From Raja brachyura (Eukaryota): 64,000 nucleotides of DNA. Under the pieces are notes generated by a model. That model saw only the letters and a program-made list of their open reading frames with translations, did no database searches and was not told the origin of the DNA. Every line of letters starts with the position of its first letter. Within the stretch, counting starts at the first letter, position 1. The translations under genes were made by a program, and so were the position numbers. Positions 1 through 64,000 of the stretch are shown here, piece after piece. Location: NCBI GenBank assembly GCA_963514005.1, contig OY740804.1, positions 5,394,001-5,458,000 on the forward strand. Reading direction: 5' to 3'.

Positions 1-99
1 ACAATACATGATTTAAAATCCAGAATAAAAAGAAAGATCAACGTCCTACAACGAGACAACGTTACCAGTGGCTCCACAATTGGGATTGGTAGCCTGTAG

Positions 100-480
100 T
101 GCTAAACCTTATGTTTGACAAGACCATGATGATTACATGTTCAGTCATTTATCCTGCAAATGAATTCATACATATTTCTTAGGATAGCTTCTAAAGTGCT
201 GACTCCTGCAGACACAAACATGTTACTAGCACGGCACCATCTAAGTTTCCTTAGCAGTGTTCTCATGGCATCAATGTAAGCCACCTTTAGTTTCTGTAAA
301 CTAGTCTTTCCGTAGTTTGACCACAGGTGTGCAGTATAGAGTAGTGTCCAATATGCTCGAAACAGAGGCATCTTTACCACTTCTGTACACGCACCAAACT
401 TACGCAAGAGAATATTTGCCTGTACATACAGCATACGTCGTTGCCTATAAATATCCTCATCATAGTCATTTATAAGTAAA
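100..480 (-). mobile_element. Degenerate non-LTR retrotransposon RT C-terminal fragment
   Basis: YVQANILLRKF...LFRAY...LYTAHLW...LKVAY resembles a post-RT LINE region. Confidence 0.6.
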
Positions 481-814
481 ATATCATCTTAACACCTCAA
501 CCATGAATCAAATGGTATTTTTTAATGGTGTTAAGGTTGGTAACAATTGATAATTGTTAAGGTTAACACCATTGATGAGTAGAGGGATCTTTTGGTCCAT
601 ATCCCCGACTCTCTGGAAGTGGTAACACAAGTAGATAGAGTGGTAAAAAAAAGGATTAAAGGAAATAATAGGAAAGGTTCTGTAAAAGTTATCCAAGATA
701 TCGCATTTTGTTCAAATAATTCAATAAGTTACCTGACCTAGAAACTATCACCTGGGAATAGAACTACTTAGAGACATAGTCATGGCCTCACGGCGCAGTA
801 CAGGCCCTTCTGTT

Positions 815-1120
815 ATAGTTTAGAGACACAGCACGGAAACAGGCCCTTCGGCCCACAGTGTCTGTGCCCACCAGTGGTAACCCTGTACATTAGCACTGTC
901 GTAAATACTAGGAACAATTTACAATATTTATCAAAGCCAATTAACCGACAAACCTGTGCGTCTTTGTAGTGTGGGAGGAACCCTGAGCACCCGGAGAAAC
1001 CCACATAGGTCACGGGGAGAACGTACAAACTCTGTACTGACAGCACCCGTAGTCAGGATCAAACCCGGGTCTCTGGTGCTGTAAAGCAGCCACTCCACCG
1101 CTGTGCCATCGTGCCGCCCT
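815..1120 (-). mobile_element. HE1-type tRNA-derived SINE (other copies at ~4020-4222, 4440-4680, 5062-5210, 6895-7170, 9664-9843, 16005-16275, 52383-52465, 53290-53510)
   Basis: A/B-box head, V-SINE-like core ttctccccgtgacc...ggtttcctcccac, (aaact)n tail. Confidence 0.8.
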
Positions 1121-2984
1121 GGCTGTTACCTGATGCCGGGGCTGTCCTTCACACCACAGCCTCTAGGCTCTACTATCTATTATTTTCCCTCTGAAATTCA
1201 CAAATTCACAGGCTTGAAAAGAGAGGAAACTGTCCGACAATTGGATTAGAAAATGTGAAATGTTATTATCGCAGTGCAAATGCTGCTGATTACTGCAAAT
1301 CTAGTATCTTCCTCCCTCTCCTGGTGTAGTGAAGAGATGTCAGCTGGAACAGCTCCATAATCTCATTGTTCATGGGGACTGCCGACATGGGAATCCCAGT
1401 ACATGTCCAACTAAGTACTGTTGGTGGAGTGATGACGGAATATATACCAGTCATTTATTGACTCATTCACAACTTGTGGCAGAGCCAAATGTCCGTTTTC
1501 AATTGCACTTGACTTTAATAGTTTGTTCGGCTTTTTCACATCAATAATGTCATTGATTTGTTTGTGCCTATGATTTAGTTTTTTACTGAAGGATGTTAGT
1601 GAAAGATAGATTTACATGACAACTTTGTGGCTTAATTGTTAAAATGATTGACCTGCGGTCTCTGGTAAGAGTCCCATGGACTCGGGATATCAATGCTGCG
1701 GAGAGAGTTTCAACCTCCCCAAAGCAGGAGTTTCGATCACCCCAACGGGGGCTTCGATCGCCGGATGCGGAGGCTTTGATTGCCCCGACTGCGGATGGTT
1801 TGACTGCCCCGACCACGGGAGAACAAAGAGGAAGAAGATTGAACTTTATTGCCTTCCATCACAGTGAGGAATATGGAATCCACTGTGATGGATGTTGATG
1901 TTAACTTCTATATGGTTATGTGTCTTGTAGCTTTTCACTTAGTTTGGCTGTTCGGTAACTCATATTTCACTGTACCTTAATTGGCACATGTGACAGTAAA
2001 CTGACCTTGAAACCTTGAAGATGGTTAAGCATCATATGACAGAGGAAAGACACTGAAAACTGGGGTAACAGTGGGTCAGACAGCTTCTCTGGAGAAAAGG
2101 AATAAGTGATGTTTTAGGTCAAGACCCGTCATCTGACAGACTCAGGGTAAAGGGGACCCAGACTCGCTACTACAGAGGAATATGGGTGATTGGCTGTTTA
2201 TTGAGCAAGAGGAAGGTAAATAGTGAGATTGGTGTTGGCTTTCCAAAAAATGATATAAGTGACCTAGACTTGGACTTGCAAGTCACAAGTTTGAAATGAG
2301 CTGATGATGCAAAACAAAATAGCATTGTGAACTGCAATCCAGGATGTTGTTGAGTTTTGGGAGTACATAGACTTGCTGGTGGAATGGACAGACACATGGC
2401 AGAAGGTAGACATAAAAAGCTGGAGTAACTCAGCGGGTCAGACAGCATCTCTGGAGAAAAGGAATAGATTATGTTTTGAGTTGAGACCCTTCTTCAGACT
2501 GAAAGTCAAGGGAAAGGGAAACGAGAGATATAGATGGTGATATGGAGAGATATAGAACAAATGAATGAAAGAAATGCAAGAAAGTAACGATGATAAAGGA
2601 GACTGGCTATTGTGAGCTGTGGTCTAGTTAAACAAACCAGTGTTAGCTGTGGTCTACATGGGGAAAAAATGTTAGCTGTAGTCGAGATGAGAAAAAACAT
2701 TGTTAGCTCTGGTCTATGTGAAAAAAAACATTGTCAGCTGTGGTTTTGGTGAAAACAATGTTAGGTGTGGGCTAGATGAAAACATTTGTTAGCTGTGGTC
2801 TAGGTGAAACCAACATATGCAGTTCCTTCCTCAACATGGCAGATTCATTTATTGTAGAGAAATTAGGTGATAAATGTTGAATACTTATGGGCAGTATAGA
2901 ATATTGTTACTTCAGCATTTTGTGTCTATCTTCGGTTTAAACCAGCATCTGCAGTTCCTTCCCACACAGATACTATTTGAAGAA

Positions 2985-3830
2985 CGGTTGTGACCATCGG
3001 GTGGTGCCACGCACTAGCAGCCTTGCTAGCAGCTGTCCGTCCTTTTGAGTAGTTTTGTTTTTAGTTTGTCTAAAAGTGTGTTTAAGTGTATTTAAGTGTG
3101 GTGGGGGGGGGGGCAGGGAATAGGGGGGGGGCACAGTTTTTTACTCACTTATCTCGATGGAATGTGACTTTTCCCCCAGTCGCATTTTTGCCCTCCCTCA
3201 TGGGCTAACAGCTTGGATTGGAGCGGCCTCTCCCGGAGTTGGGCCCAGAGCTTCGGCAGCGGGCGCAGTGCAGACATTCCATCGCGGAGCCGGGCGATCC
3301 CTTGCTGGGGATCACCAGAAGAAGTGCTCCAATCTCTGGCCCGCGGATTATAACATCCTGAAGCGGAGCTTCTAGCCGCGGGCGGGCGTGGACTTTCCAT
3401 CACGGAGTCCGGGGATCCCTTGCCGGGAATCACCGGAGAAGAGCTCCGACCGCCGGCCTGCGGTCTATAACATCGTGAAGCCGCGGTCTCCGGTAGGAAG
3501 CGGCCGATTAGGGACCTCCAAGCCGCGGAGTGTCCGTCCGTCGCGACGTCGGAGTTTCGAGCATCCCGACGAGAGGGCCTGTACATCGGGCCACCCGTAG
3601 TGGCGACTGCGAAGGGTTCATGGCCCCGACCACGGATGAACAAAGGAGGAGGACTGACTGATCGTTATTGCCTTCCATCACAATGTCGAATGTTGATTCC
3701 ACTGTGGTGGATGTTCATGTTGTATTCTATTGTGTATTGTGCTCTTTTTGATTGTGTGGCTGCATGGTAATAACATTCCACTGTACCTTAATTGGTGAGT
3801 GTGGCAATAAATGTGAACTTGAACTTGACC
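2985..3830 (+). repeat. GC-rich unclassified interspersed repeat with internal tandem units and a LINE-type tail; related copy at ~1655-2020
   Basis: Shared gccccgaccacgg...ttattgccttccatcaca...cactgtaccttaattgg...tgacaataaa-like tail in both copies. Confidence 0.6.
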
Positions 3831-4843
3831 CTAAATGTCACCTATTCATTCTTTGCAGAGATGTTGCCATTAACAGAGATGTTAACACAATCAAAGACTG
3901 CCTGTGTTGACAATTTACAAACAAACGAGTATATCGTCATCTTTGTCAACAAAACACTCTACCTCCCGCGGCAACCAGCGTTCACGGAAGGCCCCCTAAG
4001 TCCTCGTGGATACCGCGTGTTCCCAAGCCAATTAACCAATTTACCAAGCCAATTAACCTAAAAACCTCTACATCTTTGGAGTGTCGTAGAAAATCGAAGA
4101 TCTTGGAGAAAACCAGGTGGTCACGGGGAGAATGTACAAATTTCGTACCTACAGCACCCATAGTCAGGATCGAACCTGGGTCTCTGATCCCTCGGGGCAT
4201 TCGCTGTGCCACCGTGTCGCCCCGAGGGATCAGAGAGACATTTACTGAGGACGTGTTCTCGCAAGGGAAAGATAATTCTGAGCATTGTTGATGTAATTTA
4301 GGAGATTTTTATCCCCTGGGTAAAAGATGTCCCACACATCAGCTTCAGTGCTGTCCTGACCTCTCATCTACCTCACTGGAAATCTTTGAGATGTTTTTAA
4401 TCGGACTTCAGTGATATAGAGCCATAAAGAATGATGTTATGTCATCCCGTTTTCTCATCCACTCCCCTGAAAAGCTCGGGGCAATTTGCAGAAGCCAATT
4501 AACCTACAAACCCACATGTCTTTGGGATGTGGGTGGAAACCAGAACACCTGGAGGAAACTCACGTGGTTGCAGGGAGAATGTACAAACTGCACGCAGACA
4601 GCACCCAGGGTCAGGATCGAACCTGGGTCTCTGGCACTGTGAGGCAGCAGCTCTAAAAGCTGTCCCACCCCTAGTGCCACCATTGTTGATGTTGATGGGG
4701 TTTGATGAAGAGGGATGGATAGAGATTGATATTTAGTATTAACATTGGAGTGGACTAGTGGGGCTGAATGGCCTGTGTTATGCTACATAATATTAGTTTA
4801 TATATTCTCAAACATTCAGACAATTCACAATTCACATCATTAC

Positions 4844-4887
4844 CTGGATTTCATTGTTATCTTCTGTCTGAGAAGGCATAAAACGTT
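4844..4887 (-). pseudogene. Orphan paralog of the gene A cytoplasmic exon (...SQTEDNNEIQ|gt)
   Basis: Matches 9943-9989 (GEENNDIQ|gt) plus about 70 bp of the adjoining intron; its 5' side abuts a Penelope-derived insert. Confidence 0.55.
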
Positions 4888-7169
4888 CTTCAGACTGAAG
4901 AAGGGTCTCGGCCCGAAACGTTGTCTATTTCCTTCGCTCCATAAATGCTGCCTCACCCGCTGAGTTTCTCCAGCATTTTTGTCTACCTTCGATTTTCCAG
5001 CATCTGCAGTTCCTTCTTAACCATTTAACAATATAAAGATATGGTCATTGAGCTTATATTAAAACCTACAAACCTGCACGTATTTGGAATATGTGAGAAA
5101 ACCCACGTGATCAGATGGACAATATACAAACTCAATGCAGACAGCACCCATTGCCAGGATCAAACCTGGGTCTCTGTAGCTGTAAGGCAGCAACTCTACC
5201 ACTATGTCGCTATATTTGGAATTTGTATTTTTCCTTGATTTTAAACATCTCCATCAGATCACTTTGCAACCTTTTCTGTTCTCAGGAGATCAATTGTTCG
5301 CTGTACGCTGATCAATTATCCACCGGACTAAAGTCCTTCATTCCTAAGTTACTTTTTCTAAATCCCTTCCGTACCTCTCTAACAATTTCACAACCTTCCT
5401 AAATTGTGACCAAACTCATATTTTATAAATGGAGGTACACGAGACTGTAGATGCTGGAATCTGAAGCAAGAAGGTATCCTGGTGCAGTCTTGACCCGAAA
5501 TGTTGACAATTTATTTCTGCGTGTAGACTCTGCTTAACCCATTGAGTGCCTTGAGCAGTTTTTTGGCTCTTACATGTTTCATAAAGTTTCATAAAAATTC
5601 ATATTCTATGTATCAGAGATAATTAATTTTTTTCAACCAATTTCCCAATCTGCTCAGGAACTTTCAAGAAACTTAGCTATTAAACATTCTGCAGAAGCCT
5701 TGTTTTTGTACCTTCCAGTTTGTATTGTCACTTGCAATACTGACCATTAAATAAGTCTGAAGAAGGGTCTCGACCCGAAACATCGCCTATTCCTTCGCTC
5801 CATAGATGCTGCCACACCCGCTGAGTTTCTCCAGCATTTTTGTCTATCTTCGATTTTGCCAACATCTACAGTTCTTTCTTAAACATAATGTAATGCGTTA
5901 CATTTTTTATTATTAAATTTTATTGGCCAAACAACACACGTATGAAGCAACTGAGAAAAAATAGGAAGGAACAATTGTTTGTTAATGTTCTAAAGTGTGA
6001 ACGTGTAGAGATGATTACAAAATTGTTCTCATTATCCTGATAAGATTAAGATCAAATTTAATATTTCACTGCCTTTAAACCTAGCTCATCGAAACCACAA
6101 TCAGGAAGTGGTTTGTATTCTTTGCAGAACTGGGTTCTTCTTGGAAGTCAATTGTTGAGCAATGTGTCAAGTCATTAATGGTCTATCTGTGGTGATGCAA
6201 ACACAACTGCTTGCTCTTTTTGTAAACAACCTTTTGCAGTTAATTTTTTCTATTTGTTCTCCAGGCATGCTGTCTAACCCACTGAGTTACTCCAGCACTT
6301 TGTGTAAACCAGTATCTTCGGTTTCTTGTTTCTACATTTTGACGAGCCTGAAGAAGGACCCTGACCCGAAACATCACCTATCTATGTTAGATTCTATAGA
6401 TGCACCGTATCCCACCATTGAGCCATCTATACCTCACGATACCGCAAGAAAGCAGGCAACATAATTAAGGACCTTTTTCACCCCAGCCATCACCTCTTCT
6501 TCCCACTCCCATCAAGGCAGAAGATATAATAGCTTGAAATTATACTCTATCTGTTTCACGAACAGCTTCTTCAAACCTAGTGTGATGTAAGAGGCTTTTA
6601 GATAAGTACATGGAGGTGCAGGGCTGGAGAGATATGGATTATGTGCAGGCAGATAAGGGTTTGTTCAGGGCAAGCACTATCAGAGGGGGGGGCAACGAGT
6701 GCCATTTGGCATGGGCCTCATGCCTGTCTGCTTCAAAGGGATCTTGATTTGGGGGCCTCTAAAATTGAGGGGCTTCTGCTTGAAAATCTGAAATTGAAAT
6801 TGGCCTGGGCCTCAGTTCATCTATGAGATGGCCTGGATCCTGGCATTATGTTCGGCACGGACATTGTGGGCTTGAGGGTTTATTCCTCTCATGTTTAGTT
6901 TAGTTTAGAGATACAGCATGGAAACATGCCCTTTGCCCCACTAAGTTCACTCTGACCAGCAATCACCCATACACTAGTTCTATCGTGAACGCTAGGTACA
7001 ATTTCAGAAGCCAATTAACCTACAAACCTGTACATCTTTGAAATGTGGGAGGAGACCAGAGAACCCAGAGAAAACCCAGGCGGTCACAGGGAGAACGTAC
7101 AATCTCCATAGTCAGGATTGATCCCAGGTGTCTGGCAGCAACTCTACCGCTGTGTCACTGTGCCACAGT

Positions 7170-8480
7170 GTCGCAGTGCATCAGAAAGAAGGACGCGCCA
7201 TTGTGTTTGGCTGCCCGTCATCTCCCACCTGAACAAATACCTTATCTAGATAATGTCTGCCGTTCATATGGCCTGCAGTCAAAGCTGGCATACGAATGGC
7301 AGGCATTACTAAAGGCTTCACTTACCGTTCGCTCCTCGCTCGGCTCCCGAGATAAGTATGGGCTCCACCTTGTGGCGGCCTCTTCACGCCTGGAGGCGGA
7401 GTAAACGCGCGGGTGCCATGGTAAGGCTGAAGAACCTCACCTGCACCCGTTTAACATCTGCTAACCTCGCCCAGCGCTGTGAGGATGGACCTGGTCGGCC
7501 CTAACGCTACATCCATCGGCGGTCCCTTGAGCCCAGGTATGTTTCTCTCCGGCCAATCCTCCCGGTCCCAGGTCTGTCGGCCCACGTGGGCTCCCAGCCA
7601 GGCCCTGTGTGAAGCGCAGCGGCATGGTCTCCCTGAACCTCCGTCCGCTGGCGTGGGAGGCGCTACCGACCCTCAACTCACCTGCAGTCCCTGCAAAAGT
7701 CCCTGATCAATGCGATATCAGTGCTGAATAAAACCTTTGTCCTCAATGACTTCTTCACCATACGTGGATTGGACCTCCTACTGATCACAGAAACCTGGCT
7801 TGCTCCACTCGTGGAACTCTGCCCTGATACCTGTAACTTTTTCAGCTCACCTAGACTCTCAGGTCGCAGTGTGGGCCTAGCCACTGTGTTTAAGAAGAAT
7901 TTAAACTGCCGCCTTCTAAACGCGGATCACGTCTCCAGTTTTGAATATCAACTTATCATAGTTGGTCTATTCTGTCCGCTTTTAATTGTTCTGGTGCATC
8001 GCCCCCCAAAAACAAATAAGGACTTTATCTCACAATTTGGTGATCTTATCGCTCGCTTGTTGCCCAAATTTGACCAGGTCCTGATTCTTGCTGACTTTAA
8101 CATTCATATCTGTTGTCCCACGAAGCCTCTAGTGAGTGAATTTATGAACCTGGTTGAGTCCTTCAATCTGTCTCTACTCACCACTGGACCCACGCACAAG
8201 CTTGGACATATACTAGACCTAGTGCTTTCATCTGGTCTCCCAACTTGTAACACAGATACTATTGATGCCTGTCTGTCTGATCACAGTGCTATTATATTCC
8301 ATATAACCCTGCCTTTCTCTCCCTCAAAGTCCCATCTCCCTGCTCGCTACTCCCGCTACGTTAACTCCACGATGGCCAGTAAGTTCTCTGAGACTCTCAT
8401 AGCTGCCCCTGACATCTGCACTATTTGCACCCTCCCTCTGCCCATTTCCCCTTGGCTGCGCAGTATCTAGGGATCGGCTC
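7170..8480 (+). mobile_element. L2-like LINE 5' fragment with APE endonuclease
   Basis: ORF 7721-8470: LLITETWL, HRPPK, ADFNIH, GPTHKLGHILDLV, SDH. Confidence 0.8.
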
Positions 8481-8716
8481 ATGTAAGATAATTTTATTTG
8501 CAACTGGTCACTGAGGCAGGTAAAATCCAGTCCTGACCAAGTTTTGGTCACAATATTTTGGCCCAGAGACAATGGGTTGTGGTGTGCTCAGGCTGACCCT
8601 TGCAAGGAATGATGATGGGAGGGTTGGGGAATTTGTGGGTGGAGGGAATGAGGGTGGGTATTACAGGAATGGGAAGCAGTGCCATTTTTATCATTTGTAT
8701 GCATGATCTAGGCTCA

Positions 8717-8722
8717 TTTATT
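8717..8722 (-). terminator. Candidate polyadenylation signal (AATAAA) of gene A
   Basis: AATAAA on the minus strand about 530 nt downstream of the gene A stop codon. Confidence 0.35.
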
Positions 8723-9249
8723 ATACTGGTGGATGAAAGAGATTGGTGAAGGGAGTGGAATTCATAAAGTTATTAGTGATAGGAGCAGGCAATTTGGCCC
8801 ATCAAGGCTACTCCGCCATTCAATCATCACTGATCTGCCTCTCCCTCTTAACATCACTCTAATGCCTCCTCCCCATCACCCCTGACACCTGATGAATTGA
8901 ACAAAACCGCTCTGAAAGAGCTTCACAAAGTATAGCTATAAAAAGATGCCGGTTTAAACTGAAGACGAACCCAAAATGCCAGAGTAACTCAGATGGTCAA
9001 GAAACATCTCTGGCGAAAATGGATTGGTTACCATTTTAGGTCAAAACCTTTCTACACACCATCCGAAGAAGGGTCCCAACCTCAAAGGCCACTTGTCCAT
9101 TTTCTCCAGAGATGTAGCCTGACCTGCTGAGTTACTCCAGCATTTTGTGTCCATCTTTGACAAAGTATAAAGCAGACTAACGCAGTATGATCTGAACAGA
9201 GTGGTAAAGCAAGTATTGCCAAAAACTCACACCAAATTAAAAATCTCTC

Positions 9250-9525
9250 CTAAGAAACAACAGAGGCATAAATTGTCTCAGAGTTCTCTGGAGTCCCAGT
9301 AGATTGGGGTTTCCGATTGCCCTTTGGGCAGTTGCGATGAAAATTGACATCTGCGTAGACGACAGCATTGTCAGCCACATGGTGCCTTGATCTCGACTCC
9401 CTTTGACAATTCACCACTGCATACGTGAGGTCACCTTCATTGTTATCCAAATGGTCAGCTGCCCTGTTGTTTCCAAGTTGCTGCAGATTTGCATAAACAA
9501 GGTTTCCTTCCAACACTGCCATTTC
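9250..9525 (-). CDS. Gene A terminal exon with ITIMs LVYANL, LTYAVV, VVYADV and ITSM TIYASV
   Basis: ORF track 9250-9522; acceptor tatattttag; four tyrosine motifs matching ITIM/ITSM consensus; TAG stop. Confidence 0.9.
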   Translation of the reverse strand, partial: EMAVLEGNLVYANLQQLGNNRAADHLDNNEGDLTYAVVNCQRESRSRHHVADNAVVYADVNFHRNCPKGNRKPQSTGTPENSETIYASVVS

Positions 9526-12500
9526 CTAAAATATAACAACATTCAATTTTACAACCTAATATATCTGATAGGTCCTCAACAGATGTCTATTGCAAAATAG
9601 GTCTCAAAGTGTTCAGTGTACAGAACAAGCCATTGCTGCTGTTTACAACACAGAGATAGTGTAGCACGGTGGAGCAACGATAGAGTTGCTGCCTAACAGC
9701 GCCTGCAACGGGTTTGTAGGTTAATTGGTTTGGCATAATAGCAAATTGCCCCTGGTGTGTGCAGGAGAGTTTAGTGTGCGGGGGTCACTGGTCGGCGTGG
9801 AGTCGGTGGGCCCAAGATCCTGTTTCTGCGCTGGATCTCTTAAATGGTGTGGACTGGTGTTGCTAAATGTCCTGTGTATACACAGATAATTCAATATTAT
9901 ATATTCTTCATCACTCAGATAATTTATATTTCACAATTTTACCTGGATGTCATTGTTCTCTTCACCGTGTGATGTATTGCAATTGGATTCTGGAAAATAT
10001 GTTGTCGATAGGGCCATATCAGGAACAGGTTTAAACATCATTCATTCATATATTTCATTCATAGAAGGTACATAGAACTAATATCTCTCATTTCCCGTTC
10101 CCCTGACTCTCAGTCTGAAGAAGGGTCTCGATTCGAAACATCACCTATTCCTTTTCTGCAGAGATGCACCCTGACCCACTGAATTGCTGGAGCATTTTGT
10201 GTTTATCTTCAGTATAAACCACCATCTGCAGTTCCTTCCAACACACAGAAACATCTACGTGTTGTGTGCAAGACCTTATATTTAGGAGAACCCCAAAAGT
10301 ACTGCTGTATATTTGCATGAACGGAGCAAGAATCTGCCCTGTTGCTTTGGTTACTGTACATATTTTTCAGAATGGATCATATTCCCTGTGCTCTACCCAT
10401 CCCTCCTGAAAGCTGCCTAAACCCACCTGATCTCCCGGTTGCTCAACAGTTTAACTACCACTATCATTCCCACACTACCATTTCTGTGCTTGGCCTCCTC
10501 CGTTGTCAGAGTGAGGCCCAGTGCAAACTGGAGGAACAGCACCTCATATTTTGCTTGGGCAGCTTACACCCCAGCGGTGTGAACATTGACTTCTCTAACT
10601 TCAAGTAACCATTGCTTTCCCTCTCTCTCCATCCCCTCCCCATTCCAAATTCTTTGACCAGTCTTACTGTCTCTGACTACATTTTATCTGTGTACCACCC
10701 ACTCCCCTGACATCAGTCTCAAAAAGGGTCTTGACCCGAAACGTCACGCATTCCTTCTTTCCAGAGATGCCGCTTGTTTTGTTCAGTTAATCCTGCATTT
10801 TGTGTCAATCGTCCTAACCTTATCTGCTCCAGCAGCTTTCATAAGTTCATAAGTTATAAGAGCAGAATTATTCTATTTGGCCCATCCATCTACTCCGCCA
10901 TTCAATCGTGGCTGATCTATCGCACCCTCCTAACCTCTTTCTTCTGCCCTCTCTCCACTAATCAAGAATCTATCTATCGATCTATGCCTTAAAAATATCT
11001 ATTGACGGCCTCCACAGCCTTCTGTGGCAAAAGATTCCACAGATTGACCACCCTCTGACTAAAGAAATTCTTCCTCATCTCCATCCTAAAGGGTTGTCCT
11101 TTAATTCACAGGTCATGACCTCTGGCCCTAGACTCTCCTACGAGTGGAAACATCTATTCTACATCCACTCTATCCAGGACTTTCACTATTTGATCTTTCA
11201 ATGAGGATTCCCCCCGTCTTTTCCCTCTTACCCTGTTGTAACGGGTCTTGGATCTGAAATGTTTACTGTTTTACTTTCCACTAATGCTCTCTGACTGAGA
11301 AACAGCTCAGTGAACTTTCACATTTTCATCGGCGATGGAGATAGATGGCAGCTTCAAGTTCATGGGCGTTCACATCTTGGATTACCTGTCCAGGCTAGAC
11401 CTGCCCTGCCTCAACTACCTCCTCTGGCAGCTCCTGCCATATACCTGCCACCCTCTGTGTGAGGCAGGTATGTTGTACGTTGTCTATGTCCCTGTGAGGC
11501 TGCAGGCGTGATCTTCATTGTAACAGTACTTCACTGTGCTTGTGCAAGTGACAATAAACAAGACTTTACCCAATTCGAAATACAACAGCTAATCACACAA
11601 AGCATATTCTAACAGCTGAGAGGATGGGAGTATCTATGTAAATCTTACATCTACCTAGCCTCTTAGTTCTCACGCATCTCTGCCATTTCACGCTCAGACA
11701 GTTTCTGTACGATGATGCTAAAAAAAGTTTTTGTCACAGAGTCACCATGATAGCATCAAACATGATAGCATTATTGATCATTCATGCTTCCTCCTACAAT
11801 TTAATTCATTAATGCAGGGCATTTGTTGATTACAACAGAATAAAAATATCTTGACATTCTGCAAGGAACTGAGACATGTATTGTGAAATTATTTAAGGGA
11901 AATCAGAAACTCACCCTTGGATTTACGCTTTCGGTACCAAAGGAAGGCAATGATGAGAATCAGGAGAAGCACAGTGACACCAGACATAAATATGTAAGTG
12001 ATCCTGTTGGACATAGAATAGGGAAGGGTGAGATATGGCTCATCATTGATTCTTGGCCTTTAGTAAAGAACAAAAGTCAAGCATTTATATGGCACCTTTC
12101 ATACATTTTTTGAAGTGTGCAACAAAGGAAATAAAGTGTAGAGTCTGTTTCGGTGGATAATGCAGCAGCTAATCTGCTGGCATTAAGGTGACATTGACCA
12201 ATGATCGTGAAACTGGTTGAAGAGCAATTGCGTCCAAACATTAAGGAACAACAGATGGGAACCATTACACTTTTATTGCTTTAGTTTAGTTCAGCTGAGT
12301 TTGGTTTAGTAAGTTTAGATTAGTTTAGTTTTTAGATGAGTATAACTTTAAAAATGTAATACTAGGGGGGGACTTTAACTGTGTTATAGATTCATACTTA
12401 GACAAATCAATAAAATTAAGGAAGGGTAGTGTCAAATCCAAGTCTAGTAAATTCTTAAATACATATATAAAAAACGTTAATATAACAGATGTATGGAGAA

Positions 12501-15500
12501 TAGTTAATCCAACTGGGAGGGAATATTCCTTTTGCTCATCAGTACACAAAACTTATTCAAGAATTGATTATTTCTTAGTGGATACAAAATTAATACCATA
12601 TACAATTAATCCTAAATACCATAACAGTATTATTTCTGATCACTCCCCGCTGACTTTTACTTTAAAACTTGAGGGAATGCCAGGTATAAAATCCTTTTGG
12701 AGATTTAACACACAAATATCTAATGACTCACAAGGTTACGAGTATTTAAAACAACAAATGAAAGTTTTTTTTTGAAACAAACGAGACGCCTGGTATTTCA
12801 CCATCGCTATTATGGGAATCTTTTAAGGCATTCATCCGTGGAGTTATAATTTTGTATCAAATTTTTCTAAATTAACAAAACAGGACAGAACAATGGACGT
12901 TAGAAAAGGAAATAAAATTATTAGCATTAGGTAACGCAAAAGACCCAACTATAGATAAACGTAATAAGATCACGTTATTGAAATTTAAACTTAATCGAAT
13001 ATTATCGGCAAGAGTAATAAGATTATTTCAGATCACAAAGCAAGTACAGTTTGAATTTGGGAATAAACCACATAAACTTCTAGCATGACAATGGAAGAAG
13101 CAAGAAAAGGGAAAGACAATGATTAAAATTTAATCAGCGAAACAGGGAACTATTAACTTTACCTAAGGATATTAACAAAAGGTTCGCTCAATTTAATCAA
13201 AATTTATATACATCAAAAAACTAACATTGAAGACAATAAAATTATAAATTTTTTAGATAATTGTAATTTGCCAAAATTGGATATCTTAGAACAAGAGGAA
13301 TTAGGAGCTCAGATTACAAGTGAAGAAATAAGAGAAACAATATAAGAACTGAAAAATGGGAAGACACCAGTTTTAATAATGAATTCTATAAAAGATTTCA
13401 GCAGTTAATGGTCCCACGATTACTTAAATTATATAGTTATGCTTTTACCGAAAATAAATTACCAGAAACTTTAGCAGAATCTCCAATTACGCTTATACCA
13501 AAAAAAATAAAGATCTAGAAGATCTGGGCTCATATAGAGCTATATCACTTTCAAATACAGATCAAAATTTTTTAGCAAAGAATTTAGCAAGAAGATTGAG
13601 TAAATATATTAATAAATTGATAAACCAGGACCAAACGGGGTTTATACCTAAAAGACAATAATTTAACAATTTGAGATGACTTTTTAATATAATGTATTCA
13701 CATAAAGGGAGACATCAGTTATATCTTTGGATGCAGAGAAAGCATTTGATCAGGTAGTGTGGCAGTATTTATACAAAGTACTCCAAAAATTTAATATGGG
13801 AGATAATTCTATTAGATGGGTAAAATTATTACATGATAAATCAATGGCAAGAATATTAACTAATAATATGTTGTCTCCAAAATTCCAATTATCACGGGGC
13901 AATAGGCAGGGATGTGTTTTATCACCCGTGCTATTTGCCCTTATGATAGAGCCCCTGATTGAAAGGATAAGAACACATCCGAATATTCAGGGATATAATA
14001 CTAAGGACTCTAATAACAAAATTTCATTATACGCGGATGATATACTTTTATATATTAGAAATTCAGAAACGAGTATCCCGAATTTTACTAAACGTAATAG
14101 AGGAATTTGGCTTTTTTTCTGGATATAGAATAAATTGGAATAAAAGTGAAATTATGTCATTACAGCCCCAGAAAGCAAATCATCTATAAAAATTTCCATT
14201 TAAAATTGCAACAGAAAAATTTAAGTATTTAGGTATTCAAGTTACTAGAAGATATAAATCATTATTTAATGCTCATTTTAATCCTTTGTTAAATAAATTG
14301 AACGCTCTGATTAAATTTTGGAAAACGCCCCCACTGTCATTAATTGGCAGAATAAATGCTATAGAAATGATAGTTCTATCACAAATAATATATTTATTTC
14401 AATCCATACCAATATATATACTAAAATATATATTTTTTAAACTAGACTCTAATATTACTAATTTTATATGGGACTACAAAGCACATAGAATTAAAATAAA
14501 TCATTTTGTGTAAACCTAAAGATGTAGGGGGACTTGCACTGCCTAATTTTTTTATATTATTATTGGGCAGTGCATATTAAGAAAGTCATTTATTGGTTGG
14601 ACTGTCCTTCTCAACAGATGGAATGGATAAGAATGGAGAAAGAGGATTGTTTTCCTTATGATTTAGGAGCGATCCTCTTCTCCCCGATAAAATTGAATAA
14701 TATATTATATAAGAATCCAATTATACACAATATAATTCGAATTTGGAAACAAATAAAATTAACTTTAAAATTAAGAAACTTATCATCATTAACACCAATA
14801 GTGAATAATCCGGTATTTAAACCATCTTTTATGGATAAAACATATAGACAACGGGAAAGGTTGGGAATTAAAAAGTTGGGTGACATGTATGAAATGGGAA
14901 ATTTATTATCATTTCAACAATTTAAATCAAAATTTAATCTGAATAATAACCAATACTTTAAATATTTACAGATATGTGACTTTATAAAAATATATATACC
15001 AAGACTACAGAGCATAATGATAGACCCACTGGAAGAAGCAATGAATATTAAGGCGGACTCACAAAAATTAATATCATATTTATATAATAGTATTCTTAAT
15101 AGAAAATTGCCATCAACAGAGGCAATTAGAGAAGACTGGAAAAAAGAATTAATGACAAAAATGTCTAAAGAAACATGGGATAGGTATTTGATATATATAC
15201 ATAAATGGTCGATTAACGCTAGACATAATTTAATTCAATTTAAAATATTACACAGATTATATTATTCAAAAGTTAGGTTGAATAAATTTTATTCAAATAT
15301 TTCTCCCATCTGTGATAAATGTCTTTCTCAAAATGCCAATATCACACATTCTTTCGTTTCTTGCACAAAACTTCAAGGATTTTGGTGTGATATATTCACT
15401 AGTTTAAGATTAAAATGGAACCTAGCATGGAAATGATTATCTTTGGAGTAATGGAAAATGGAAACAAATTAAATATATCCCAAATTTCATTTTTTAATTA

Positions 15501-18500
15501 TGGTTTCATAACTGCAAAAAAAACTTAAATTGTGGAAAAAGCTTACTATACCAACACTAATGTGGAATGGTAATATGTTGGAAATTGCCCATTCGGAAGA
15601 AATGAGACTCCTCCTAATAGCAAAAAAAGACCAATTCTTAACGAGTTGGTCTCCATTTATTGACCTTGTGGATTCATGTGGTGCAATAGTATCGTAAAAT
15701 TAAAAATTCTGGGTTTGGGCGAAAAATGATTAAGAATATAAAAAATCATCGACTTGTGGCGAGGGAGAATCTCCTTTCTGCTTCACTTTCTCACATTTAT
15801 TTTCTTTACATCACACTCACTAGACTTTCCTTTACTCTTCACTACTTCTTTCTTTCTCATTTCTTTCTAACAAAAAAAGGAAGTTGTACAATGAATGTTT
15901 TAATAATTCTGGGAACCTGTAAAAAGGTACCATCAAAATGTAACGTACTTCTAATTAAATTTTTTTTTTAAATTAAAAAAGATTAGTTTAGTTTTGATTA
16001 GTTTAGTTTAGAGATACAGCATGGAAACAGGCCTTTCGGCCCACCAAGTCTGCATTGGCCAGCAATCCCCATACACTAGATCTACCCGAAACATTAGAGA
16101 CAATTTACAGAGGCGAATTAACCTACAAACCTCCACATCTTTGGAATGTGGCAGAAAACCGGAACACCTGGAGGAAACTCACGTGGTCACCTAGAGAACG
16201 AATAGACTCTAAAGACAGCAACCGTAGTCAGGATCGAACACAAGTAGTAAGGGAGCAACTCTACCACCGTGCCATCATGTCACTGTTGGAGTTTTCATAT
16301 CTGACAGCCAGCATGAAGCCCCCCGTCAGTACAGCAGTGGTGTGGTATCCGGGGGATTTACCAGAATATTTGCAGCTATCCTTGAAAGCACCACTTTGTC
16401 AACACGGTTCTACAACCCTGTTCCAACCTCGGCGGAAAGAACACCATGGCGTCTAGGGTCACGTTCTAGGTGGAGAAACCTCCTGCTGTTGGAGTGACTG
16501 ACATTGAGACACTGACCAACTCTACAAAGTGTTGCCATACGTGATATCAAAGGTGGTGTTTTAGACCAACATTCACTATGCATTTTCCTATCAGCACCAC
16601 ACCAGAACAGGTCACAGCAAGGCAAAGCAGCAATACTTGTGTTTGGCAACTTTACTCATCTCACACCATGGGATGAGGTTAGCAATGGAGAATACCATTG
16701 GTGAATACCTCAGGGAATGCCCTCTGAAGGGCAAGAAATGGAGGAATCTGTTCTTAACACCCAAGCATATACACAACATAATGAGATATAATCCAGTGCA
16801 ATTTCCCTTCTGGTGAGTTAACTAATATCTGGTTTGCAAGTTATATACATATTATTATAGAATAAGGTCATAAGCAATAGGAGTAGAATTAGGGAAGTTG
16901 GCCCATCAAGTCTACTCCGCCATTCATTCATGACTGATCTATCTCTCTCGCCTAACTCCATTGTCCTGCCTTCTACCCATAACTTCTAACACCCGAACTA
17001 ATGAAGAATCTAGCTACTTATGCCTTAAAAATATCGACTGACTTGGCCTCCACAGAATTCTGTGGCAAAGAATTCCATAGATTCACCACCAACAGACTAA
17101 AGGAATTTATCCTCATCTCCTTCATAAAAGAACATCTCATTCTGAGGCTATACCTTCTAGTCCTAGAATCTCCCACTGGTGGAAACATCCTCTCCACATC
17201 CACTCTATCCAAGCCTTTCATTATTCTGTATGTTTCAATGAGGTCCCCCATCATTCTTCTCAACTCTTGTTTAGAAGAATGTTTGAGAGATAAATTTATC
17301 TTTTAATGTCAGGCTTGAAATATGTACAAAGGCATTGGTTATGTTTCCTGATATTTGGGTTCTTCGGATCTATAGAGAAACACAGTATGGAGACAGGCCA
17401 TTTGGTCCTTCAGGTCTGCGCTGACCATCAGCCACATTCACACAAATCCTGCGGGAAGAAGAGTGGTCTAGATAGTTGTGGGAGTCAGTAGGTTTATAAT
17501 AGACATCAGTTGATAGTCTATCTCCTTTGGTGAAGACGATGAGATTGAGAAAGGGGAGGGGGATGTTGGAGATGGTCCAACTGTATTTGAGTGTCGGATG
17601 GAGAGCAGGAGACCATTCCCTCTGCAACCCTGCTGAATGGCTCAATTCTACTCCTATTCCATATAACATTATGACCTATACTTCCCTGGTTATCTCATTC
17701 TTTCCCATCCAAACCACCCCCTCCCCAATACCTTCCCCTTCAACCATAGGAAATGCAACATCTGTCCCTATACCTCCTCCCTTGACTCTGTCCAAGGATC
17801 TCAACTGTCCTTTCGGGATAGAGTTCATTTGAACATCCTCTAACCTCATCTACTGTATCAGGTGTGGACTCTCATACATCAGCAGTACCAAACGTTGACT
17901 GGGCGATCATTTCATTGAACACATACGCTTAGTCCTCCTGGCACTATATGATCTCCCAGTTGCTAAACACTTTAACTCTCCCTCTCATTCCCACACTGAC
18001 CGCTCCGTCCTGGGCTTCCTCCATTGTCATAGTGAGGACAAATGCAAATTTGGAGGACCAGCACCTCATACTTTAAATGATCCTTGCATCCCCTCTCTCT
18101 CCGCCACCCTAGTTGTTGAATGAATTTCACTGTTGTCTTGTAGTGTCATATTGTCTGTGCAACCCGTTTTCACCTAGCCCACAGCTAACAATGGATCTTT
18201 TCCTTGATCATTGTTACTTTTTTGCATATCTTTCATTCATTGTTTTATACCTTTCTGTATCACCGTCAATGTCGCTCTCGTTTCCCTTTCCCCTGACTCT
18301 CACTCTGAAGGAGGGTCTCAACCTATTCCATTTCTCCAGAGATGCTGACTGACCCGATGACCTTACTCCAGTTGTTTGTGTCTATATTCAGTTCAAACCA
18401 GCATGTGCTGTTCCTTCCTACACAATGAAAGGCAAAATATGCAGAACACACATAGACGGCACCCAAGTTCAGGGTCTTGGCATTGTGAGGCTGTGGTCCC

Positions 18501-21500
18501 ACTGGCTGTGCCACTGTGCATACAGATCAATACTCCAACTGGCCTTTAATGCCTGTGAACGGAAGATACAACTTTCTCCCAATTGAAGCAATCCCAATCA
18601 AAACACCAGCAATTAGTACATGGCATCTTTCATTGGAAACAGAGTAGTTAACCTTGAAGGTAGACAAAAGTGCTGGAGAAACTCAGCGGGTGCAGCAGCA
18701 TCTATGGAGCGAAGGAAATAGGCAACGTTTTGGGCCGAAACCCTTCTTCAGACCCACCATCAGTCTGAAGAGGGGTTTCCACCCGAAACTTTGCCTATTT
18801 CCTTCGCTCCATAGATGCTGCCGCACCCGCTGAGTTTCTCCAGCATTTTTGTCTACCTTCGATTTTCCAGCATCTGCAGTTTCTTCTTGAACAGTTTACC
18901 TTGACGTATACTTGGATCTTTTCGAAGTTTCACAAGAATATTCAAGTCCTGTTGGAACAAGGAAATAAAAATCATTTCATTGCTTTTCACTTGCAGTTGA
19001 ACAAGAGAGCATGCTTGTCTGATGTAAGGAGTTCATAGGCAATGTTTCTTCAGTGTAATTTACAGCAAGTGGGAGATGTTGTCATGATATGCTGGAGCAC
19101 TGGTTACAACTCAGGTCGCCAACAGTATGGCGGCACAGTGGCGTAGTGGTAGAGTTGCTGCCTTACAACGAATGCAGCCCGGGTTCGATCCTGAACACGT
19201 TTGGAGTTTGTACCTTCTCCCCGTGACCTGTGTGGGGTTTCTCCGAGATCTTCGGTTTCCCCCCACACCCCAAAGACGTACAAGTTTGTAGGTTAAATGG
19301 CTTGGTAAATGCAAAAATTATCCCTAGTTAAATGGTTAATAATGTGCCGGGATCACTGGTCGGCACGGACCCAGGTGGCCGAAGGGTTTGTTTCCGCGCT
19401 GAATCTCTAAACTAAAGACGTGCAGGTTTGTAGGTTAATTGGCTTCTGTAAATTGTCTCTTAATTTAGAATTGTCCCTAATTGTATTGGTATACCGGTTA
19501 AAGGCAGCTGCTTCCACACTGGATCTCTAAACTAAACTGGATAGATGGGGTTTTATTCCACACAGGAGAGGAACGAGGAAGCTATTACAGGTTATGCAAT
19601 GCTGTGACGGACATTGATAGGGTACTTCGTGGAAAATCAGCACAGCAGATGTGCGTAGAAGTGGAGAACATTAGAAACATAGAAACATAGAAAATAGGTG
19701 CAGGAGTAGGCCATTCGGCCCTTCGAGCCTGCACCGCCATTCAATGTGATCATGGCTGATCATCCAACTCAGTATCCCGTACCTGCCTTCTCTCCATACC
19801 CCCTGATCCCTTTACCCACAAGTGCCACATCTAACGCCCTCTTAAATATAGCCAATGAACTGGCCTCAACTACCTTCTGTGGCAGAGAATTCCAGAGACT
19901 CACCACTCTCTGTGTAAAGAATGTTTTCCTCATTTCGGTCCTAAAGGAATTCCCCCTTATCCTTAGACTGTGACCCCTTGTTCTGGACTCCCCCAACATC
20001 GGGAACAATCTTCCAGCATCTAGCTTGTCCAACCCCTTAAGAATTTTGTAGGTTTCTATAAGATCCCCCCTCAATCTTCTAAATTCCATCGAGTACAAAC
20101 CGAGTCTATCCAATCTTTCCTCATATGAAAGTCCTGACATCCCAGGAATCAGTCTGGTGAATCTTCTCTGTACCCCCTCTATGGCAAGGATGTCTTTCCT
20201 CAGATTTGGAGACCAAAACTGTACGCAGTACTCCAGGTGTGGCCTCACCAAAACCCTGTACAACTGCAGTAGAACCTCTCTGCTCCTATACTCAAATCCT
20301 TTCGCTATGAATGCTAACATACCATTTGCTTTCTTCACTGCCTGCTGCACCTGCATGCCTACTTTCAATGACTGGTGTACCATGACACCCAGGTCTCGTT
20401 GCATCTCCCCCTTACCTAATCTGCCACCATTCAGATAATAGTCTACCCTCATGTTTTTGCCACCAAAGTGGATAACCTCACATTTATCCACATTGTACTG
20501 CATCTGCCATGCATCTGCCCATTCACTCAGCCTATCCAAATCACCCTGCAGCCTCCAAGCATCCTCCTCACACCTAACTATACCCCCCAGCTTGGTATCA
20601 TCTGCAAATTTGGAGATGTTGCATTGAATTCCCTCGTCCAAATCATTAATATATATTGTAAATAGCTGGGGTCCCAGCACTGAGCCTTGCGGCACCCCAC
20701 TAGTCACTGCCTGCCATTCTGAAAAGGACCCATTTACTCCTACCCTTTGCCTCCTGTCTGCTAGCCAGTTCTCTATCCACATCAATACTGAACCCCCAAT
20801 ACCGTGTGCTTTAAGTTTGTATGCTAATCTCTTATGCGGGACCTTGTCGAAAGCCTTCTGAAAGTCTAGATATAACACATCCACTGGTTCTCCCTTATCC
20901 ACTCTACTAGTTACATCCTCGAAAAATTCTATCAGATTTGTCAGACATGATTTACCTTTCGTAAATCCATGCTGACTTTGTCCAATGATTTCACCACTTT
21001 CCAAATGCGCTGCCATCCCATCTTTAATAACTGACTCTAGCAGTTTCCCCACTACCGATGTTAGACTAACTGGTCTGTAATTCCCCGCTTTCTCTCTCCC
21101 TCCTTTTTTAAAAAGTGGGGTTACATTAGCTACCCTCCAATCCTCAGGAACTACTCCAGAATCTAAGGAATTTTGAAAGATTATCACTAATGCATCCACT
21201 ATTTCTGTGGCTACCTCCTTGAGTACTCTGGGATGCAGACTATCTGGCCCTGGGGATTTATCGGCCTTCAATCCGTTCAATTTACCCAACACCACCTCCC
21301 GGCTAACCTGGATTTCACTCAGTTCCTCCATCTTATTTGACCCCCGTTCCACTGCTATTTCCGGCAGATTACTTATGTCTTCCTTAGTGAAGACAGAACC
21401 AAAGTAGTTATTCAATTGGTCTGCCATGTCCTTGTTCCCCATGATCAATTCACCTGTTTCTGACTGCAAGGGACCAACATTTGTTTTAACTAGTCTCTTT

Positions 21501-24500
21501 CTCTTTACATATCTATAAAAACTTTTGCAGTCAGTTTTTATGTTCCCTGCCAGTTTCCTTTCATAATCTATTTTCCCTTTCCTAATTAAGCCCTTTGTCC
21601 TCCTCTGCTGGATTCTGAATTTCTCCCAGTCCTCCGGTAGGCTGCTTTTTCTGGCAAATTTGTATGCCTCATCTTTTGTTTTTATACTATCCCTGATTTC
21701 CCTTGTTATCCATGGATGCACCACCTTCCCCGATTTATTCTTTTGCCAAACTGGTATGAACAACTTTTGTACTTCATCCATGCAGTCTTTAAATACCTTC
21801 CATTGCACATCCACTGTCAACCCTTTAAGAATCACCTGCCAGTCTATCTTGGCCAATTCACATCTCATACCTTCAAAGTTACCTTTGTTCAAGTTCAGAA
21901 CCCTTGTTTCTGACTTAATTTTGTCACTCTCCATCCTAATGAAGAACTCAACCATATTATGGTCACTCTTGCCCAAGGGGCCACGCACAACAAGACTGCT
22001 AACTAACCCTTCCTCATTACTCAATACCCAGTCTAGAATAGCCTGCTCTCTCGTTGGTTCCTCCACATGTTGGTTGAGAAAACTATCCCGCATACATTCC
22101 AGGAAATCCTCTTCCTCAGCACCCCTGCCAATTTGATTCACCCAATCTACATGCAGATTGAAGTCACCCATTATAACCGTGTTACCCTTGTTGCACGCAT
22201 TTCTAATTTCCTGTTTGATGCCATCCCCAACTCCAATACTACTGTTAGGTGGCCTGTACACAGTTCCCACTAGCGTTTTCTGCCCCTTAGAGTTTCGCAG
22301 CTCTACCCATATCGATTCCACATCCTCCACGCTAATGTCCTTCCTTTCTATTGCATTAATCTCCTCTCTCACCAGCAACGCTACCCCACCTCCTTTTCCT
22401 TTTCGTCTATCCCTCCTGAATATTGAATATCCCTGGATGTTCAGCTCCCAGCCTTGGTCATCCTGGAGCCAAGTCTCCGTGATTCCAACTATAGCATAGT
22501 CATTAATCGCTATCTGCACCTTCAACTCATCCACCTTATTACGAATGCTCCTCGCATTGAGACACAAAGCTTTCAGGCTTGTTTTTACAACACTCTTACT
22601 CCTTATACAATTATGTTGACAAGTGGCCCCTTTCACATCGATCCCTATTACACTTGGCCATACTCTCCTATCCCTTTGTGAGCTTTCTTCCCCGTTAATT
22701 CTGGGGTCATTAACCATCGCTTTATTCTCTTTCCCTCTAACTCCGTCCTCGACTATCCCATTTGATACCCCACCCCCCTTATTCAGTTTAAAACCATCCG
22801 TGTAGCAGTGGCAAACCTGCCGGCCAGAATGCTGGTCCCCCACCTGTTAAGATGCAATCCGTCCCTTTTGTACAGTTCCCCCTTACTATAAAAAAAATCC
22901 CAGTGATCTAAGAATCTAAATCCCTGCCCCCTGCACCAGTTCCTCAGCCACACATTCAGGTCCCATATCTCCCTGTTCCTGCTCTCGCCAGCACGAGGAA
23001 CTGGAAGCAAACCGGAGATAACAACCCTGGAAGTCCTGCTTTTCAGCATTTTTCCGAGCTCTCTGAAGTCCCGCTGCAAAAAAATCATCTCCTTCTTTCC
23101 AACATCATTTGTGCCAACATGCACGACCACTTCCGGCTGGTCACCTTCGCCCTTGAGGATTGTCTGCACTCTGTCCGTAACATCCTGGATCCTGGCACCA
23201 GGAAGGCAGCACACCATCCTGGAATCCCGTCTGTTGCCGCAAAACCCCCTGTCCGTACCTCTCACAATGGAGTCTCCAACTACAATGGCGTTGCCCGACT
23301 TTGGCCTCTGTGGGTTTGGCTCATCAGCCCTTTTTGTTTGGCAAGCCAGTCCGCCGCTCAGTGGGATACCGTCTTCTGTCCCGGCAGCTTCCACGTGGGT
23401 GAACCTGTTCACAAGAGGTACAACACCCGGGGACCTTTGCATCCCATGTTTTCCTCCCTTTCTCACCGTCACCCACCTTCTCTCTTCTAGTGCCTTGGGT
23501 GTAACAATCTCACTGAAGGACTTGTCGAGAAACGACTCAGTTTCTCGAATGAACCTGAGGTCATCCACTTGTTTCTCCAGTTCCCCAACTCGGTCCTTCA
23601 GGAGCTGTACCTGGATGCACTTCTCACATTTGTAGCATCCAGAGGCACCAGCAGTGTCCTTGACCTCCCACATACTGCAAGCATCACACTGCATCAGCTT
23701 GCTTGACATCTTCTTTTGCCTCGGTCTCGCCCTATCCAGTATTTTGCGCAGCCTCCTCGCCGAAGACTCTCGAGCCAAAGACTCACACTTTACTCACAGG
23801 GCACTTCCCTCACAAGGCCGCTCCCCAAGAGCTGCCTTGCTTATATTGACTGTTCAATTGCCTAATTTACAAACCAAATTCCTCAGTTTTGAGGAACTGC
23901 TTTCACCCTCTGACTCACTGAGAACTTTCCTCCCACTTGGGCTAGAGCCAATCAGTGCTTTCTCCTGCTTCTCTTTGTTGCTGTTGCTTCAAAATCCACG
24001 GGAAGACTGAGTGAAGTCTGCCTGTGCTTTGCCTCTCCTTTTTAACTGCTCTCCCCCTCTGACTCACTGAGAACTCTCCTCCCACTTGGGCTAGAGCCAA
24101 TCAGTGCTTTCTCCTGCTTCTCTTTGTTGCTGTTGCTTCAAAATCCACGGGAAGACCATTGGGTTGGATTAAGGAGTAGAATATTCGGAGGGTATCTGAG
24201 CAAGAAATATTTTTAAACCTAGATGGTGAGGGCACTTGAATTGTCAAGTCTGAGAAGACTATGGATGAGGGGCTGGTAAAAATGGGATAAGTATCGATGG
24301 CACTTAATGGTAACACAGTGCACCAAAGCTGATAGTGTCTAGGAGTTAATAGTGGCCACATTTACGGATCATTTCTGTTCCCTTCCCATATTTGAGCGTC
24401 GGTCATGTGGAGATGATGGAAAGTGAAAGTGCTTGGACTGATGTCACTGCAAACCTAGTTTAAAGCTGTGTAAATATAAGAGGAAGTTCTAGCCGGGAAG

Positions 24501-27500
24501 CTGGCCTACACCAGCACTGGGAAATCTATTTCTGGAGCCCAGCAACCAAGTATTGTCAAATGGGCCATAATTCCATCATTTTAATCTTGATAAGTTATTA
24601 AATAAGTGCATGGATTTTAGGGTGACGGGGTTTATGCGGAGAAGGCAGGAGAATGGGGTGAAGAGGGGAAGATAGATCAGCCATCATTGAATATTCTATT
24701 TCTGTTTCTATCACGTGATCTTATGAACCACCCCACCCCCACTTCCCCTTCTTGTCCTCATTCCCTCAACTACTTACCAGTGCCGTTGATTTTCACTGGG
24801 AAACTGCAGGGCACGTCACTGCTGGAGATGGACACATTGACCGTTTCACTGGATTTTGATCCACGTTGATTTGAGGCTGTGCAATAATATTGATGGTGTT
24901 GGTGTTTGAAGGATTGACAATGTAGGTCTATGGCATTGTTGTCTGAGATCTTTGAATCCACAGATGGGGTCTTTTCATACCAGGTGTAGCTAATGGGAAG
25001 GGATCCCCGGACCGAGTCACAAGACACTGTCACTGAGCCCCCGAGACAGGAGACATTGGCTGGTGACAGGAATCCAAGCACAGGAACAGACACGGGTTCT
25101 GTGGGAAAGGAGCAAACAGTCAGACACTGAGTGAACATCTGAAAATCAAACACTCGCCAATATCCACCATCTCTGTATCTTAGCCAAAGCCGCCAGGTTG
25201 GAATCTGACCCATCGATCTACATAGAATCATAGAGTCATACAGCATAGAAACAGGCCCTTCGGTCTAAATTGCCCACACTGACCAACACCCCCAAACTAC
25301 ACTAGTTCCCCACCTGACCTTTCTTGGCCCTTAACCCTCTAAACGTATCCTATTCATGTACCTGTCCAATTTTTTCTTAAATAGTACCTACAATAACTAC
25401 TTCTGTCGGCAGTTCGCTTCATGTACCTACCTACCTTAGTGTAAAAATGTTACTCCCCAGACACTTGATAAATTACTCCACCCTCATCTTAAATCTATGT
25501 CCTCTGGTTCTTGATTCCCCTGTGTATGCACAAATGCATTTATGAAGTAAATCGACAGGGACTCACTCCAGTACGGATAAGGACAATGTCACTGCTCAAA
25601 TATTGCATTTCAAAGCGACAGCCAAATTGCCCGCCAGAAAGCTCCTTCTCTTCACAATCCATTCACCAGACATGTACATCTCTGTGTCTCTCCATCCTCC
25701 TAGCTGCCAGAACAACCATGTCTGCCACTGTACCAGTACACAGCAGTACCATCTCTATTTGTTTTGTATTTCCAGCATCTGCACTTTTTAAAATCTGAAT
25801 CTCTGCCACAATTCTACAATACCAACATTCAAACACCTCATTAGTGCAACAGTATCACTATCAACAACTTTTTAATTTCCTTGTATAACATTGTTGATAG
25901 CGATACTGTTGCACTAATGAGGTGCGTGAATGGCGGACTTGCAGAATTGTGTGTAGGAAGCGAATGGGAAAGTGGAATAACATAGAACTAGTGTGACCGG
26001 TGATCGCTAGTCGGTGTAAACTCATTGGGCCAAAGGATCCGTTTCCATGTTGCATTTGTAAACTACAACTAAATATCCGGGTGAACCTTTTCTGTAACCT
26101 CGCCAAACCTCTCACATCTTTTGTTTTATAAAGCGGTGACCAGAAATGTGCACCCGACTCCCACCTAACAAATGTTTTATGTGGATGCCAAAGTGGAGAC
26201 ATCAAGTCAGTCGCTGAGAAACCTACCTTCAGATACTTGGAGATGTACATTAAATGTTGGTTCGCCAGGTGTAGTAATTCCACAACTGTACCACCCTGCA
26301 TCTCCAGAGTGAAGATCCTCCACAGTCACAGTAAATATTCCTCGTGCCGGGTTATCTGTGATTGACACTCTTCCGCTCTGTCCATGTTTCCCATTTGTTT
26401 CCACTACATGCGTACACTGGCGACTTGTCCCACGGCACCAGTATTTTGTGTGTGAGCGGTACACTGCTGCATAGCGACAATCGATTGAGATCGCTCTTCC
26501 CACAACCCCGCTTACTTCACTCTCAGCCCACAGCGCTCCTGAAACTGAAGGAAAAATCTTTCATAAATTGAAGAGCAAAATTAGCCTTTCACAAACATAT
26601 ACATTATAGTACACATCAATGTGTACATGGCAGTCTGCCCAATCATTTTCTTAACTGTGTTGAATTCTACCTAGATTGCGATGAGAGACAGATACTGTAC
26701 ACCGTCCCTCACCAACTGCACAGGTCGTTCCAAAGCGCTTCCCAACCAATGTGGGTGTGAATGGTGAAGAATGATGCATTGAACACGGAGCCTGTTGCAA
26801 TTGGAAGGCGCTGTCTTGGGAGTCATGGTGTGTTGCTGCAGTGCATCGTGCAGATGGTGCAAACTGCTGCTGCCCTGCATCAGCGGGGGAAGTTGAGGAT
26901 GGGGTGTCTATCAAGCACGATTCTGGGTCATGACTGACCAAGCACAAGTGTTCAGCGAAACTGTGGTTTAGGCCAGTGCTTCTTGAACTGATGAATGGTT
27001 CACCCAAGGGTGAATGAAATTATTTTGGGGTGAATTTGTTAATTGATGTTTTTTGCTCATGTGACAAAATAAGTTATATATACAATTATACACAAGGGAG
27101 AATAAGATGAAAATTACCACAAAAAAAAAAGATTTAGCCGAAGGGTGAATGAAATTTTGTGCTAAAGACTCAAGGGTGAATGACACTGAAATAGTTTAAG
27201 AAGAAGTGGCATTGGCTGCGCTTGGTCTCGCATATGTAAACCATTCACGCTCAAGGGTGAGAGGAGTCTTTATTGATGCTGATGGAGTTCCTAAGGCACC
27301 ATGTGTGGTAGATGCCCTCCAAGGCTGGTAGCGGTGTCCCAATAATCTTTTGCGCTCTGTGGACGACGCGCTGAAGAGCTCTCCTCCCCGCCTCCGTGAG
27401 ATACCACACAGATGCCATACGTTAGTATGCTCTCTGTCGTGCAGCGGTAGAAGGTCGTCAGCAGCTGTTGGGGCAGACCAGTCCGTTTCAATTTTCTTAG

Positions 27501-30500
27501 GAAGAACAGTCGTTGCTGTGCCTTTTTGACCAGCACAGCAGTGTTGGTGGACCATGTGAGGTCCTCTGAGATTCTTGGTTATAAATGATCATGGATCCAA
27601 ATAGAATACATTTGGTTGCTTTCTCTTTCTCAAAGTGACTGTGAGATCTTAAGTGGTAGCCAGAAAATCATTTTTAAGGCAGAAGGCAGAAGGCAGAAAC
27701 TTGATGGAATGCACTCAACCCGTTGTGATAAGTGCAGATCTTTCTCTCCTTTCGAGGCTCAACAGCTCCCAGGTGAAAGCAACAGGCAATTTTACTTCGG
27801 AGTCACGTGAGTCACTACTTGAAGAACCCCGTACAGCCGTTGGTGCGTCATGACGCCAGACGCATTCGTGCAGTCGGCCGGTTGGAGCAGCAGCGCTCCT
27901 CCAAGCGGTAAGTTTAAAAACTCGACGTAAGTTTTTAAAAAAATTTCAGAGTTCATTTTCTGTGACGGTTGGTGAGGTCCTTTTGGAAATATTGCAGAAA
28001 GTGAAAAAGGTGGCGTCGAGGCGCTCCGGAGGGAGGAAGGTTGACGACCAGGAGAGTGTTGTTGGTGGAGGCCCGGCTTGTGCACCTGGTCCGATGCCGG
28101 CTATACAGCCAGCGATTGCGGACCCACTGCCTGTGAGCAGTGTCGGCTTGCCAGCAGGGCGGAAGGCAACTGGCAAGTCAGATAGGCCCGTTGACCCAGA
28201 GTCGGGCCTGGAGGTTGTACCCTCTACAGGAGAGTCCGTTTGCTCACGGCTCTCCCAGGTCGAGATTCTATTACAATGAATGCTCGGCAGGGACCAGCTC
28301 CGGGAGGAGGAGTGGTGCCCAAGCTAGGCTGTTGGAGAGCTTGAGCTAGCAGCATCTTTTACAGGGCTGCAGGAATATCCTGCCTGTGAGGAGGATGTTC
28401 CAATGTTGCAGTTCGCTGATACTGAATCTATGGTGGGGGAGAGCAGTAAGGGAATTCAGTTCTAGGTAATTTCTAATATTGCTGGAAAATTTGCTATGCC
28501 CAGAGAGGCAGGAGAGCCGATTGGTGAAGAATTGGCTGCAGCAATTCAGTATATGCTCTCCCACCAGTTACAGCAGTTGGCCATGGATGAGGCCGCAAAG
28601 AAGTATGAAGCTCCTATTAATTGTGATCTTCTGAAAGTACCTGTGGTTAATCATCAGATTTGGACACAGTTGGGGGTGCAGATAGGGCTCAAGAAATGAA
28701 ATTTCAAAAGTGCTCAGATTGTTCTCGGCAGGGCTTACGGCTTTGGTGAAAATAATTGATACAGGGTCTGAAGCCCATCAGGAATCACTGGGACTTTTTG
28801 TAGTGCATTCTTTGAAATCGATAACATCAGAAGAGCCGCTATAAGGCCGATGATTCATCCTAATCTGGTGACTTTGTGCAAACTGCCCAGTGTACCGCCA
28901 CAAAATCTGTTGTGTGGAGGTGATCTTGTTAAAAGAGTTAAAGAATGTCATGAGGATGTAAAAACTATGGGCCTCATTAAGACAGCTGGCAAACAAGGGA
29001 AAATGTTTTATCCTTATCAAAGAGACACCAGTTCGGTTGCAGGGGAAGGAACCAGCCATACAGGTCTACAACACCGGAATTGGCAGGCTGCCTTTTTTTT
29101 TCTATTAGTTCACACGTTTGTGTTGCGACTCGCGACACCTGTGGAATTTTTGCCATCACGGTTCCCTTGAACCCATCAACTCTATCTGTTTCTGAACGGA
29201 GTTTCCCCCCAAACCTGAGCGCAGCAGGAGAGCGAGCCCAGGCCGGAATTGGCAGGCTGCCACCGGTATGAAGGGCAAGGTGCCTTTCTCTACAAGGGGC
29301 CGCAGCCAACAAGGTCTACAAGGACATATGTAGGTAAGGAATATGCCTTTGAGAGAGAATGAATTAAGTAATGTTGCTGTTGAAATTGGGGGAAGGTTAA
29401 AATTGTTTCTCAAACAATGGCAGGAGTTAAAGGCAGATTTGTTTATACTTAACAGTATTGAAGGGGTGAAAATTGAATTTTATTCTAATGAGAGTCCACC
29501 TAATCAACATGTTCCAAGTCGGAAACTTATATTTTCAGATGAAGAAAATGTGCTCATACAAGGAGAAATTAATTCATTACACAAAAAAGGGGCAATTGAG
29601 ACATAGAAACATAGAAACATAGAAATTAGGTGCAGGAATAGGCCATTCGGCCCTTCGAGCCTGCACCGCCATTCAATATGATCATGGCTGATCATCCAAC
29701 TCAGTATCCCGTACCTGCCTTCTCTCCATACCCTCTGATCCCCTTAGCCACAAGGGCCACATCTAACTCCCTCTTAAATATATCCAATGAACTGGCCTCA
29801 ACTACCCTCTGTGGCAGAGAATTCCAGAGACCCACCACTCTCTGTGTGAAAAAATTCCTTCTCATCTCGGTCCTAAAGGGTTTCCCCCTTATCCTTAAGC
29901 TGTGACCCCTTGTCCTGGACGGCCCCAACATCGGGAACAATCTTCCTGCATCTAGCCTGTCCAACCCCTTAAGAATCTTGTAAGTTTCTATAAGATCCCC
30001 TCTCAATCTCCTAAATTCTAGAGAGTATAAACCGAGTCTATGCAGTCTTTGCTCATAAGACAGTCCTGACATCCCAGGAATCAGTCTGGTGAACCTTCGC
30101 TGCATTCCCTCTATGGCAATAATGTCCTTCCTCAGATTTGGAGACCAGAACTGTACGCAATACTCCAGGTGTGGCCTCACCAAGACCCTATACAACTGAA
30201 GTAGAACCTCCCTGCTCCTATACTCAAATCCTTTTGCTATGAAAGCTAACATACCATTGGCTTTCTTCACTGCCTGTTGTACCTGCATGCCTACTTTCAA
30301 TGACTGGTGTACCATGACACCCAGGTCGCGCTGCATCTCCCCTTTTCGTAATCGGCCACCATTTAGATAGTAGTCGGTTTTCCTATTTTTGCCACCAAAG
30401 TGGATAACCTCACATTTATCCACATTATACTGCATCTGCCAAACATTTGCCCACTCACCCAGCCTATCCAAGTCACCTTGCATTCTCCTAGCATCCTCCT

Positions 30501-33500
30501 CACAGCTAACACTGCCCCCCAGCTTAGTGTCATCCGCAAACTTGGAGATATTGCCTTCAATTCCCTCATCCAGATCATTTATGTATATAGACATCAGTCT
30601 ATCTTTGATAGACATCAGTCTATCAAAGTTGTCAATTTGTGTCAAGTATTTTTCCAAGGTCTAAAAAGACTGGGGGATGTAGAATTATCCTGGATTTAAC
30701 GAGTTTGAACAAATTTGTTTGTTATAGGCATTTCCAAATGGAAACTGTTTCCACGGCCAAACATCTAGTTTACAAAGGGTGTTATATGGCAAGCATCGAT
30801 TTAAAAGATGCATATTACTCAGTGTCTATTCATGGTGATGATAGAAGATATTTGAAATTTATTTGGTTGACTCAGTTGTGGCAATTTAAGGTACTGCCTA
30901 ATGGATTAACTTCAGCTCCTAGACTATTTACTAAATTGGCAAAACCTGTGTTAGCATTACTCAGAGCTCAGGGGCAAGTAGTAATGGTCTATTTAGATGA
31001 TATTCTGATTGTTGGAAAGACTCATGCTGAAGCTCAGTTGTCAGTTCCAGTTGTTAAATCCACTTTTGAACAATTAGCGGTTGTAATTCATCCAGATAAA
31101 TCCAAATTATTACCAGTTCAAATCATTGATTATTTGGGATTTACCATTAATTCAAATCACATGTTGGTAACTTTGCCTAGGGACAAATTGCAACAGTTAA
31201 TTGAGCACTGTGTTAATTTCCTTGGAGAACAACGACCTTCAATTAGACAATAGCTAGGTTGATTGGTAAATTGGTGGCTGTATTTCCAGCTGTGCAGTAT
31301 GGTCCTCTGCATTATCAATAAATACAACGATCAAAGGAACAGGCACTGAGAATATAAATGGGCCATTTTGACAGGCCTATGCAGTTGTCAGTTAGGGCAA
31401 GTTTGGACATACAATGGTGGATAGCAAATGCTTCAAAAAGTTTTAGGAAGGTTTTGGTGGAACCGCCTTCAATGATATTGCAGACTGATGTAAGTACACT
31501 AGGTTGGGTTGCAACAGACATGTCTTCCAGCTGTGGAGGCAGATGGAATGCTGATGAAACATTCCTTCTTCAATTAAGAGGGATCAATTATTTAGAGTTG
31601 CTGGGAACCTGGTATGGGCTTAAGGCTTATTGTTCTACCAGTAGGGACTTGCATGTGCAGGTTCAGATTAACAACACCACAGCAGTGGCATATGTAACCC
31701 ACATGGGTGGAGTCAAGTCACAGTCTTGTGATAGACTGGCTAACCAGATTTGGAGCTGGTGCATTGACAAAAATATCTGGATTTCAGCAATTTATTTTCC
31801 AGATAGATTTAACACTGTAGCTGACACTAGGTCACGTCAGTTCAATGATAACATAGAATGGATGTTAAATCAGGATGTATTTAATCAAGTGATTGTTCAG
31901 TATGGAATGCCAGATATTGACTTGTTTGTATCTAGATTAAATCATCAGTTGCCCAGATATGTTTCATGGGAACCAGATCCTGGTGCAGCAGTGGTGGATG
32001 CGTTCTCGCTGCATTGGGGAGGAATGTTTGTGTATGCATTTCTTCCATTTTGTCTCATCAGCAGATGCTTGCAAAAGATCAAGCAGGATTCTGCGTCAGG
32101 GGTATTGGTAGTGCCAGATTGGCCTACACCAGCATGGTTTCCTCTTGCATTACAAATGGCTAGGGAGCCTCACATGATTATTCCCAAGAATGAAAATCTA
32201 CTGGTAAATCCAGTAACTGGGGATCAACATTCTTTACATGATCGTATTGATCTGTTAATTTGCAGATTTTAAGGAGGCCATACCTGGGGAGAGGACTGTC
32301 TGATCGTAATGTGGATGTTCTCATGTCGGCCTGCAGGGATAGTACCCAGAAGCAGTATATCACTGGATGTGGGAGCAATTCTGTCCACACCAGAACATTT
32401 CATATCAAACTGCTGGGATCACAGACGTATTGGAGTTTTTGTCCACTCTTTATTTTGATCAAAAATTAAGTTACAGTGCGATCAATACAGCCTATGAATT
32501 TATTTACCCATGAATTCAGAATTGCATTCAGTAGGGACACATCCGTTAGTTTCATGATTTATGAAGGGAGTTTTCAATTCTAATGCTCCTAAACCCAGGT
32601 ATGCCGGTATTTGGAATGTGAGTGGGCAGTGGGCTCCTGTTGCAAGCTTATCTATAGCCAAATTAACCATGAAGGTGGTCATGCTTATGGCGTTGGTTTC
32701 AGCCCAACATGTACAAACATTGCAAAAGTTTTGGCTAGACAGAATGCATGTGTCGGCAGATGCCATTATATTTTATGTCTATGATTTGCTTAAATATAGT
32801 GGAATAGGCATGACAGGATGTAAGGTTGTGTTTTCACAGATGATCGCTTGTGTGTACTCTCACATTTATCTCGTTACATTGAGGTCACTAAAGCCCTATG
32901 AGGAACAGAGTCTGCATTATTTATTAGTCACAAAAAACCACACAGTAAGGTGTCGGTGCAAACAATTTCAAGGTGGCTAAAACAGGTTCTGGGAAGTGCT
33001 GGAATTGATACTGATAAATTCAAATCTCACTCCACCAGGGCGGCATCAACTTCCGCAGCAAGGGCGATGGACATGCCTATAGACAATATCCTCACGGCCG
33101 ATCAATGCATTATTGATTGTTAACGACTTTTGAGTCAATCAATGCAGTGTGAACGCCGGATTTGGGTCTGCGGCGTGAAATCACAGTGCTTTGAAGTCTT
33201 CACGTAGTTACTCACGTGACTCCGAAGTAAAATAGTAAGATTAAACGAGAACTTGCCAGTTTGAAGTTTGATCTTTATTTTATGAGGAGTCGAGGGACTA
33301 CGTGCCCTCCTCTCCCAACCCTCATAGATTTCATCTGGTAGTTCTAGTCTTTGTTATCTTACTTCAGTCATTGTTATCTGTGAGTTCACTCCGCTGCTTT
33401 CAAGATTGACGCACCAACGGCTGTACGGGGTTCTTCAAATAATCCCTCAACTCGACTCCTCATAAAATAAAGATCAAACTGGTAAGTTCTCGTTTAATCT

Positions 33501-36500
33501 TACTATTATTTACCAGTCCCCCAAACACACTCTCGCATTTTACACCATGAGCTCATGGTGGCTGCAATGATGCCGTCTGCAAATACCAAGAAACCCATGA
33601 ACATCACCACAAGGAGATTAGCAGCAGGTTCAGGGACTCTAGAGGAATTGTGAAACAATATTCCCATGGGAAAAGAACACGCACCTGTATTGTTCATTTC
33701 TGTCACATAACTGCACGTTCCTGCTCCTTTGAAGACTTTCACGTTGAGTATTTCACTGGATATTCTCCCACGATTTTTTGAGGCTGTGCAGTAATATTGA
33801 CGGTTTTGACCTCTAAGGATTTTACAACTCAGAACCAGTTGATTGCCAGACAAGATCATTGAAGACCCATACTCATTCTTCTCAAACCATGTGTAATGGA
33901 TGGGAAGGGATCCATGGACAGACTCACACGACACTGACACTGAGCCTCCGAGACGTGAGGCATTTGCTGGTGACAGATATCTGAGCACAGGAGCAGACAT
34001 GGGTTCTGTGGGAATGGAGCAAATATTCAGTCACCTGTATGAACAGTTCAAAACCAATCACATGCTAAATCTCAGCAGCCCTTTATCTCAGCCAGAACCG
34101 TCCGGTTGATATCTCACCGGCTCATCTACATCTCTGTGAGTGTGCGAAACCCAGAAACCGAAGAAGGTTAGAGTTATAGAGCACCGAAAGATGCCGATCA
34201 CAACAGCTCATTCATGCCGACCAACATGTCTTTCTAGGCCATTTCCATATGTCCACGTTTCTCCCTTATCACTCGTAATGATCCCAATCTACTCAACTGT
34301 CCAAAATGTTTTATAAATTATGTTATTCTAACTGCCTGAACTTCCTCTGGCAGCAGGTTCCATACACATATTACACAATGTGTGGAAAATGTTGTCCCTC
34401 AGAACGGAAGTTGGGATGTTATGTTTCAGTTGTACATATGTGGTTCAGGTCGAACTTGGGTGCATTATGTTCAGCTTCGGCCACTCATCTGTACCAAACA
34501 TGCCACTGCGGTAAATGACACCTTACTAATCCCCCCTCTTTAAATAGTTTCCATTACCTCTGTCTTCCACTTTCTCATCCCGCATATTGTGGGAAAATGA
34601 ACATGATTCTCGTGATTGATACATTTCTCCAAGTTCCTCGCTCAATCATTTCCACAGCAAGGAACGAAGTCCGAGTTTGTCCAATCGCTCCCTGCGGCAA
34701 TCCCATCCTGTCCAGGCAGCGTCGCCCTAAAACCTTTCTGCACGCTGTCCACCTCAACGGCATTTTCCTTGGAGCTGAGGATCTAAAGCTGAACACAATT
34801 CCCAAAGTGCGGACTCAACATCTGCACATCTGAAGCTTATTATCTCAAATCATGTTCTGAATGTTCTCACTGATGATGACCAGCGTGCAAAAAAACCCTA
34901 TTCAATGCCTTGGAATTTAAAGGCGAAAACTAATTACGATCCCTTTAAGATAGACACAAAATGCTGGAGTAACTCAGCGGAGCAGGCAGCATCTCTCGAG
35001 AGAAGGAATGGGTGATGTTTCGCGTTGAGACACTTCTTCAGCCTAAGAGTCGTGGCACAGCGAGAGAGACATGGAAGGGTAAGATGTGAAAACAAATGTG
35101 ACAATGTTGAAGGAAAATGTAGAATTTCATTGTTGACTGAAGGGAATGTGGCAACGTGGCATACAATCAGTAAAATATAATCAGGATGACAGTGAAACTA
35201 AATGGAGAACTAGGATGGGGTCGGGATGGAGAGGAGTAAAGCAAGGGTTACTTGAAGTTCATCGTTTTAACCATATTGACAAGGCCAGCACTTGAGCTGC
35301 TTTAAATACCTGGGAGTCCACATCACAGAGGATCTGACATAGACAACACACACTGCCGCACTGGTGAGTAAGGCAAGGCAGTGCCTTTACCACCTCAGAC
35401 AGCTGAGGAAATTCGGAGACTCTCTGAGGGTCCTTCAGTGCTTCTACTCTGGGGTTATAGAAAGCATCCTGTCCAGCAAATCACAATCTGGTTTGGGAAC
35501 AGCTCTGCCCAGGACAGGAAAGCTCTGCAGAGAATAGTGCGTTTGGCCGAACGTACTATGGGAACTACACTCGCCCCCCCTGCAGGACCTTTTCACCAGG
35601 AGGTGCAGATCCAGAGCCAGCAACATTATGGGGGACCCCTACCACCCCAACAACGGACTGTTCCAGGTCAAGGTCAGGCAAACACCTCCGCTGTCATGCT
35701 GTGAAAGCAGAGACGATGAGACAGAGTTTCTTCCCACAGGCCGTCAGGACTGTAAACTCTTATCTCACCAAGAACTAATTTAATGTACTAACTTACTATT
35801 GTGGTGTGGCTTAAAAAATATATATTTTCTAACATGTAAATACTGATTCTGTTCTGTAGTTTGTGCACAATCCGCAGGCATTGTCACTTTCATTTCACTG
35901 CACATCTTGTATGTATATGTGACAAATAAAGTTGACTTGTCTTGTATCATTTTGCTCAAAACACTGGGTTGTAAGCTGCCCAAGCGAAATATGAGGTGCT
36001 GTTCCTCCAATTTGCCTTTGACCTCACTCTGACAGTGGAGGAGGTCCAGGACAGAAAGGTCAGTTTGGGATTGAGACGGGGAATTAAAGCGTTTAGCAAT
36101 CGGGACGTAGCGTAGGCTGAGGGAGACTGAGCGGAGTTGTTCAGCGAAACGATCGCCGAGTCTGCGCTTGGTCTCGCCGATATGTCGGAGTTCACACCTG
36201 GAACAGCAGATATAGTTGACGAGGTTGGAGGAGATGCAAGTGAACCTCTGCCTCACCCGCAAAGACTGTTGGAGTCCTTGGACGGAGTAGACGGAGGAGG
36301 TATAGAGACAGGTGTTGCGTCTCCTGCAGTGCTAAGGGAAGGTACCTGGGGAGGGGGTGGTTTGGGTGGGAAAGGCCGAATTGACCACAAACTTGCGGAG
36401 GGAATGGTGTCATCGGAAGCAGAAAGTGGTTGTGATGGAAAGATGTGGCTAGTCGTGCGATCCCGTTGGAGGTGGCGAAAATGTCGGAGGATTATGTGTT

Positions 36501-39500
36501 GTGTGCGATGGCTGATGGGGAAAGATTTGTTTATTTTGCTTACCACCGTGGGAAATATCCGGGTGGAGAGGCTGGCTGGCTGCCGGACGGTGGGTGGACA
36601 GTGGCTGCTGGGGGTGTGGGCACATTGAAACATAGAAACGTAGAAAATAGGTGCAGGAGGAGGCCATTCGGCCCTTCGAGCCAGCACCGCCATTCATTGT
36701 GATTATGGCTGATCGTCCCCTATCAATAACCCGTGCCTGCCTTCTCCCCATATCCCTTGACTCCACTAGCCCCTAGAGCTCTATCTAACTCTCTCTTAAA
36801 TCCATCCAGTGACTTGGCCTCAACTGCCCTCTGTGGCAGGGAATTCCATAAATTCACAACTCTCCAGGTGAAAACGTTTTTTCTCACTTCAGTCTTGAAT
36901 GGCCTCCCCTTTATTCTAAAACTGTGGCCAGTGGTTCTGGACTCGCCCAACATTGCGAACATTTTTCCTGCATCTAACTTGTCCAGTCCTTTTATAATTG
37001 TACATGTTTCTATAAGATCCCCCTCAACCTTCTAAACTCTAGTGAATGCAAGCCTAGTATTTTCGATCTTTCCTCATATGACAGTCCCGCCATCCCAGGG
37101 ATCAATCCCGTGAACCTACGCTGCACTGCCTCAATCACAAGGATGTCCTTCCTCAAATTAGGAGACCAAAACTGTACACAATATTCCAGATGTGGTCTCA
37201 CCAGAGCCCTTTACAACTGCAGAAGAACCTCTGTACTCCGATACTGAAATCCTCTTGTTATGAAGGCCAACATTCCATTAGCTTTGAGGGAGAGAGAGGG
37301 GGTGCGCAGAGTGGGGAGCGAGTGACTGATCCCAGAGGTGGGGGCAGGGAGCAGGCTGGCCTGCCGCGGGAGGACTGAACGCAGTCTGTTGAGCTCTGGG
37401 GACTGATTCCATGTTTATGATTCTCCGGGTATTCAGACTGCGAGCAACACTTGTCTCTCAGTGATCTGTCGGATAATTAGTTTGAGTCGGAATGCAAACC
37501 TCTGATGGGGTGATATTTCATACAGTTCAGTGGCAGGGAAATGTGCTGAGCATCTCAGTTGAAGTGGGTGGCCGCTCAGTGGGACAGAGCCCGCACTGGG
37601 TGAGAGCAACATGAGTGGGGTTTCCGGACTCCTGCCCGCTCCCCGCAGGTCTCTGCACTGCTGCGGGGCCTCGGGATATCAGTGCTGCCCAGACCCTTCC
37701 CGGAGAAAAAAAACATGGATCAGGCATTTCATTGGAGACGTCAAGTCAATCGCTGCGAAACATACCGTCAGATACTTGGAGATGTACGTCAAGTGTTCGA
37801 TATTCGGCAGATGTTGCAATTCCACAGCTGTACCACCCTGCATCTCCAGAGCGAAGATCCTCCACAGTCACAGTAAATATTCCTCGTGCCGGGTTATCTG
37901 TGATTGACACTCTTCCACTCCGTCCGGTTTGCCCACTTGTTGACACTAAAACTCCACACGGATTCCACCTCCAATCACACCAGTATTTTATGCCTGAGCG
38001 GTACTCTGCTGCATAGTGACAATCGATTGTGATCGCTCTTCCCACAACTCCTCTTACCTCCCTCTCTCCCCACACTGCACCTGAAACTGAGGGGAGAAAC
38101 TTTCAGATGGAGAGCAAATGAACTGTTTAATGGAAATAGATACATTTGGAAGATCACATGAAAGAAAACTTAAATCGTTCCATGATGTGTCATATTGCAT
38201 CACGGCCAATGTCTCCGGTCTGAAGTGCAGGCAGTGCTGTTATTGTACCAGTTGTGTCAGTGTTCTGTCCCCGGGTCAGTACAATTAGGGTTCACTTCCC
38301 ACTCCAGATCCCCGAGCAGAAACTGGGCTGAGATCGCAGTGCGGTACTGAGGGAGCGCGGCAGTGTTGCAGGAGCTGCCTTTCAACCAGGCGGTGCCCGG
38401 CCTCTCACAACACAGAAAGACCCCACTTTGTTATTTCATTGACGGTGCCGCCGGCTGCGCTGCCAACATTCATCTCTCAACCGACACTGGGCCGGACCCG
38501 TGTTTAGACATTCACCGCCTTTAAAAAAGCCCTGACGGAGGACAGAGGAGTTACAATAAAGCGGGTCCGTTACCGGAGAGCGTTACGAGCGTGAAAACGC
38601 ACACCGCCAGATTCGGGGACAGTTTCTTCCCTGCTGTTATCATGCACCTGAAGCCAGGGCTGGCCTTAAGCCTACTGGACCGATTGCTCCCAATTGGGCC
38701 CCGTGCCAATGGGGGGGGGGGGGGGGGCGCTAATTTTCCGTATTTCGTACGGAAATGCGAATTCGCGCAATTAAAAAAAAAACATTTGCCTTGTTAAATA
38801 CTGATTTTATTTATTTTATTTTTTTTAATGGACATGGATAGAAGCCACTGCACTGGCCATCAGACAAAAACGATGTGTTAACTACTAGCACGTTAACAGC
38901 CAGTAGTTAACACGTAGTTATACAATGTGTCATTAATTAATCGATCCACATGCCACAGTAAATGTAATAGTAAGATTAAACAAGAACTTACCTGTTCAAA
39001 GTTTGATCTTTATTTTATGAGGAGTTACGATGAGGGATTACATGAAGAACGAGAGAGCAGGCTATTCTAGACTGGGTATTGAGTAATGAGGAAGGGTTAG
39101 TTAGCAGTCTTGTTGTGCGTGGCCCCTTGGGCAAGAGTGACCATAATATGGTTGAGTTCTTCATTAGGATGGAGAGTGACAAAATTAAGTCAGAAACAAG
39201 GGTTCTGAACTTGAACAAAGGTAACTTTGAAGGTATGAGATGTGAATTGGCCAAGATAGACTGGCAGGTGATTCTTAAAGGGTTGACAGTGGATGTGCAA
39301 TGGAAGGTATTTAAAGACTGCATGGATGAAGTACAAAAGTTGTTCATACCAGTTTGGCAAAAGAATAAATCGGGGAAGGTGGTGCATCCATGGATAACAA
39401 GGGAAATCAGGGATAGTATAAAAACAAAAGATGAGGCATACAAATTTGCCAGAAAAAGCAGCCTACCGGAGGACTGGGAGAAATTCAGCATCCAGCAGAG

Positions 39501-42500
39501 GAGGACAAAGGGCTTAATTAGGAAAGGGAAAATAGATTATGAAAGGAAACTGGCAGGGAACATAAAAACTGACTGCAAAAGTTTTTATAGATATGTAAAG
39601 AGAAAGAGACTAGTTAAAACAAATGTTGGTCCCTTGCAGTCAGAAACAGGTGAATTGATCATGGGGAACAAGGACATGGCAGACCAATTGAATAACTACT
39701 TTGGTTCTGTCTTCACTAAGGAAGACATAAATAATCTGCCGGAAATAGCAGTGGAACGGGGGTCAAATAAGATGGAGGAACTGAGTGAAATCCAGGTTAG
39801 CCGGGAGGTGGTGTTGGGTAAATTGAACGGATTGAAGGCCGATAAATCCCCAGGGCCAGATAGTCTGCATCCCAGAGTACTCAAGGAGGTAGCCACAGAA
39901 ATAGTGGATGCATTAGTGATAATTTTTCAAAATTCCTTAGATTCTGGAGTAGTTCCTGAGGATTGGAGGGTAGCTAATGTAACCCCACTTTTTAAAAAAG
40001 GAGGGAGAGAGAAAGCGGGGAATTACAGACCAGTTAGTCTAACATCGGTAGTGGGGAAACTGCTAGAGTCAGTTATTAAAGATGGGATAGCAGCGCATTT
40101 GGAAAGTGGTGAAATCATTGGACAAAGTCAGCATGGATTTACGAAAGGTAAATCATGTCTGACAAATCTGATAGAATTTTTCGAGGATGTAACTAGTAGA
40201 GTGGATAAGGGAGAACCAGTGGATGTGTTATATCTAGACTTTCAGAAGGCTTTCGACAAGGTCCCGCATAAGAGATTAGCATACAAACTTAAAGCACACG
40301 GTATTGGGGGTTCAGTATTGATGTGGATAGAGAACTGGCTAGCAGACAGGAGGCAAAGGGTAGGAGTAAACGGGTCCTTTTCAGAATGGCAGGCAGTGAC
40401 TAGTGGGGTGCCGCAAGGCTCAGTGCTGGGACCCCAGCTATTTACAATATATATTAATGATTTGGACGAGGGAATTCAATGCAACATCTCCAAATTTGCA
40501 GATGATACCAAGCTGGGGGGTATAGTTAGGTGTGAGGAGGATGCTTGGAGGCTGCAGGGTGATTTGGATAGGCTGAGTGAATGGGCAGATGCATGGCAGA
40601 TGCAGTACAATGTGGATAAATGTGAGGTTATCCACTTTGGTGGCAAAAACATGAGGGTAGACTATTATCTGAATGGTGGCAGATTAGGTAAGGGGGAGAT
40701 GCAACGAGACCTGGGTGTCATGGTACACCAGTCATTGAAAGTAGGCATGCAGGTGCAGCAGGCAGTGAAGAAAGCAAATGGTATGTTAGCATTCATAGCG
40801 AAAGGATTTGAGTATAGGAGCAGGGAGGTTCTACTGCAGTTGTACAGGGTTTTGGTGAGGCCACACCTGGAGTACTGCGTACAGTTTTGGTCTCCAAATC
40901 TGAGGAAAGACATCCTTGCCATAGAGGGGGTACAGAGAAGATTCACCAGACTGATTCCTGGGATGTCAGGACTTTCATATGAGGAAAGATTGGATAGACT
41001 CGGTTTGTACTCGATGGAATTTAGAAGATTGAGGGGGGATCTTATAGAAACCTACAAAATTCTTAAGGGGTTGGACAAGCTAGATGCTGGAAGATTGTTC
41101 CCGATGTTGGGGGAGTCCAGAACAAGGGGTCACAGTCTAAGGATAAGGGGGAATTCCTTTAGGACCGAAATGAGGAAAACATTCTTTACACAGAGAGTGG
41201 TGAGTCTCTGGAATTCTCTGCCACAGAAGGTAGTTGAGGCCAGTTCATTGGCTATATTTAAGAGGGCGTTAGATGTGGCACTTGTGGCTAAAGGGATCAG
41301 GGGGTATGGAGAGAAGGCAGGTACGGGATACTGAGTTGGATGATCAGCCATGATCACATTGAATGGCGGTGCAGGCTCGAAGGGCCGAATGGCCTACTCC
41401 TGCACCTATTTTCTATGTTTCTAAGAAGCCCCGCCTAGCGCATGATTGGCATACTTCAAAGCAGCGGCGTGAAAAACACAGAACCAATAGCCAGGGTAAG
41501 ATAGTAAGGCTCACAAAGATTAGAACTACCAGATCATTTATATTATGAGGGTTGGGAGCGGAGGGCACGTAATCCCTCATCGTAACTCCTCATAAAATAA
41601 AGATCAAACTGCGAACAGTTAAGTTCTCGTTTAATCTTACTATTTTACTTTGGAGTCACGTGAGTGACTACGTGAAGATTTTAAAGCTCTGTGTTTTTTA
41701 TGCCATAGATTCATTCCATACGACATTCTGTTTCAGTCAACACAGTAGTGAGTAAATAATATATATTTAAAACATTGCTTCAGTTTATGTAATAAGTCTT
41801 TTATTGATAAAAGAACAAAATAATATCCCCTCTATCCTAGGAGAAGATTTACAACCAAAGATATAAATCGATAATATAAATCGACAATATAAAACAAAGC
41901 TAACAATCAAAGAGAACCCAACACTGCGTGTCCAAACCCTGGCACCGTGAGAACAGGTTTATCGTAAACTTTGAAAAAGTTTCTTCTTACATCACCCTGC
42001 GGCCTCTAAAATTTGGTCGAGTGGCATGTCCTGTACCATCGCCGCGGTCGTAGCTGCCGCCCTGGTGGAGTGAGATTTAAGCACACCAGTGTCTACTCCT
42101 GCTATATCCAAATCCTGTTGGATCTAGAAATGGTTTGAACTGAAACTTTTTATGTGGTTTTTTGTGCGTAATCAGTAACGCTGTCTCACCACCCTTGGTT
42201 ACTTCAATATATTGAGTCAAATGCTTAACTACACACAATGTTTCATCGACAGGGTATGCTTTAAACATTACCTGGGTTCCAGTTTTCCCTGGTCTGCTTT
42301 GTTTGATTAGATCATATACATAAAAAAACATTGTTATCTGAAGCCACATGCATACAATCTAAACGTAACATTTGCAATGTTTTCACTCTTTGTGCTGACA
42401 CTAATGCCATTAGCATTACTACTTTTCATAGCAAAAGGATTTGAGTATAGGAGCAGGGAGGTTCTACTTCAGTTGTATAGGGTCTTGGTGAGGCCACACC

Positions 42501-45500
42501 TGGAGTATTGCGTACAGTTCTGGTCTCCAAATCTGAGGAAGGACATTATTGCCATAGAGGGAGTGCAGCGAAGGTTCACCAGACTGATTCCTGGGATGTC
42601 AGGACTGTCTTATGAGCAAAGACTGCATAGACTCGGTTTATACTCTCTAGAATTTAGGAGATTGAGAGGGGATCTTATAGAAACTTACAAGATTCTTAAG
42701 GGGTTGGACAGGCTAGATGCAGGAAGATTGTTCCCGATGTTGGGGCCGTCCAGGACAAGGGGTCACAGCTTAAGGATAAGGGGGAAACCCTTTAGGACCG
42801 AGATGAGAAGGAATTTTTTCACACAGAGAGTGGTGGGTCTCTGGAATTCTCTGCCACAGAGGGTAGTTGAGGCCAGTTCATTGGATATATTTAAGAGGGA
42901 GTTAGATGTGGCCCTTGTGGCTAAGGGAATCAGAGGGTATGGAGAGAAGGCAGGTACGGGATACTGAGTTGGATGATCAGCCATGATCATATTGAATGGC
43001 GGTGCAGGCTCGAAGGGCCGAATGGCCTATTCCTGCACCTAATTTCTATGTTTCTATGTTTCTAAATGTTAACTTCTGCAAAGACATTGACATAATTGGA
43101 GCCCATTGCCTAAGCAAAGTAAGAACAATGATAACATCCCAAATTTCTGTATATCTGGGTTTGGGAGGATTTTTATTAAAAATTCCTTTCATAAACTGGG
43201 ATATTAATGGATGAGACCCGATTGATTCCCGGTCAGAAATTTGTCCTAAATAGGACGACAAAGAACTACAAGCACTATTAATGGCACTATAACTTAAGTG
43301 CTGATCAAAATGTAACCCAGCAAGGAACTCCAATACATTTGATATGTTCGCATTATGATAAGATATCTTTGACTGTCTACAGAAGACTTCCCATTTCCTT
43401 ATATGCGACATATATTGATTTTTAGTGCTATTTCTCACAGCTGCAGCTATAACATCCATGGTCCTATCCGACAGTCCAAGCCCTTGCAATGGTCTGGTCA
43501 GAACCTTCAGATTAAAAAATTCATATGATCATGCAATGGATGAATTTATTTTGTTACTGTTTGTACCAACAAATCACTACAACTAGGAATCGTCATAAAT
43601 GGTTCAATAATCATTCTAAGCATCAATGGGAACCATGACTGTGTAGGCTAATTTGGAACCACCAAAACGCCCTTGGCAGAGTCGTGTGCTATTTTCATGA
43701 GACATTGCCCAGTCAGGCAGAATGGGGGAAAAGCATAAAAGAACATATTCCCCCAATGTAGCGAGAATGCATCCACCACTACTGCTCCTGGGTCGGGCTC
43801 CCAAGACACGTATTTGGGGAATTGGTGATTAAATCTAGATGCAAACAGATCAATGTCCGATAATCCATAACGACTGACAATATTTTTTAAAACTTGTGGA
43901 TTTAACATCCATTCTGTACTATCTTTAAATTTTCGTGATCTGTTCTCTGCCACAATATTGTCTCTCCCTGGGAGATAAATAGCTGAAAGCCAAATATTCT
44001 TACCTATACACCAATGCCACATCTGGTTAACCAGATAATCACATGATAATGACCTTACTCCACCCATGTGATTGATACATGCCACAGCTGTGGTATTGTC
44101 TACTTGTAGTTGGACATGCAAATCCTTCATAGAAGAACAATAAGCTTTTAATTCATAAAATGCCCCCAATAACTCCAAATAATTTATACCATATGTTTGG
44201 AGAAACAAGTCCTCTTGGACAGTCCATCTGCCACCACAGCTGGTGTTATTGTCCGTAGCACCCCATCCGAGAGCATTTGCATTATTTTGCAAAATCACTA
44301 CTGGCTGCTGAACTAATATGTTTTTAGCAGCTTGTGGAACATTCTCAATCCACCACTGTAATTCTGATAAAGCTTCCTTTGGCAATTGCATAGGCCTATC
44401 AAAATGGCCTGCTCGCTGTATAAGTGCTTGTGTTTTTGCCCTTTGGAGATTTTGGTAATGCAGTGGACCAAATTCTACTGCAAGAAATGCTGCTACTAAC
44501 TTACCAATAACCTTAGCTACTTCTCGGATGGAGGGATAAGGTTTGTGAATAAGGCAACAAAATACATTTGTAATATCATCAACTTTGTCTATTGGTAAAG
44601 TTACTAACATGGTAACTGAATTAATCATAAACCCCAAATATTTAATTGTTTGGGATGGCTATAGCTTAGATTTTGTTGGAGGGATCAGGAAACCCAGCCT
44701 TTCAAACAGGCTTGAAGTTGCTGAAACTGATTTTTCTGCTGATTCCTGATTAGCATCGACAATTAAAATGTCATCAAGATAAGCCATGACAATGTGTTTT
44801 TGTGCCCTTAGCAGTGGAAGTACTAGTTTCAACAATTTTGTGAACAGCCTAGAAGCTGAGCTTACCCATTAGGTAATGCCTTATATTGCCAGAGCTGACC
44901 CATCCAATTAAACTTCAAATACCTGCGAAAATGATGATGAATTGGTACTAAATAATACGCATCTTTCAATTCTATGGTAGCCATGTAACAACCTGTTGAT
45001 AACAACTGCCTCGCAGTGTTGAAGGTATCCATTTTGAAATGCTAATACTGGACAAATGTATTCAAATGTGTGAGATCCAGAATGACTCTACCACCCCTAT
45101 CTTTCTTTGCCTGGGGAAAATATTTGACACACATTGTTGTGGATTATTACCCGTATTTTCAATTTCTCCTTTTTCAAATAAAATTTTAACCTCTTTTTAT
45201 CCAAAAGATTCTTCTGTCATAGAATGAAGTTTTGGTACCTCCAAATGCATGTGATGGTCTCCTTTTCCCAACATAGGGGTTTACAATAGGCTGTGATGGG
45301 TAATAATACCTCCTCACCATACTCCTGCCTCTGCTTCATAATCAAATCCCCTTCTCATTGAACCAGACCGTCTTTGACCAAATATGAAAGGTTTCACAGG
45401 GCTGATAGTCTTTGCCTCTTCATCAATTTCTTTGATTTGTTTAGGCAAGTTTTCTTTGAATAAATACCCAGGAGTTTGAATATTGCTTGATCTGCACAGA

Positions 45501-47539
45501 CCTGCAAATCTAGGGTGCAGTATGGGCCGAATGGCGATTATTCGCAAACAATTGACTCAAAGTATGAGTTACAAAACAATGCCAACATATCTTTTTGAAT
45601 TTTGGTCATTGTACATCCTTGCACTTGCTCCCCAAAGGCAGTGATGCCACCCGCAATAAGCTTGAAATTCTTTGGAATCATATTTCCTGCACTATTGAAG
45701 ACATGGGTGCCCAAATAGTCAGATTCACCGTTGGCACCCTTAGTGAAGCACAATTCACAAGTGTTTCATATAATTCTGCTGTTTCAACCAAAACAGCCTC
45801 CTGAAGCTGGTGAGAAACCAATTAATGTTGGCCGCCAAGGTTACCTTCCATGGCCTCACCGCTGCCTTCAGGTAAAGCACTTTGTGCCACATCAAGTACA
45901 CCTGGATTTATATTCTTGTGCTGTGGTGGGTACTCATGACCAAAATCACCACTTTCAGGGTCAGTCTCCTGCTGCCCTGGTACTCCTGAGACTTGCTCAA
46001 GGAGACTACCTCCAGCCCAATCTGAGGCTCTGGAGGTTCATATTCCTTCGCTCCTTCGAGCTGCTGCACCCGCCGAGTTTCTCCAGCCTTTTGTGTACCC
46101 GTAATGAATATCTTCTTCATTTAACCTCAACTGAGCGTTATGACAATATTTACTTAGCGAGGTCATAGATCACCTTGCAAAAAGCCCTAGCCTTAGTGGT
46201 TAGAGTGAAAAACGTCACTGTTTTTTTAAAAATTGAGAAGAGCTATCATCTTGTATTGATCTCAGGTCACTTTACCCACTCTGGTCTCAGAGCTGGTGAT
46301 TCCAATCACGGCAGCCTCCTGAATGTGAGTTTACTGAGTCCAATGTGACGATGCAATTGAGTCAGGTTTAGGATTTCAGTTCAGACTCAATGCCTAAAGG
46401 CAGACCAAACGTCTAAAACAGAGATTGGTCAGATACAGTGAGAAATCATGTGAAATAATCACTGAATTTTATTTTAATTGAATCTACCTGCATGTTATAC
46501 TGTTTAGTTGGGAGATACAGCGCAGATAGTCCACTGAGTTCGCACCGACCAGCGATTTTATTATTTTCCTATTCGTCAATTTGTGCCCGATTATTTGGTG
46601 GCCAATCAACTGCTGTCTCTAAGGGGTTTGCGTCCAATCACCAACTAGCTTGCCTAAAAATTCCCATCCAATCAACAATTCGGTTGTCTCCTGTCCAATC
46701 TACCGCTGTCTCCAAGGGCATTGTGTCCAATCACATAATGCAGTTTAATAGTAATTAGCAGCTACGCTGAAGGTTGGAAGCCAGCGGAGCTACTGACAGT
46801 CAAACGGGAGCAGGAGAGATTCAGACAGTGTATAATCCATAGCACCTTAGTGTACAATTTCATAATGTATACGAAATAACAGGGCTGACAGACCTTGGCT
46901 GGGAACCTGGGACTCACCAAAATTGTTCCCAATTGGGCCCCGCACCTACTAAGGCCAGCCCTGCCTGAAGCACCCTACTAGAACCAGAGAGCATTGCTGA
47001 ACTCCTATCTACCTCTTTGATGACACTCTGACTACCCTTGATCAAACTTTGCTGGCTTTAACTTTCCTTTCCAAGTATCTATGCACTGTATGAGGATCGA
47101 TTGTGATCATGTATTGTCTTTCTGCTGGCTGGTTAGCAGGCAACAAAAAAGTGTTTCACTGCAGCTCGGTCCACGTGACAAAAAACTAAACTGAATTGGG
47201 AGCCAAATGTCCCGCTACTCATCAGGGACAGGTTCTATTCTCAATTTAAACTATCATCAAGATGCAATTGGACCATGTGACCACAGTGGTTAAACTACGA
47301 ACATAGTCTAGATATTCAAATGTGATTTCAGATCCATCACCACTATGCACTGGTTTCATTTCCTCCATTACATGTCCACACACACTGGTTTCATTTCCTC
47401 CATTACATGTCCACACATACTTAACCATCTCTGCTGTGGAAAGCGTGAACGGGATCCCAACTAACATCGATTATCGGAATATCAACATCTGGTTTCACTC
47501 ACCGGGCAGCGAGGAGATGAGAAGAATGGGAATCCACAT
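9250..47539 (-). CDS. Gene A: inhibitory MDIR/CD300-pIgR-like receptor, 9 coding exons (L-V1-C2a-V2-C2b-stalk-TM-cyt1-cyt2), about 592 aa
   Basis: Exons 47503-47539, 37766-38086, 33685-34005, 26227-26544, 24778-25098, 18900-18948, 11915-12003, 9943-9989 and 9250-9525 all have GT-AG borders and compatible phases (1,1,1,1,1,2,1,0). They total 1779 nt = 592 aa + stop. Joining all nine into one transcript is inferred. Confidence 0.8.
9943..9989 (-). CDS. Gene A cytoplasmic exon (E)[15 protein letters not shown]
   Basis: Acceptor tattttccag, donor CAG|GTAAAA; phase 1 to 0 bridges the TM exon and the ITIM exon. Confidence 0.8.
11915..12003 (-). CDS. Gene A transmembrane exon (R)[29 protein letters not shown]
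   Basis: Acceptor ctatgtccaacag, donor G|GTGAGT; uncharged hydrophobic helix followed by basic stop-transfer residues; phase 2 to 1. Confidence 0.9.
12330..15980 (+). mobile_element. L1-clade LINE, 5'-truncated, ORF2 with stops and frameshifts
   Basis: [35 protein letters not shown]-terminal CxxC...H...C knuckle, A-rich tail; inserted in a (tttag)n SINE tail. Confidence 0.9.
16865..17265 (-). mobile_element. Old CR1 3' fragment (similar ones at ~10840-11210 and ~8760-8890)
   Basis: [17 protein letters not shown]...VVNLWNSLP. Confidence 0.75.
18656..18892. repeat. Palindromic Penelope-derived short element next to the micro-exon donor
   Basis: 18656-18753 is the reverse complement of 18763-18860; flanked by agtt(a/t)accttga at 18646-18657 and 18893-18904. 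Confidence 0.8.
18900..18948 (-). CDS. Gene A 49-bp stalk micro-exon (G)[15 protein letters not shown]
   Basis: Acceptor ttccttgttccaacag, donor AG|GTAAAC; phase 1 to 2 links C2b to the TM exon; a paralogous exon of identical length lies at 57499-57547. Confidence 0.85.
19128..19540 (+). mobile_element. HE1-type SINE (composite); counterpart at ~57745-58010
   Basis: ggcggcacagtggcgtagtggtagag...gggttcgatcc head and tctctaaactaaa tail. Confidence 0.78.
19769..22843 (-). CDS. CR1 ORF2: APE endonuclease plus reverse transcriptase
   Basis: LNARSI, GITETW, MGDFN, SDH; [30 protein letters not shown]; no stops in 1024 codons; true start uncertain. Confidence 0.95.
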   Translation of the reverse strand: MGDQHSGRQVCHCYTDGFKLNKGGGVSNGIVEDGVRGKENKAMVNDPRINGEESSQRDRRVWPSVIGIDVKGATCQHNCIRSKSVVKTSLKALCLNARSIRNKVDELKVQIAINDYAIVGITETWLQDDQGWELNIQGYSIFRRDRRKGKGGGVALLVREEINAIERKDISVEDVESIWVELRNSKGQKTLVGTVYRPPNSSIGVGDGIKQEIRNACNKGNTVIMGDFNLHVDWVNQIGRGAEEEDFLECMRDSFLNQHVEEPTREQAILDWVLSNEEGLVSSLVVRGPLGKSDHNMVEFFIRMESDKIKSETRVLNLNKGNFEGMRCELAKIDWQVILKGLTVDVQWKVFKDCMDEVQKLFIPVWQKNKSGKVVHPWITREIRDSIKTKDEAYKFARKSSLPEDWEKFRIQQRRTKGLIRKGKIDYERKLAGNIKTDCKSFYRYVKRKRLVKTNVGPLQSETGELIMGNKDMADQLNNYFGSVFTKEDISNLPEIAVERGSNKMEELSEIQVSREVVLGKLNGLKADKSPGPDSLHPRVLKEVATEIVDALVIIFQNSLDSGVVPEDWRVANVTPLFKKGGREKAGNYRPVSLTSVVGKLLESVIKDGMAAHLESGEIIGQSQHGFTKGKSCLTNLIEFFEDVTSRVDKGEPVDVLYLDFQKAFDKVPHKRLAYKLKAHGIGGSVLMWIENWLADRRQRVGVNGSFSEWQAVTSGVPQGSVLGPQLFTIYINDLDEGIQCNISKFADDTKLGGIVRCEEDAWRLQGDLDRLSEWADAWQMQYNVDKCEVIHFGGKNMRVDYYLNGGRLGKGEMQRDLGVMVHQSLKVGMQVQQAVKKANGMLAFIAKGFEYRSREVLLQLYRVLVRPHLEYCVQFWSPNLRKDILAIEGVQRRFTRLIPGMSGLSYEERLDRLGLYSMEFRRLRGDLIETYKILKGLDKLDAGRLFPMLGESRTRGHSLRIRGNSFRTEMRKTFFTQRVVSLWNSLPQKVVEASSLAIFKRALDVALVGKGIRGYGEKAGTGY
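22783..23778 (-). CDS. CR1 ORF1: Zn-finger/leucine zipper plus SGNH (GDSL-type) esterase
   Basis: CDAC...CEKC, heptad leucines, [22 protein letters not shown] motifs. Confidence 0.92.
   Translation of the reverse strand: MARESSARRLRKILDRARPRQKKMSSKLMQCDACSMWEVKDTAGASGCYKCEKCIQVQLLKDRVGELEKQVDDLRFIRETESFLDKSFSEIVTPKALEERRWVTVRKGGKHGMQRSPGVVPLVNRFTHVEAAGTEDGIPLSGGLACQTKRADEPNPQRPKSGNAIVVGDSIVRGTDRGFCGNRRDSRMVCCLPGARIQDVTDRVQTILKGEGDQPEVVVHVGTNDVGKKEMIFLQRDFRELGKMLKSRTSRVVISGLLPVPRAGESRNREIWDLNVWLRNWCRGQGFRFLDHWDFFYSKGELYKRDGLHLNRWGTSILAGRFATATRMVLN
23895..24156 (-). repeat. Duplicated ~113-bp 5'UTR monomer of the CR1
   Basis: ccctctgactcactgagaact...gagccaatcagtg...aaatccacgggaagac occurs twice, about 149 bp apart; each copy has a CCAAT box. 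Confidence 0.85.
24778..25098 (-). CDS. Gene A exon: C2/FcR-like Ig domain C2b
   Basis: EPVSVPVL...[18 protein letters not shown]...YYCTASN; 321 bp, phase 1-1; donor G|GTAAGT. Confidence 0.92.
26227..26544 (-). CDS. Gene A exon: V-set Ig domain V2
   Basis: [22 protein letters not shown]...[11 protein letters not shown]...DAGWYSCG; tandem acceptors (26544 or 26538); donor G|GTAGGT. Confidence 0.92.
27200..27575 (-). mobile_element. Rex1/Babar-like fragment
   Basis: [16 protein letters not shown]...[12 protein letters not shown]. Confidence 0.75.
27790..33507 (+). mobile_element. DIRS1-type tyrosine-recombinase retrotransposon (DIRS-1): both ends present, ORFs degenerate
   Basis: gag-like 27962-28700; RT ([11 protein letters not shown]) 30639-31253; RNase H/methyltransferase-like 31358-32272; YR (HSTRAAS) to about 33080; inverted termini 27820-27850 vs 33407-33437; internal complementary region 33198-33300 joining both ends; ATT at both junctions. 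Confidence 0.92.
29603..30588 (-). mobile_element. 5'-truncated CR1 (second young subfamily) inserted in the DIRS-1 RT
   Basis: RT C-terminus and (ctatgttt)n tail; splits DIRS frame KGAIET|[15 protein letters not shown]. Confidence 0.93.
33685..34005 (-). CDS. Gene A exon: C2/FcR-like Ig domain C2a
   Basis: EPMSAPVL...[18 protein letters not shown]...YYCTAS; 321 bp, phase 1-1; acceptor ccacag, donor G|GTGCGT. Confidence 0.88.
34945..36530 (-). mobile_element. Penelope-like element remnant with GIY-YIG endonuclease (interrupted by a Rex fragment)
   Basis: [29 protein letters not shown]...[12 protein letters not shown]; related remnants at ~10400-10810, 17440-18420, 53730-54410, 61940-62900 and 63860-64000. 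Confidence 0.8.
35285..35945 (+). mobile_element. Rex1/Babar-like LINE 3' fragment
   Basis: [21 protein letters not shown]; same family as 48706-49915 in the opposite orientation. Confidence 0.78.
36627..37285 (-). mobile_element. CR1 3' fragment
   Basis: [13 protein letters not shown]...GEKAGTGY with a frameshift; absent from the paralogous gene B intron near 63027. Confidence 0.88.
37766..38086 (-). CDS. Gene A exon: V-set Ig domain V1 (CD300/pIgR type)
   Basis: ITIDCHY...[11 protein letters not shown]...[19 protein letters not shown] with the extra C-C' cysteine pair; tandem in-frame acceptors (exon edge 38086 or 38080); donor G|GTATGT. Confidence 0.92.
39048..41423 (+). mobile_element. 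5'-truncated CR1, near-identical to the full-length copy, inserted in the terminal repeat of DIRS-2
   Basis: 751-aa ORF differs from the ORF2 copy at about 4 residues by eye; ctatgtttct tail; short aagaa duplication at the flanks. Confidence 0.95.
42424..43063 (+). mobile_element. 5'-truncated CR1, near-identical to 29603-30588, inserted in the DIRS-2 recombinase
   Basis: Shares [26 protein letters not shown] with the 29.6-kb copy; same tail. Confidence 0.93.
47348..47417 (-). promoter_or_regulatory. 35-bp tandem duplication in intron 1, each copy with an Ets-IRF composite element (GGAAATGAAA)
   Basis: cactggtttcatttcctccattacatgtccacaca x2; EICE matches at 47354-47363 and 47389-47398. Confidence 0.55.
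47503..47539 (-). CDS. Gene A exon 1: signal peptide [12 protein letters not shown]
   Basis: aaaacaATG start, hydrophobic leader, phase-1 donor G|GTGAGT; continues in frame as (V)SGAVWG in the V1 exon. Confidence 0.85.
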
Positions 47540-47730
47540 TGTTTTATCCATAGTGACAAGGTTAGCACTTGTCTGCCTGTCGCTCAGCTCTGAGCTCTCA
47601 GATACACCGGATCTCTCAATTAACAATGAGGAAGAAGCGAACATGACGTCAGATCCTGGGCCACAGCGAGCCAGCAGCTGTTCGCACGTTGCAGTGTGAA
47701 ATGGCTCAGGGTAATATTTCGCAAATGGTT
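47540..47730 (-). promoter_or_regulatory. Putative gene A proximal promoter/5'UTR
   Basis: Directly upstream of the ATG: PU-box GAGGAAG 47628-47634, perfect CRE TGACGTCA 47644-47651, C/EBP-like TTTCGCAA 47717-47724. Confidence 0.5.
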
Positions 47731-48705
47731 GTGTCAGATGATCACAGAATCATACAGATTCATACAGCACGGAAACAGGCCCTACTCCCCAACTCGTTAG
47801 ACCAATATGCTCATCCAAGTTAGTCAAATTTAACCACATCCCCCCCCAAACCCATATCTCCCCAAACCTTCCCTATCCATGGACCTGTCCAAGTGACCGT
47901 TACATGGCATTATTGCTGCTGCTTCAACCACTTCGACAAGTGTGATGTATCCGTAAGGATGGAGCGGAGGTTATCTCTTTACTCAAAGTCTGTTAACACT
48001 GAACAGTGGTGGAAATATTGATAGACTAAAAATGTAGGAGCCTCTCTGCTGGCCAGGCAGCACCTCTGGAGAAAATGGATAGGTGACATTTCGGATCGGG
48101 ACCCTTCATGTAAACAATGAGACGTTGGATAAAATTGACATATAAAAGAGTAGAAACGTCTAAGATGTGTACACTTCCGGATCATTCCCTCTTGATGATT
48201 TTGTAAGTGGGCCGACAGATCAAAGATCTAACCATTGGTACTTTTGTTTAGGCATATTACTGTTGACAAGGCGCAAAACAGGAAGCTGGCGTTAGGAAGT
48301 AGGGGCTTTTCACCTGAAATCAGCTGAGGTTAATTGGAGTTTGACAATCTCCTCTCTGCCTCAACTCTTTCATTCAAACTTTGAAACACTATTGTCATGA
48401 TATTCACGTTTTGAAAATGACATGTAGTGGTCTGTGAAGGCGTTTGTCTAGAATTACCACAGGATGGAGATCAGCTGGGAAAGCGGGATGTGGAATGTAA
48501 CTCAAACAAGGGCGAAGTAATACACTTGGTGAAGTTAAAGCAAGGTAGAATATGCACGGTGAATTGAATTGTTAACTTGTCTTTTTTGCAACCCAGAGCT
48601 AATAAATTAACAGGGTTGTGTTCATGTACATTCCATTGGCTGATTTTGTACATCTGCTTGCAACGATTTCACTCTGTCGGCAACTAGTTGCATTATAATA
48701 TAACA

Positions 48706-49915
48706 AGTCAAGTCAAGTCAAATCACGTTTATTCATCACGTGCACATACTAGATGTGCAGTGAAATGAAAAGTGGCAATGCTCGTGGACTTGTGCAAAAG
48801 ACAAACAAACAAACAAACAAACTACAAACAGAACGGAACAGAATCACATATTATTTTACATTTTACATACTGTGGGCGGGAGGAAAAAGGAAAAGAAAAC
48901 AGCAATTTAAAAAAAAAACCAGTAGAATGGTCCAGTAAAGTTAATCCCTGGTGAGATAGGAGTTTATAATCCTAATGGCCTCTGGGAAGAAATTCCTTCT
49001 CAAACTCTCCGCTCTCACAGCATGGCAGAGGAGGTGTTTGCCTGACCGTCGCAGCTGGAACAGTCCGTTGCTGGGGTGGAAGGGGTCTCCCATGATCTTA
49101 TTGACTCTAGAGTTGCACCTTCTGATGTATAGTTCCTGCAGAGGGGCGAGTGAAGTTCCCATAGTGCGTTCGGCTGAATGCACTACTCTCTGCCGAGCCT
49201 ACTTGTCCTGGGCAGAGCAGTTCCCAAACCAAATCGTGATATTTCCGGACAAGATGCTTTCCACAGCCGCTGAGTAGAAGCACAGGAAGATCCTCAGAGA
49301 CACTCTGAATTTCCTCAATTGCCCGAGGTGGAAAAGGCACTGTCTTGCCTTACTCACGAGTGCTGCAGCGTGTGATGTCCTTGTCATATCCTCAGAGATG
49401 TGGACTCCCAGGTATTAAAAACAGCTCACCCTATCCACAGTATCCCCATTTATCCTCAATGGTGTGTACGTCCTAGAATGATGTGCCCTCCTAAAGTCCA
49501 CGATCAGCCCCTTAGTTTTTTTGATGTTCAAGAGGAGGCTGTTGTCCTGACACCAGAGTGCCAGATCAGCCACCTCCTCCCAGTAGGCCTTCTCATCGTT
49601 GTCTGAGATCAGGCCCATCAACAAACTTGATTATCAGGATGGAGCTGAACCTAGCCACACAGCCATGTGTGTACAGGGAGTACAGTAGGGGGTCGAGGAC
49701 GTAACCCTGGGGGGATCCTGTGTTCAGCCTGAGGGACTTCGATGTATTTCCCTCCATCTTGACTACATGGGGCCTGGTGAAGAGAAAGACCAGGACCCAG
49801 GCAGACAAAGGGGTTGTTGAGCCCCAACTCCAGTAGCTTCTCGGCCAGTCTGGTGCGGACTATCGTGTTGAAGGCTGAACTGAAGTCTATGAACAGCATC
49901 CTCATGTACCTGCTG
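48706..49915 (-). mobile_element. Rex1/Babar-like LINE 3' fragment
   Basis: RMLFIDFSSAFNTI, TGSPQG, WCQDNSLLLN, ESILSGNITIW; (gactt)n tail. Confidence 0.8.
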
Positions 49916-50656
49916 CGGGCTGTCGTTCTGGGTGTGACACTTTCAGGGGAACAGTGCAGTTTATTCGGGTTGTGTACATCAGTGGCAATATTGTGCATCA
50001 TGTGGTATTGGTGTAACACACTGGCGTGTCCGCCACTGATGTTAGCTGAGCGTTGGCGACCCTCAGTAAATGATGTTTTGTTCAGAGCGATTTCCTGTTC
50101 AGCAAAAACACTGCAGAGTGGAACCGACGATGCAGCAAAACAATTTAATTCTGTCTTCATTCACCTTTGACCCATGTCTTCTGCTAACACTGCTCAGCAA
50201 ACAGTGTTACAACGAGCTACTCGCAAGATGCGGTTCTGAGATACAAATCTACACACCCTTGTTTCAGCAGCACGTGCAAAGTGTCAGCACTGCAGAGCAA
50301 TTCAGTGTAAAGAAAGAAATGGCTGTTTGAAAATATTAGACTAAAGTACATTCCAAGTCAGCACCCACCACTAAAAACAACAGTGGCATCGACCCGATAT
50401 GTCACCCATTCTTTCCATCCATTGATGCTGCCCTTCCCGCTGATTTGCTCCAGTATTTTGTATCTATCTGTGGCATCTCATACCATCTATCTCTCACTAT
50501 CTGTGAGGCACTTTGGGATGCCTTGCAGTGGGGAAAAGGTCCAATTTAAAATAATTCCTCCCATTAGACCATTAACAAGCTCAATTTGAACGGGCCGGGC
50601 AGCTTCAGTGTGACCACAAAATTTGCAAGTATCTCTGGCTATTCAGCATCCCACAG

Positions 50657-52070
50657 ATAACCATATAACCATATAACAATTACAGCACGGAAACGGGCCC
50701 TCTCGGCCCTTCCAGTCCGTGCCGAACATTTATTTTCCCCTAGTCCCATCTACCTGCACTCAGACCATACCCCTCCATTCCCTTCCCGTCCATATACCTA
50801 TCCACTTTACTTTTCAATGTTAAAATCGATCCTGCCTCCACCACTTCTGCTGGAAGCTCATTCCACACAGCCACCACTCTCTGAGTAAAGAAGTTCCCCC
50901 TCATGTTACCCATAAACTTCTGTCCCTTAATACTCATGTCATGCCCTCTTGTTTGAATCTTCCCTACCCTCAATGGGAAAAGCTTATCCACGTCAACTCT
51001 GTCTATCCCTTTCATCATTTTAAAGACCTCAATCAAGTCCCCCCTTTACCTTCTGCGCTCCAAAGAATAAAGACCTAACTTGTTCAACCTTTCTCTGTAA
51101 CTTAGTTGCTGGAACCCAGGCACCATTCTAGTAAATGTCCTCTGCCCTCTCTCTATTTTGTTGACATCCTTCCTATAATTAGGCGACCAAAATTGTACAC
51201 CATACTCCAGAATTGGTCTCACCAATGCCTTGTACAATTTTAACATTACTTCCCTATTCCTATATTCAATGCTCTGATTTATAAAGGCCAGCAAACCAAA
51301 AGCTTTCTTTACCACCATATCTACATGCGATTCCACCTTCAGGGAACTATGCACAGTTATTCCTACATCCCTCTGTTCCACAGCATTCCTCAATTCCCTA
51401 CCATTTACCTTGTACGTCCTATTTTGATTTGTCCTGCCAAGATGTAGCACCTCACACTTATCAGCATTAAACTCCATCTGCCATCTTTCAGCCCACTCTT
51501 CCAAATGGCCCAAATCTCTCTGTAGACTTTGAAAATCTACTTCATTATCCACAACACCACCTATCTTAGTATAATCTGCATACTTACTTATCCAATTTTC
51601 CACCCCATCATCCAGATCATTGATGTACATGACAAACAACAGTGGACCCAACACAGATCCCTGAGGCACCCCACTGGTCACCGGCTTCCAGCCTGACAAA
51701 CAGCCATCCACCATTACTCTCTGGCATCTCCCATTCAGCCACTGTTGAATCCATCTTGCTACTCCGCCATTAACACCCAAAGATTGAACCTTCATAACCA
51801 ACCTTCCATGGGGAACCTTGTCAAAGGCCTTCCTGAAATCCATATAGGCAACATCCACTGCTTTACCCTCATCAATTTTCCTAGTAACCTCTTCAAAAAA
51901 TTCAAGAAGGTTTGTCAAACATGACCTTCCAGGCACAAATCCATGTTGACGGTTCCTGATCAGACCCTGTTTATCCAGATGCTTATATATATTATCTCTA
52001 AGTATCCTTTCCATTAATTTGCCTACCACTGACATCAAACTAACAGGTCTATAATTGATAGGTTTATTAT
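50657..52070 (-). mobile_element. CR1 LINE 3' fragment (different subfamily)
   Basis: RT motifs [21 protein letters not shown]; frameshift near 51040; (ttatatgg)n tail. Confidence 0.9.
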
Positions 52071-52469
52071 CCAGATGTTCATGACCTGGGGGTTTGTGAG
52101 TTCAAAGCAGCCTCTGGTCTCATTTCCTCGTCTCCCCGCTTACTGTGTGGAGAATACGCAAAGTAATCCTTGAGTCTTTCCGAACTTTATGGTGGTTACT
52201 CCGTTATTGCAGGTCACCATTGTTTTATTTTCAAACAACATCCTTAACAGTTCTTTCATGAGCGGGGTTACAGTGACAATTCAGACTGAGGAAAGCAACA
52301 CAATGTATTTGCAGTTTCACACCCCGGTCTTTGCAAGCTGCAACTAAACCATTGCGTCCTGCACAAGAATAGACTTTCCACTAGTTTAGTTTAGAGATAC
52401 AGCGCGGAAACAGGCCCTTCGGCCCACCAAGTTCACACTGACCACGATCGCCGCACATTAACATTATGG

Positions 52470-53288
52470 TTCATAATGTAGCAGAAGATCAGACATGTCT
52501 TTTGGCCCTAGACCATTCAGTGCTTTATAAACCAAGTCATATTTTGAAATCAATTCTTTGACAGAATGGAAGCCAGTGTAAAGACCTCAAAACTGGAGTG
52601 ATGTAATCCACTTTCTTGTTCTTAGCGAGGACACGAGCAGCAGCGTTCTGAATCACCTGCAGCTGTCCAGGCGATTTTTTAGGGAGACCTGTGAGGACAG
52701 CGTTACAGTAGTCAAGTCTACTGAAGATAAATGCATGGGTACTTTTTTCCAAATCCTGCTGAACCGTAAGTCCTTTAACCTTTGATATATTCTTAAGGTG
52801 ATAGTAGGCCGACATATTAATTGTCTTAAAGTGGCTGTTGAAATTCAAGTCTGAGTCCATGATTACACCAAGTGTTCTGGCTTTCTCCATGGTTTTTAAC
52901 ATTGCCGATTGAAGTTGAGCACTGACTTTCAATCGTTCCTCTTTGGCTCCAAAAACAACTACCTCAGTTTTGTCTTTGTTTAATTGAAAAAAAGTTTTGG
53001 CACATCCAGTCGTTGATTTGTTTGATGCACCTACTCGGTATTCGAATTGCTCCATGGTCCCATTGTGATATGGTTATGTACTCCGCATGTCATATTTGTC
53101 CGCTCTGAGCAGTAATTACCTATAGACACAAAGTAGTCCCTGATCTTTAAGTCGGATTCAAACCTGTTCAGTACGGTGCCAACCAGAAAGTCCAACCCTG
53201 TTTTCCAATCGGTTCAGTAATATGGTGTGGTCGACCGTGGCAAATGCAGCACTGATATCCAGTAGTACTAATGCTGAAATGTTGCCAC
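52470..53288 (-). mobile_element. L2 LINE RT 3' fragment
   Basis: QLNKDKTE, HAFIFSRLDYCN, IQNAAARVL, ITPVLRSLHWLP. Confidence 0.85.
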
Positions 53289-53781
53289 CCTACACACACT
53301 GGGGACAATTTACATTTATAGACAGCCAATTAACCTACGTACCTGTACGTCTTTGGAGTGTGGGAGGAAACCGCAGATCTCGAAGAAAACCCACGCGGTC
53401 ATGGGGAGAACGTACAAACTCCATACAGACAGCTCCTGTAGTCTGGATCGAACCCGGGTCTCCGGTGCTTCAAGCGCTGTAAGGCAGCAACTCTACCGTT
53501 GCGCCACCATGGCCATTATTTATAGTCATCTTTGGACGGTGGACAAAATGAATAACTCGTTGCAGCATTAAAATGTTTATCAATATTACGGTACTCAAAA
53601 GACACGAAAATGGGATGCGATGGAACCAGTGTGAAAGGGTTAATTACTGATTGACGTGGACTAGGTGGGCCAAATGGTCTGTATCCATGCCGTATCTTTC
53701 AATCACTTAATCAAAAAAAAAGTTTAACAAAATGCTGGAGTAACTCAGCGGGACAGGCAGCATCTCTGGATGAAAGGAATG

Positions 53782-53816
53782 GGCGACGTTTCGGGTCGAG
53801 ACCCTTCTTCAGACTG
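53782..53816 (-). ncRNA. Minimal hammerhead-ribozyme-like motif at a Penelope-derived terminus (best of about 12 copies)
   Basis: cagtCTGAAGA-a-GGGT(CTCG)ACCC-GAAA-cGTC: CUGANGA and GAAA boxes, stem II hairpin, palindromic ACGT stem III, GUC triplet; stem I weak. Confidence 0.55.
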
Positions 53817-55063
53817 AAGCCAGGGCAGAGGGGGCTACTTGGATAAGGATCCGTGGTTTGTAAACGGGACAAAGGCGATGGAGATCAAGGAAAATGCAGA
53901 ATAGGTCATTGTTAGTTAGGAGAAGGTAACAACAAAGCATTTAGAGATAAAATGTAGTCGGAGTCTGTGAGACTGCTCGGAGAACTGGGAAGGAGGGGGG
54001 GGGCGGGGAATGGAATGCAAGGTTACTTGAAGTTAGAAGTCAATTTTCACACCGTGGGGGGTGTGAGAGCTGCCCAAGCGAAATATGAGGTGCTCTTCCT
54101 CCAATTTGCGCTGGTACTCAATATGACAATGGAGGATGCCCAGGGCAGAAATGTCATTGGGAATGGGAGGGGCAGTTAAAGTGTTTAGCGACTGGGATAT
54201 CAGTTGGGGGTGGACTGAGCGGAGGTGTTCAGCGAAACGATCGCCTGGAAGCGAGAACAAGCGCAGGCTCGGCGATCGTTTTGCTGAACACCGCTGCTCA
54301 GTCTGCATACCCCTACCTGATCTATCCACAGATACCGCCTGTCACCTGTTACCCCAGCAATGTATGTCCATCTTCTGTTTAAACCAGCATCTGCAGTTCC
54401 TTCCCACCTAAATATTAGTTGCATATAGGAAATGATATCTGCAGATGTTGGATGTGCATAGCGCGTCAGCCAGCATCTGTTGACAGAAAAATAAGGCCAA
54501 TAGTCAGAACAATGTCGATGCATAATTTTGTTCTGATGGGATAGCATGGCATGAAAGATTAATTGATTGCCTTTCCTAAATGCCACTAACGTTTGGCAAC
54601 AGGAGGATTATCCAGCAGTGTGATTGCAGTCTGTTGTGCATCACTAAAGTTGCAGTCAGTACAAAACAAATTAGACAAACCATTTATTGACAACAATCAT
54701 TTATTAAGAAGCATTATGTTGCATTATTATTCATTAATCAAAAAAAATTCATTAGTGAAAAAAAAAATTTCCAGAAAGTTGAAAGCATCTAATATAGTTT
54801 AACAGAGTATTACACTCTGGAGCTGCAGAAACCACGCAGAGGTTAAAACAATAGTTCGAAGCTGTCGAAAAAAACCTTGGAAGAGGTGACAAAAATTAAG
54901 GTGGTGCAAGCTAGGTGTCTTCATTGTAATTCGTGGGTCGAGTGGCGAAGTTCTGATTCATCTCGTCTCTGCAAAAGACAATGTGAAGTCATCAGTCTCA
55001 TTTGACCCGACCGCTCCCAACACAATGCTATCTGGAAGATGGACCCCAACGAATCCACACCGG

Positions 55064-55171
55064 TCACTGAAATCCACTCTGCACACGTACAACCAGACAA
55101 AACCTCGTGAAATCATCTCCATTGAGATTTGGTTTAACTTCAGGATATGAAAACGTGCATGGTTTTTGTTT
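55064..55171 (-). CDS. Gene B candidate terminal exon (35 aa, KQKPCTFSYPEV...)
   Basis: Acceptor-like tgtccattgatag, open phase-0 frame to TGA, AATAAA signals near 54683-54705; no homology support. Confidence 0.35.
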   Translation of the reverse strand, partial: KQKPCTFSYPEVKPNLNGDDFTRFCLVVRVQSGFQ

Positions 55172-58100
55172 CTATCAATGGACAGGGTATTTGAAAGCAT
55201 TAATGGAAACCGTTTGGATACATTCGGCGATGAAAAGTGATTGCTTTGGTCAGGGAGTGTTGAATCTATGGATTTCATTGCCACAGGAGGCTGTGGAGGC
55301 CAAGTCAATTCACACCGGAGATGCTGCCTGTCTCACTGAGGTACTCCAAATCAATTGATATTTTTAAGGGGGAGATTTTGATATTCTTGATAAATAAGGA
55401 TGTCAATGGTTATGGGGAGAAAGAGGAGAATGGGATCGAGAGGGAAGGATAAATCAGCTGTGATTGGGGGCGGATTAGATATGATGGGCTGAATGGCCGA
55501 ATTCTGCTCCTATAATTTATGACCATGGTGACAATAAAACCTACCTTAGAGCCTTTTGTGAACACCTCGGTTGCGATACTCCAGATCACAAGCAGGAGAA
55601 AGAGCAGCCAGCGCCCCACTTTCCATGAGATGTAACTGGGCAGAGGGCAAGAGATACAGAATCAATGGGAGGAAATTAGACGGTTTATCTTTGGAGCATT
55701 TACCTGTTATTTGTTCCATAATCTTGGTGAAGTGGAGCGGGACGAAGCAGCAGAGTTAATGGAGATCATCTTGGAGAAAGAACGGGTGTTAGACGTGGGG
55801 GGAGGGACAACTTATGATCATATGTTGGAGAAAGAGCGGGAGAGGCAGTATCTCTGGAGAGAATGGAGGAAGATTGCAACCTTCACGTGGTCCGCCCTGT
55901 TTCGACTAGTGCAATCAACTCGACGTGCAAATTAGAACAAGTTGTCCACCAACTATAGGCTGTGCACGCCACACGAAAGAAGAAGACTGGGAATCACGGG
56001 AGAGGGAAACTGGGGATGTGGAAGGATAAAAGAACAAGAAGAAAGAAAATCCAGCTGCAAGGAAGATTATAATAAAATCCATATGGATAGACAGGAATAA
56101 TAAAAATGGATCAATTCTAATGATGAAAGGGAGGTGGGGAATAAATATGGAAACGGATGAGGCCAATTATAAAATCAATTAAAAATGATAATGCATAATC
56201 TCACACCCTGGATACCTCTTGGATTAACGCAGTAGGCGTGTGGTTGGAGGAAATGTGTTCGAAACATCGATTAAAGGTTCGCTCATAATGGCGTGGCCTT
56301 TATGAACATTCTTATTTCCTAACGCAAGGGCAATGCAAGAGTGTGATAGAAAGTCAGATCTATTTCAATTGTAATAAGATAAATAACAAAGTATTCTCAC
56401 TTTCGTGACTATATTATGATTGAATATTTAATGGTTACAAGTTTCAACGAGTAAAATAACGTCAGTTAACTCATTTTGCTGTATTCGGTCCAATTCAAGA
56501 CTATTTTGTCATATTCTGCACCAGCGATTTTATGGTGTTTGACCCCATCAGTTGCAAGGTGTTGCCACACGTGATATCAAGGGGGGTGTCTTCGCCCATA
56601 ATTCACAATGCATTTTCCTATCAGCACCACACCAGAGCAAATCACAGCAAAGCTAAACTGCTAGACTTGGGTTTGGCAACTATGTTCATCTCACAGCATT
56701 GGATGAGATTAGTGAAGGAGGTCATGGTGAATACTGCAGGGAGCACTCTCCGAAAAGCAGCAAATGGAGGAACATGTTCTTATCATCCAAGTACATGCAC
56801 AACACAATGAGATGTAAACCCAGTGCGATTTCCCCTTCTGATGAGTTAACTAATAACTGGTTTGTACGTTATATTTATTTTATTAAAGAATATTTAGAAG
56901 ATAAATTTATATTTGGTGTCAGGCTTGAAGCATATACAACAATTGATATGCTTCCTGCTATTTGGGTTAATTGGATCAAAGGCCCATAGAGTAGAGAAGA
57001 CCCATAGAGTAAAGACCCATAGAGTAGAGAAACAGGCCGTTTGGTCATTCAGTCAACTGCACACACGATTCCTGTGTCAATCCTATCTTTATTTTCCCTA
57101 CTTTCTCACCAACTACCACTACCGTCCAACACCCCCCCCACCCCCCACCCACCCCACCCATTCTTCACAGATTCAACCGCTCTCCTGTGCACACGGGCAG
57201 CTTACAACTGGCACGCCTTTGGGAGCTGGAAGGAAACTGGAGAACTTAAATGAAACCAACACAATTAAAGGCTAAACATACAGACCACACATAGACAGCA
57301 GTACAGCACCTAATGAACCTATGTCGTGGCGTTGTGAGGCTGTGGCTCGACAGGCTGTGCCATTGTGCATTCAGATCAATACTCTCACGCATTTAATGCC
57401 AGTGAAAGGAAGGCTTAACTTTCTCCCAATTAAAGCATTCCCAATCAAACTCCAGCAATTAGTACATTGTAACTTTAATTGGAAACAGAGTGGTTTACCT
57501 TGCGGAGTAATTGGATGTTATAGAATTTTCACAAGAATATTCATGACCTGTTGGAACAAGGAAATAAAAGTCAGTTTCACTGCTTTTCACGCAGTTGAAC
57601 AAGTAGGTATGATTTTCCCATGTAAGATTTTCCGATGATAGGCTTAACAGACAGGGTAATGCTTCTTCAAAGTGATTTGCAGCAAATGGAAGATGTTATC
57701 ATAACAAGCAGGAGTGCTGGTAACAACTCTGGCGCCAGGTGTAGACGGCACGGTGGCGCAGCGGTAGAGTTGCTGCCTTACAGCGCCAGAGGCAAGGGTT
57801 CGATCCTGACTACGGATGCTGTCTGTACGGAATTTGTACCTCCTCCTTGTGACCGCGTGGGTTTTCTCCAAGCACTCCAGTTTCCCCCGCATTCTGAAGT
57901 CGTGCAAGTTGGTTGGTTAATTGGCTTCTGTAAATTGTCCCCATTGAACTAGTGTACTGGTGAATACTGGACGCTGTGTACTCAGTGGGCGGAAGAGCCT
58001 GCTTCCATAATGCATCCATAATCAAAAGGGTCCAATTTCACTTGAGAGGAGTAATGCTAGGGACAAAACATTACAGTTATGGGGAGGGGCTGGATTGGGG

Positions 58101-61100
58101 TTTAATAAAATTCCATGCAGAACAGGTGAGGAAGGGAGAACCTATTACAGGTGTGCAAAACTGTGAGCAGCATGGATAGGGTATTTTTGGAACATATAGC
58201 ATGACATCGTATAAGTGGAGAACATATGGTTAAGTTAAGGAGCAGGGTGTTTCAACGGTATCAAGAAATATGTTTAAACCGAGAAGATAGAGGTACCTGA
58301 ATTGCCACAATGGACAGATGCTGGTAAATGGGATTAGTATTGATAGTACTGAATGGTAAATATTAACACATTGGACCAAATCTAATACCATCATCAAGGA
58401 GATAACTGTGGCCACATTTTCAATAATATCTGATCCCTTCCCATATTTGAGTGATGGTCATGTGGAGATTATGGAAAGTGAAAGTGCTTGGACTGATGTC
58501 CGTGCAAACCTAGTTTAAAGCTGTGTAAACATAAGAGGCAGTTTTAGCCATGAGGTTGGCCTACACCAGCACTGGGAAATCTATTTCTGGAGCCCAGCAA
58601 CCAAGTATTGACAATTGGCAATAATTCCATCATTTTGATCTTGGTAAGATAATTAAATAACGTGCATGGATTTCAGGGTGTCGGGGTTATGGGGAGAAGG
58701 CAGCAGAATGGGGTGAAGAGGGGAAGATAGATCAGCCATGATTGAATGGTTTATTTCTGCTTCTCTCACTTGTGAACGTATGAACCACCCCACCCCACTT
58801 CCCCTTCTTCTCCGCATTCCCTCCACAACTTACCAGTGCCATTGATTTTCACTAGGAAACTGCAGGACACATCACTGCTGGAGATGAACACGTTGACCAT
58901 TTCACTGGATTTTGATCCAAGTTGATTTGAGGCTGTGCAATAATATTGATGGTCCTGGTTTTGGGAGGCTTGACAATGTAGATCCAGGGCATTGTTGTCT
59001 GAGATATTTGAATCCACAGATGGGGTCTTTTCATACCAGGTGTAGCTAATGGGCAGTGATCCACTGACCGACTCACAGGACACTGTCACTGAGCCCCCGA
59101 GACAGGAGACATTGGCTGATGACTGAAATTCAAGCACAGGAACAGACACAGGTTCTGTGGGAAAGGAGCAAACACTGGGTGAACATCTGAAAAATCAAAC
59201 TCGCCAATATCCACCATCTCTGTATCTTAGCCAGAGCCGCTAGGTTGGAATCTGACCCGTCCATCTACATAGAGTCATAGTCATACAGAGTAGAAACAGG
59301 CCCTTCAGTCGAACGTGCCTACGCTGACCAACACGACCAATCTACACTAGTTCTACCTGCCCTTTCTTGGCCCTTAACCCACTAAACATATCTTATTCAT
59401 GTACCTGTCCAAATCTTTCTTAAATGTTGCGATAGTACCTGCCATAACATGCCCGTACGAAGCTTTTCAAAAATGGGGGTGGCATGTGAGGATTCCAAAA
59501 ATTTTATGTGAAATAATGTGCACGCTGCGCACATCACAAGTGGGAAGTCTCGCATCCGGGTTCCAGGGCCTGCTCAAGGGCCCTGAAAGCTCTGGGATTT
59601 TAGATGCTCTCTGGTGCATTCTGCGCCTTATTTTGGAGCTTTTTTGCACCAAATGTATGACCAATATTTCAGAAGTAATTTTGGTTGAGTCAAGAGCAAT
59701 GAGTGGGTGGAATGGGATGATTGTGGTCATTGTTGTATACATTTTTTTAAATTTAGAATAGTTGTCATTGTTTTAATAATCAAGTTGTATTGTTATAAAA
59801 TGTTATGTAAAATGTTATAAAGCAGCATGCAAAAACTGTAAAAAATAAAGGTAAGTTTTTGCAGTAAAGAAAAACTTTTTTTAGAAAATGTTTTGTGTGT
59901 TGATTTGATTGCCTGTTACTGTTAGACAGTGTTAGTGTGCGCAGTGCACCTTTAATGGTCGTCCTGACCTAACAACTTCATATCACATCAACCTCAACAT
60001 GAAATAGTTCAGTTTTCCGAGAATGTAACTGTGCAAACCTACTCACCACTTTGTCCAAGTCATGGGCAAAGTCATAGTGAACGTGCATTAAGGCGAGTGC
60101 AGACAGCCTGTCATTGCTCATGGAAGTCCTGGCATAGCGATGCAGGTGATGGACACTCGTGTACACTGCTTAAATAGCCATTTCGCCATAAATAATGTTT
60201 TCCAGCTCCATTTTCCAAGAGTGTAACTGCGCTAACCTAGTCACGGCTTTGTCCAAGTTATGGGCAAAATCATAGTGGATGTGGATTAAGGCAATTGCAG
60301 ACAGCCTGTTATTGCTCATGGAAGTCCTGGTCTTTCCTTCTTTGCAGATGTGAAAACGTGTTTGTCCCCGTTGGCTGGATGAAAGTGAGATGCTGAGTGA
60401 GATCGCGCCCACTGCAAGTGAGCCGCTCAGGCTCATGTCCAAGGGCCCTGGCTACCTCTGCAGTCAAATGGAGGGGGACAGGCGGGGTCGGCAGAGCGCT
60501 GTGGAGAGACTGGCTGCTGACAAGGCCAAGAACTTGAAGAGCGAGATGGCGAAGGGGTGCAAAGTGGAGCCCAATGGTTTGTGCAAGTCCGCCTCCGAGA
60601 TAAGTCTTAATAAGCATTAAGACTTATCTGGCCTCCGGCAGCCCCCAGCAGAGAGGGCAGCTGGGTCTCCCGCCTGACATTGTGCGTCGCTCCAGCTCCA
60701 AGAGGCAGCTCAGGCCCGACTCTCTGGTCATGTACCGGTAGAAGTGTGAGTTCATGCGGGGAGCGGCGGCCACCAGCAGCGCCCGCAGTTTCAAGGGCAG
60801 TGGCAGCCTGGTCTGTTGGCTGCTGCCCGGCTATAGCGGCCAGAGTGACAAGCAGCAGGGGCTGGCAACAGGAGCAGCAATGTCGGAAGGGGAGAATTAG
60901 CAGAGGGTACAGAGGCTGCAGCACCCCAGGGTGCACAAGTAATCACACCAGCAGCATTCCAGGGTTCACAAGTAACCACACCAGCAGCACTCCAGGGAGA
61001 AACAGCAGCCTCGCCAGCAACACCCCAGGGTGCACAAGTAACTACACCAGCAGCACCCAAGGGTGCACAAGTAACTACACCAGCAGCACCCAAATGGTGC

Positions 61101-63719
61101 ACAAGTAACTGTAGATTGATGTTGCATGTTAACCAATCACACACCAGCCAGCATCTCTAACTCCACCCCGCTGTAATACTGATACTAATACTATTGCTCT
61201 GCACCAAGAGTTGGGGCAGCCAGGATGTATGGATAACTAACCATCCTTCGAGCTGTTAAGTTTTAGTGCTGATTAAAGATGTGTTTGAATCATGTACTGA
61301 GTCTGGAAGTCATTTACATGGCATCGGAAGCGGATGGATCCACTCCTTCTGTATAACGGTTTTTTGTTTTACCCTTTTTTGAGTTTTTAGTTTGCTTTAT
61401 GATGGCCCCTTCCTGTCGAAAGCCTGATCCTCTCATCTTTGATGCTGACATCAGCGAACGCTGGGCCATGTTTCAGTTGTACATGTGCGGATGAGGTCGA
61501 ACTTGGGTGAATTGTGATCAGCTTCGGCCGCTCATCTGTACAAAACATGCCATTGCAGTAAATGACACCTTACTATCCCCCCCTCTTTAAATAGTTCCCA
61601 TTACGTCTGTCCTCCACTTTCTCATCCTACACATCGTGGGAAAGTGAACATGCTTCTTGTGATTGATACATTTCTATAAGTTCCTCGCTCAATCATTTCC
61701 ACACCAAGGAATGAAGTCTGAGTTTGTCCAATCGCTCCCTGCGTTAATCCCATCCTGTCTTGGAGCTGGGGATCTAAAGCTGAACACAATTCCCAGAATG
61801 TGGACTCAACATCTGCACGTCTGCAGCATATTATGTCAAATTATGTTGTGAATGTTCTCACTGATGAAGACCAGCGCGCTAAAACCCCAATTCAATGCCT
61901 TGGAATTTAAAGGCGAAAATTAATTAGGATCCTTTTAAGAAAGACACAAAATGGTGGAGTAACTCAGCGGAGCAGGCAGCATCTCTCGAGAGAAGGAATG
62001 GGTGATGTTTTGAGTCGTGACCCTTCTTCAGCCTGAGAGTCATGGGAAAGGGAGACAGAAGAGAAATGGAAGGGCAAGGTGTGAAAACTATTGATCAAAG
62101 GTGAAAATATAAAAAGAAAATGTAGAATGGATCATTGTCAGCTGAATGGAAGGTGACAACAAGGCATACACTCATTAAAATATAATCAGGAAGACAGTGA
62201 AACTAAATGGGAAACTAGGACGGGCGGGGTGGAGACAGGAGTAAAGCAAGGGTTACTTGAAGTCAATATTCAAACCGCTGGGTTGTAAGCAAAGCCGAAT
62301 TATGAAGTGCTGTTCCTCCAATTTACGTGTGTCCTCACTCTGACAGTGGAGGAGGTCCAGGACAGAAAGGTGAGAAAAAGGGTCTCGACCCGAAACGTCG
62401 CCTATCTCCTTCGCTCCTTGGATGCTGCTGCACCCGCTGAGTTTCTCCAGCTTTTTGTGCAACCCTCGATTCTCCAGCATCTGCAGTTCCTTCTTTAACA
62501 CAAGGTGAGTTTGGGAATGGGAGGGGGAATTAAAGTGTTTAGCAATCGGGGAGTTGCGTAGGCCGAGGCAGACTGAGCGGAATTGTTCACCGAAGCGATC
62601 GCCGAGTCTGCGCTTGGTCTCCCATCTACTATATCCACTTGTTCACGCCTGGAACAGCGGATATAGTAAATGAGGTTACAGAAGATGCAAGTGAACCTCT
62701 GCCTCGCCCGAAAAGGTGCAGGGGAAGGTACCTGGGGAGGGGTTGGTTTGGGTGGGAAAGGACGAGTTGACCAGGGGGTTACGGGGTGAACTGTTTCTTC
62801 GGAGAGCAGAAAGCGGTGGAGATGGAAAGATGTGGTTTGTTGTGGTATCCCGTTGAAGGTGGCGAAAATGTTGGAGGATTATGTGCTGTGTGCGACGGCT
62901 GATGGGGCGAAAGATTAGGTTATCCTGCATACCACCAGGGTAAATGTCCGGGTGGAGATGCTGGCTGGCTGGCTGGCTGGCTGGCGGCGGTGGGTGGACA
63001 GGGGCTGCTGGGGGTGGGGGCACATTGACGGGGCAGAGGGCGCGCGGGGTGGGGAGGAAGTGACTGATACCTGAGGTGAGGGCAACACTTGTTTCTCACT
63101 GATCTGTCCCCCTCGGATTATTAGTTTGAGTGGGAATGCAAACCTCTGACAGGGTGACATTTCATACAGTTCAGAGGCAGGGAAATGTGCTGAGCGTCCC
63201 ACTTGAAGTGTGTGGCCGCTCAGTGGGACAGAGCCCGCACTGGGTGAGAGCAACATGAGTGGGGTTTCCCGACCCCCGCCCGCTCCCCGCAGGTCCCTGC
63301 ACTGCTGCGGAGCCTCGGGATATCGGTGCTGCCCTGAAACTTCCCGGAGAAAACATGGATCAGGCATTTCAGTGGAGAAATCAATCAATCGCTGCGAAAC
63401 GTACCGTCAGATACTTGGAGATATACGGAAAACTTTGGATCCAAGGTAGTTGTATTAATTCCGCAGTTGTACCATCCCGTGTCTCCAGAGTGAAGATCCT
63501 CCACAGTCACAGTAAATATTCCTCGTGCCGGGTTATCTGTGATTGATGCTCTTCCACTCCGTCGGTGTTCCCCTTTTGTTTCCACTAAAACTCTACACTG
63601 GCGATCCCACCCGTGACACCAGTATTTTGTGTGTGAGCGGTACTCTGCTTCATAGTGACAATCGACTGTGACCGCTCTTCCCACAACTCCTTTTACATAT
63701 TTCTTTCCCCACAACGCAC
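55064..63719 (-). CDS. Gene B (5'-partial): activating-type MDIR/CD300-like receptor, V-C2-stalk-charged TM-short tail
   Basis: Exons 63405-63719, 58834-59154, 57499-57547 and 55545-55635 are phase-compatible with GT-AG borders; last exon 55064-55171 is tentative; no leader exon in the window. Confidence 0.78.
55545..55635 (-). CDS. Gene B transmembrane exon (S)YISWKVGRWLLFLLLVIWSIATEVFTKGSK with basic residues
   Basis: Acceptor ctcttgccctctgcccag; phase-2 start fits the micro-exon; donor AAG|GTAGGT. Confidence 0.82.
57499..57547 (-). CDS. Gene B 49-bp stalk micro-exon (G)HEYSCENSITSNYSA
   Basis: Same length, phases and acceptor context as 18900-18948. Confidence 0.85.
58834..59154 (-). CDS. 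Gene B exon: C2/FcR-like Ig domain (close paralog of C2b)
   Basis: [27 protein letters not shown]...YYCTASN; 321 bp; donor G|GTAAGT. Confidence 0.92.
59448..60330 (-). mobile_element. hAT transposon remnant with a duplicated C-terminal dimerisation segment
   Basis: RTSMSNDRLSALALMHVH and RTSMSNNRLSAIALIHIH about 198 bp apart; starts where similarity to the gene A intron ends. Confidence 0.65.
60331..60900 (+). pseudogene. FAM110C: FAM110C-like gene fragment, disrupted
   Basis: PLRLMSKGPGY...SAVERLAADKAK (60390 frame) and, after a frameshift, RPDSLVMYR*KCEFMRG; these match FAM110 family motifs as recalled from memory; preceded by acceptor-like tctttccttctttgcag. Confidence 0.75.
60917..61109 (+). 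repeat. 33-bp minisatellite, about 6 units
   Basis: cagcaccccagggtgcacaagtaa(t/c)cacaccag units; one frame reads AAPQGAQVTTP. Confidence 0.85.
61110..61473 (+). mobile_element. Gypsy-like 5' LTR, PBS and start of gag, truncated
   Basis: TGTA...TACA 61110-61318, TGG-starting PBS at 61319, ORF MAPSCRKPDPLIFDADISERWAMF from about 61399. Confidence 0.65.
63405..63719 (-). CDS. Gene B exon: V-set Ig domain
   Basis: ALWGKKYVKGVVGRAVTVDCHY...KYWCHGWDRQC...DTGWYNCG; 315 bp, phase 1-1. Confidence 0.92.
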
Positions 63720-64000
63720 CTGAAACGGAGAGGAAACATCTTGTGAAAATGAACAGGAAGAATCGGGTGAACATTCGGAATGATCAGGGGTGCGCTGGAC
63801 AACATTCATCCCCCCACCAACACTGGACCAGATCATCCATCGCTGCACGGACTTGCCCTCGTTTCAATTGGAAGCGTCTCTGCCATCTCCAACCCAGTGG
63901 TAGGGAACAACATCTCATATTTCCCATCGGCAGATTACACCCCAATGGTATGAGTATTAATATCTCTTACTTCAAGTAAACCTTGCATCCCCTCTCTGTC

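Follow-up and report, generated by a model that had tools for sequence, protein, structure and literature searches.

Two neighbouring MDIR genes of Raja brachyura, one of probable inhibitory and one of probable activating type, within a large receptor cluster

Two receptor genes lie next to each other in the window, the 64,000-nt stretch of Raja brachyura DNA analysed here (contig OY740804.1, positions 5,394,001 to 5,458,000), and had been described in a preliminary description as an inhibitory and an activating partner. The locus raises the questions of the family to which they belong, of how each would signal and of whether they form a dedicated pair. Both genes, designated A and B, are carried by the minus strand, and each is intact.

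The nine exons of gene A, joined by their coordinates (Table 1), encode 592 amino acids with no internal stop, in the order leader, V-C2-V-C2, stalk, uncharged transmembrane (TM) segment and a tail with four tyrosine motifs; position 9250 is the final base of the stop codon, and a GT donor and an AG acceptor were found in 8/8 introns. Gene B is composed of six exons and encodes 286 amino acids, with no internal stop (V-C2, stalk, TM segment and a last exon of 15 residues). Its V exon begins at position 63719, its leader is at G000:C24:5459672-5459636 (1.7 kb beyond the window), all five introns are GT-AG, the last exon has an AG acceptor (phase 0) and poly(A)-like signals are present at 54705 and 54688. 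The splice models of both genes rest on splice signals and relatives, since no transcript of either gene was seen. There was no entry in the RNA listing for the gene B V exon, which speaks neither for nor against its expression, and four runs over 54800-64000 gave SINE/LINE-dominated contigs, with no predicted junction among the joints listed. A 2044-nt contig from organism A, in which V and C2 matches lie 30 nt apart, was assigned to a relative or paralogue and not to gene B because its identity is only ~86%.

Table 1. Coding exons of genes A and B, with positions in the window and the supporting matches
Feature	Position	Strand	Evidence
Gene A leader exon, coding part 49 nt	47503..47551	-	16/16 residues as the MDIR3 N-terminus; GT donor, phase 1
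Gene A V1 exon, CD300/pIgR-type V, four Cys	37766..38080	-	Pfam V-set E=6.5e-12; 78% to MDIR5 V1, 74% to MDIR3 V2
Gene A first C2 exon	33685..34005	-	Pfam Ig_2/Ig_3 below cut-off; 80% to MDIR5 first C2, 75% to MDIR3
Gene A V2 exon	26227..26538	-	Pfam V-set E=5.8e-14; 90% to MDIR3 third V, 85% to MDIR5 second V
Gene A membrane-proximal C2 exon, FCRL-like	24778..25098	-	88% to MDIR3 and MDIR5 last C2
Gene A stalk micro-exon, 49 nt, phase 1 to 2	18900..18948	-	15/17 residues as MDIR3; AG/GT
Gene A TM exon, helix without charged residue	11915..12003	-	85% to MDIR3 TM
Gene A first tail exon, 47 nt	9943..9989	-	14/15 residues as MDIR3
Gene A last exon, four Tyr motifs and stop	9250..9525	-	80% to MDIR3 tail
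Gene B V exon, MDIR2-type	63405..63719	-	Pfam V-set E=7.7e-12; 75% to MDIR2 V, 70% to MDIR5 V1
Gene B C2 exon	58834..59154	-	86% to MDIR5 last C2
Gene B stalk micro-exon, 49 nt, phase 1 to 2	57499..57547	-	as MDIR5 stalk; AG/GT
Gene B TM exon, WKVGRW	55545..55635	-	28/31 residues identical to MDIR5 TM
Gene B last exon, 15 residues and stop, no Tyr	54921..54968	-	12/16 residues as MDIR5 C-terminus

Gene A is 80.1% identical to clearnose-skate MDIR3 (ABC86797.1) over 594 columns and gene B 76.9% identical to skate MDIR5 (ABC86800.1) over 273 columns, and all coding exons of both genes are matched, in order, by named MDIR proteins. It is this identity that settles the family: judged by sequence, A and B almost certainly belong to the MDIRs, a family of many genes that includes activating as well as inhibitory members and has similarity to CD300, TREM and pIgR as its trait (PMC3031540). 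The preliminary description, which had proposed the comparison with skate MDIRs now carried out, called the genes MDIR-like and split them into an inhibitory and an activating type; the family is firmer than was claimed there, and the types agree by sequence with the likeness of A to MDIR3 and of B to MDIR5. The V-C2 architecture to which it drew attention is confirmed, but the repeat is not new, being present in MDIR3 and MDIR5. Since the matches are named skate proteins, both receptor types and the repeat were already on record; A and B add two members to an established receptor family and do not represent a new receptor type.

The V and C2 modules, arranged as V-C2-V-C2 in A and V-C2 in B, are common to MDIR2, MDIR3 and MDIR5, and the Pfam V-set profile matches 3/3 V exons of the two genes. 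Likeness to CD300 and pIgR is seen in the four-Cys V domain (Cys at positions 20, 34, 41 and 85; PDB matches of the gene B V domain to pIgR and CD300LF/CLM-1, E=2.6e-19 for a single domain) and, for CD300, in the sharing of one cluster by activating and inhibitory forms. CD300 proper is not matched: CD300 proteins have one V domain and no C2, whereas both genes carry C2 exons. pIgR differs in having V domains only, and FCRL, Xenopus XFL and the KIR-like activating receptors (LILRA2, NKp46, GPVI, OSCAR, FcalphaR) are without CD300-type V domains; the top PDB match of the membrane-proximal C2 of gene A is FCRL5. A single Ig domain with two disulfides is given for CD300 in the available part of PMC12447643. 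The CD300/pIgR-type V domains of the two receptors would be the likely ligand-binding parts, with the FCRL-like C2 domains as likely spacers.

The signalling end of gene A is as the preliminary description had it, with an uncharged TM (top 19-mer hydropathy 2.73), three ITIMs (LVYANL, LTYAVV, VVYADV) and an ITSM (TIYASV). When stop-free stretches of at least 60 aa were counted in all six frames of the window, four such motifs were found in the gene A tail exon alone among 353 stretches, the runner-up having two. The first site is a canonical ITIM in 0/5 paralogous tails, its Tyr is kept in one of the five, and MDIR3 reads YIDANL there. Motifs 2 and 3 are canonical in 4/5 and 5/5 paralogues, respectively, and the last motif is the same in three paralogues and SIYASV or LTYASV in the other two (SIYASV in MDIR3). 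An uncharged TM is thus combined with at least two conserved (I/L/V/S)xYxx(L/V) motifs, as in ITIM receptors, and gene A is very probably inhibitory; by inference from mammalian and frog receptors, its conserved Tyr motifs would be phosphorylated and recruit SHP-1/SHP-2. Compared with MDIR3, which it resembles from leader to C-terminus, including the stalk, the uncharged TM and the last three Tyr motifs, gene A has one V domain fewer (MDIR3 is V-V-C2-V-C2), an additional ITIM-like motif and Thr for Ser in the last motif. Use of a second acceptor at 12057, also in frame, would lengthen the TM exon by 18 residues; MDIR3 agrees with 12003. A 63-nt tail-exon candidate (11717-11655; in frame, AG/GT) was excluded from gene A because its acceptor AG is absent in 5/5 paralogues and MDIR3 has no such segment.

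A broken, inverted remnant of an MDIR ITIM tail is located on the plus strand in the V2-C2 intron of gene A (25520..25661; 80% identity to the L033 tail exon over 143 nt, E=3e-31) and belongs to neither protein.

Gene B ends differently. As described before, its TM reads WKVGRWLL (55625-55602) and its tail has no ITIM; the tail is also free of Tyr, and the Arg stands at the N-terminal end of a helix that is only moderately hydrophobic (top 19-mer 1.76). Of 86 database relatives, 27, which come from skates, rays and a single shark, have a WxxxRW-type TM (WKVGRW in 15 of them; WNVGRW also occurs among the relatives), with 23 residues or fewer behind the TM in 22/27 and no ITIM-like motif there in 24/27, and the Arg is kept in 16/18 genomic copies of the B TM exon. 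DAP12 partners mostly carry a mid-helix Lys. In frog, FcRgamma associates with XFL receptors that bear an NxxR motif at the N-terminal end of the TM, and this TM class differs from the DAP12-associating KIR2DS (both from the available part of PMC2413239). Gene B has the N-terminal TM Arg and the short tail free of Tyr motifs, with KxxR in place of the strict NxxR tested in frog. From the position of the Arg, FcRgamma rather than DAP12 is favoured by analogy, and gene B is probably coupled to it; DAP12 is the less likely adaptor by sequence. Lacking a motif of its own, gene B would borrow the ITAM of FcRgamma, again by inference from mammalian and frog receptors.

An adaptor of this kind is indicated in the same genome, in which two TM exons of the zeta family were found. 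The first (C24:19852044) scores better with FcRgamma than with CD3 zeta (E=7.6e-13 vs 5.5e-9); 5/7 of its protein hits are named FcRgamma, Pfam TCR_zetazeta is present in 7/7, and a distal YxxL exon lies 2.4 kb further on, at C24:19854570. A search of the 20 kb surrounding the TM exon recovered neither the leader nor the proximal ITAM half. The second exon is closest to CD3 zeta. In the available part of a survey, an FcRgamma homologue is given as absent from shark genomes (PMC4016189); the exon, FcRgamma-like by sequence, argues against such an absence for this genome.

A use of DAP12 or DAP10, or a non-signalling or decoy receptor in which the Lys and Arg merely mark the outer membrane edge, would agree with the position of the gene B Arg, right where the hydrophobic stretch begins, and with an additional Glu near the C-terminal end of the helix. 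This Glu is specific to gene B (0/17 paralogous copies and 0/27 database relatives have it there) and could change or abolish adaptor binding; human CD300C is described as depending on a TM Glu and not on a basic residue in the available part of PMC12447643. These readings are rather unlikely, given that WxxxRW with a short tail is kept in the 27 relatives and that an N-terminal Arg marks the FcRgamma-binding class; for DAP10, the search gave only two weak matches (E=0.175 and 0.716), one with a stop. A complex prediction that combined the gene B TM and a pair of FcRgamma-like TMs, run with the alignment unused, scored 0.02 against a mark of 0.34 and speaks neither for nor against the coupling. 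Taken as a whole, the reading of A as an MDIR3-type likely inhibitor acting through its ITIM tail and of B as an MDIR5-type likely activator acting through FcRgamma at the TM Arg is held with high confidence.

Gene B appears to have a mixed origin. MDIR5 shares with it the WKVGRWLL TM, the stalk and the short Tyr-free tail, but has a V-C2-V-C2 ectodomain (79% identical to that of gene A); gene B is without the middle C2-V, has a leader and V of MDIR2 type, and carries the Glu that is absent from the MDIR5 TM. MDIR2 (ABC86796.1) has a single V-C2 like gene B and is the closest named match to its V and leader, but it differs in an uncharged TM, a long Tyr-bearing tail and a C2 only 59% identical. 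At the DNA level, 64715-63080 of gene B matches a V-C2 gene at C24:4897078 with 90.6% identity across 1658 nt, whereas the best counterpart of 59448-54800, with 82-95% identity in the main blocks, is the 3' half of a V-C2-V-C2 gene at C24:4989166-4997727. Gene B thus looks like a chimera, likely formed by joining an MDIR2-type leader and V to an MDIR5-type 3' half.

A recent recombinant of this kind, still open but unexpressed or non-functional, would be a young pseudogene of a birth-and-death cluster. The mosaic itself, lacking the MDIR5 middle C2-V, and the broken copies in the cluster (stops in 2/18 B-type TM exons, and also in several V and C2 exons) fit this view, which is nevertheless improbable: the reading frame is kept through all six exons, the splice sites are canonical, a leader and poly(A)-like signals are present, and single V-C2 genes with the gene B TM are annotated in other batoids (e.g. 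P0074 and P0079). Far less probable is a single long gene spanning A and B (V-C2-...-V-C2-V-C2), in which TM and tail exons would be used alternatively. Database models reach 2000 aa and eight V domains (P0001), and the phase 1 donor of the gene B C2 fits the phase 1 acceptor of gene A V1; however, gene A possesses a leader exon and gene B a stop exon and poly(A)-like signals of its own, MDIR3 and MDIR5 exist as two distinct proteins, and in P0004 a mid-sequence TM is followed by 558 residues, which indicates fused automatic models.

The two separate genes belong to an MDIR cluster of ~1.1 Mb on C24, with 45 close V, 35 C2 and 18 B-type TM exons and six A-type TMs with ITIM tails; the TM of the flanking genes reads WNIMRW. 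No genomic description of the cluster was found in the literature searched, the key MDIR papers being outside its reach. The preliminary description had taken A and B for a paired-receptor unit with closely related V and C2 exons. This stands for C2 (84% aa and 91% nt identity between the gene B C2 and the second C2 of A) but not for V, which is alike at the family level only: the gene B V is 65% identical to A V1 (rank 25th of 43) and 69-70% to A V2 (30th of the 45 V exons), so that the V domains are not mutually closest, as those of paired partners would be. The closest activating-type relatives of A are elsewhere in the cluster, A V2 sharing 93-95% identity with three V exons (C24:4987645, 5886394 and 5598564) that lie upstream of B-type TM exons (the TM exon after the last contains a stop).

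A dedicated pair like CD300A/CD300C, with one ligand, opposite signals and homogenisation by gene conversion, would account for the adjacency of A and B on one strand and for the 84.7% identity of the membrane-proximal C2 and its flanks over 1245 nt; gene conversion is described as keeping CD300A and CD300C alike in the available part of PMC12447643. A B-type TM gene is also next upstream of 5/6 A-type ITIM genes on the map, but such a neighbour is expected by chance for ~4/6, since B-type TMs make up 18/27 of the mapped TM or tail classes. With two V-C2 units in A and one in B, and with the V identities given above, a dedicated pair is quite unlikely, and a ligand shared by A and B is doubtful. 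Genes A and B are cluster neighbours, no special pair. Activating and inhibitory forms would be paired in this family by ectodomain exon swaps within the cluster, gene B being a likely recombinant of this type, so that neighbours are not necessarily partners. Tentatively, any novelty may lie in this cluster and not in the two genes: it would build its receptors by shuffling V exons of CD300 type, C2 exons of FCRL type and two kinds of signalling end, of which the activating type outnumbers the inhibitory about two to one. The contig also carries the FcRgamma-like gene.

The analysis provides base-precise exon models for genes of MDIR3 and MDIR5 type, which appear as 'pIgR-like' or 'FCRL5-like' in automatic annotation and are at times fused there, and a candidate FcRgamma adaptor in the same genome, by which the coupling of activating MDIRs becomes directly testable. 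Gene B would be a fresh chimera bearing a new Glu in its helix. If the WxxxRW helix binds FcRgamma, FcRgamma-coupled paired receptors would have existed already at the base of the jawed vertebrates, which would contradict the report that FcRgamma arose only with the bony fish.

In six-frame translation the window shows six Ig exons, three of them V-type and three C2-type, together with a Tyr-rich terminal exon and two stretches resembling a TM segment. All are minus-strand features, with CR1-like and other repeats between them. All three V exons matched the Pfam V-set above cut-off, and Ig_2/Ig_3 was matched by all three C2 exons, above cut-off in one. Exon borders were set by coordinates and the small exons were placed using skate proteins. 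Gene A (V-C2-V-C2, inhibitory-type) encodes 592 aa in nine coding exons and gene B, its upstream neighbour (V-C2, activating-type), 286 aa in six, with no internal stops and only GT-AG introns in either; the preliminary description, which had observed two intact MDIR genes, was correct and careful. The leader of gene B lies 1.7 kb outside the window. The TM exon of gene A has two in-frame acceptors, and the additional stretch gained with one of them is open in the four paralogues compared.

One intron of gene A holds a long element carrying open frames of 336 and 1025 aa, which has a copy in opposite orientation in the first intron of gene A (99.7% identity over 2376 nt); both are presumably CR1/LINE-like, judging from the reading frames, and likely reflect recent retrotransposition. 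Two degenerate retroelement copies, which we take to be DIRS-like, are 66% identical over 2 kb, and two truncated LINE 3' ends in opposite orientation are 99.7% identical over 641 nt.

Coordinates of the features discussed
Feature	Sequence	Position	Strand	Remark
Gene A stop	window	9250	-	limit of finding
Gene B V exon, start	window	63719	-	limit of finding
Gene A TM exon acceptors	window	12057 and 12003	-	12057 adds 18 residues
Two-frame element	window	19680-23793	-	
Copy of two-frame element	window	39048-41423	+	
Degenerate retroelement	window	30633-32619	+	
Degenerate retroelement	window	43134-45136	-	
Truncated LINE 3' ends	window	29604-30244 and 42424-43064		
Inverted tail-exon remnant	window	25520-25661	+	
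Weak tail-exon match	window	4820-4891	-	
Gene B TM Glu, region	window	55566-55568	-	
Paralogues with inverted tail-like matches	C24	4988547 and 5011644		
V-C2 gene resembling gene B	C24	4897078		
MDIR5-like gene	C24	4989166-4997727		
Divergent single-V gene copies, WNIMRW	C24	5387739 (L006) and 5467960 (L001-L002)		~80 kb apart
FcRgamma-like gene, TM exon	C24	19852044-19852130 (L008)		
FcRgamma-like gene, distal YxxL exon	C24	19854570-19854614 (L041)		
CD3 zeta-like TM exon	C12	63077436-63077519 (L007)		

A search with the gene B V exon among longer proteins gave 86 relatives, with skates, rays and one shark as named sources and with clearnose-skate MDIR2, MDIR3 and MDIR5 among them. The proposed comparison with skate MDIRs gave 80.1% identity to MDIR3 for gene A and 76.9% to MDIR5 for gene B. 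MDIR5 (V-C2-V-C2) shares the WKVGRWLL helix and short tail of gene B, and MDIR3 is ordered V-V-C2-V-C2, so the two signalling ends, like the V-C2 repeat, had already been recorded. The proposals of a paired unit and of an unusual architecture add little. The V domain matched structures of pIgR and CD300LF, and the C2 domain that of FCRL5, with an E-value summed over six weak stretches. Leads to a ligand come from CD300 and pIgR only and would, by analogy, be lipids or immunoglobulin. According to PMC3031540, MDIRs form multigene families, with both activating and inhibitory members, that resemble CD300, TREM and pIgR. By their sequences, genes A and B are new members of this known receptor kind. 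One database model (P0084) combines an MDIR V-C2-TM with a RING/B-box part resembling TRIM69; it is likely a fused automatic model, or else a hint of a TRIM gene bordering the cluster in that species.

Genes A and B had been described as a paired-receptor unit. This is favoured by the membrane-proximal C2 exon and its flanks, which are 85% identical between them over 1245 nt, whereas the gene B V is 65% identical to the first V of gene A (V1) and 69-70% to the second (V2), ranking 30th of the 45 close V exons mapped by likeness to V2. V2 itself shares 97% identity with the V exons in two further ITIM genes and 93-95% with those upstream of three B-type (gene B-like) TM exons elsewhere; V1 has a single close relative (84%), within another ITIM gene. 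A B-type gene lies next upstream of five of six A-type (gene A-like TM and ITIM tail) genes, about as expected from the abundance of B-type ends. Judged on these likenesses, pairing holds at the level of the family and not for these two genes.

The tail of gene A carries four Tyr motifs, as against at most two in any other of 353 long stop-free stretches of the window. The first ITIM is private to gene A. Because motif 2 is canonical in four and motif 3 in all five paralogous tails, and the fourth Tyr motif recurs in 5/5 (as an ITSM in three), gene A is likely to inhibit; by analogy with mammalian receptors its tail would recruit SHP. An ITIM-tail exon of another MDIR has left a broken, inverted remnant in the V2-C2 intron of gene A. 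The same intron in two paralogues contains two tail-like matches, also inverted and carrying a stop; these are read as marking an old inversion. Just downstream of gene A, a weak match to pieces of MDIR tail exons (E about 2.6) could reflect either chance or a decayed copy.

The tail of gene B has no Tyr. Activation through an adaptor is likely, because the WxxxRW helix occurs in 27 of the 86 relatives, 24 of them without an ITIM-like motif behind it, and the Arg is kept in 16 of 18 genomic copies of the B-type TM exon (a stop lies within the exon in two of the 18). The Arg of gene B stands at the N-terminal end of the helix. In PMC2413239, receptors with an N-terminal helix Arg, namely frog XFLs and mammalian KIR-like receptors, associate with FcRgamma and are distinct from the DAP12-binding KIR2DS class. 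Gene B has KxxR and the XFL-type motif is NxxR, which counts against a simple FcRgamma reading. So does a Glu late in the helix, found at that place in none of 17 paralogues and none of the 27 relatives; a private substitution or assembly error is as likely as a role in the style of human CD300C, which signals via a TM Glu (PMC12447643).

Two zeta-family TM exons were found in the genome. The best match was CD3 zeta for one and FcRgamma for the other, which shares its contig with the MDIR cluster, lies at 19.85 Mb and has a YxxL exon after it. These FcRgamma-like exons go against a 2014 survey that reports no FcRgamma in shark genomes (PMC4016189). The genome search for DAP10 gave weak matches only.

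Gene B looks like a recombinant. In its first intron and V it is 90.6% identical, over 1658 nt, to a V-C2 gene. The beginning of its V-C2 intron resembles the first V-C2 intron found in genes with four domains, and the 3' half of gene B resembles that of an MDIR5-like gene.

The window corresponds to positions 5394001-5458000 of contig C24. Exon searches gave, as lower bounds, at least 69 V matches, 67 of them on C24 (45 close, 22 divergent or partial), at least 35 distinct C2 exons, at least 18 B-type TM exons, at least six A-type TM exons with an A-type tail behind each one, and at least three further, more distant tails. Nearly all V, C2, TM and tail matches lie at 4.82-5.90 Mb on C24, many of the 22 divergent or partial V matches at 5.17-5.39 Mb. 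A divergent single-V CD300-like gene with an NxxR helix is present in two copies (95-98% identical), one on either side of genes A and B. What deserves further attention is the complete cluster, together with the candidate FcRgamma partner.

What the first reader, a model, noticed from the sequence alone, without database searches (positions are those of the whole stretch)
22730..22795. Coronavirus-type U_UUA_AAC slippery site plus G-tracts at the CR1 ORF1/ORF2 junction: possible programmed -1 frameshift in a LINE
Seen on the minus strand: ORF1 ends GTT TTA AAC TGA, so T_TTA_AAC (22792-22786) is in the zero frame directly before the stop. The -1 frame (TTT AAA CTG...) is ORF2 and stays open for about 1000 codons. 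After a 7-nt spacer come GGGGGG-T-GGGG-N8-GGG and a further GGG. Established: X_XXY_YYZ plus a 5-9 nt spacer plus a structure is the canonical -1 PRF signal, and G-quadruplexes can stimulate frameshifting. Inference: ORF2 may be made as an esterase-EN-RT fusion, gag-pol style, rather than by reinitiation. An in-frame ATG at 22717 is the alternative. I cannot verify whether this is already published.
Basis: partly seen in the sequence, partly recalled or inferred. Interest (0 to 1): 0.8.

Follow-up and report, generated by a model that had tools for sequence, protein, structure and literature searches.

The report
Conserved ribosome frameshift site in CR1
The commonest jumping gene of most vertebrates (CR1) keeps the same seven-letter ribosome 'slippery' site right before the stop of its first gene in sharks, bony fish, frogs and reptiles, which suggests that its copying enzyme is made as one fused protein by a programmed ribosome slip, as in retroviruses, though no experiment has shown it yet.

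Summary
Observation confirmed. T_TTA_AAC (22792-22786, minus strand) is in ORF1's frame directly before its TGA; the -1 frame runs 1007 codons through endonuclease and RT of an intact, young CR1 LINE in a skate-like genome. The heptamer is conserved as RNA, not protein: between lineages whose four-fold sites are saturated (30-41% identity), it holds the only one of 11 invariant Leu columns that keeps its codon. The base before it stays T under six different amino acids, while the stop varies (TGA/TAG/TAA). Published CR1 consensus rows from 12 vertebrate species show it too. ORF2 is in the -1 frame in every lineage checked; the in-frame ATG moves, and one abundant family has none until after the endonuclease. 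Best reading: programmed -1 frameshift giving a ~1313-aa esterase-EN-RT fusion (0.78, inferred, untested). The G-quadruplex part is weak: a canonical G4 is present in 1 of 7 junctions and no fold is conserved. What is conserved is an unstructured G-run about 10 nt downstream. The scan noted a similar CR1 junction before on other DNA (e1-7814081).

The parts
22783..23709 (-). ORF1, 308 aa from ATG 23709: N-terminal CxxC..CxxC motif, then an SGNH/GDSL esterase; ends ...MVLN-TGA
   Evidence: (PF13472, E 4e-12)
22786..22792 (-). slippery heptamer U_UUA_AAC in the ORF1 frame, immediately before the stop
   Evidence: conservation
22783..22785 (-). ORF1 stop (TGA here; TAG or TAA in other lineages), always directly after the heptamer
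22757..22778 (-). G-tract (G6-T-G4-N8-G3): conserved, unstructured candidate stimulator; most G-rich 25-nt window of the element (top 0.1%)
22577..22786 (-). stop-free -1-frame linker (about 70 codons) from the heptamer to the first endonuclease strand
22715..22717 (-). in-frame ATG, the rival start; not conserved among lineages, read as ATA in part of relatives' contigs
19769..22576 (-). ORF2 body: APE-type endonuclease and reverse transcriptase
   Evidence: PF03372, PF14529, PF00078
19673..19768 (-). short 3' UTR ending in a tandem 8-nt tail, no poly(A)
23710..24157 (-). 5' UTR holding a ~150-nt direct duplication; exact 5' end not determined
   Evidence: read by eye

Best explanation
ORF2 of esterase-type (canonical) CR1 LINEs is expressed mainly by programmed -1 ribosomal frameshifting. 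Most ribosomes stop at the codon right after U_UUA_AAC and release the 308-aa ORF1p. A minority slip one base back (tRNA-Leu UUA to UUU, tRNA-Asn AAC to AAA), read the stop position as CUR-Leu, and continue through a charged linker into endonuclease and RT. This gives a ~1313-aa ORF1p-ORF2p fusion at a fixed low ratio, like Gag-Pol. Shown: anatomy, frame, RNA-level conservation, lack of a conserved start codon. Inferred: the slip itself and the fusion protein. Most uncertain: the stimulator, probably the unstructured G-run about 10 nt downstream and/or slow termination at the adjacent stop, not a pseudoknot.
For: (1): four-fold sites between the main lineages are 30-41% identical (the two related ETLN-type families 75%), yet of 11 Leu columns invariant in 5 lineages only the heptamer TTA keeps its codon. 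listing: the preceding codon encodes V, T, D, G, I or H but always ends in T. (2): a pattern anchored on the upstream DGLHL codons, not on the heptamer, gave 8262 matches (control 343); of the first 100 listed, 99 are CR1 and 94 of 99 carry TTTAAAC (counted by eye; few lineages, many copies). (3): EN is in the -1 frame with no intervening stop in the majority of copies of each of four well-sampled families and in L101; stop-to-EN distances are 80, 116, 140, 146, 179, 209 and 311 nt, all 2 mod 3. (4) The first in-frame ATG is at +68, +20, +2, +23 or +182 nt, or absent. In the KETLN family the first Met is codon 268, after the endonuclease (L180, L181); L101 has none in the codons shown. The -1 frame upstream of the heptamer holds no AUG in 7 of 7 junctions and closes after 5 codons in 3 of 7. 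(5): 53 of 88 ORF1 homologues, and 53 of 61 that reach the C-terminal motif, end in Leu-Asn, including coelacanth and turtle proteins. (6) Supplement of PMC13343379 (first 400 nt per row only): 18 of 22 rows shown with TTTAAAC+stop are ORF1 ends, from 12 species (motif-conditioned); an anchor search not conditioned on the motif gave 8 of 8; six synonymous variants occur at no CR1 ORF1 end. (7) U_UUA_AAC is named among the most shift-prone heptamers for mammalian ribosomes (PMC5009743, passage).
Against: There is no direct evidence of translation (no Ribo-seq, mass spectrometry or reporter). No stimulatory fold: MFE z-score 0.38 in the window, 0 consensus pairs, only 3-8 C in the next 60 nt. 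The G-run starts 10 nt after the heptamer in 6 of 7 junctions, beyond the usual 5-9 nt for a structure. This family's ATG has a good context, and the EDLN family has a SART1-like TAATG. L1 ORF2 tolerates loss of its AUG (PMC1965478, passage), so AUG-less families do not alone exclude reinitiation. No protease domain was detected, so the fusion would stay uncleaved. Lineages share ancestry, so counts of copies are not independent.
Confidence: 0.78

Rival explanations
1. ORF2 is a separate protein made by termination-reinitiation: at a nearby AUG (SART1-type UAAUG coupling, or ATG 22717 here), or AUG-independently as in L1.
For: This is the documented route for SART1 and L1 (PMC2881922 passage; PMC1965478 passage). 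Three of five own-genome lineages sampled have an in-frame ATG before EN, the EDLN family as TAATG. ATG 22717 is kept in 58 of 59 rows of this family's main group.
Against: It does not explain codon-level conservation of T-TTA-AAC, a fixed -1 frame across seven linker lengths, or stop-free sequence between stop and ATG. ATG position is not conserved, close relatives of the TAATG family have TAG-TG (L156, L182), and the KETLN family has no Met before codon 268.
Confidence: 0.13
2. Both routes operate: frameshift is ancestral, and families with a good downstream ATG also make free ORF2p (counted apart from the best explanation only if reinitiation dominates in this family).
For: Good-context ATG at 22717 in this young family; TAATG in the EDLN family.
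Against: The ATG reads ATA in part or all of the depth of four relatives' runs (143/426, 294/1787, 13/48, 24/24). These families still keep the heptamer.
Confidence: 0.05
3. The motif is conserved for a reason other than translation (splice acceptor, DNA-level or protein-binding site, or a required Leu-Asn C-terminus) and the frame relation is inherited.
For: TAG variants resemble a CTAG/G acceptor; Leu-Asn ends 53 of 61 homologues.
Against: TAA and TGA variants lack AG. Protein constraint cannot fix synonymous sites. Esterase LINEs outside this clade end otherwise (L102-L106, L118, L120). Contigs laid show no joint with splice-site ends, a weak observation.
Confidence: 0.04

Closest known systems
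Canonical vertebrate CR1 LINEs with esterase ORF1 (PMC13343379; PMC3905857)
   Same: Esterase ORF1, APE + RT ORF2, short 3' UTR with tandem tail; the element is an ordinary member.
   Different: Term searches of the main text of PMC13343379, PMC3905857 and PMC4120745 found no mention of an ORF1/ORF2 frameshift or fusion.
Retroviral gag-pol and coronavirus ORF1a/1b -1 frameshift (PMC5009743, passages)
   Same: X_XXY_YYZ heptamer, identical to IBV's U_UUA_AAC, in the upstream frame near its stop; polymerase in the -1 frame; low polymerase-to-structural-protein ratio expected.
   Different: No stem-loop or pseudoknot is predicted, no protease is present, and the host is a non-LTR element.
L1 and SART1 ORF2 translation (PMC2881922, PMC1965478, passages)
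   Same: Bicistronic LINE RNA; ORF2 output depends on ORF1 translation.
   Different: Those make a separate ORF2p by reinitiation; here the ORFs overlap at a conserved slip site and no start codon is conserved.
PRRSV nsp2 frameshift, trans-activated by nsp1beta + PCBP (PMC5009743, legend passage; the 10-nt spacing is recalled)
   Same: An unstructured homopolymer-rich tract about 10 nt after the slip site instead of an RNA fold.
   Different: G-rich instead of C-rich; no binding protein is identified here; analogy only.
Penelope-like elements whose ORF1 is separated by a frameshift with a pseudoknot (PMC8557442, Fig. 1 legend)
   Same: A retroelement without LTRs with a proposed ORF1/ORF2 frameshift.
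   Different: Different class (GIY-YIG or no endonuclease) and a structured stimulator.

Membership tests
Canonical CR1 LINE | SGNH esterase ORF1 | tested here: met
   PF13472, E 4e-12
Canonical CR1 LINE | ORF2 with APE endonuclease + RT | tested here: met
   PF03372/PF14529 + PF00078
Canonical CR1 LINE | tandem-repeat 3' tail, no poly(A) | tested here: met
   (the feature itself is partly recalled)
Canonical CR1 LINE | RT phylogeny places it in the CR1 clade | not tested
   No tree built; the junction matches rows labelled CR1 in PMC13343379 by eye
Programmed -1 frameshift signal | X_XXY_YYZ heptamer in the zero frame | tested here: met
Programmed -1 frameshift signal | -1 frame open from the heptamer into the downstream gene | tested here: met
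Programmed -1 frameshift signal | heptamer conserved beyond protein constraint | tested here: met
   (1 of 11 invariant Leu columns keeps its codon)
Programmed -1 frameshift signal | stimulatory stem-loop or pseudoknot 5-9 nt downstream | tested here: not met
   z 0.38, no consensus pairs, few C residues; ViennaRNA does not model pseudoknots; best long-range duplexes were not tested against a control
Programmed -1 frameshift signal | transframe protein or reporter activity | not testable with these tools
   needs a reporter, Ribo-seq or mass spectrometry
G-quadruplex-stimulated frameshift | four G3 tracts with short loops, conserved | tested here: not met
   1 of 7 junctions (loops up to 12 nt), 4 of 7 with loops up to 25 nt, two-tier 3 of 7; the window lacks the short-loop and two-tier forms
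SART1-type stop-start coupling | AUG overlapping or adjacent to the ORF1 stop | tested here: not met
   Window ATG is 68 nt from the stop; TAATG only in the EDLN family

The most novel reading that the evidence does not exclude
Esterase-type LINEs have their own Gag-Pol logic. The CR1 clade has used a -1 frameshift since before the shark/bony-vertebrate split, stimulated not by an RNA fold but by a protein bound to an unstructured G-run about 10 nt downstream (a host G-tract binder or ORF1p itself, allowing feedback). Sister esterase LINEs reach the same ORF1-ORF2 fusion by in-frame UGA-C readthrough (L102-L106, L118, L120).
Probability: 0.25. Interest if true: 0.9.

Novelty: new variant of a known kind. 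Interest (0 to 1): 0.76.

Why it matters
CR1 is described as the dominant retrotransposon in most vertebrates (PMC13343379 abstract). How LINEs translate ORF2 is a long-standing open question, answered so far by reinitiation models from L1 and SART1. A frameshift signal conserved from sharks to reptiles would mean the active CR1 enzyme is an esterase-EN-RT fusion tied to ORF1p multimers. It would redefine ORF2 starts in CR1 annotations and explain 'AUG-less' ORF2s. It may also help explain why CR1 mobilisation assays need the native junction (inference). A natural, unstructured or G-rich stimulator would be new: the 2016 review calls natural G-quadruplex use 'not currently known but anticipated'. 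One reporter experiment can test it.

Tried and rejected
Local RNA structure: none better than shuffles in the window. Two of 21 fold tests reached z below -2, both at 120 nt in the related ETLN families; consensus fold empty. G-quadruplex as the conserved stimulator: rejected as general. Long-range partner of the G-run: a recurrent duplex about 430 nt upstream falls on the C-rich CCLPG codons and had no control, so it is treated as incidental. CUG initiation at TTT AAA CTG: other lineages have CTA. Upstream initiation in the overlap: no AUG in 7 of 7. Viral contigs: no relative. GTDB hits: unrelated bacterial esterases. Metagenomes: 1 of 27 loci was a Leu-Asn-type CR1. Longer-protein search: 1 hit, a single stingray gene model with ORF1 running in frame into EN through ..FKL..; it looks like a mutated copy and is not evidence of recoding. 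Sequencing runs: no RNA holder listed; contigs only. One search's spacing was too short and motif-conditioned, so it was used only to find loci. (further variants in the supplement) was inconclusive because only the first 3 places per term were shown. Literature searches found no CR1 frameshift report. Kapitonov and Jurka 2003 is not held. Haas 1997, Kajikawa 1997 and Repbase reports (recalled titles) were not seen and may already mention overlap or frameshifting.

Full report
1. Observation. The minus strand reads ATG GTT TTA AAC TGA, so T_TTA_AAC occupies 22792-22786 and the ORF1 stop 22785-22783. The -1 frame is open from 22846 to 19769, 1007 codons from the heptamer. The G tracts and the in-frame ATG at 22717 are as described. 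The bare 10-mer occurs 5 times in the window, so the case rests on conservation, not rarity.

2. What the element is. ORF1 (ATG 23709, 308 aa) carries an SGNH esterase; ORF2 carries an APE endonuclease and RT. The 3' end is a short tandem tail. It is a young family: 40 of 40 scored matches to the junction were listed at 100% identity among 1293 candidates. The genome is 2.7 Gb, and its closest named protein hits are from the little skate and other cartilaginous fish. This is a canonical esterase-type CR1 (PMC13343379, section 15 read); I built no RT tree.

3. Conservation at protein level. Of 88 ORF1 homologues, 53 end in Leu-Asn; of the 61 that reach the C-terminal motif, 53 do, with 10 different residues before it. 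Named ones include sharks, rays, coelacanth and soft-shelled turtle. Alignment A1 used 40 proteins that I chose for that ending, so its invariant L and N columns are not evidence.

4. Conservation at DNA level. Anchoring on upstream esterase codons, not on the heptamer, the four best-sampled family groups show TTTAAAC+stop in 65 of 65, 40 of 42, 36 of 36 and 19 of 21 rows (225 rows in all, including repeated copies and non-CR1 rows; loci were chosen by similarity). A genome-wide anchor pattern gave 8262 matches against 343 for the control. Of the first 100 listed, one is not CR1 and 94 of 99 carry the heptamer; the five others differ by one base, two of them still slippery (counted by eye). 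A fifth own-genome lineage (..GLN-TAA) has it in all its rows among loci L215-L262, and so does metagenome locus L101. These are a handful of lineages, not hundreds of independent events. The key control is. Four-fold degenerate sites in the esterase are 30-41% identical between lineages (75% for the two related ETLN-type families). Of 11 Leu columns invariant in five lineages, only the heptamer's keeps one codon (TTA); 6 of 50 invariant columns keep their codon overall, two of them in the heptamer. The codon before it encodes V, T, D, G, I or H and always ends in T. The stop is TGA, TAG or TAA; all three give CTR-Leu in the -1 frame.

5. Other vertebrates. Supplementary Table 2 of PMC13343379 lists consensus sequences, of which only the first 400 nt per row were visible. 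Of 23 occurrences of TTTAAAC+stop, 22 were shown and 18 are ORF1 ends, from 12 species: halosaur, bowfin, coelacanth, bullfrog, alligator, crocodile, bearded dragon, elephant shark, stingray, sawfish, catshark, dogfish (judged by eye). An anchor search not conditioned on the motif returned 9 CR1 rows; 8 reach the ORF1 end and all 8 have it. Six synonymous variants gave 12 occurrences, none at a CR1 ORF1 end; a further variant search was inconclusive. These consensus rows contain small gaps, so frames are unreliable. One clean row (catshark CR1-1a), translated by hand, runs in the -1 frame from the heptamer into the endonuclease motif. No bird or mammal junction was visible.

6. Frame and start codons. 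The stop-to-endonuclease distance is 209, 140, 146, 116, 179, 311 and 80 nt in different lineages and recombinants, always 2 mod 3 and stop-free in the majority of copies; decayed copies show private indels. The first in-frame ATG is at +68 (this family), +20, +2 (TAATG), +23 or +182, or absent. In the abundant KETLN family the first Met is codon 268, past the endonuclease that starts near codon 53 (L180, L181). L101 has none in the codons shown. Upstream of the heptamer the -1 frame has no AUG in 7 of 7 junctions and closes after five codons in 3 of 7. In contigs of four relatives' runs the base making ATG 22717 is changed (to ATA) in 143/426, 294/1787, 13/48 and 24/24 of depth. No variant was listed inside the heptamer, but 100 rows were not shown.

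7. The stimulator. No fold stands out: z 0.38 for the window, zero consensus pairs across six junctions, 3-8 C residues in the next 60 nt. A short-loop three-tier quadruplex is possible in 1 of 7 junctions, not in the window. The G-run itself is conserved. A run of four or more G starts 10 nt after the heptamer in 6 of 7 junctions and at 7 nt in the window, against a background of 8.5% for a comparable interval. It falls in the top 0.0-4.4% of G4Hunter windows in 11 of 11 elements, and appears 3-13 nt after the heptamer in 14 of the 18 vertebrate rows (by eye). A requirement for Gly in the linker could contribute, but the codons are mostly GGG. My reading is that the G-run is an unstructured signal, possibly protein-bound as in PRRSV (trans-activation by nsp1beta and PCBP, PMC5009743 passage; the 10-nt spacing is recalled), acting with the adjacent stop. 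This part is conjecture.

8. Mechanism. Most ribosomes terminate and give ORF1p. A fraction slip at U_UUA_AAC, named among the most shift-prone heptamers, and continue as ..MVLN-LNKGGG.., giving a 1313-aa esterase-EN-RT fusion. Confidence 0.78. The main rival is reinitiation, documented for SART1 and L1. L1 tolerates loss of its AUG, so missing ATGs alone do not exclude it, but it does not explain the synonymous-site conservation or the fixed frame. Splicing is unlikely because two of the three stop variants lack AG.

9. Literature. Nine searches of the open-access library gave no report of frameshifting in CR1. Seen as passages from term searches: PMC5009743 (first 300,000 characters; no mention of CR1), PMC3905857, PMC4120745 (no hits), PMC3894237, PMC8557442, PMC11835228, PMC1965478, PMC1925062, PMC5135761, PMC2881922. 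PMC13343379: passages, section 15 and parts of the supplement. PMC4316615: supplement list only. Kapitonov and Jurka 2003 was not held. The 1997 chicken and turtle CR1 papers and Repbase notes (recalled) were not seen and could already mention an overlap or frameshift. Earlier scan notes e1-7814081 and e1-7350016 report similar junctions on other DNA; I had reached the reading before seeing them, and they are not independent evidence.

10. Verdict. A real feature, conserved as RNA across jawed vertebrates, best explained as a programmed -1 frameshift. It is a known mechanism in a host class where I found no description of it, with an atypical, unstructured candidate stimulator. New variant of a known kind; interest 0.76.

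Noticed in passing
L102-L106, L118, L120 (metagenome contigs): Related esterase LINEs that do not end in Leu-Asn all stop ORF1 with TGA (7 of 7), followed by C in 6 of 7. The endonuclease lies in frame 0 in the less decayed copies (L102, L104, L105, L118). L118 is open for 1031 codons after the TGA with no Met before EN, which suggests stop-codon readthrough.
   Followed up: partly
L082/L177 and L138/L183 versus window: ORF1 and ORF2 modules have been swapped between CR1 lineages at the linker: EDLN-type ORF1 (64% aa identity to the window esterase) sits on an EN 87-90% identical to the window's, and L138 has a composite 311-nt linker. These recombinants keep the -1 frame.
   Followed up: partly
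G000:C1:151.53-151.56 Mb (L018-L022): Head-to-tail array of at least six copies of this CR1 family at about 4.8-kb period.
   Followed up: no
window 23890-24157 (-): About 150-nt direct duplication in the 5' UTR; PMC13343379 describes such repeats for some ORF1-less elements, whereas this one has ORF1.
   Followed up: no
window 24464 and 58519 (-): Two copies of another repeat that also contains TTTAAAC-TAG, outside any ORF examined.
   Followed up: no
window 24770-25264 (-): Open frame that looks like an immunoglobulin-domain exon (recognised from memory, no family search), so the CR1 may sit in an intron of a host Ig-superfamily gene.
   Followed up: no
P0083, P0029, P0035, P0089: Single database proteins that run past the junction (..LN-L.. 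or ..FKL..), showing the -1 frame continues there in other animals; probably mutated copies or gene-model artefacts.
   Followed up: partly
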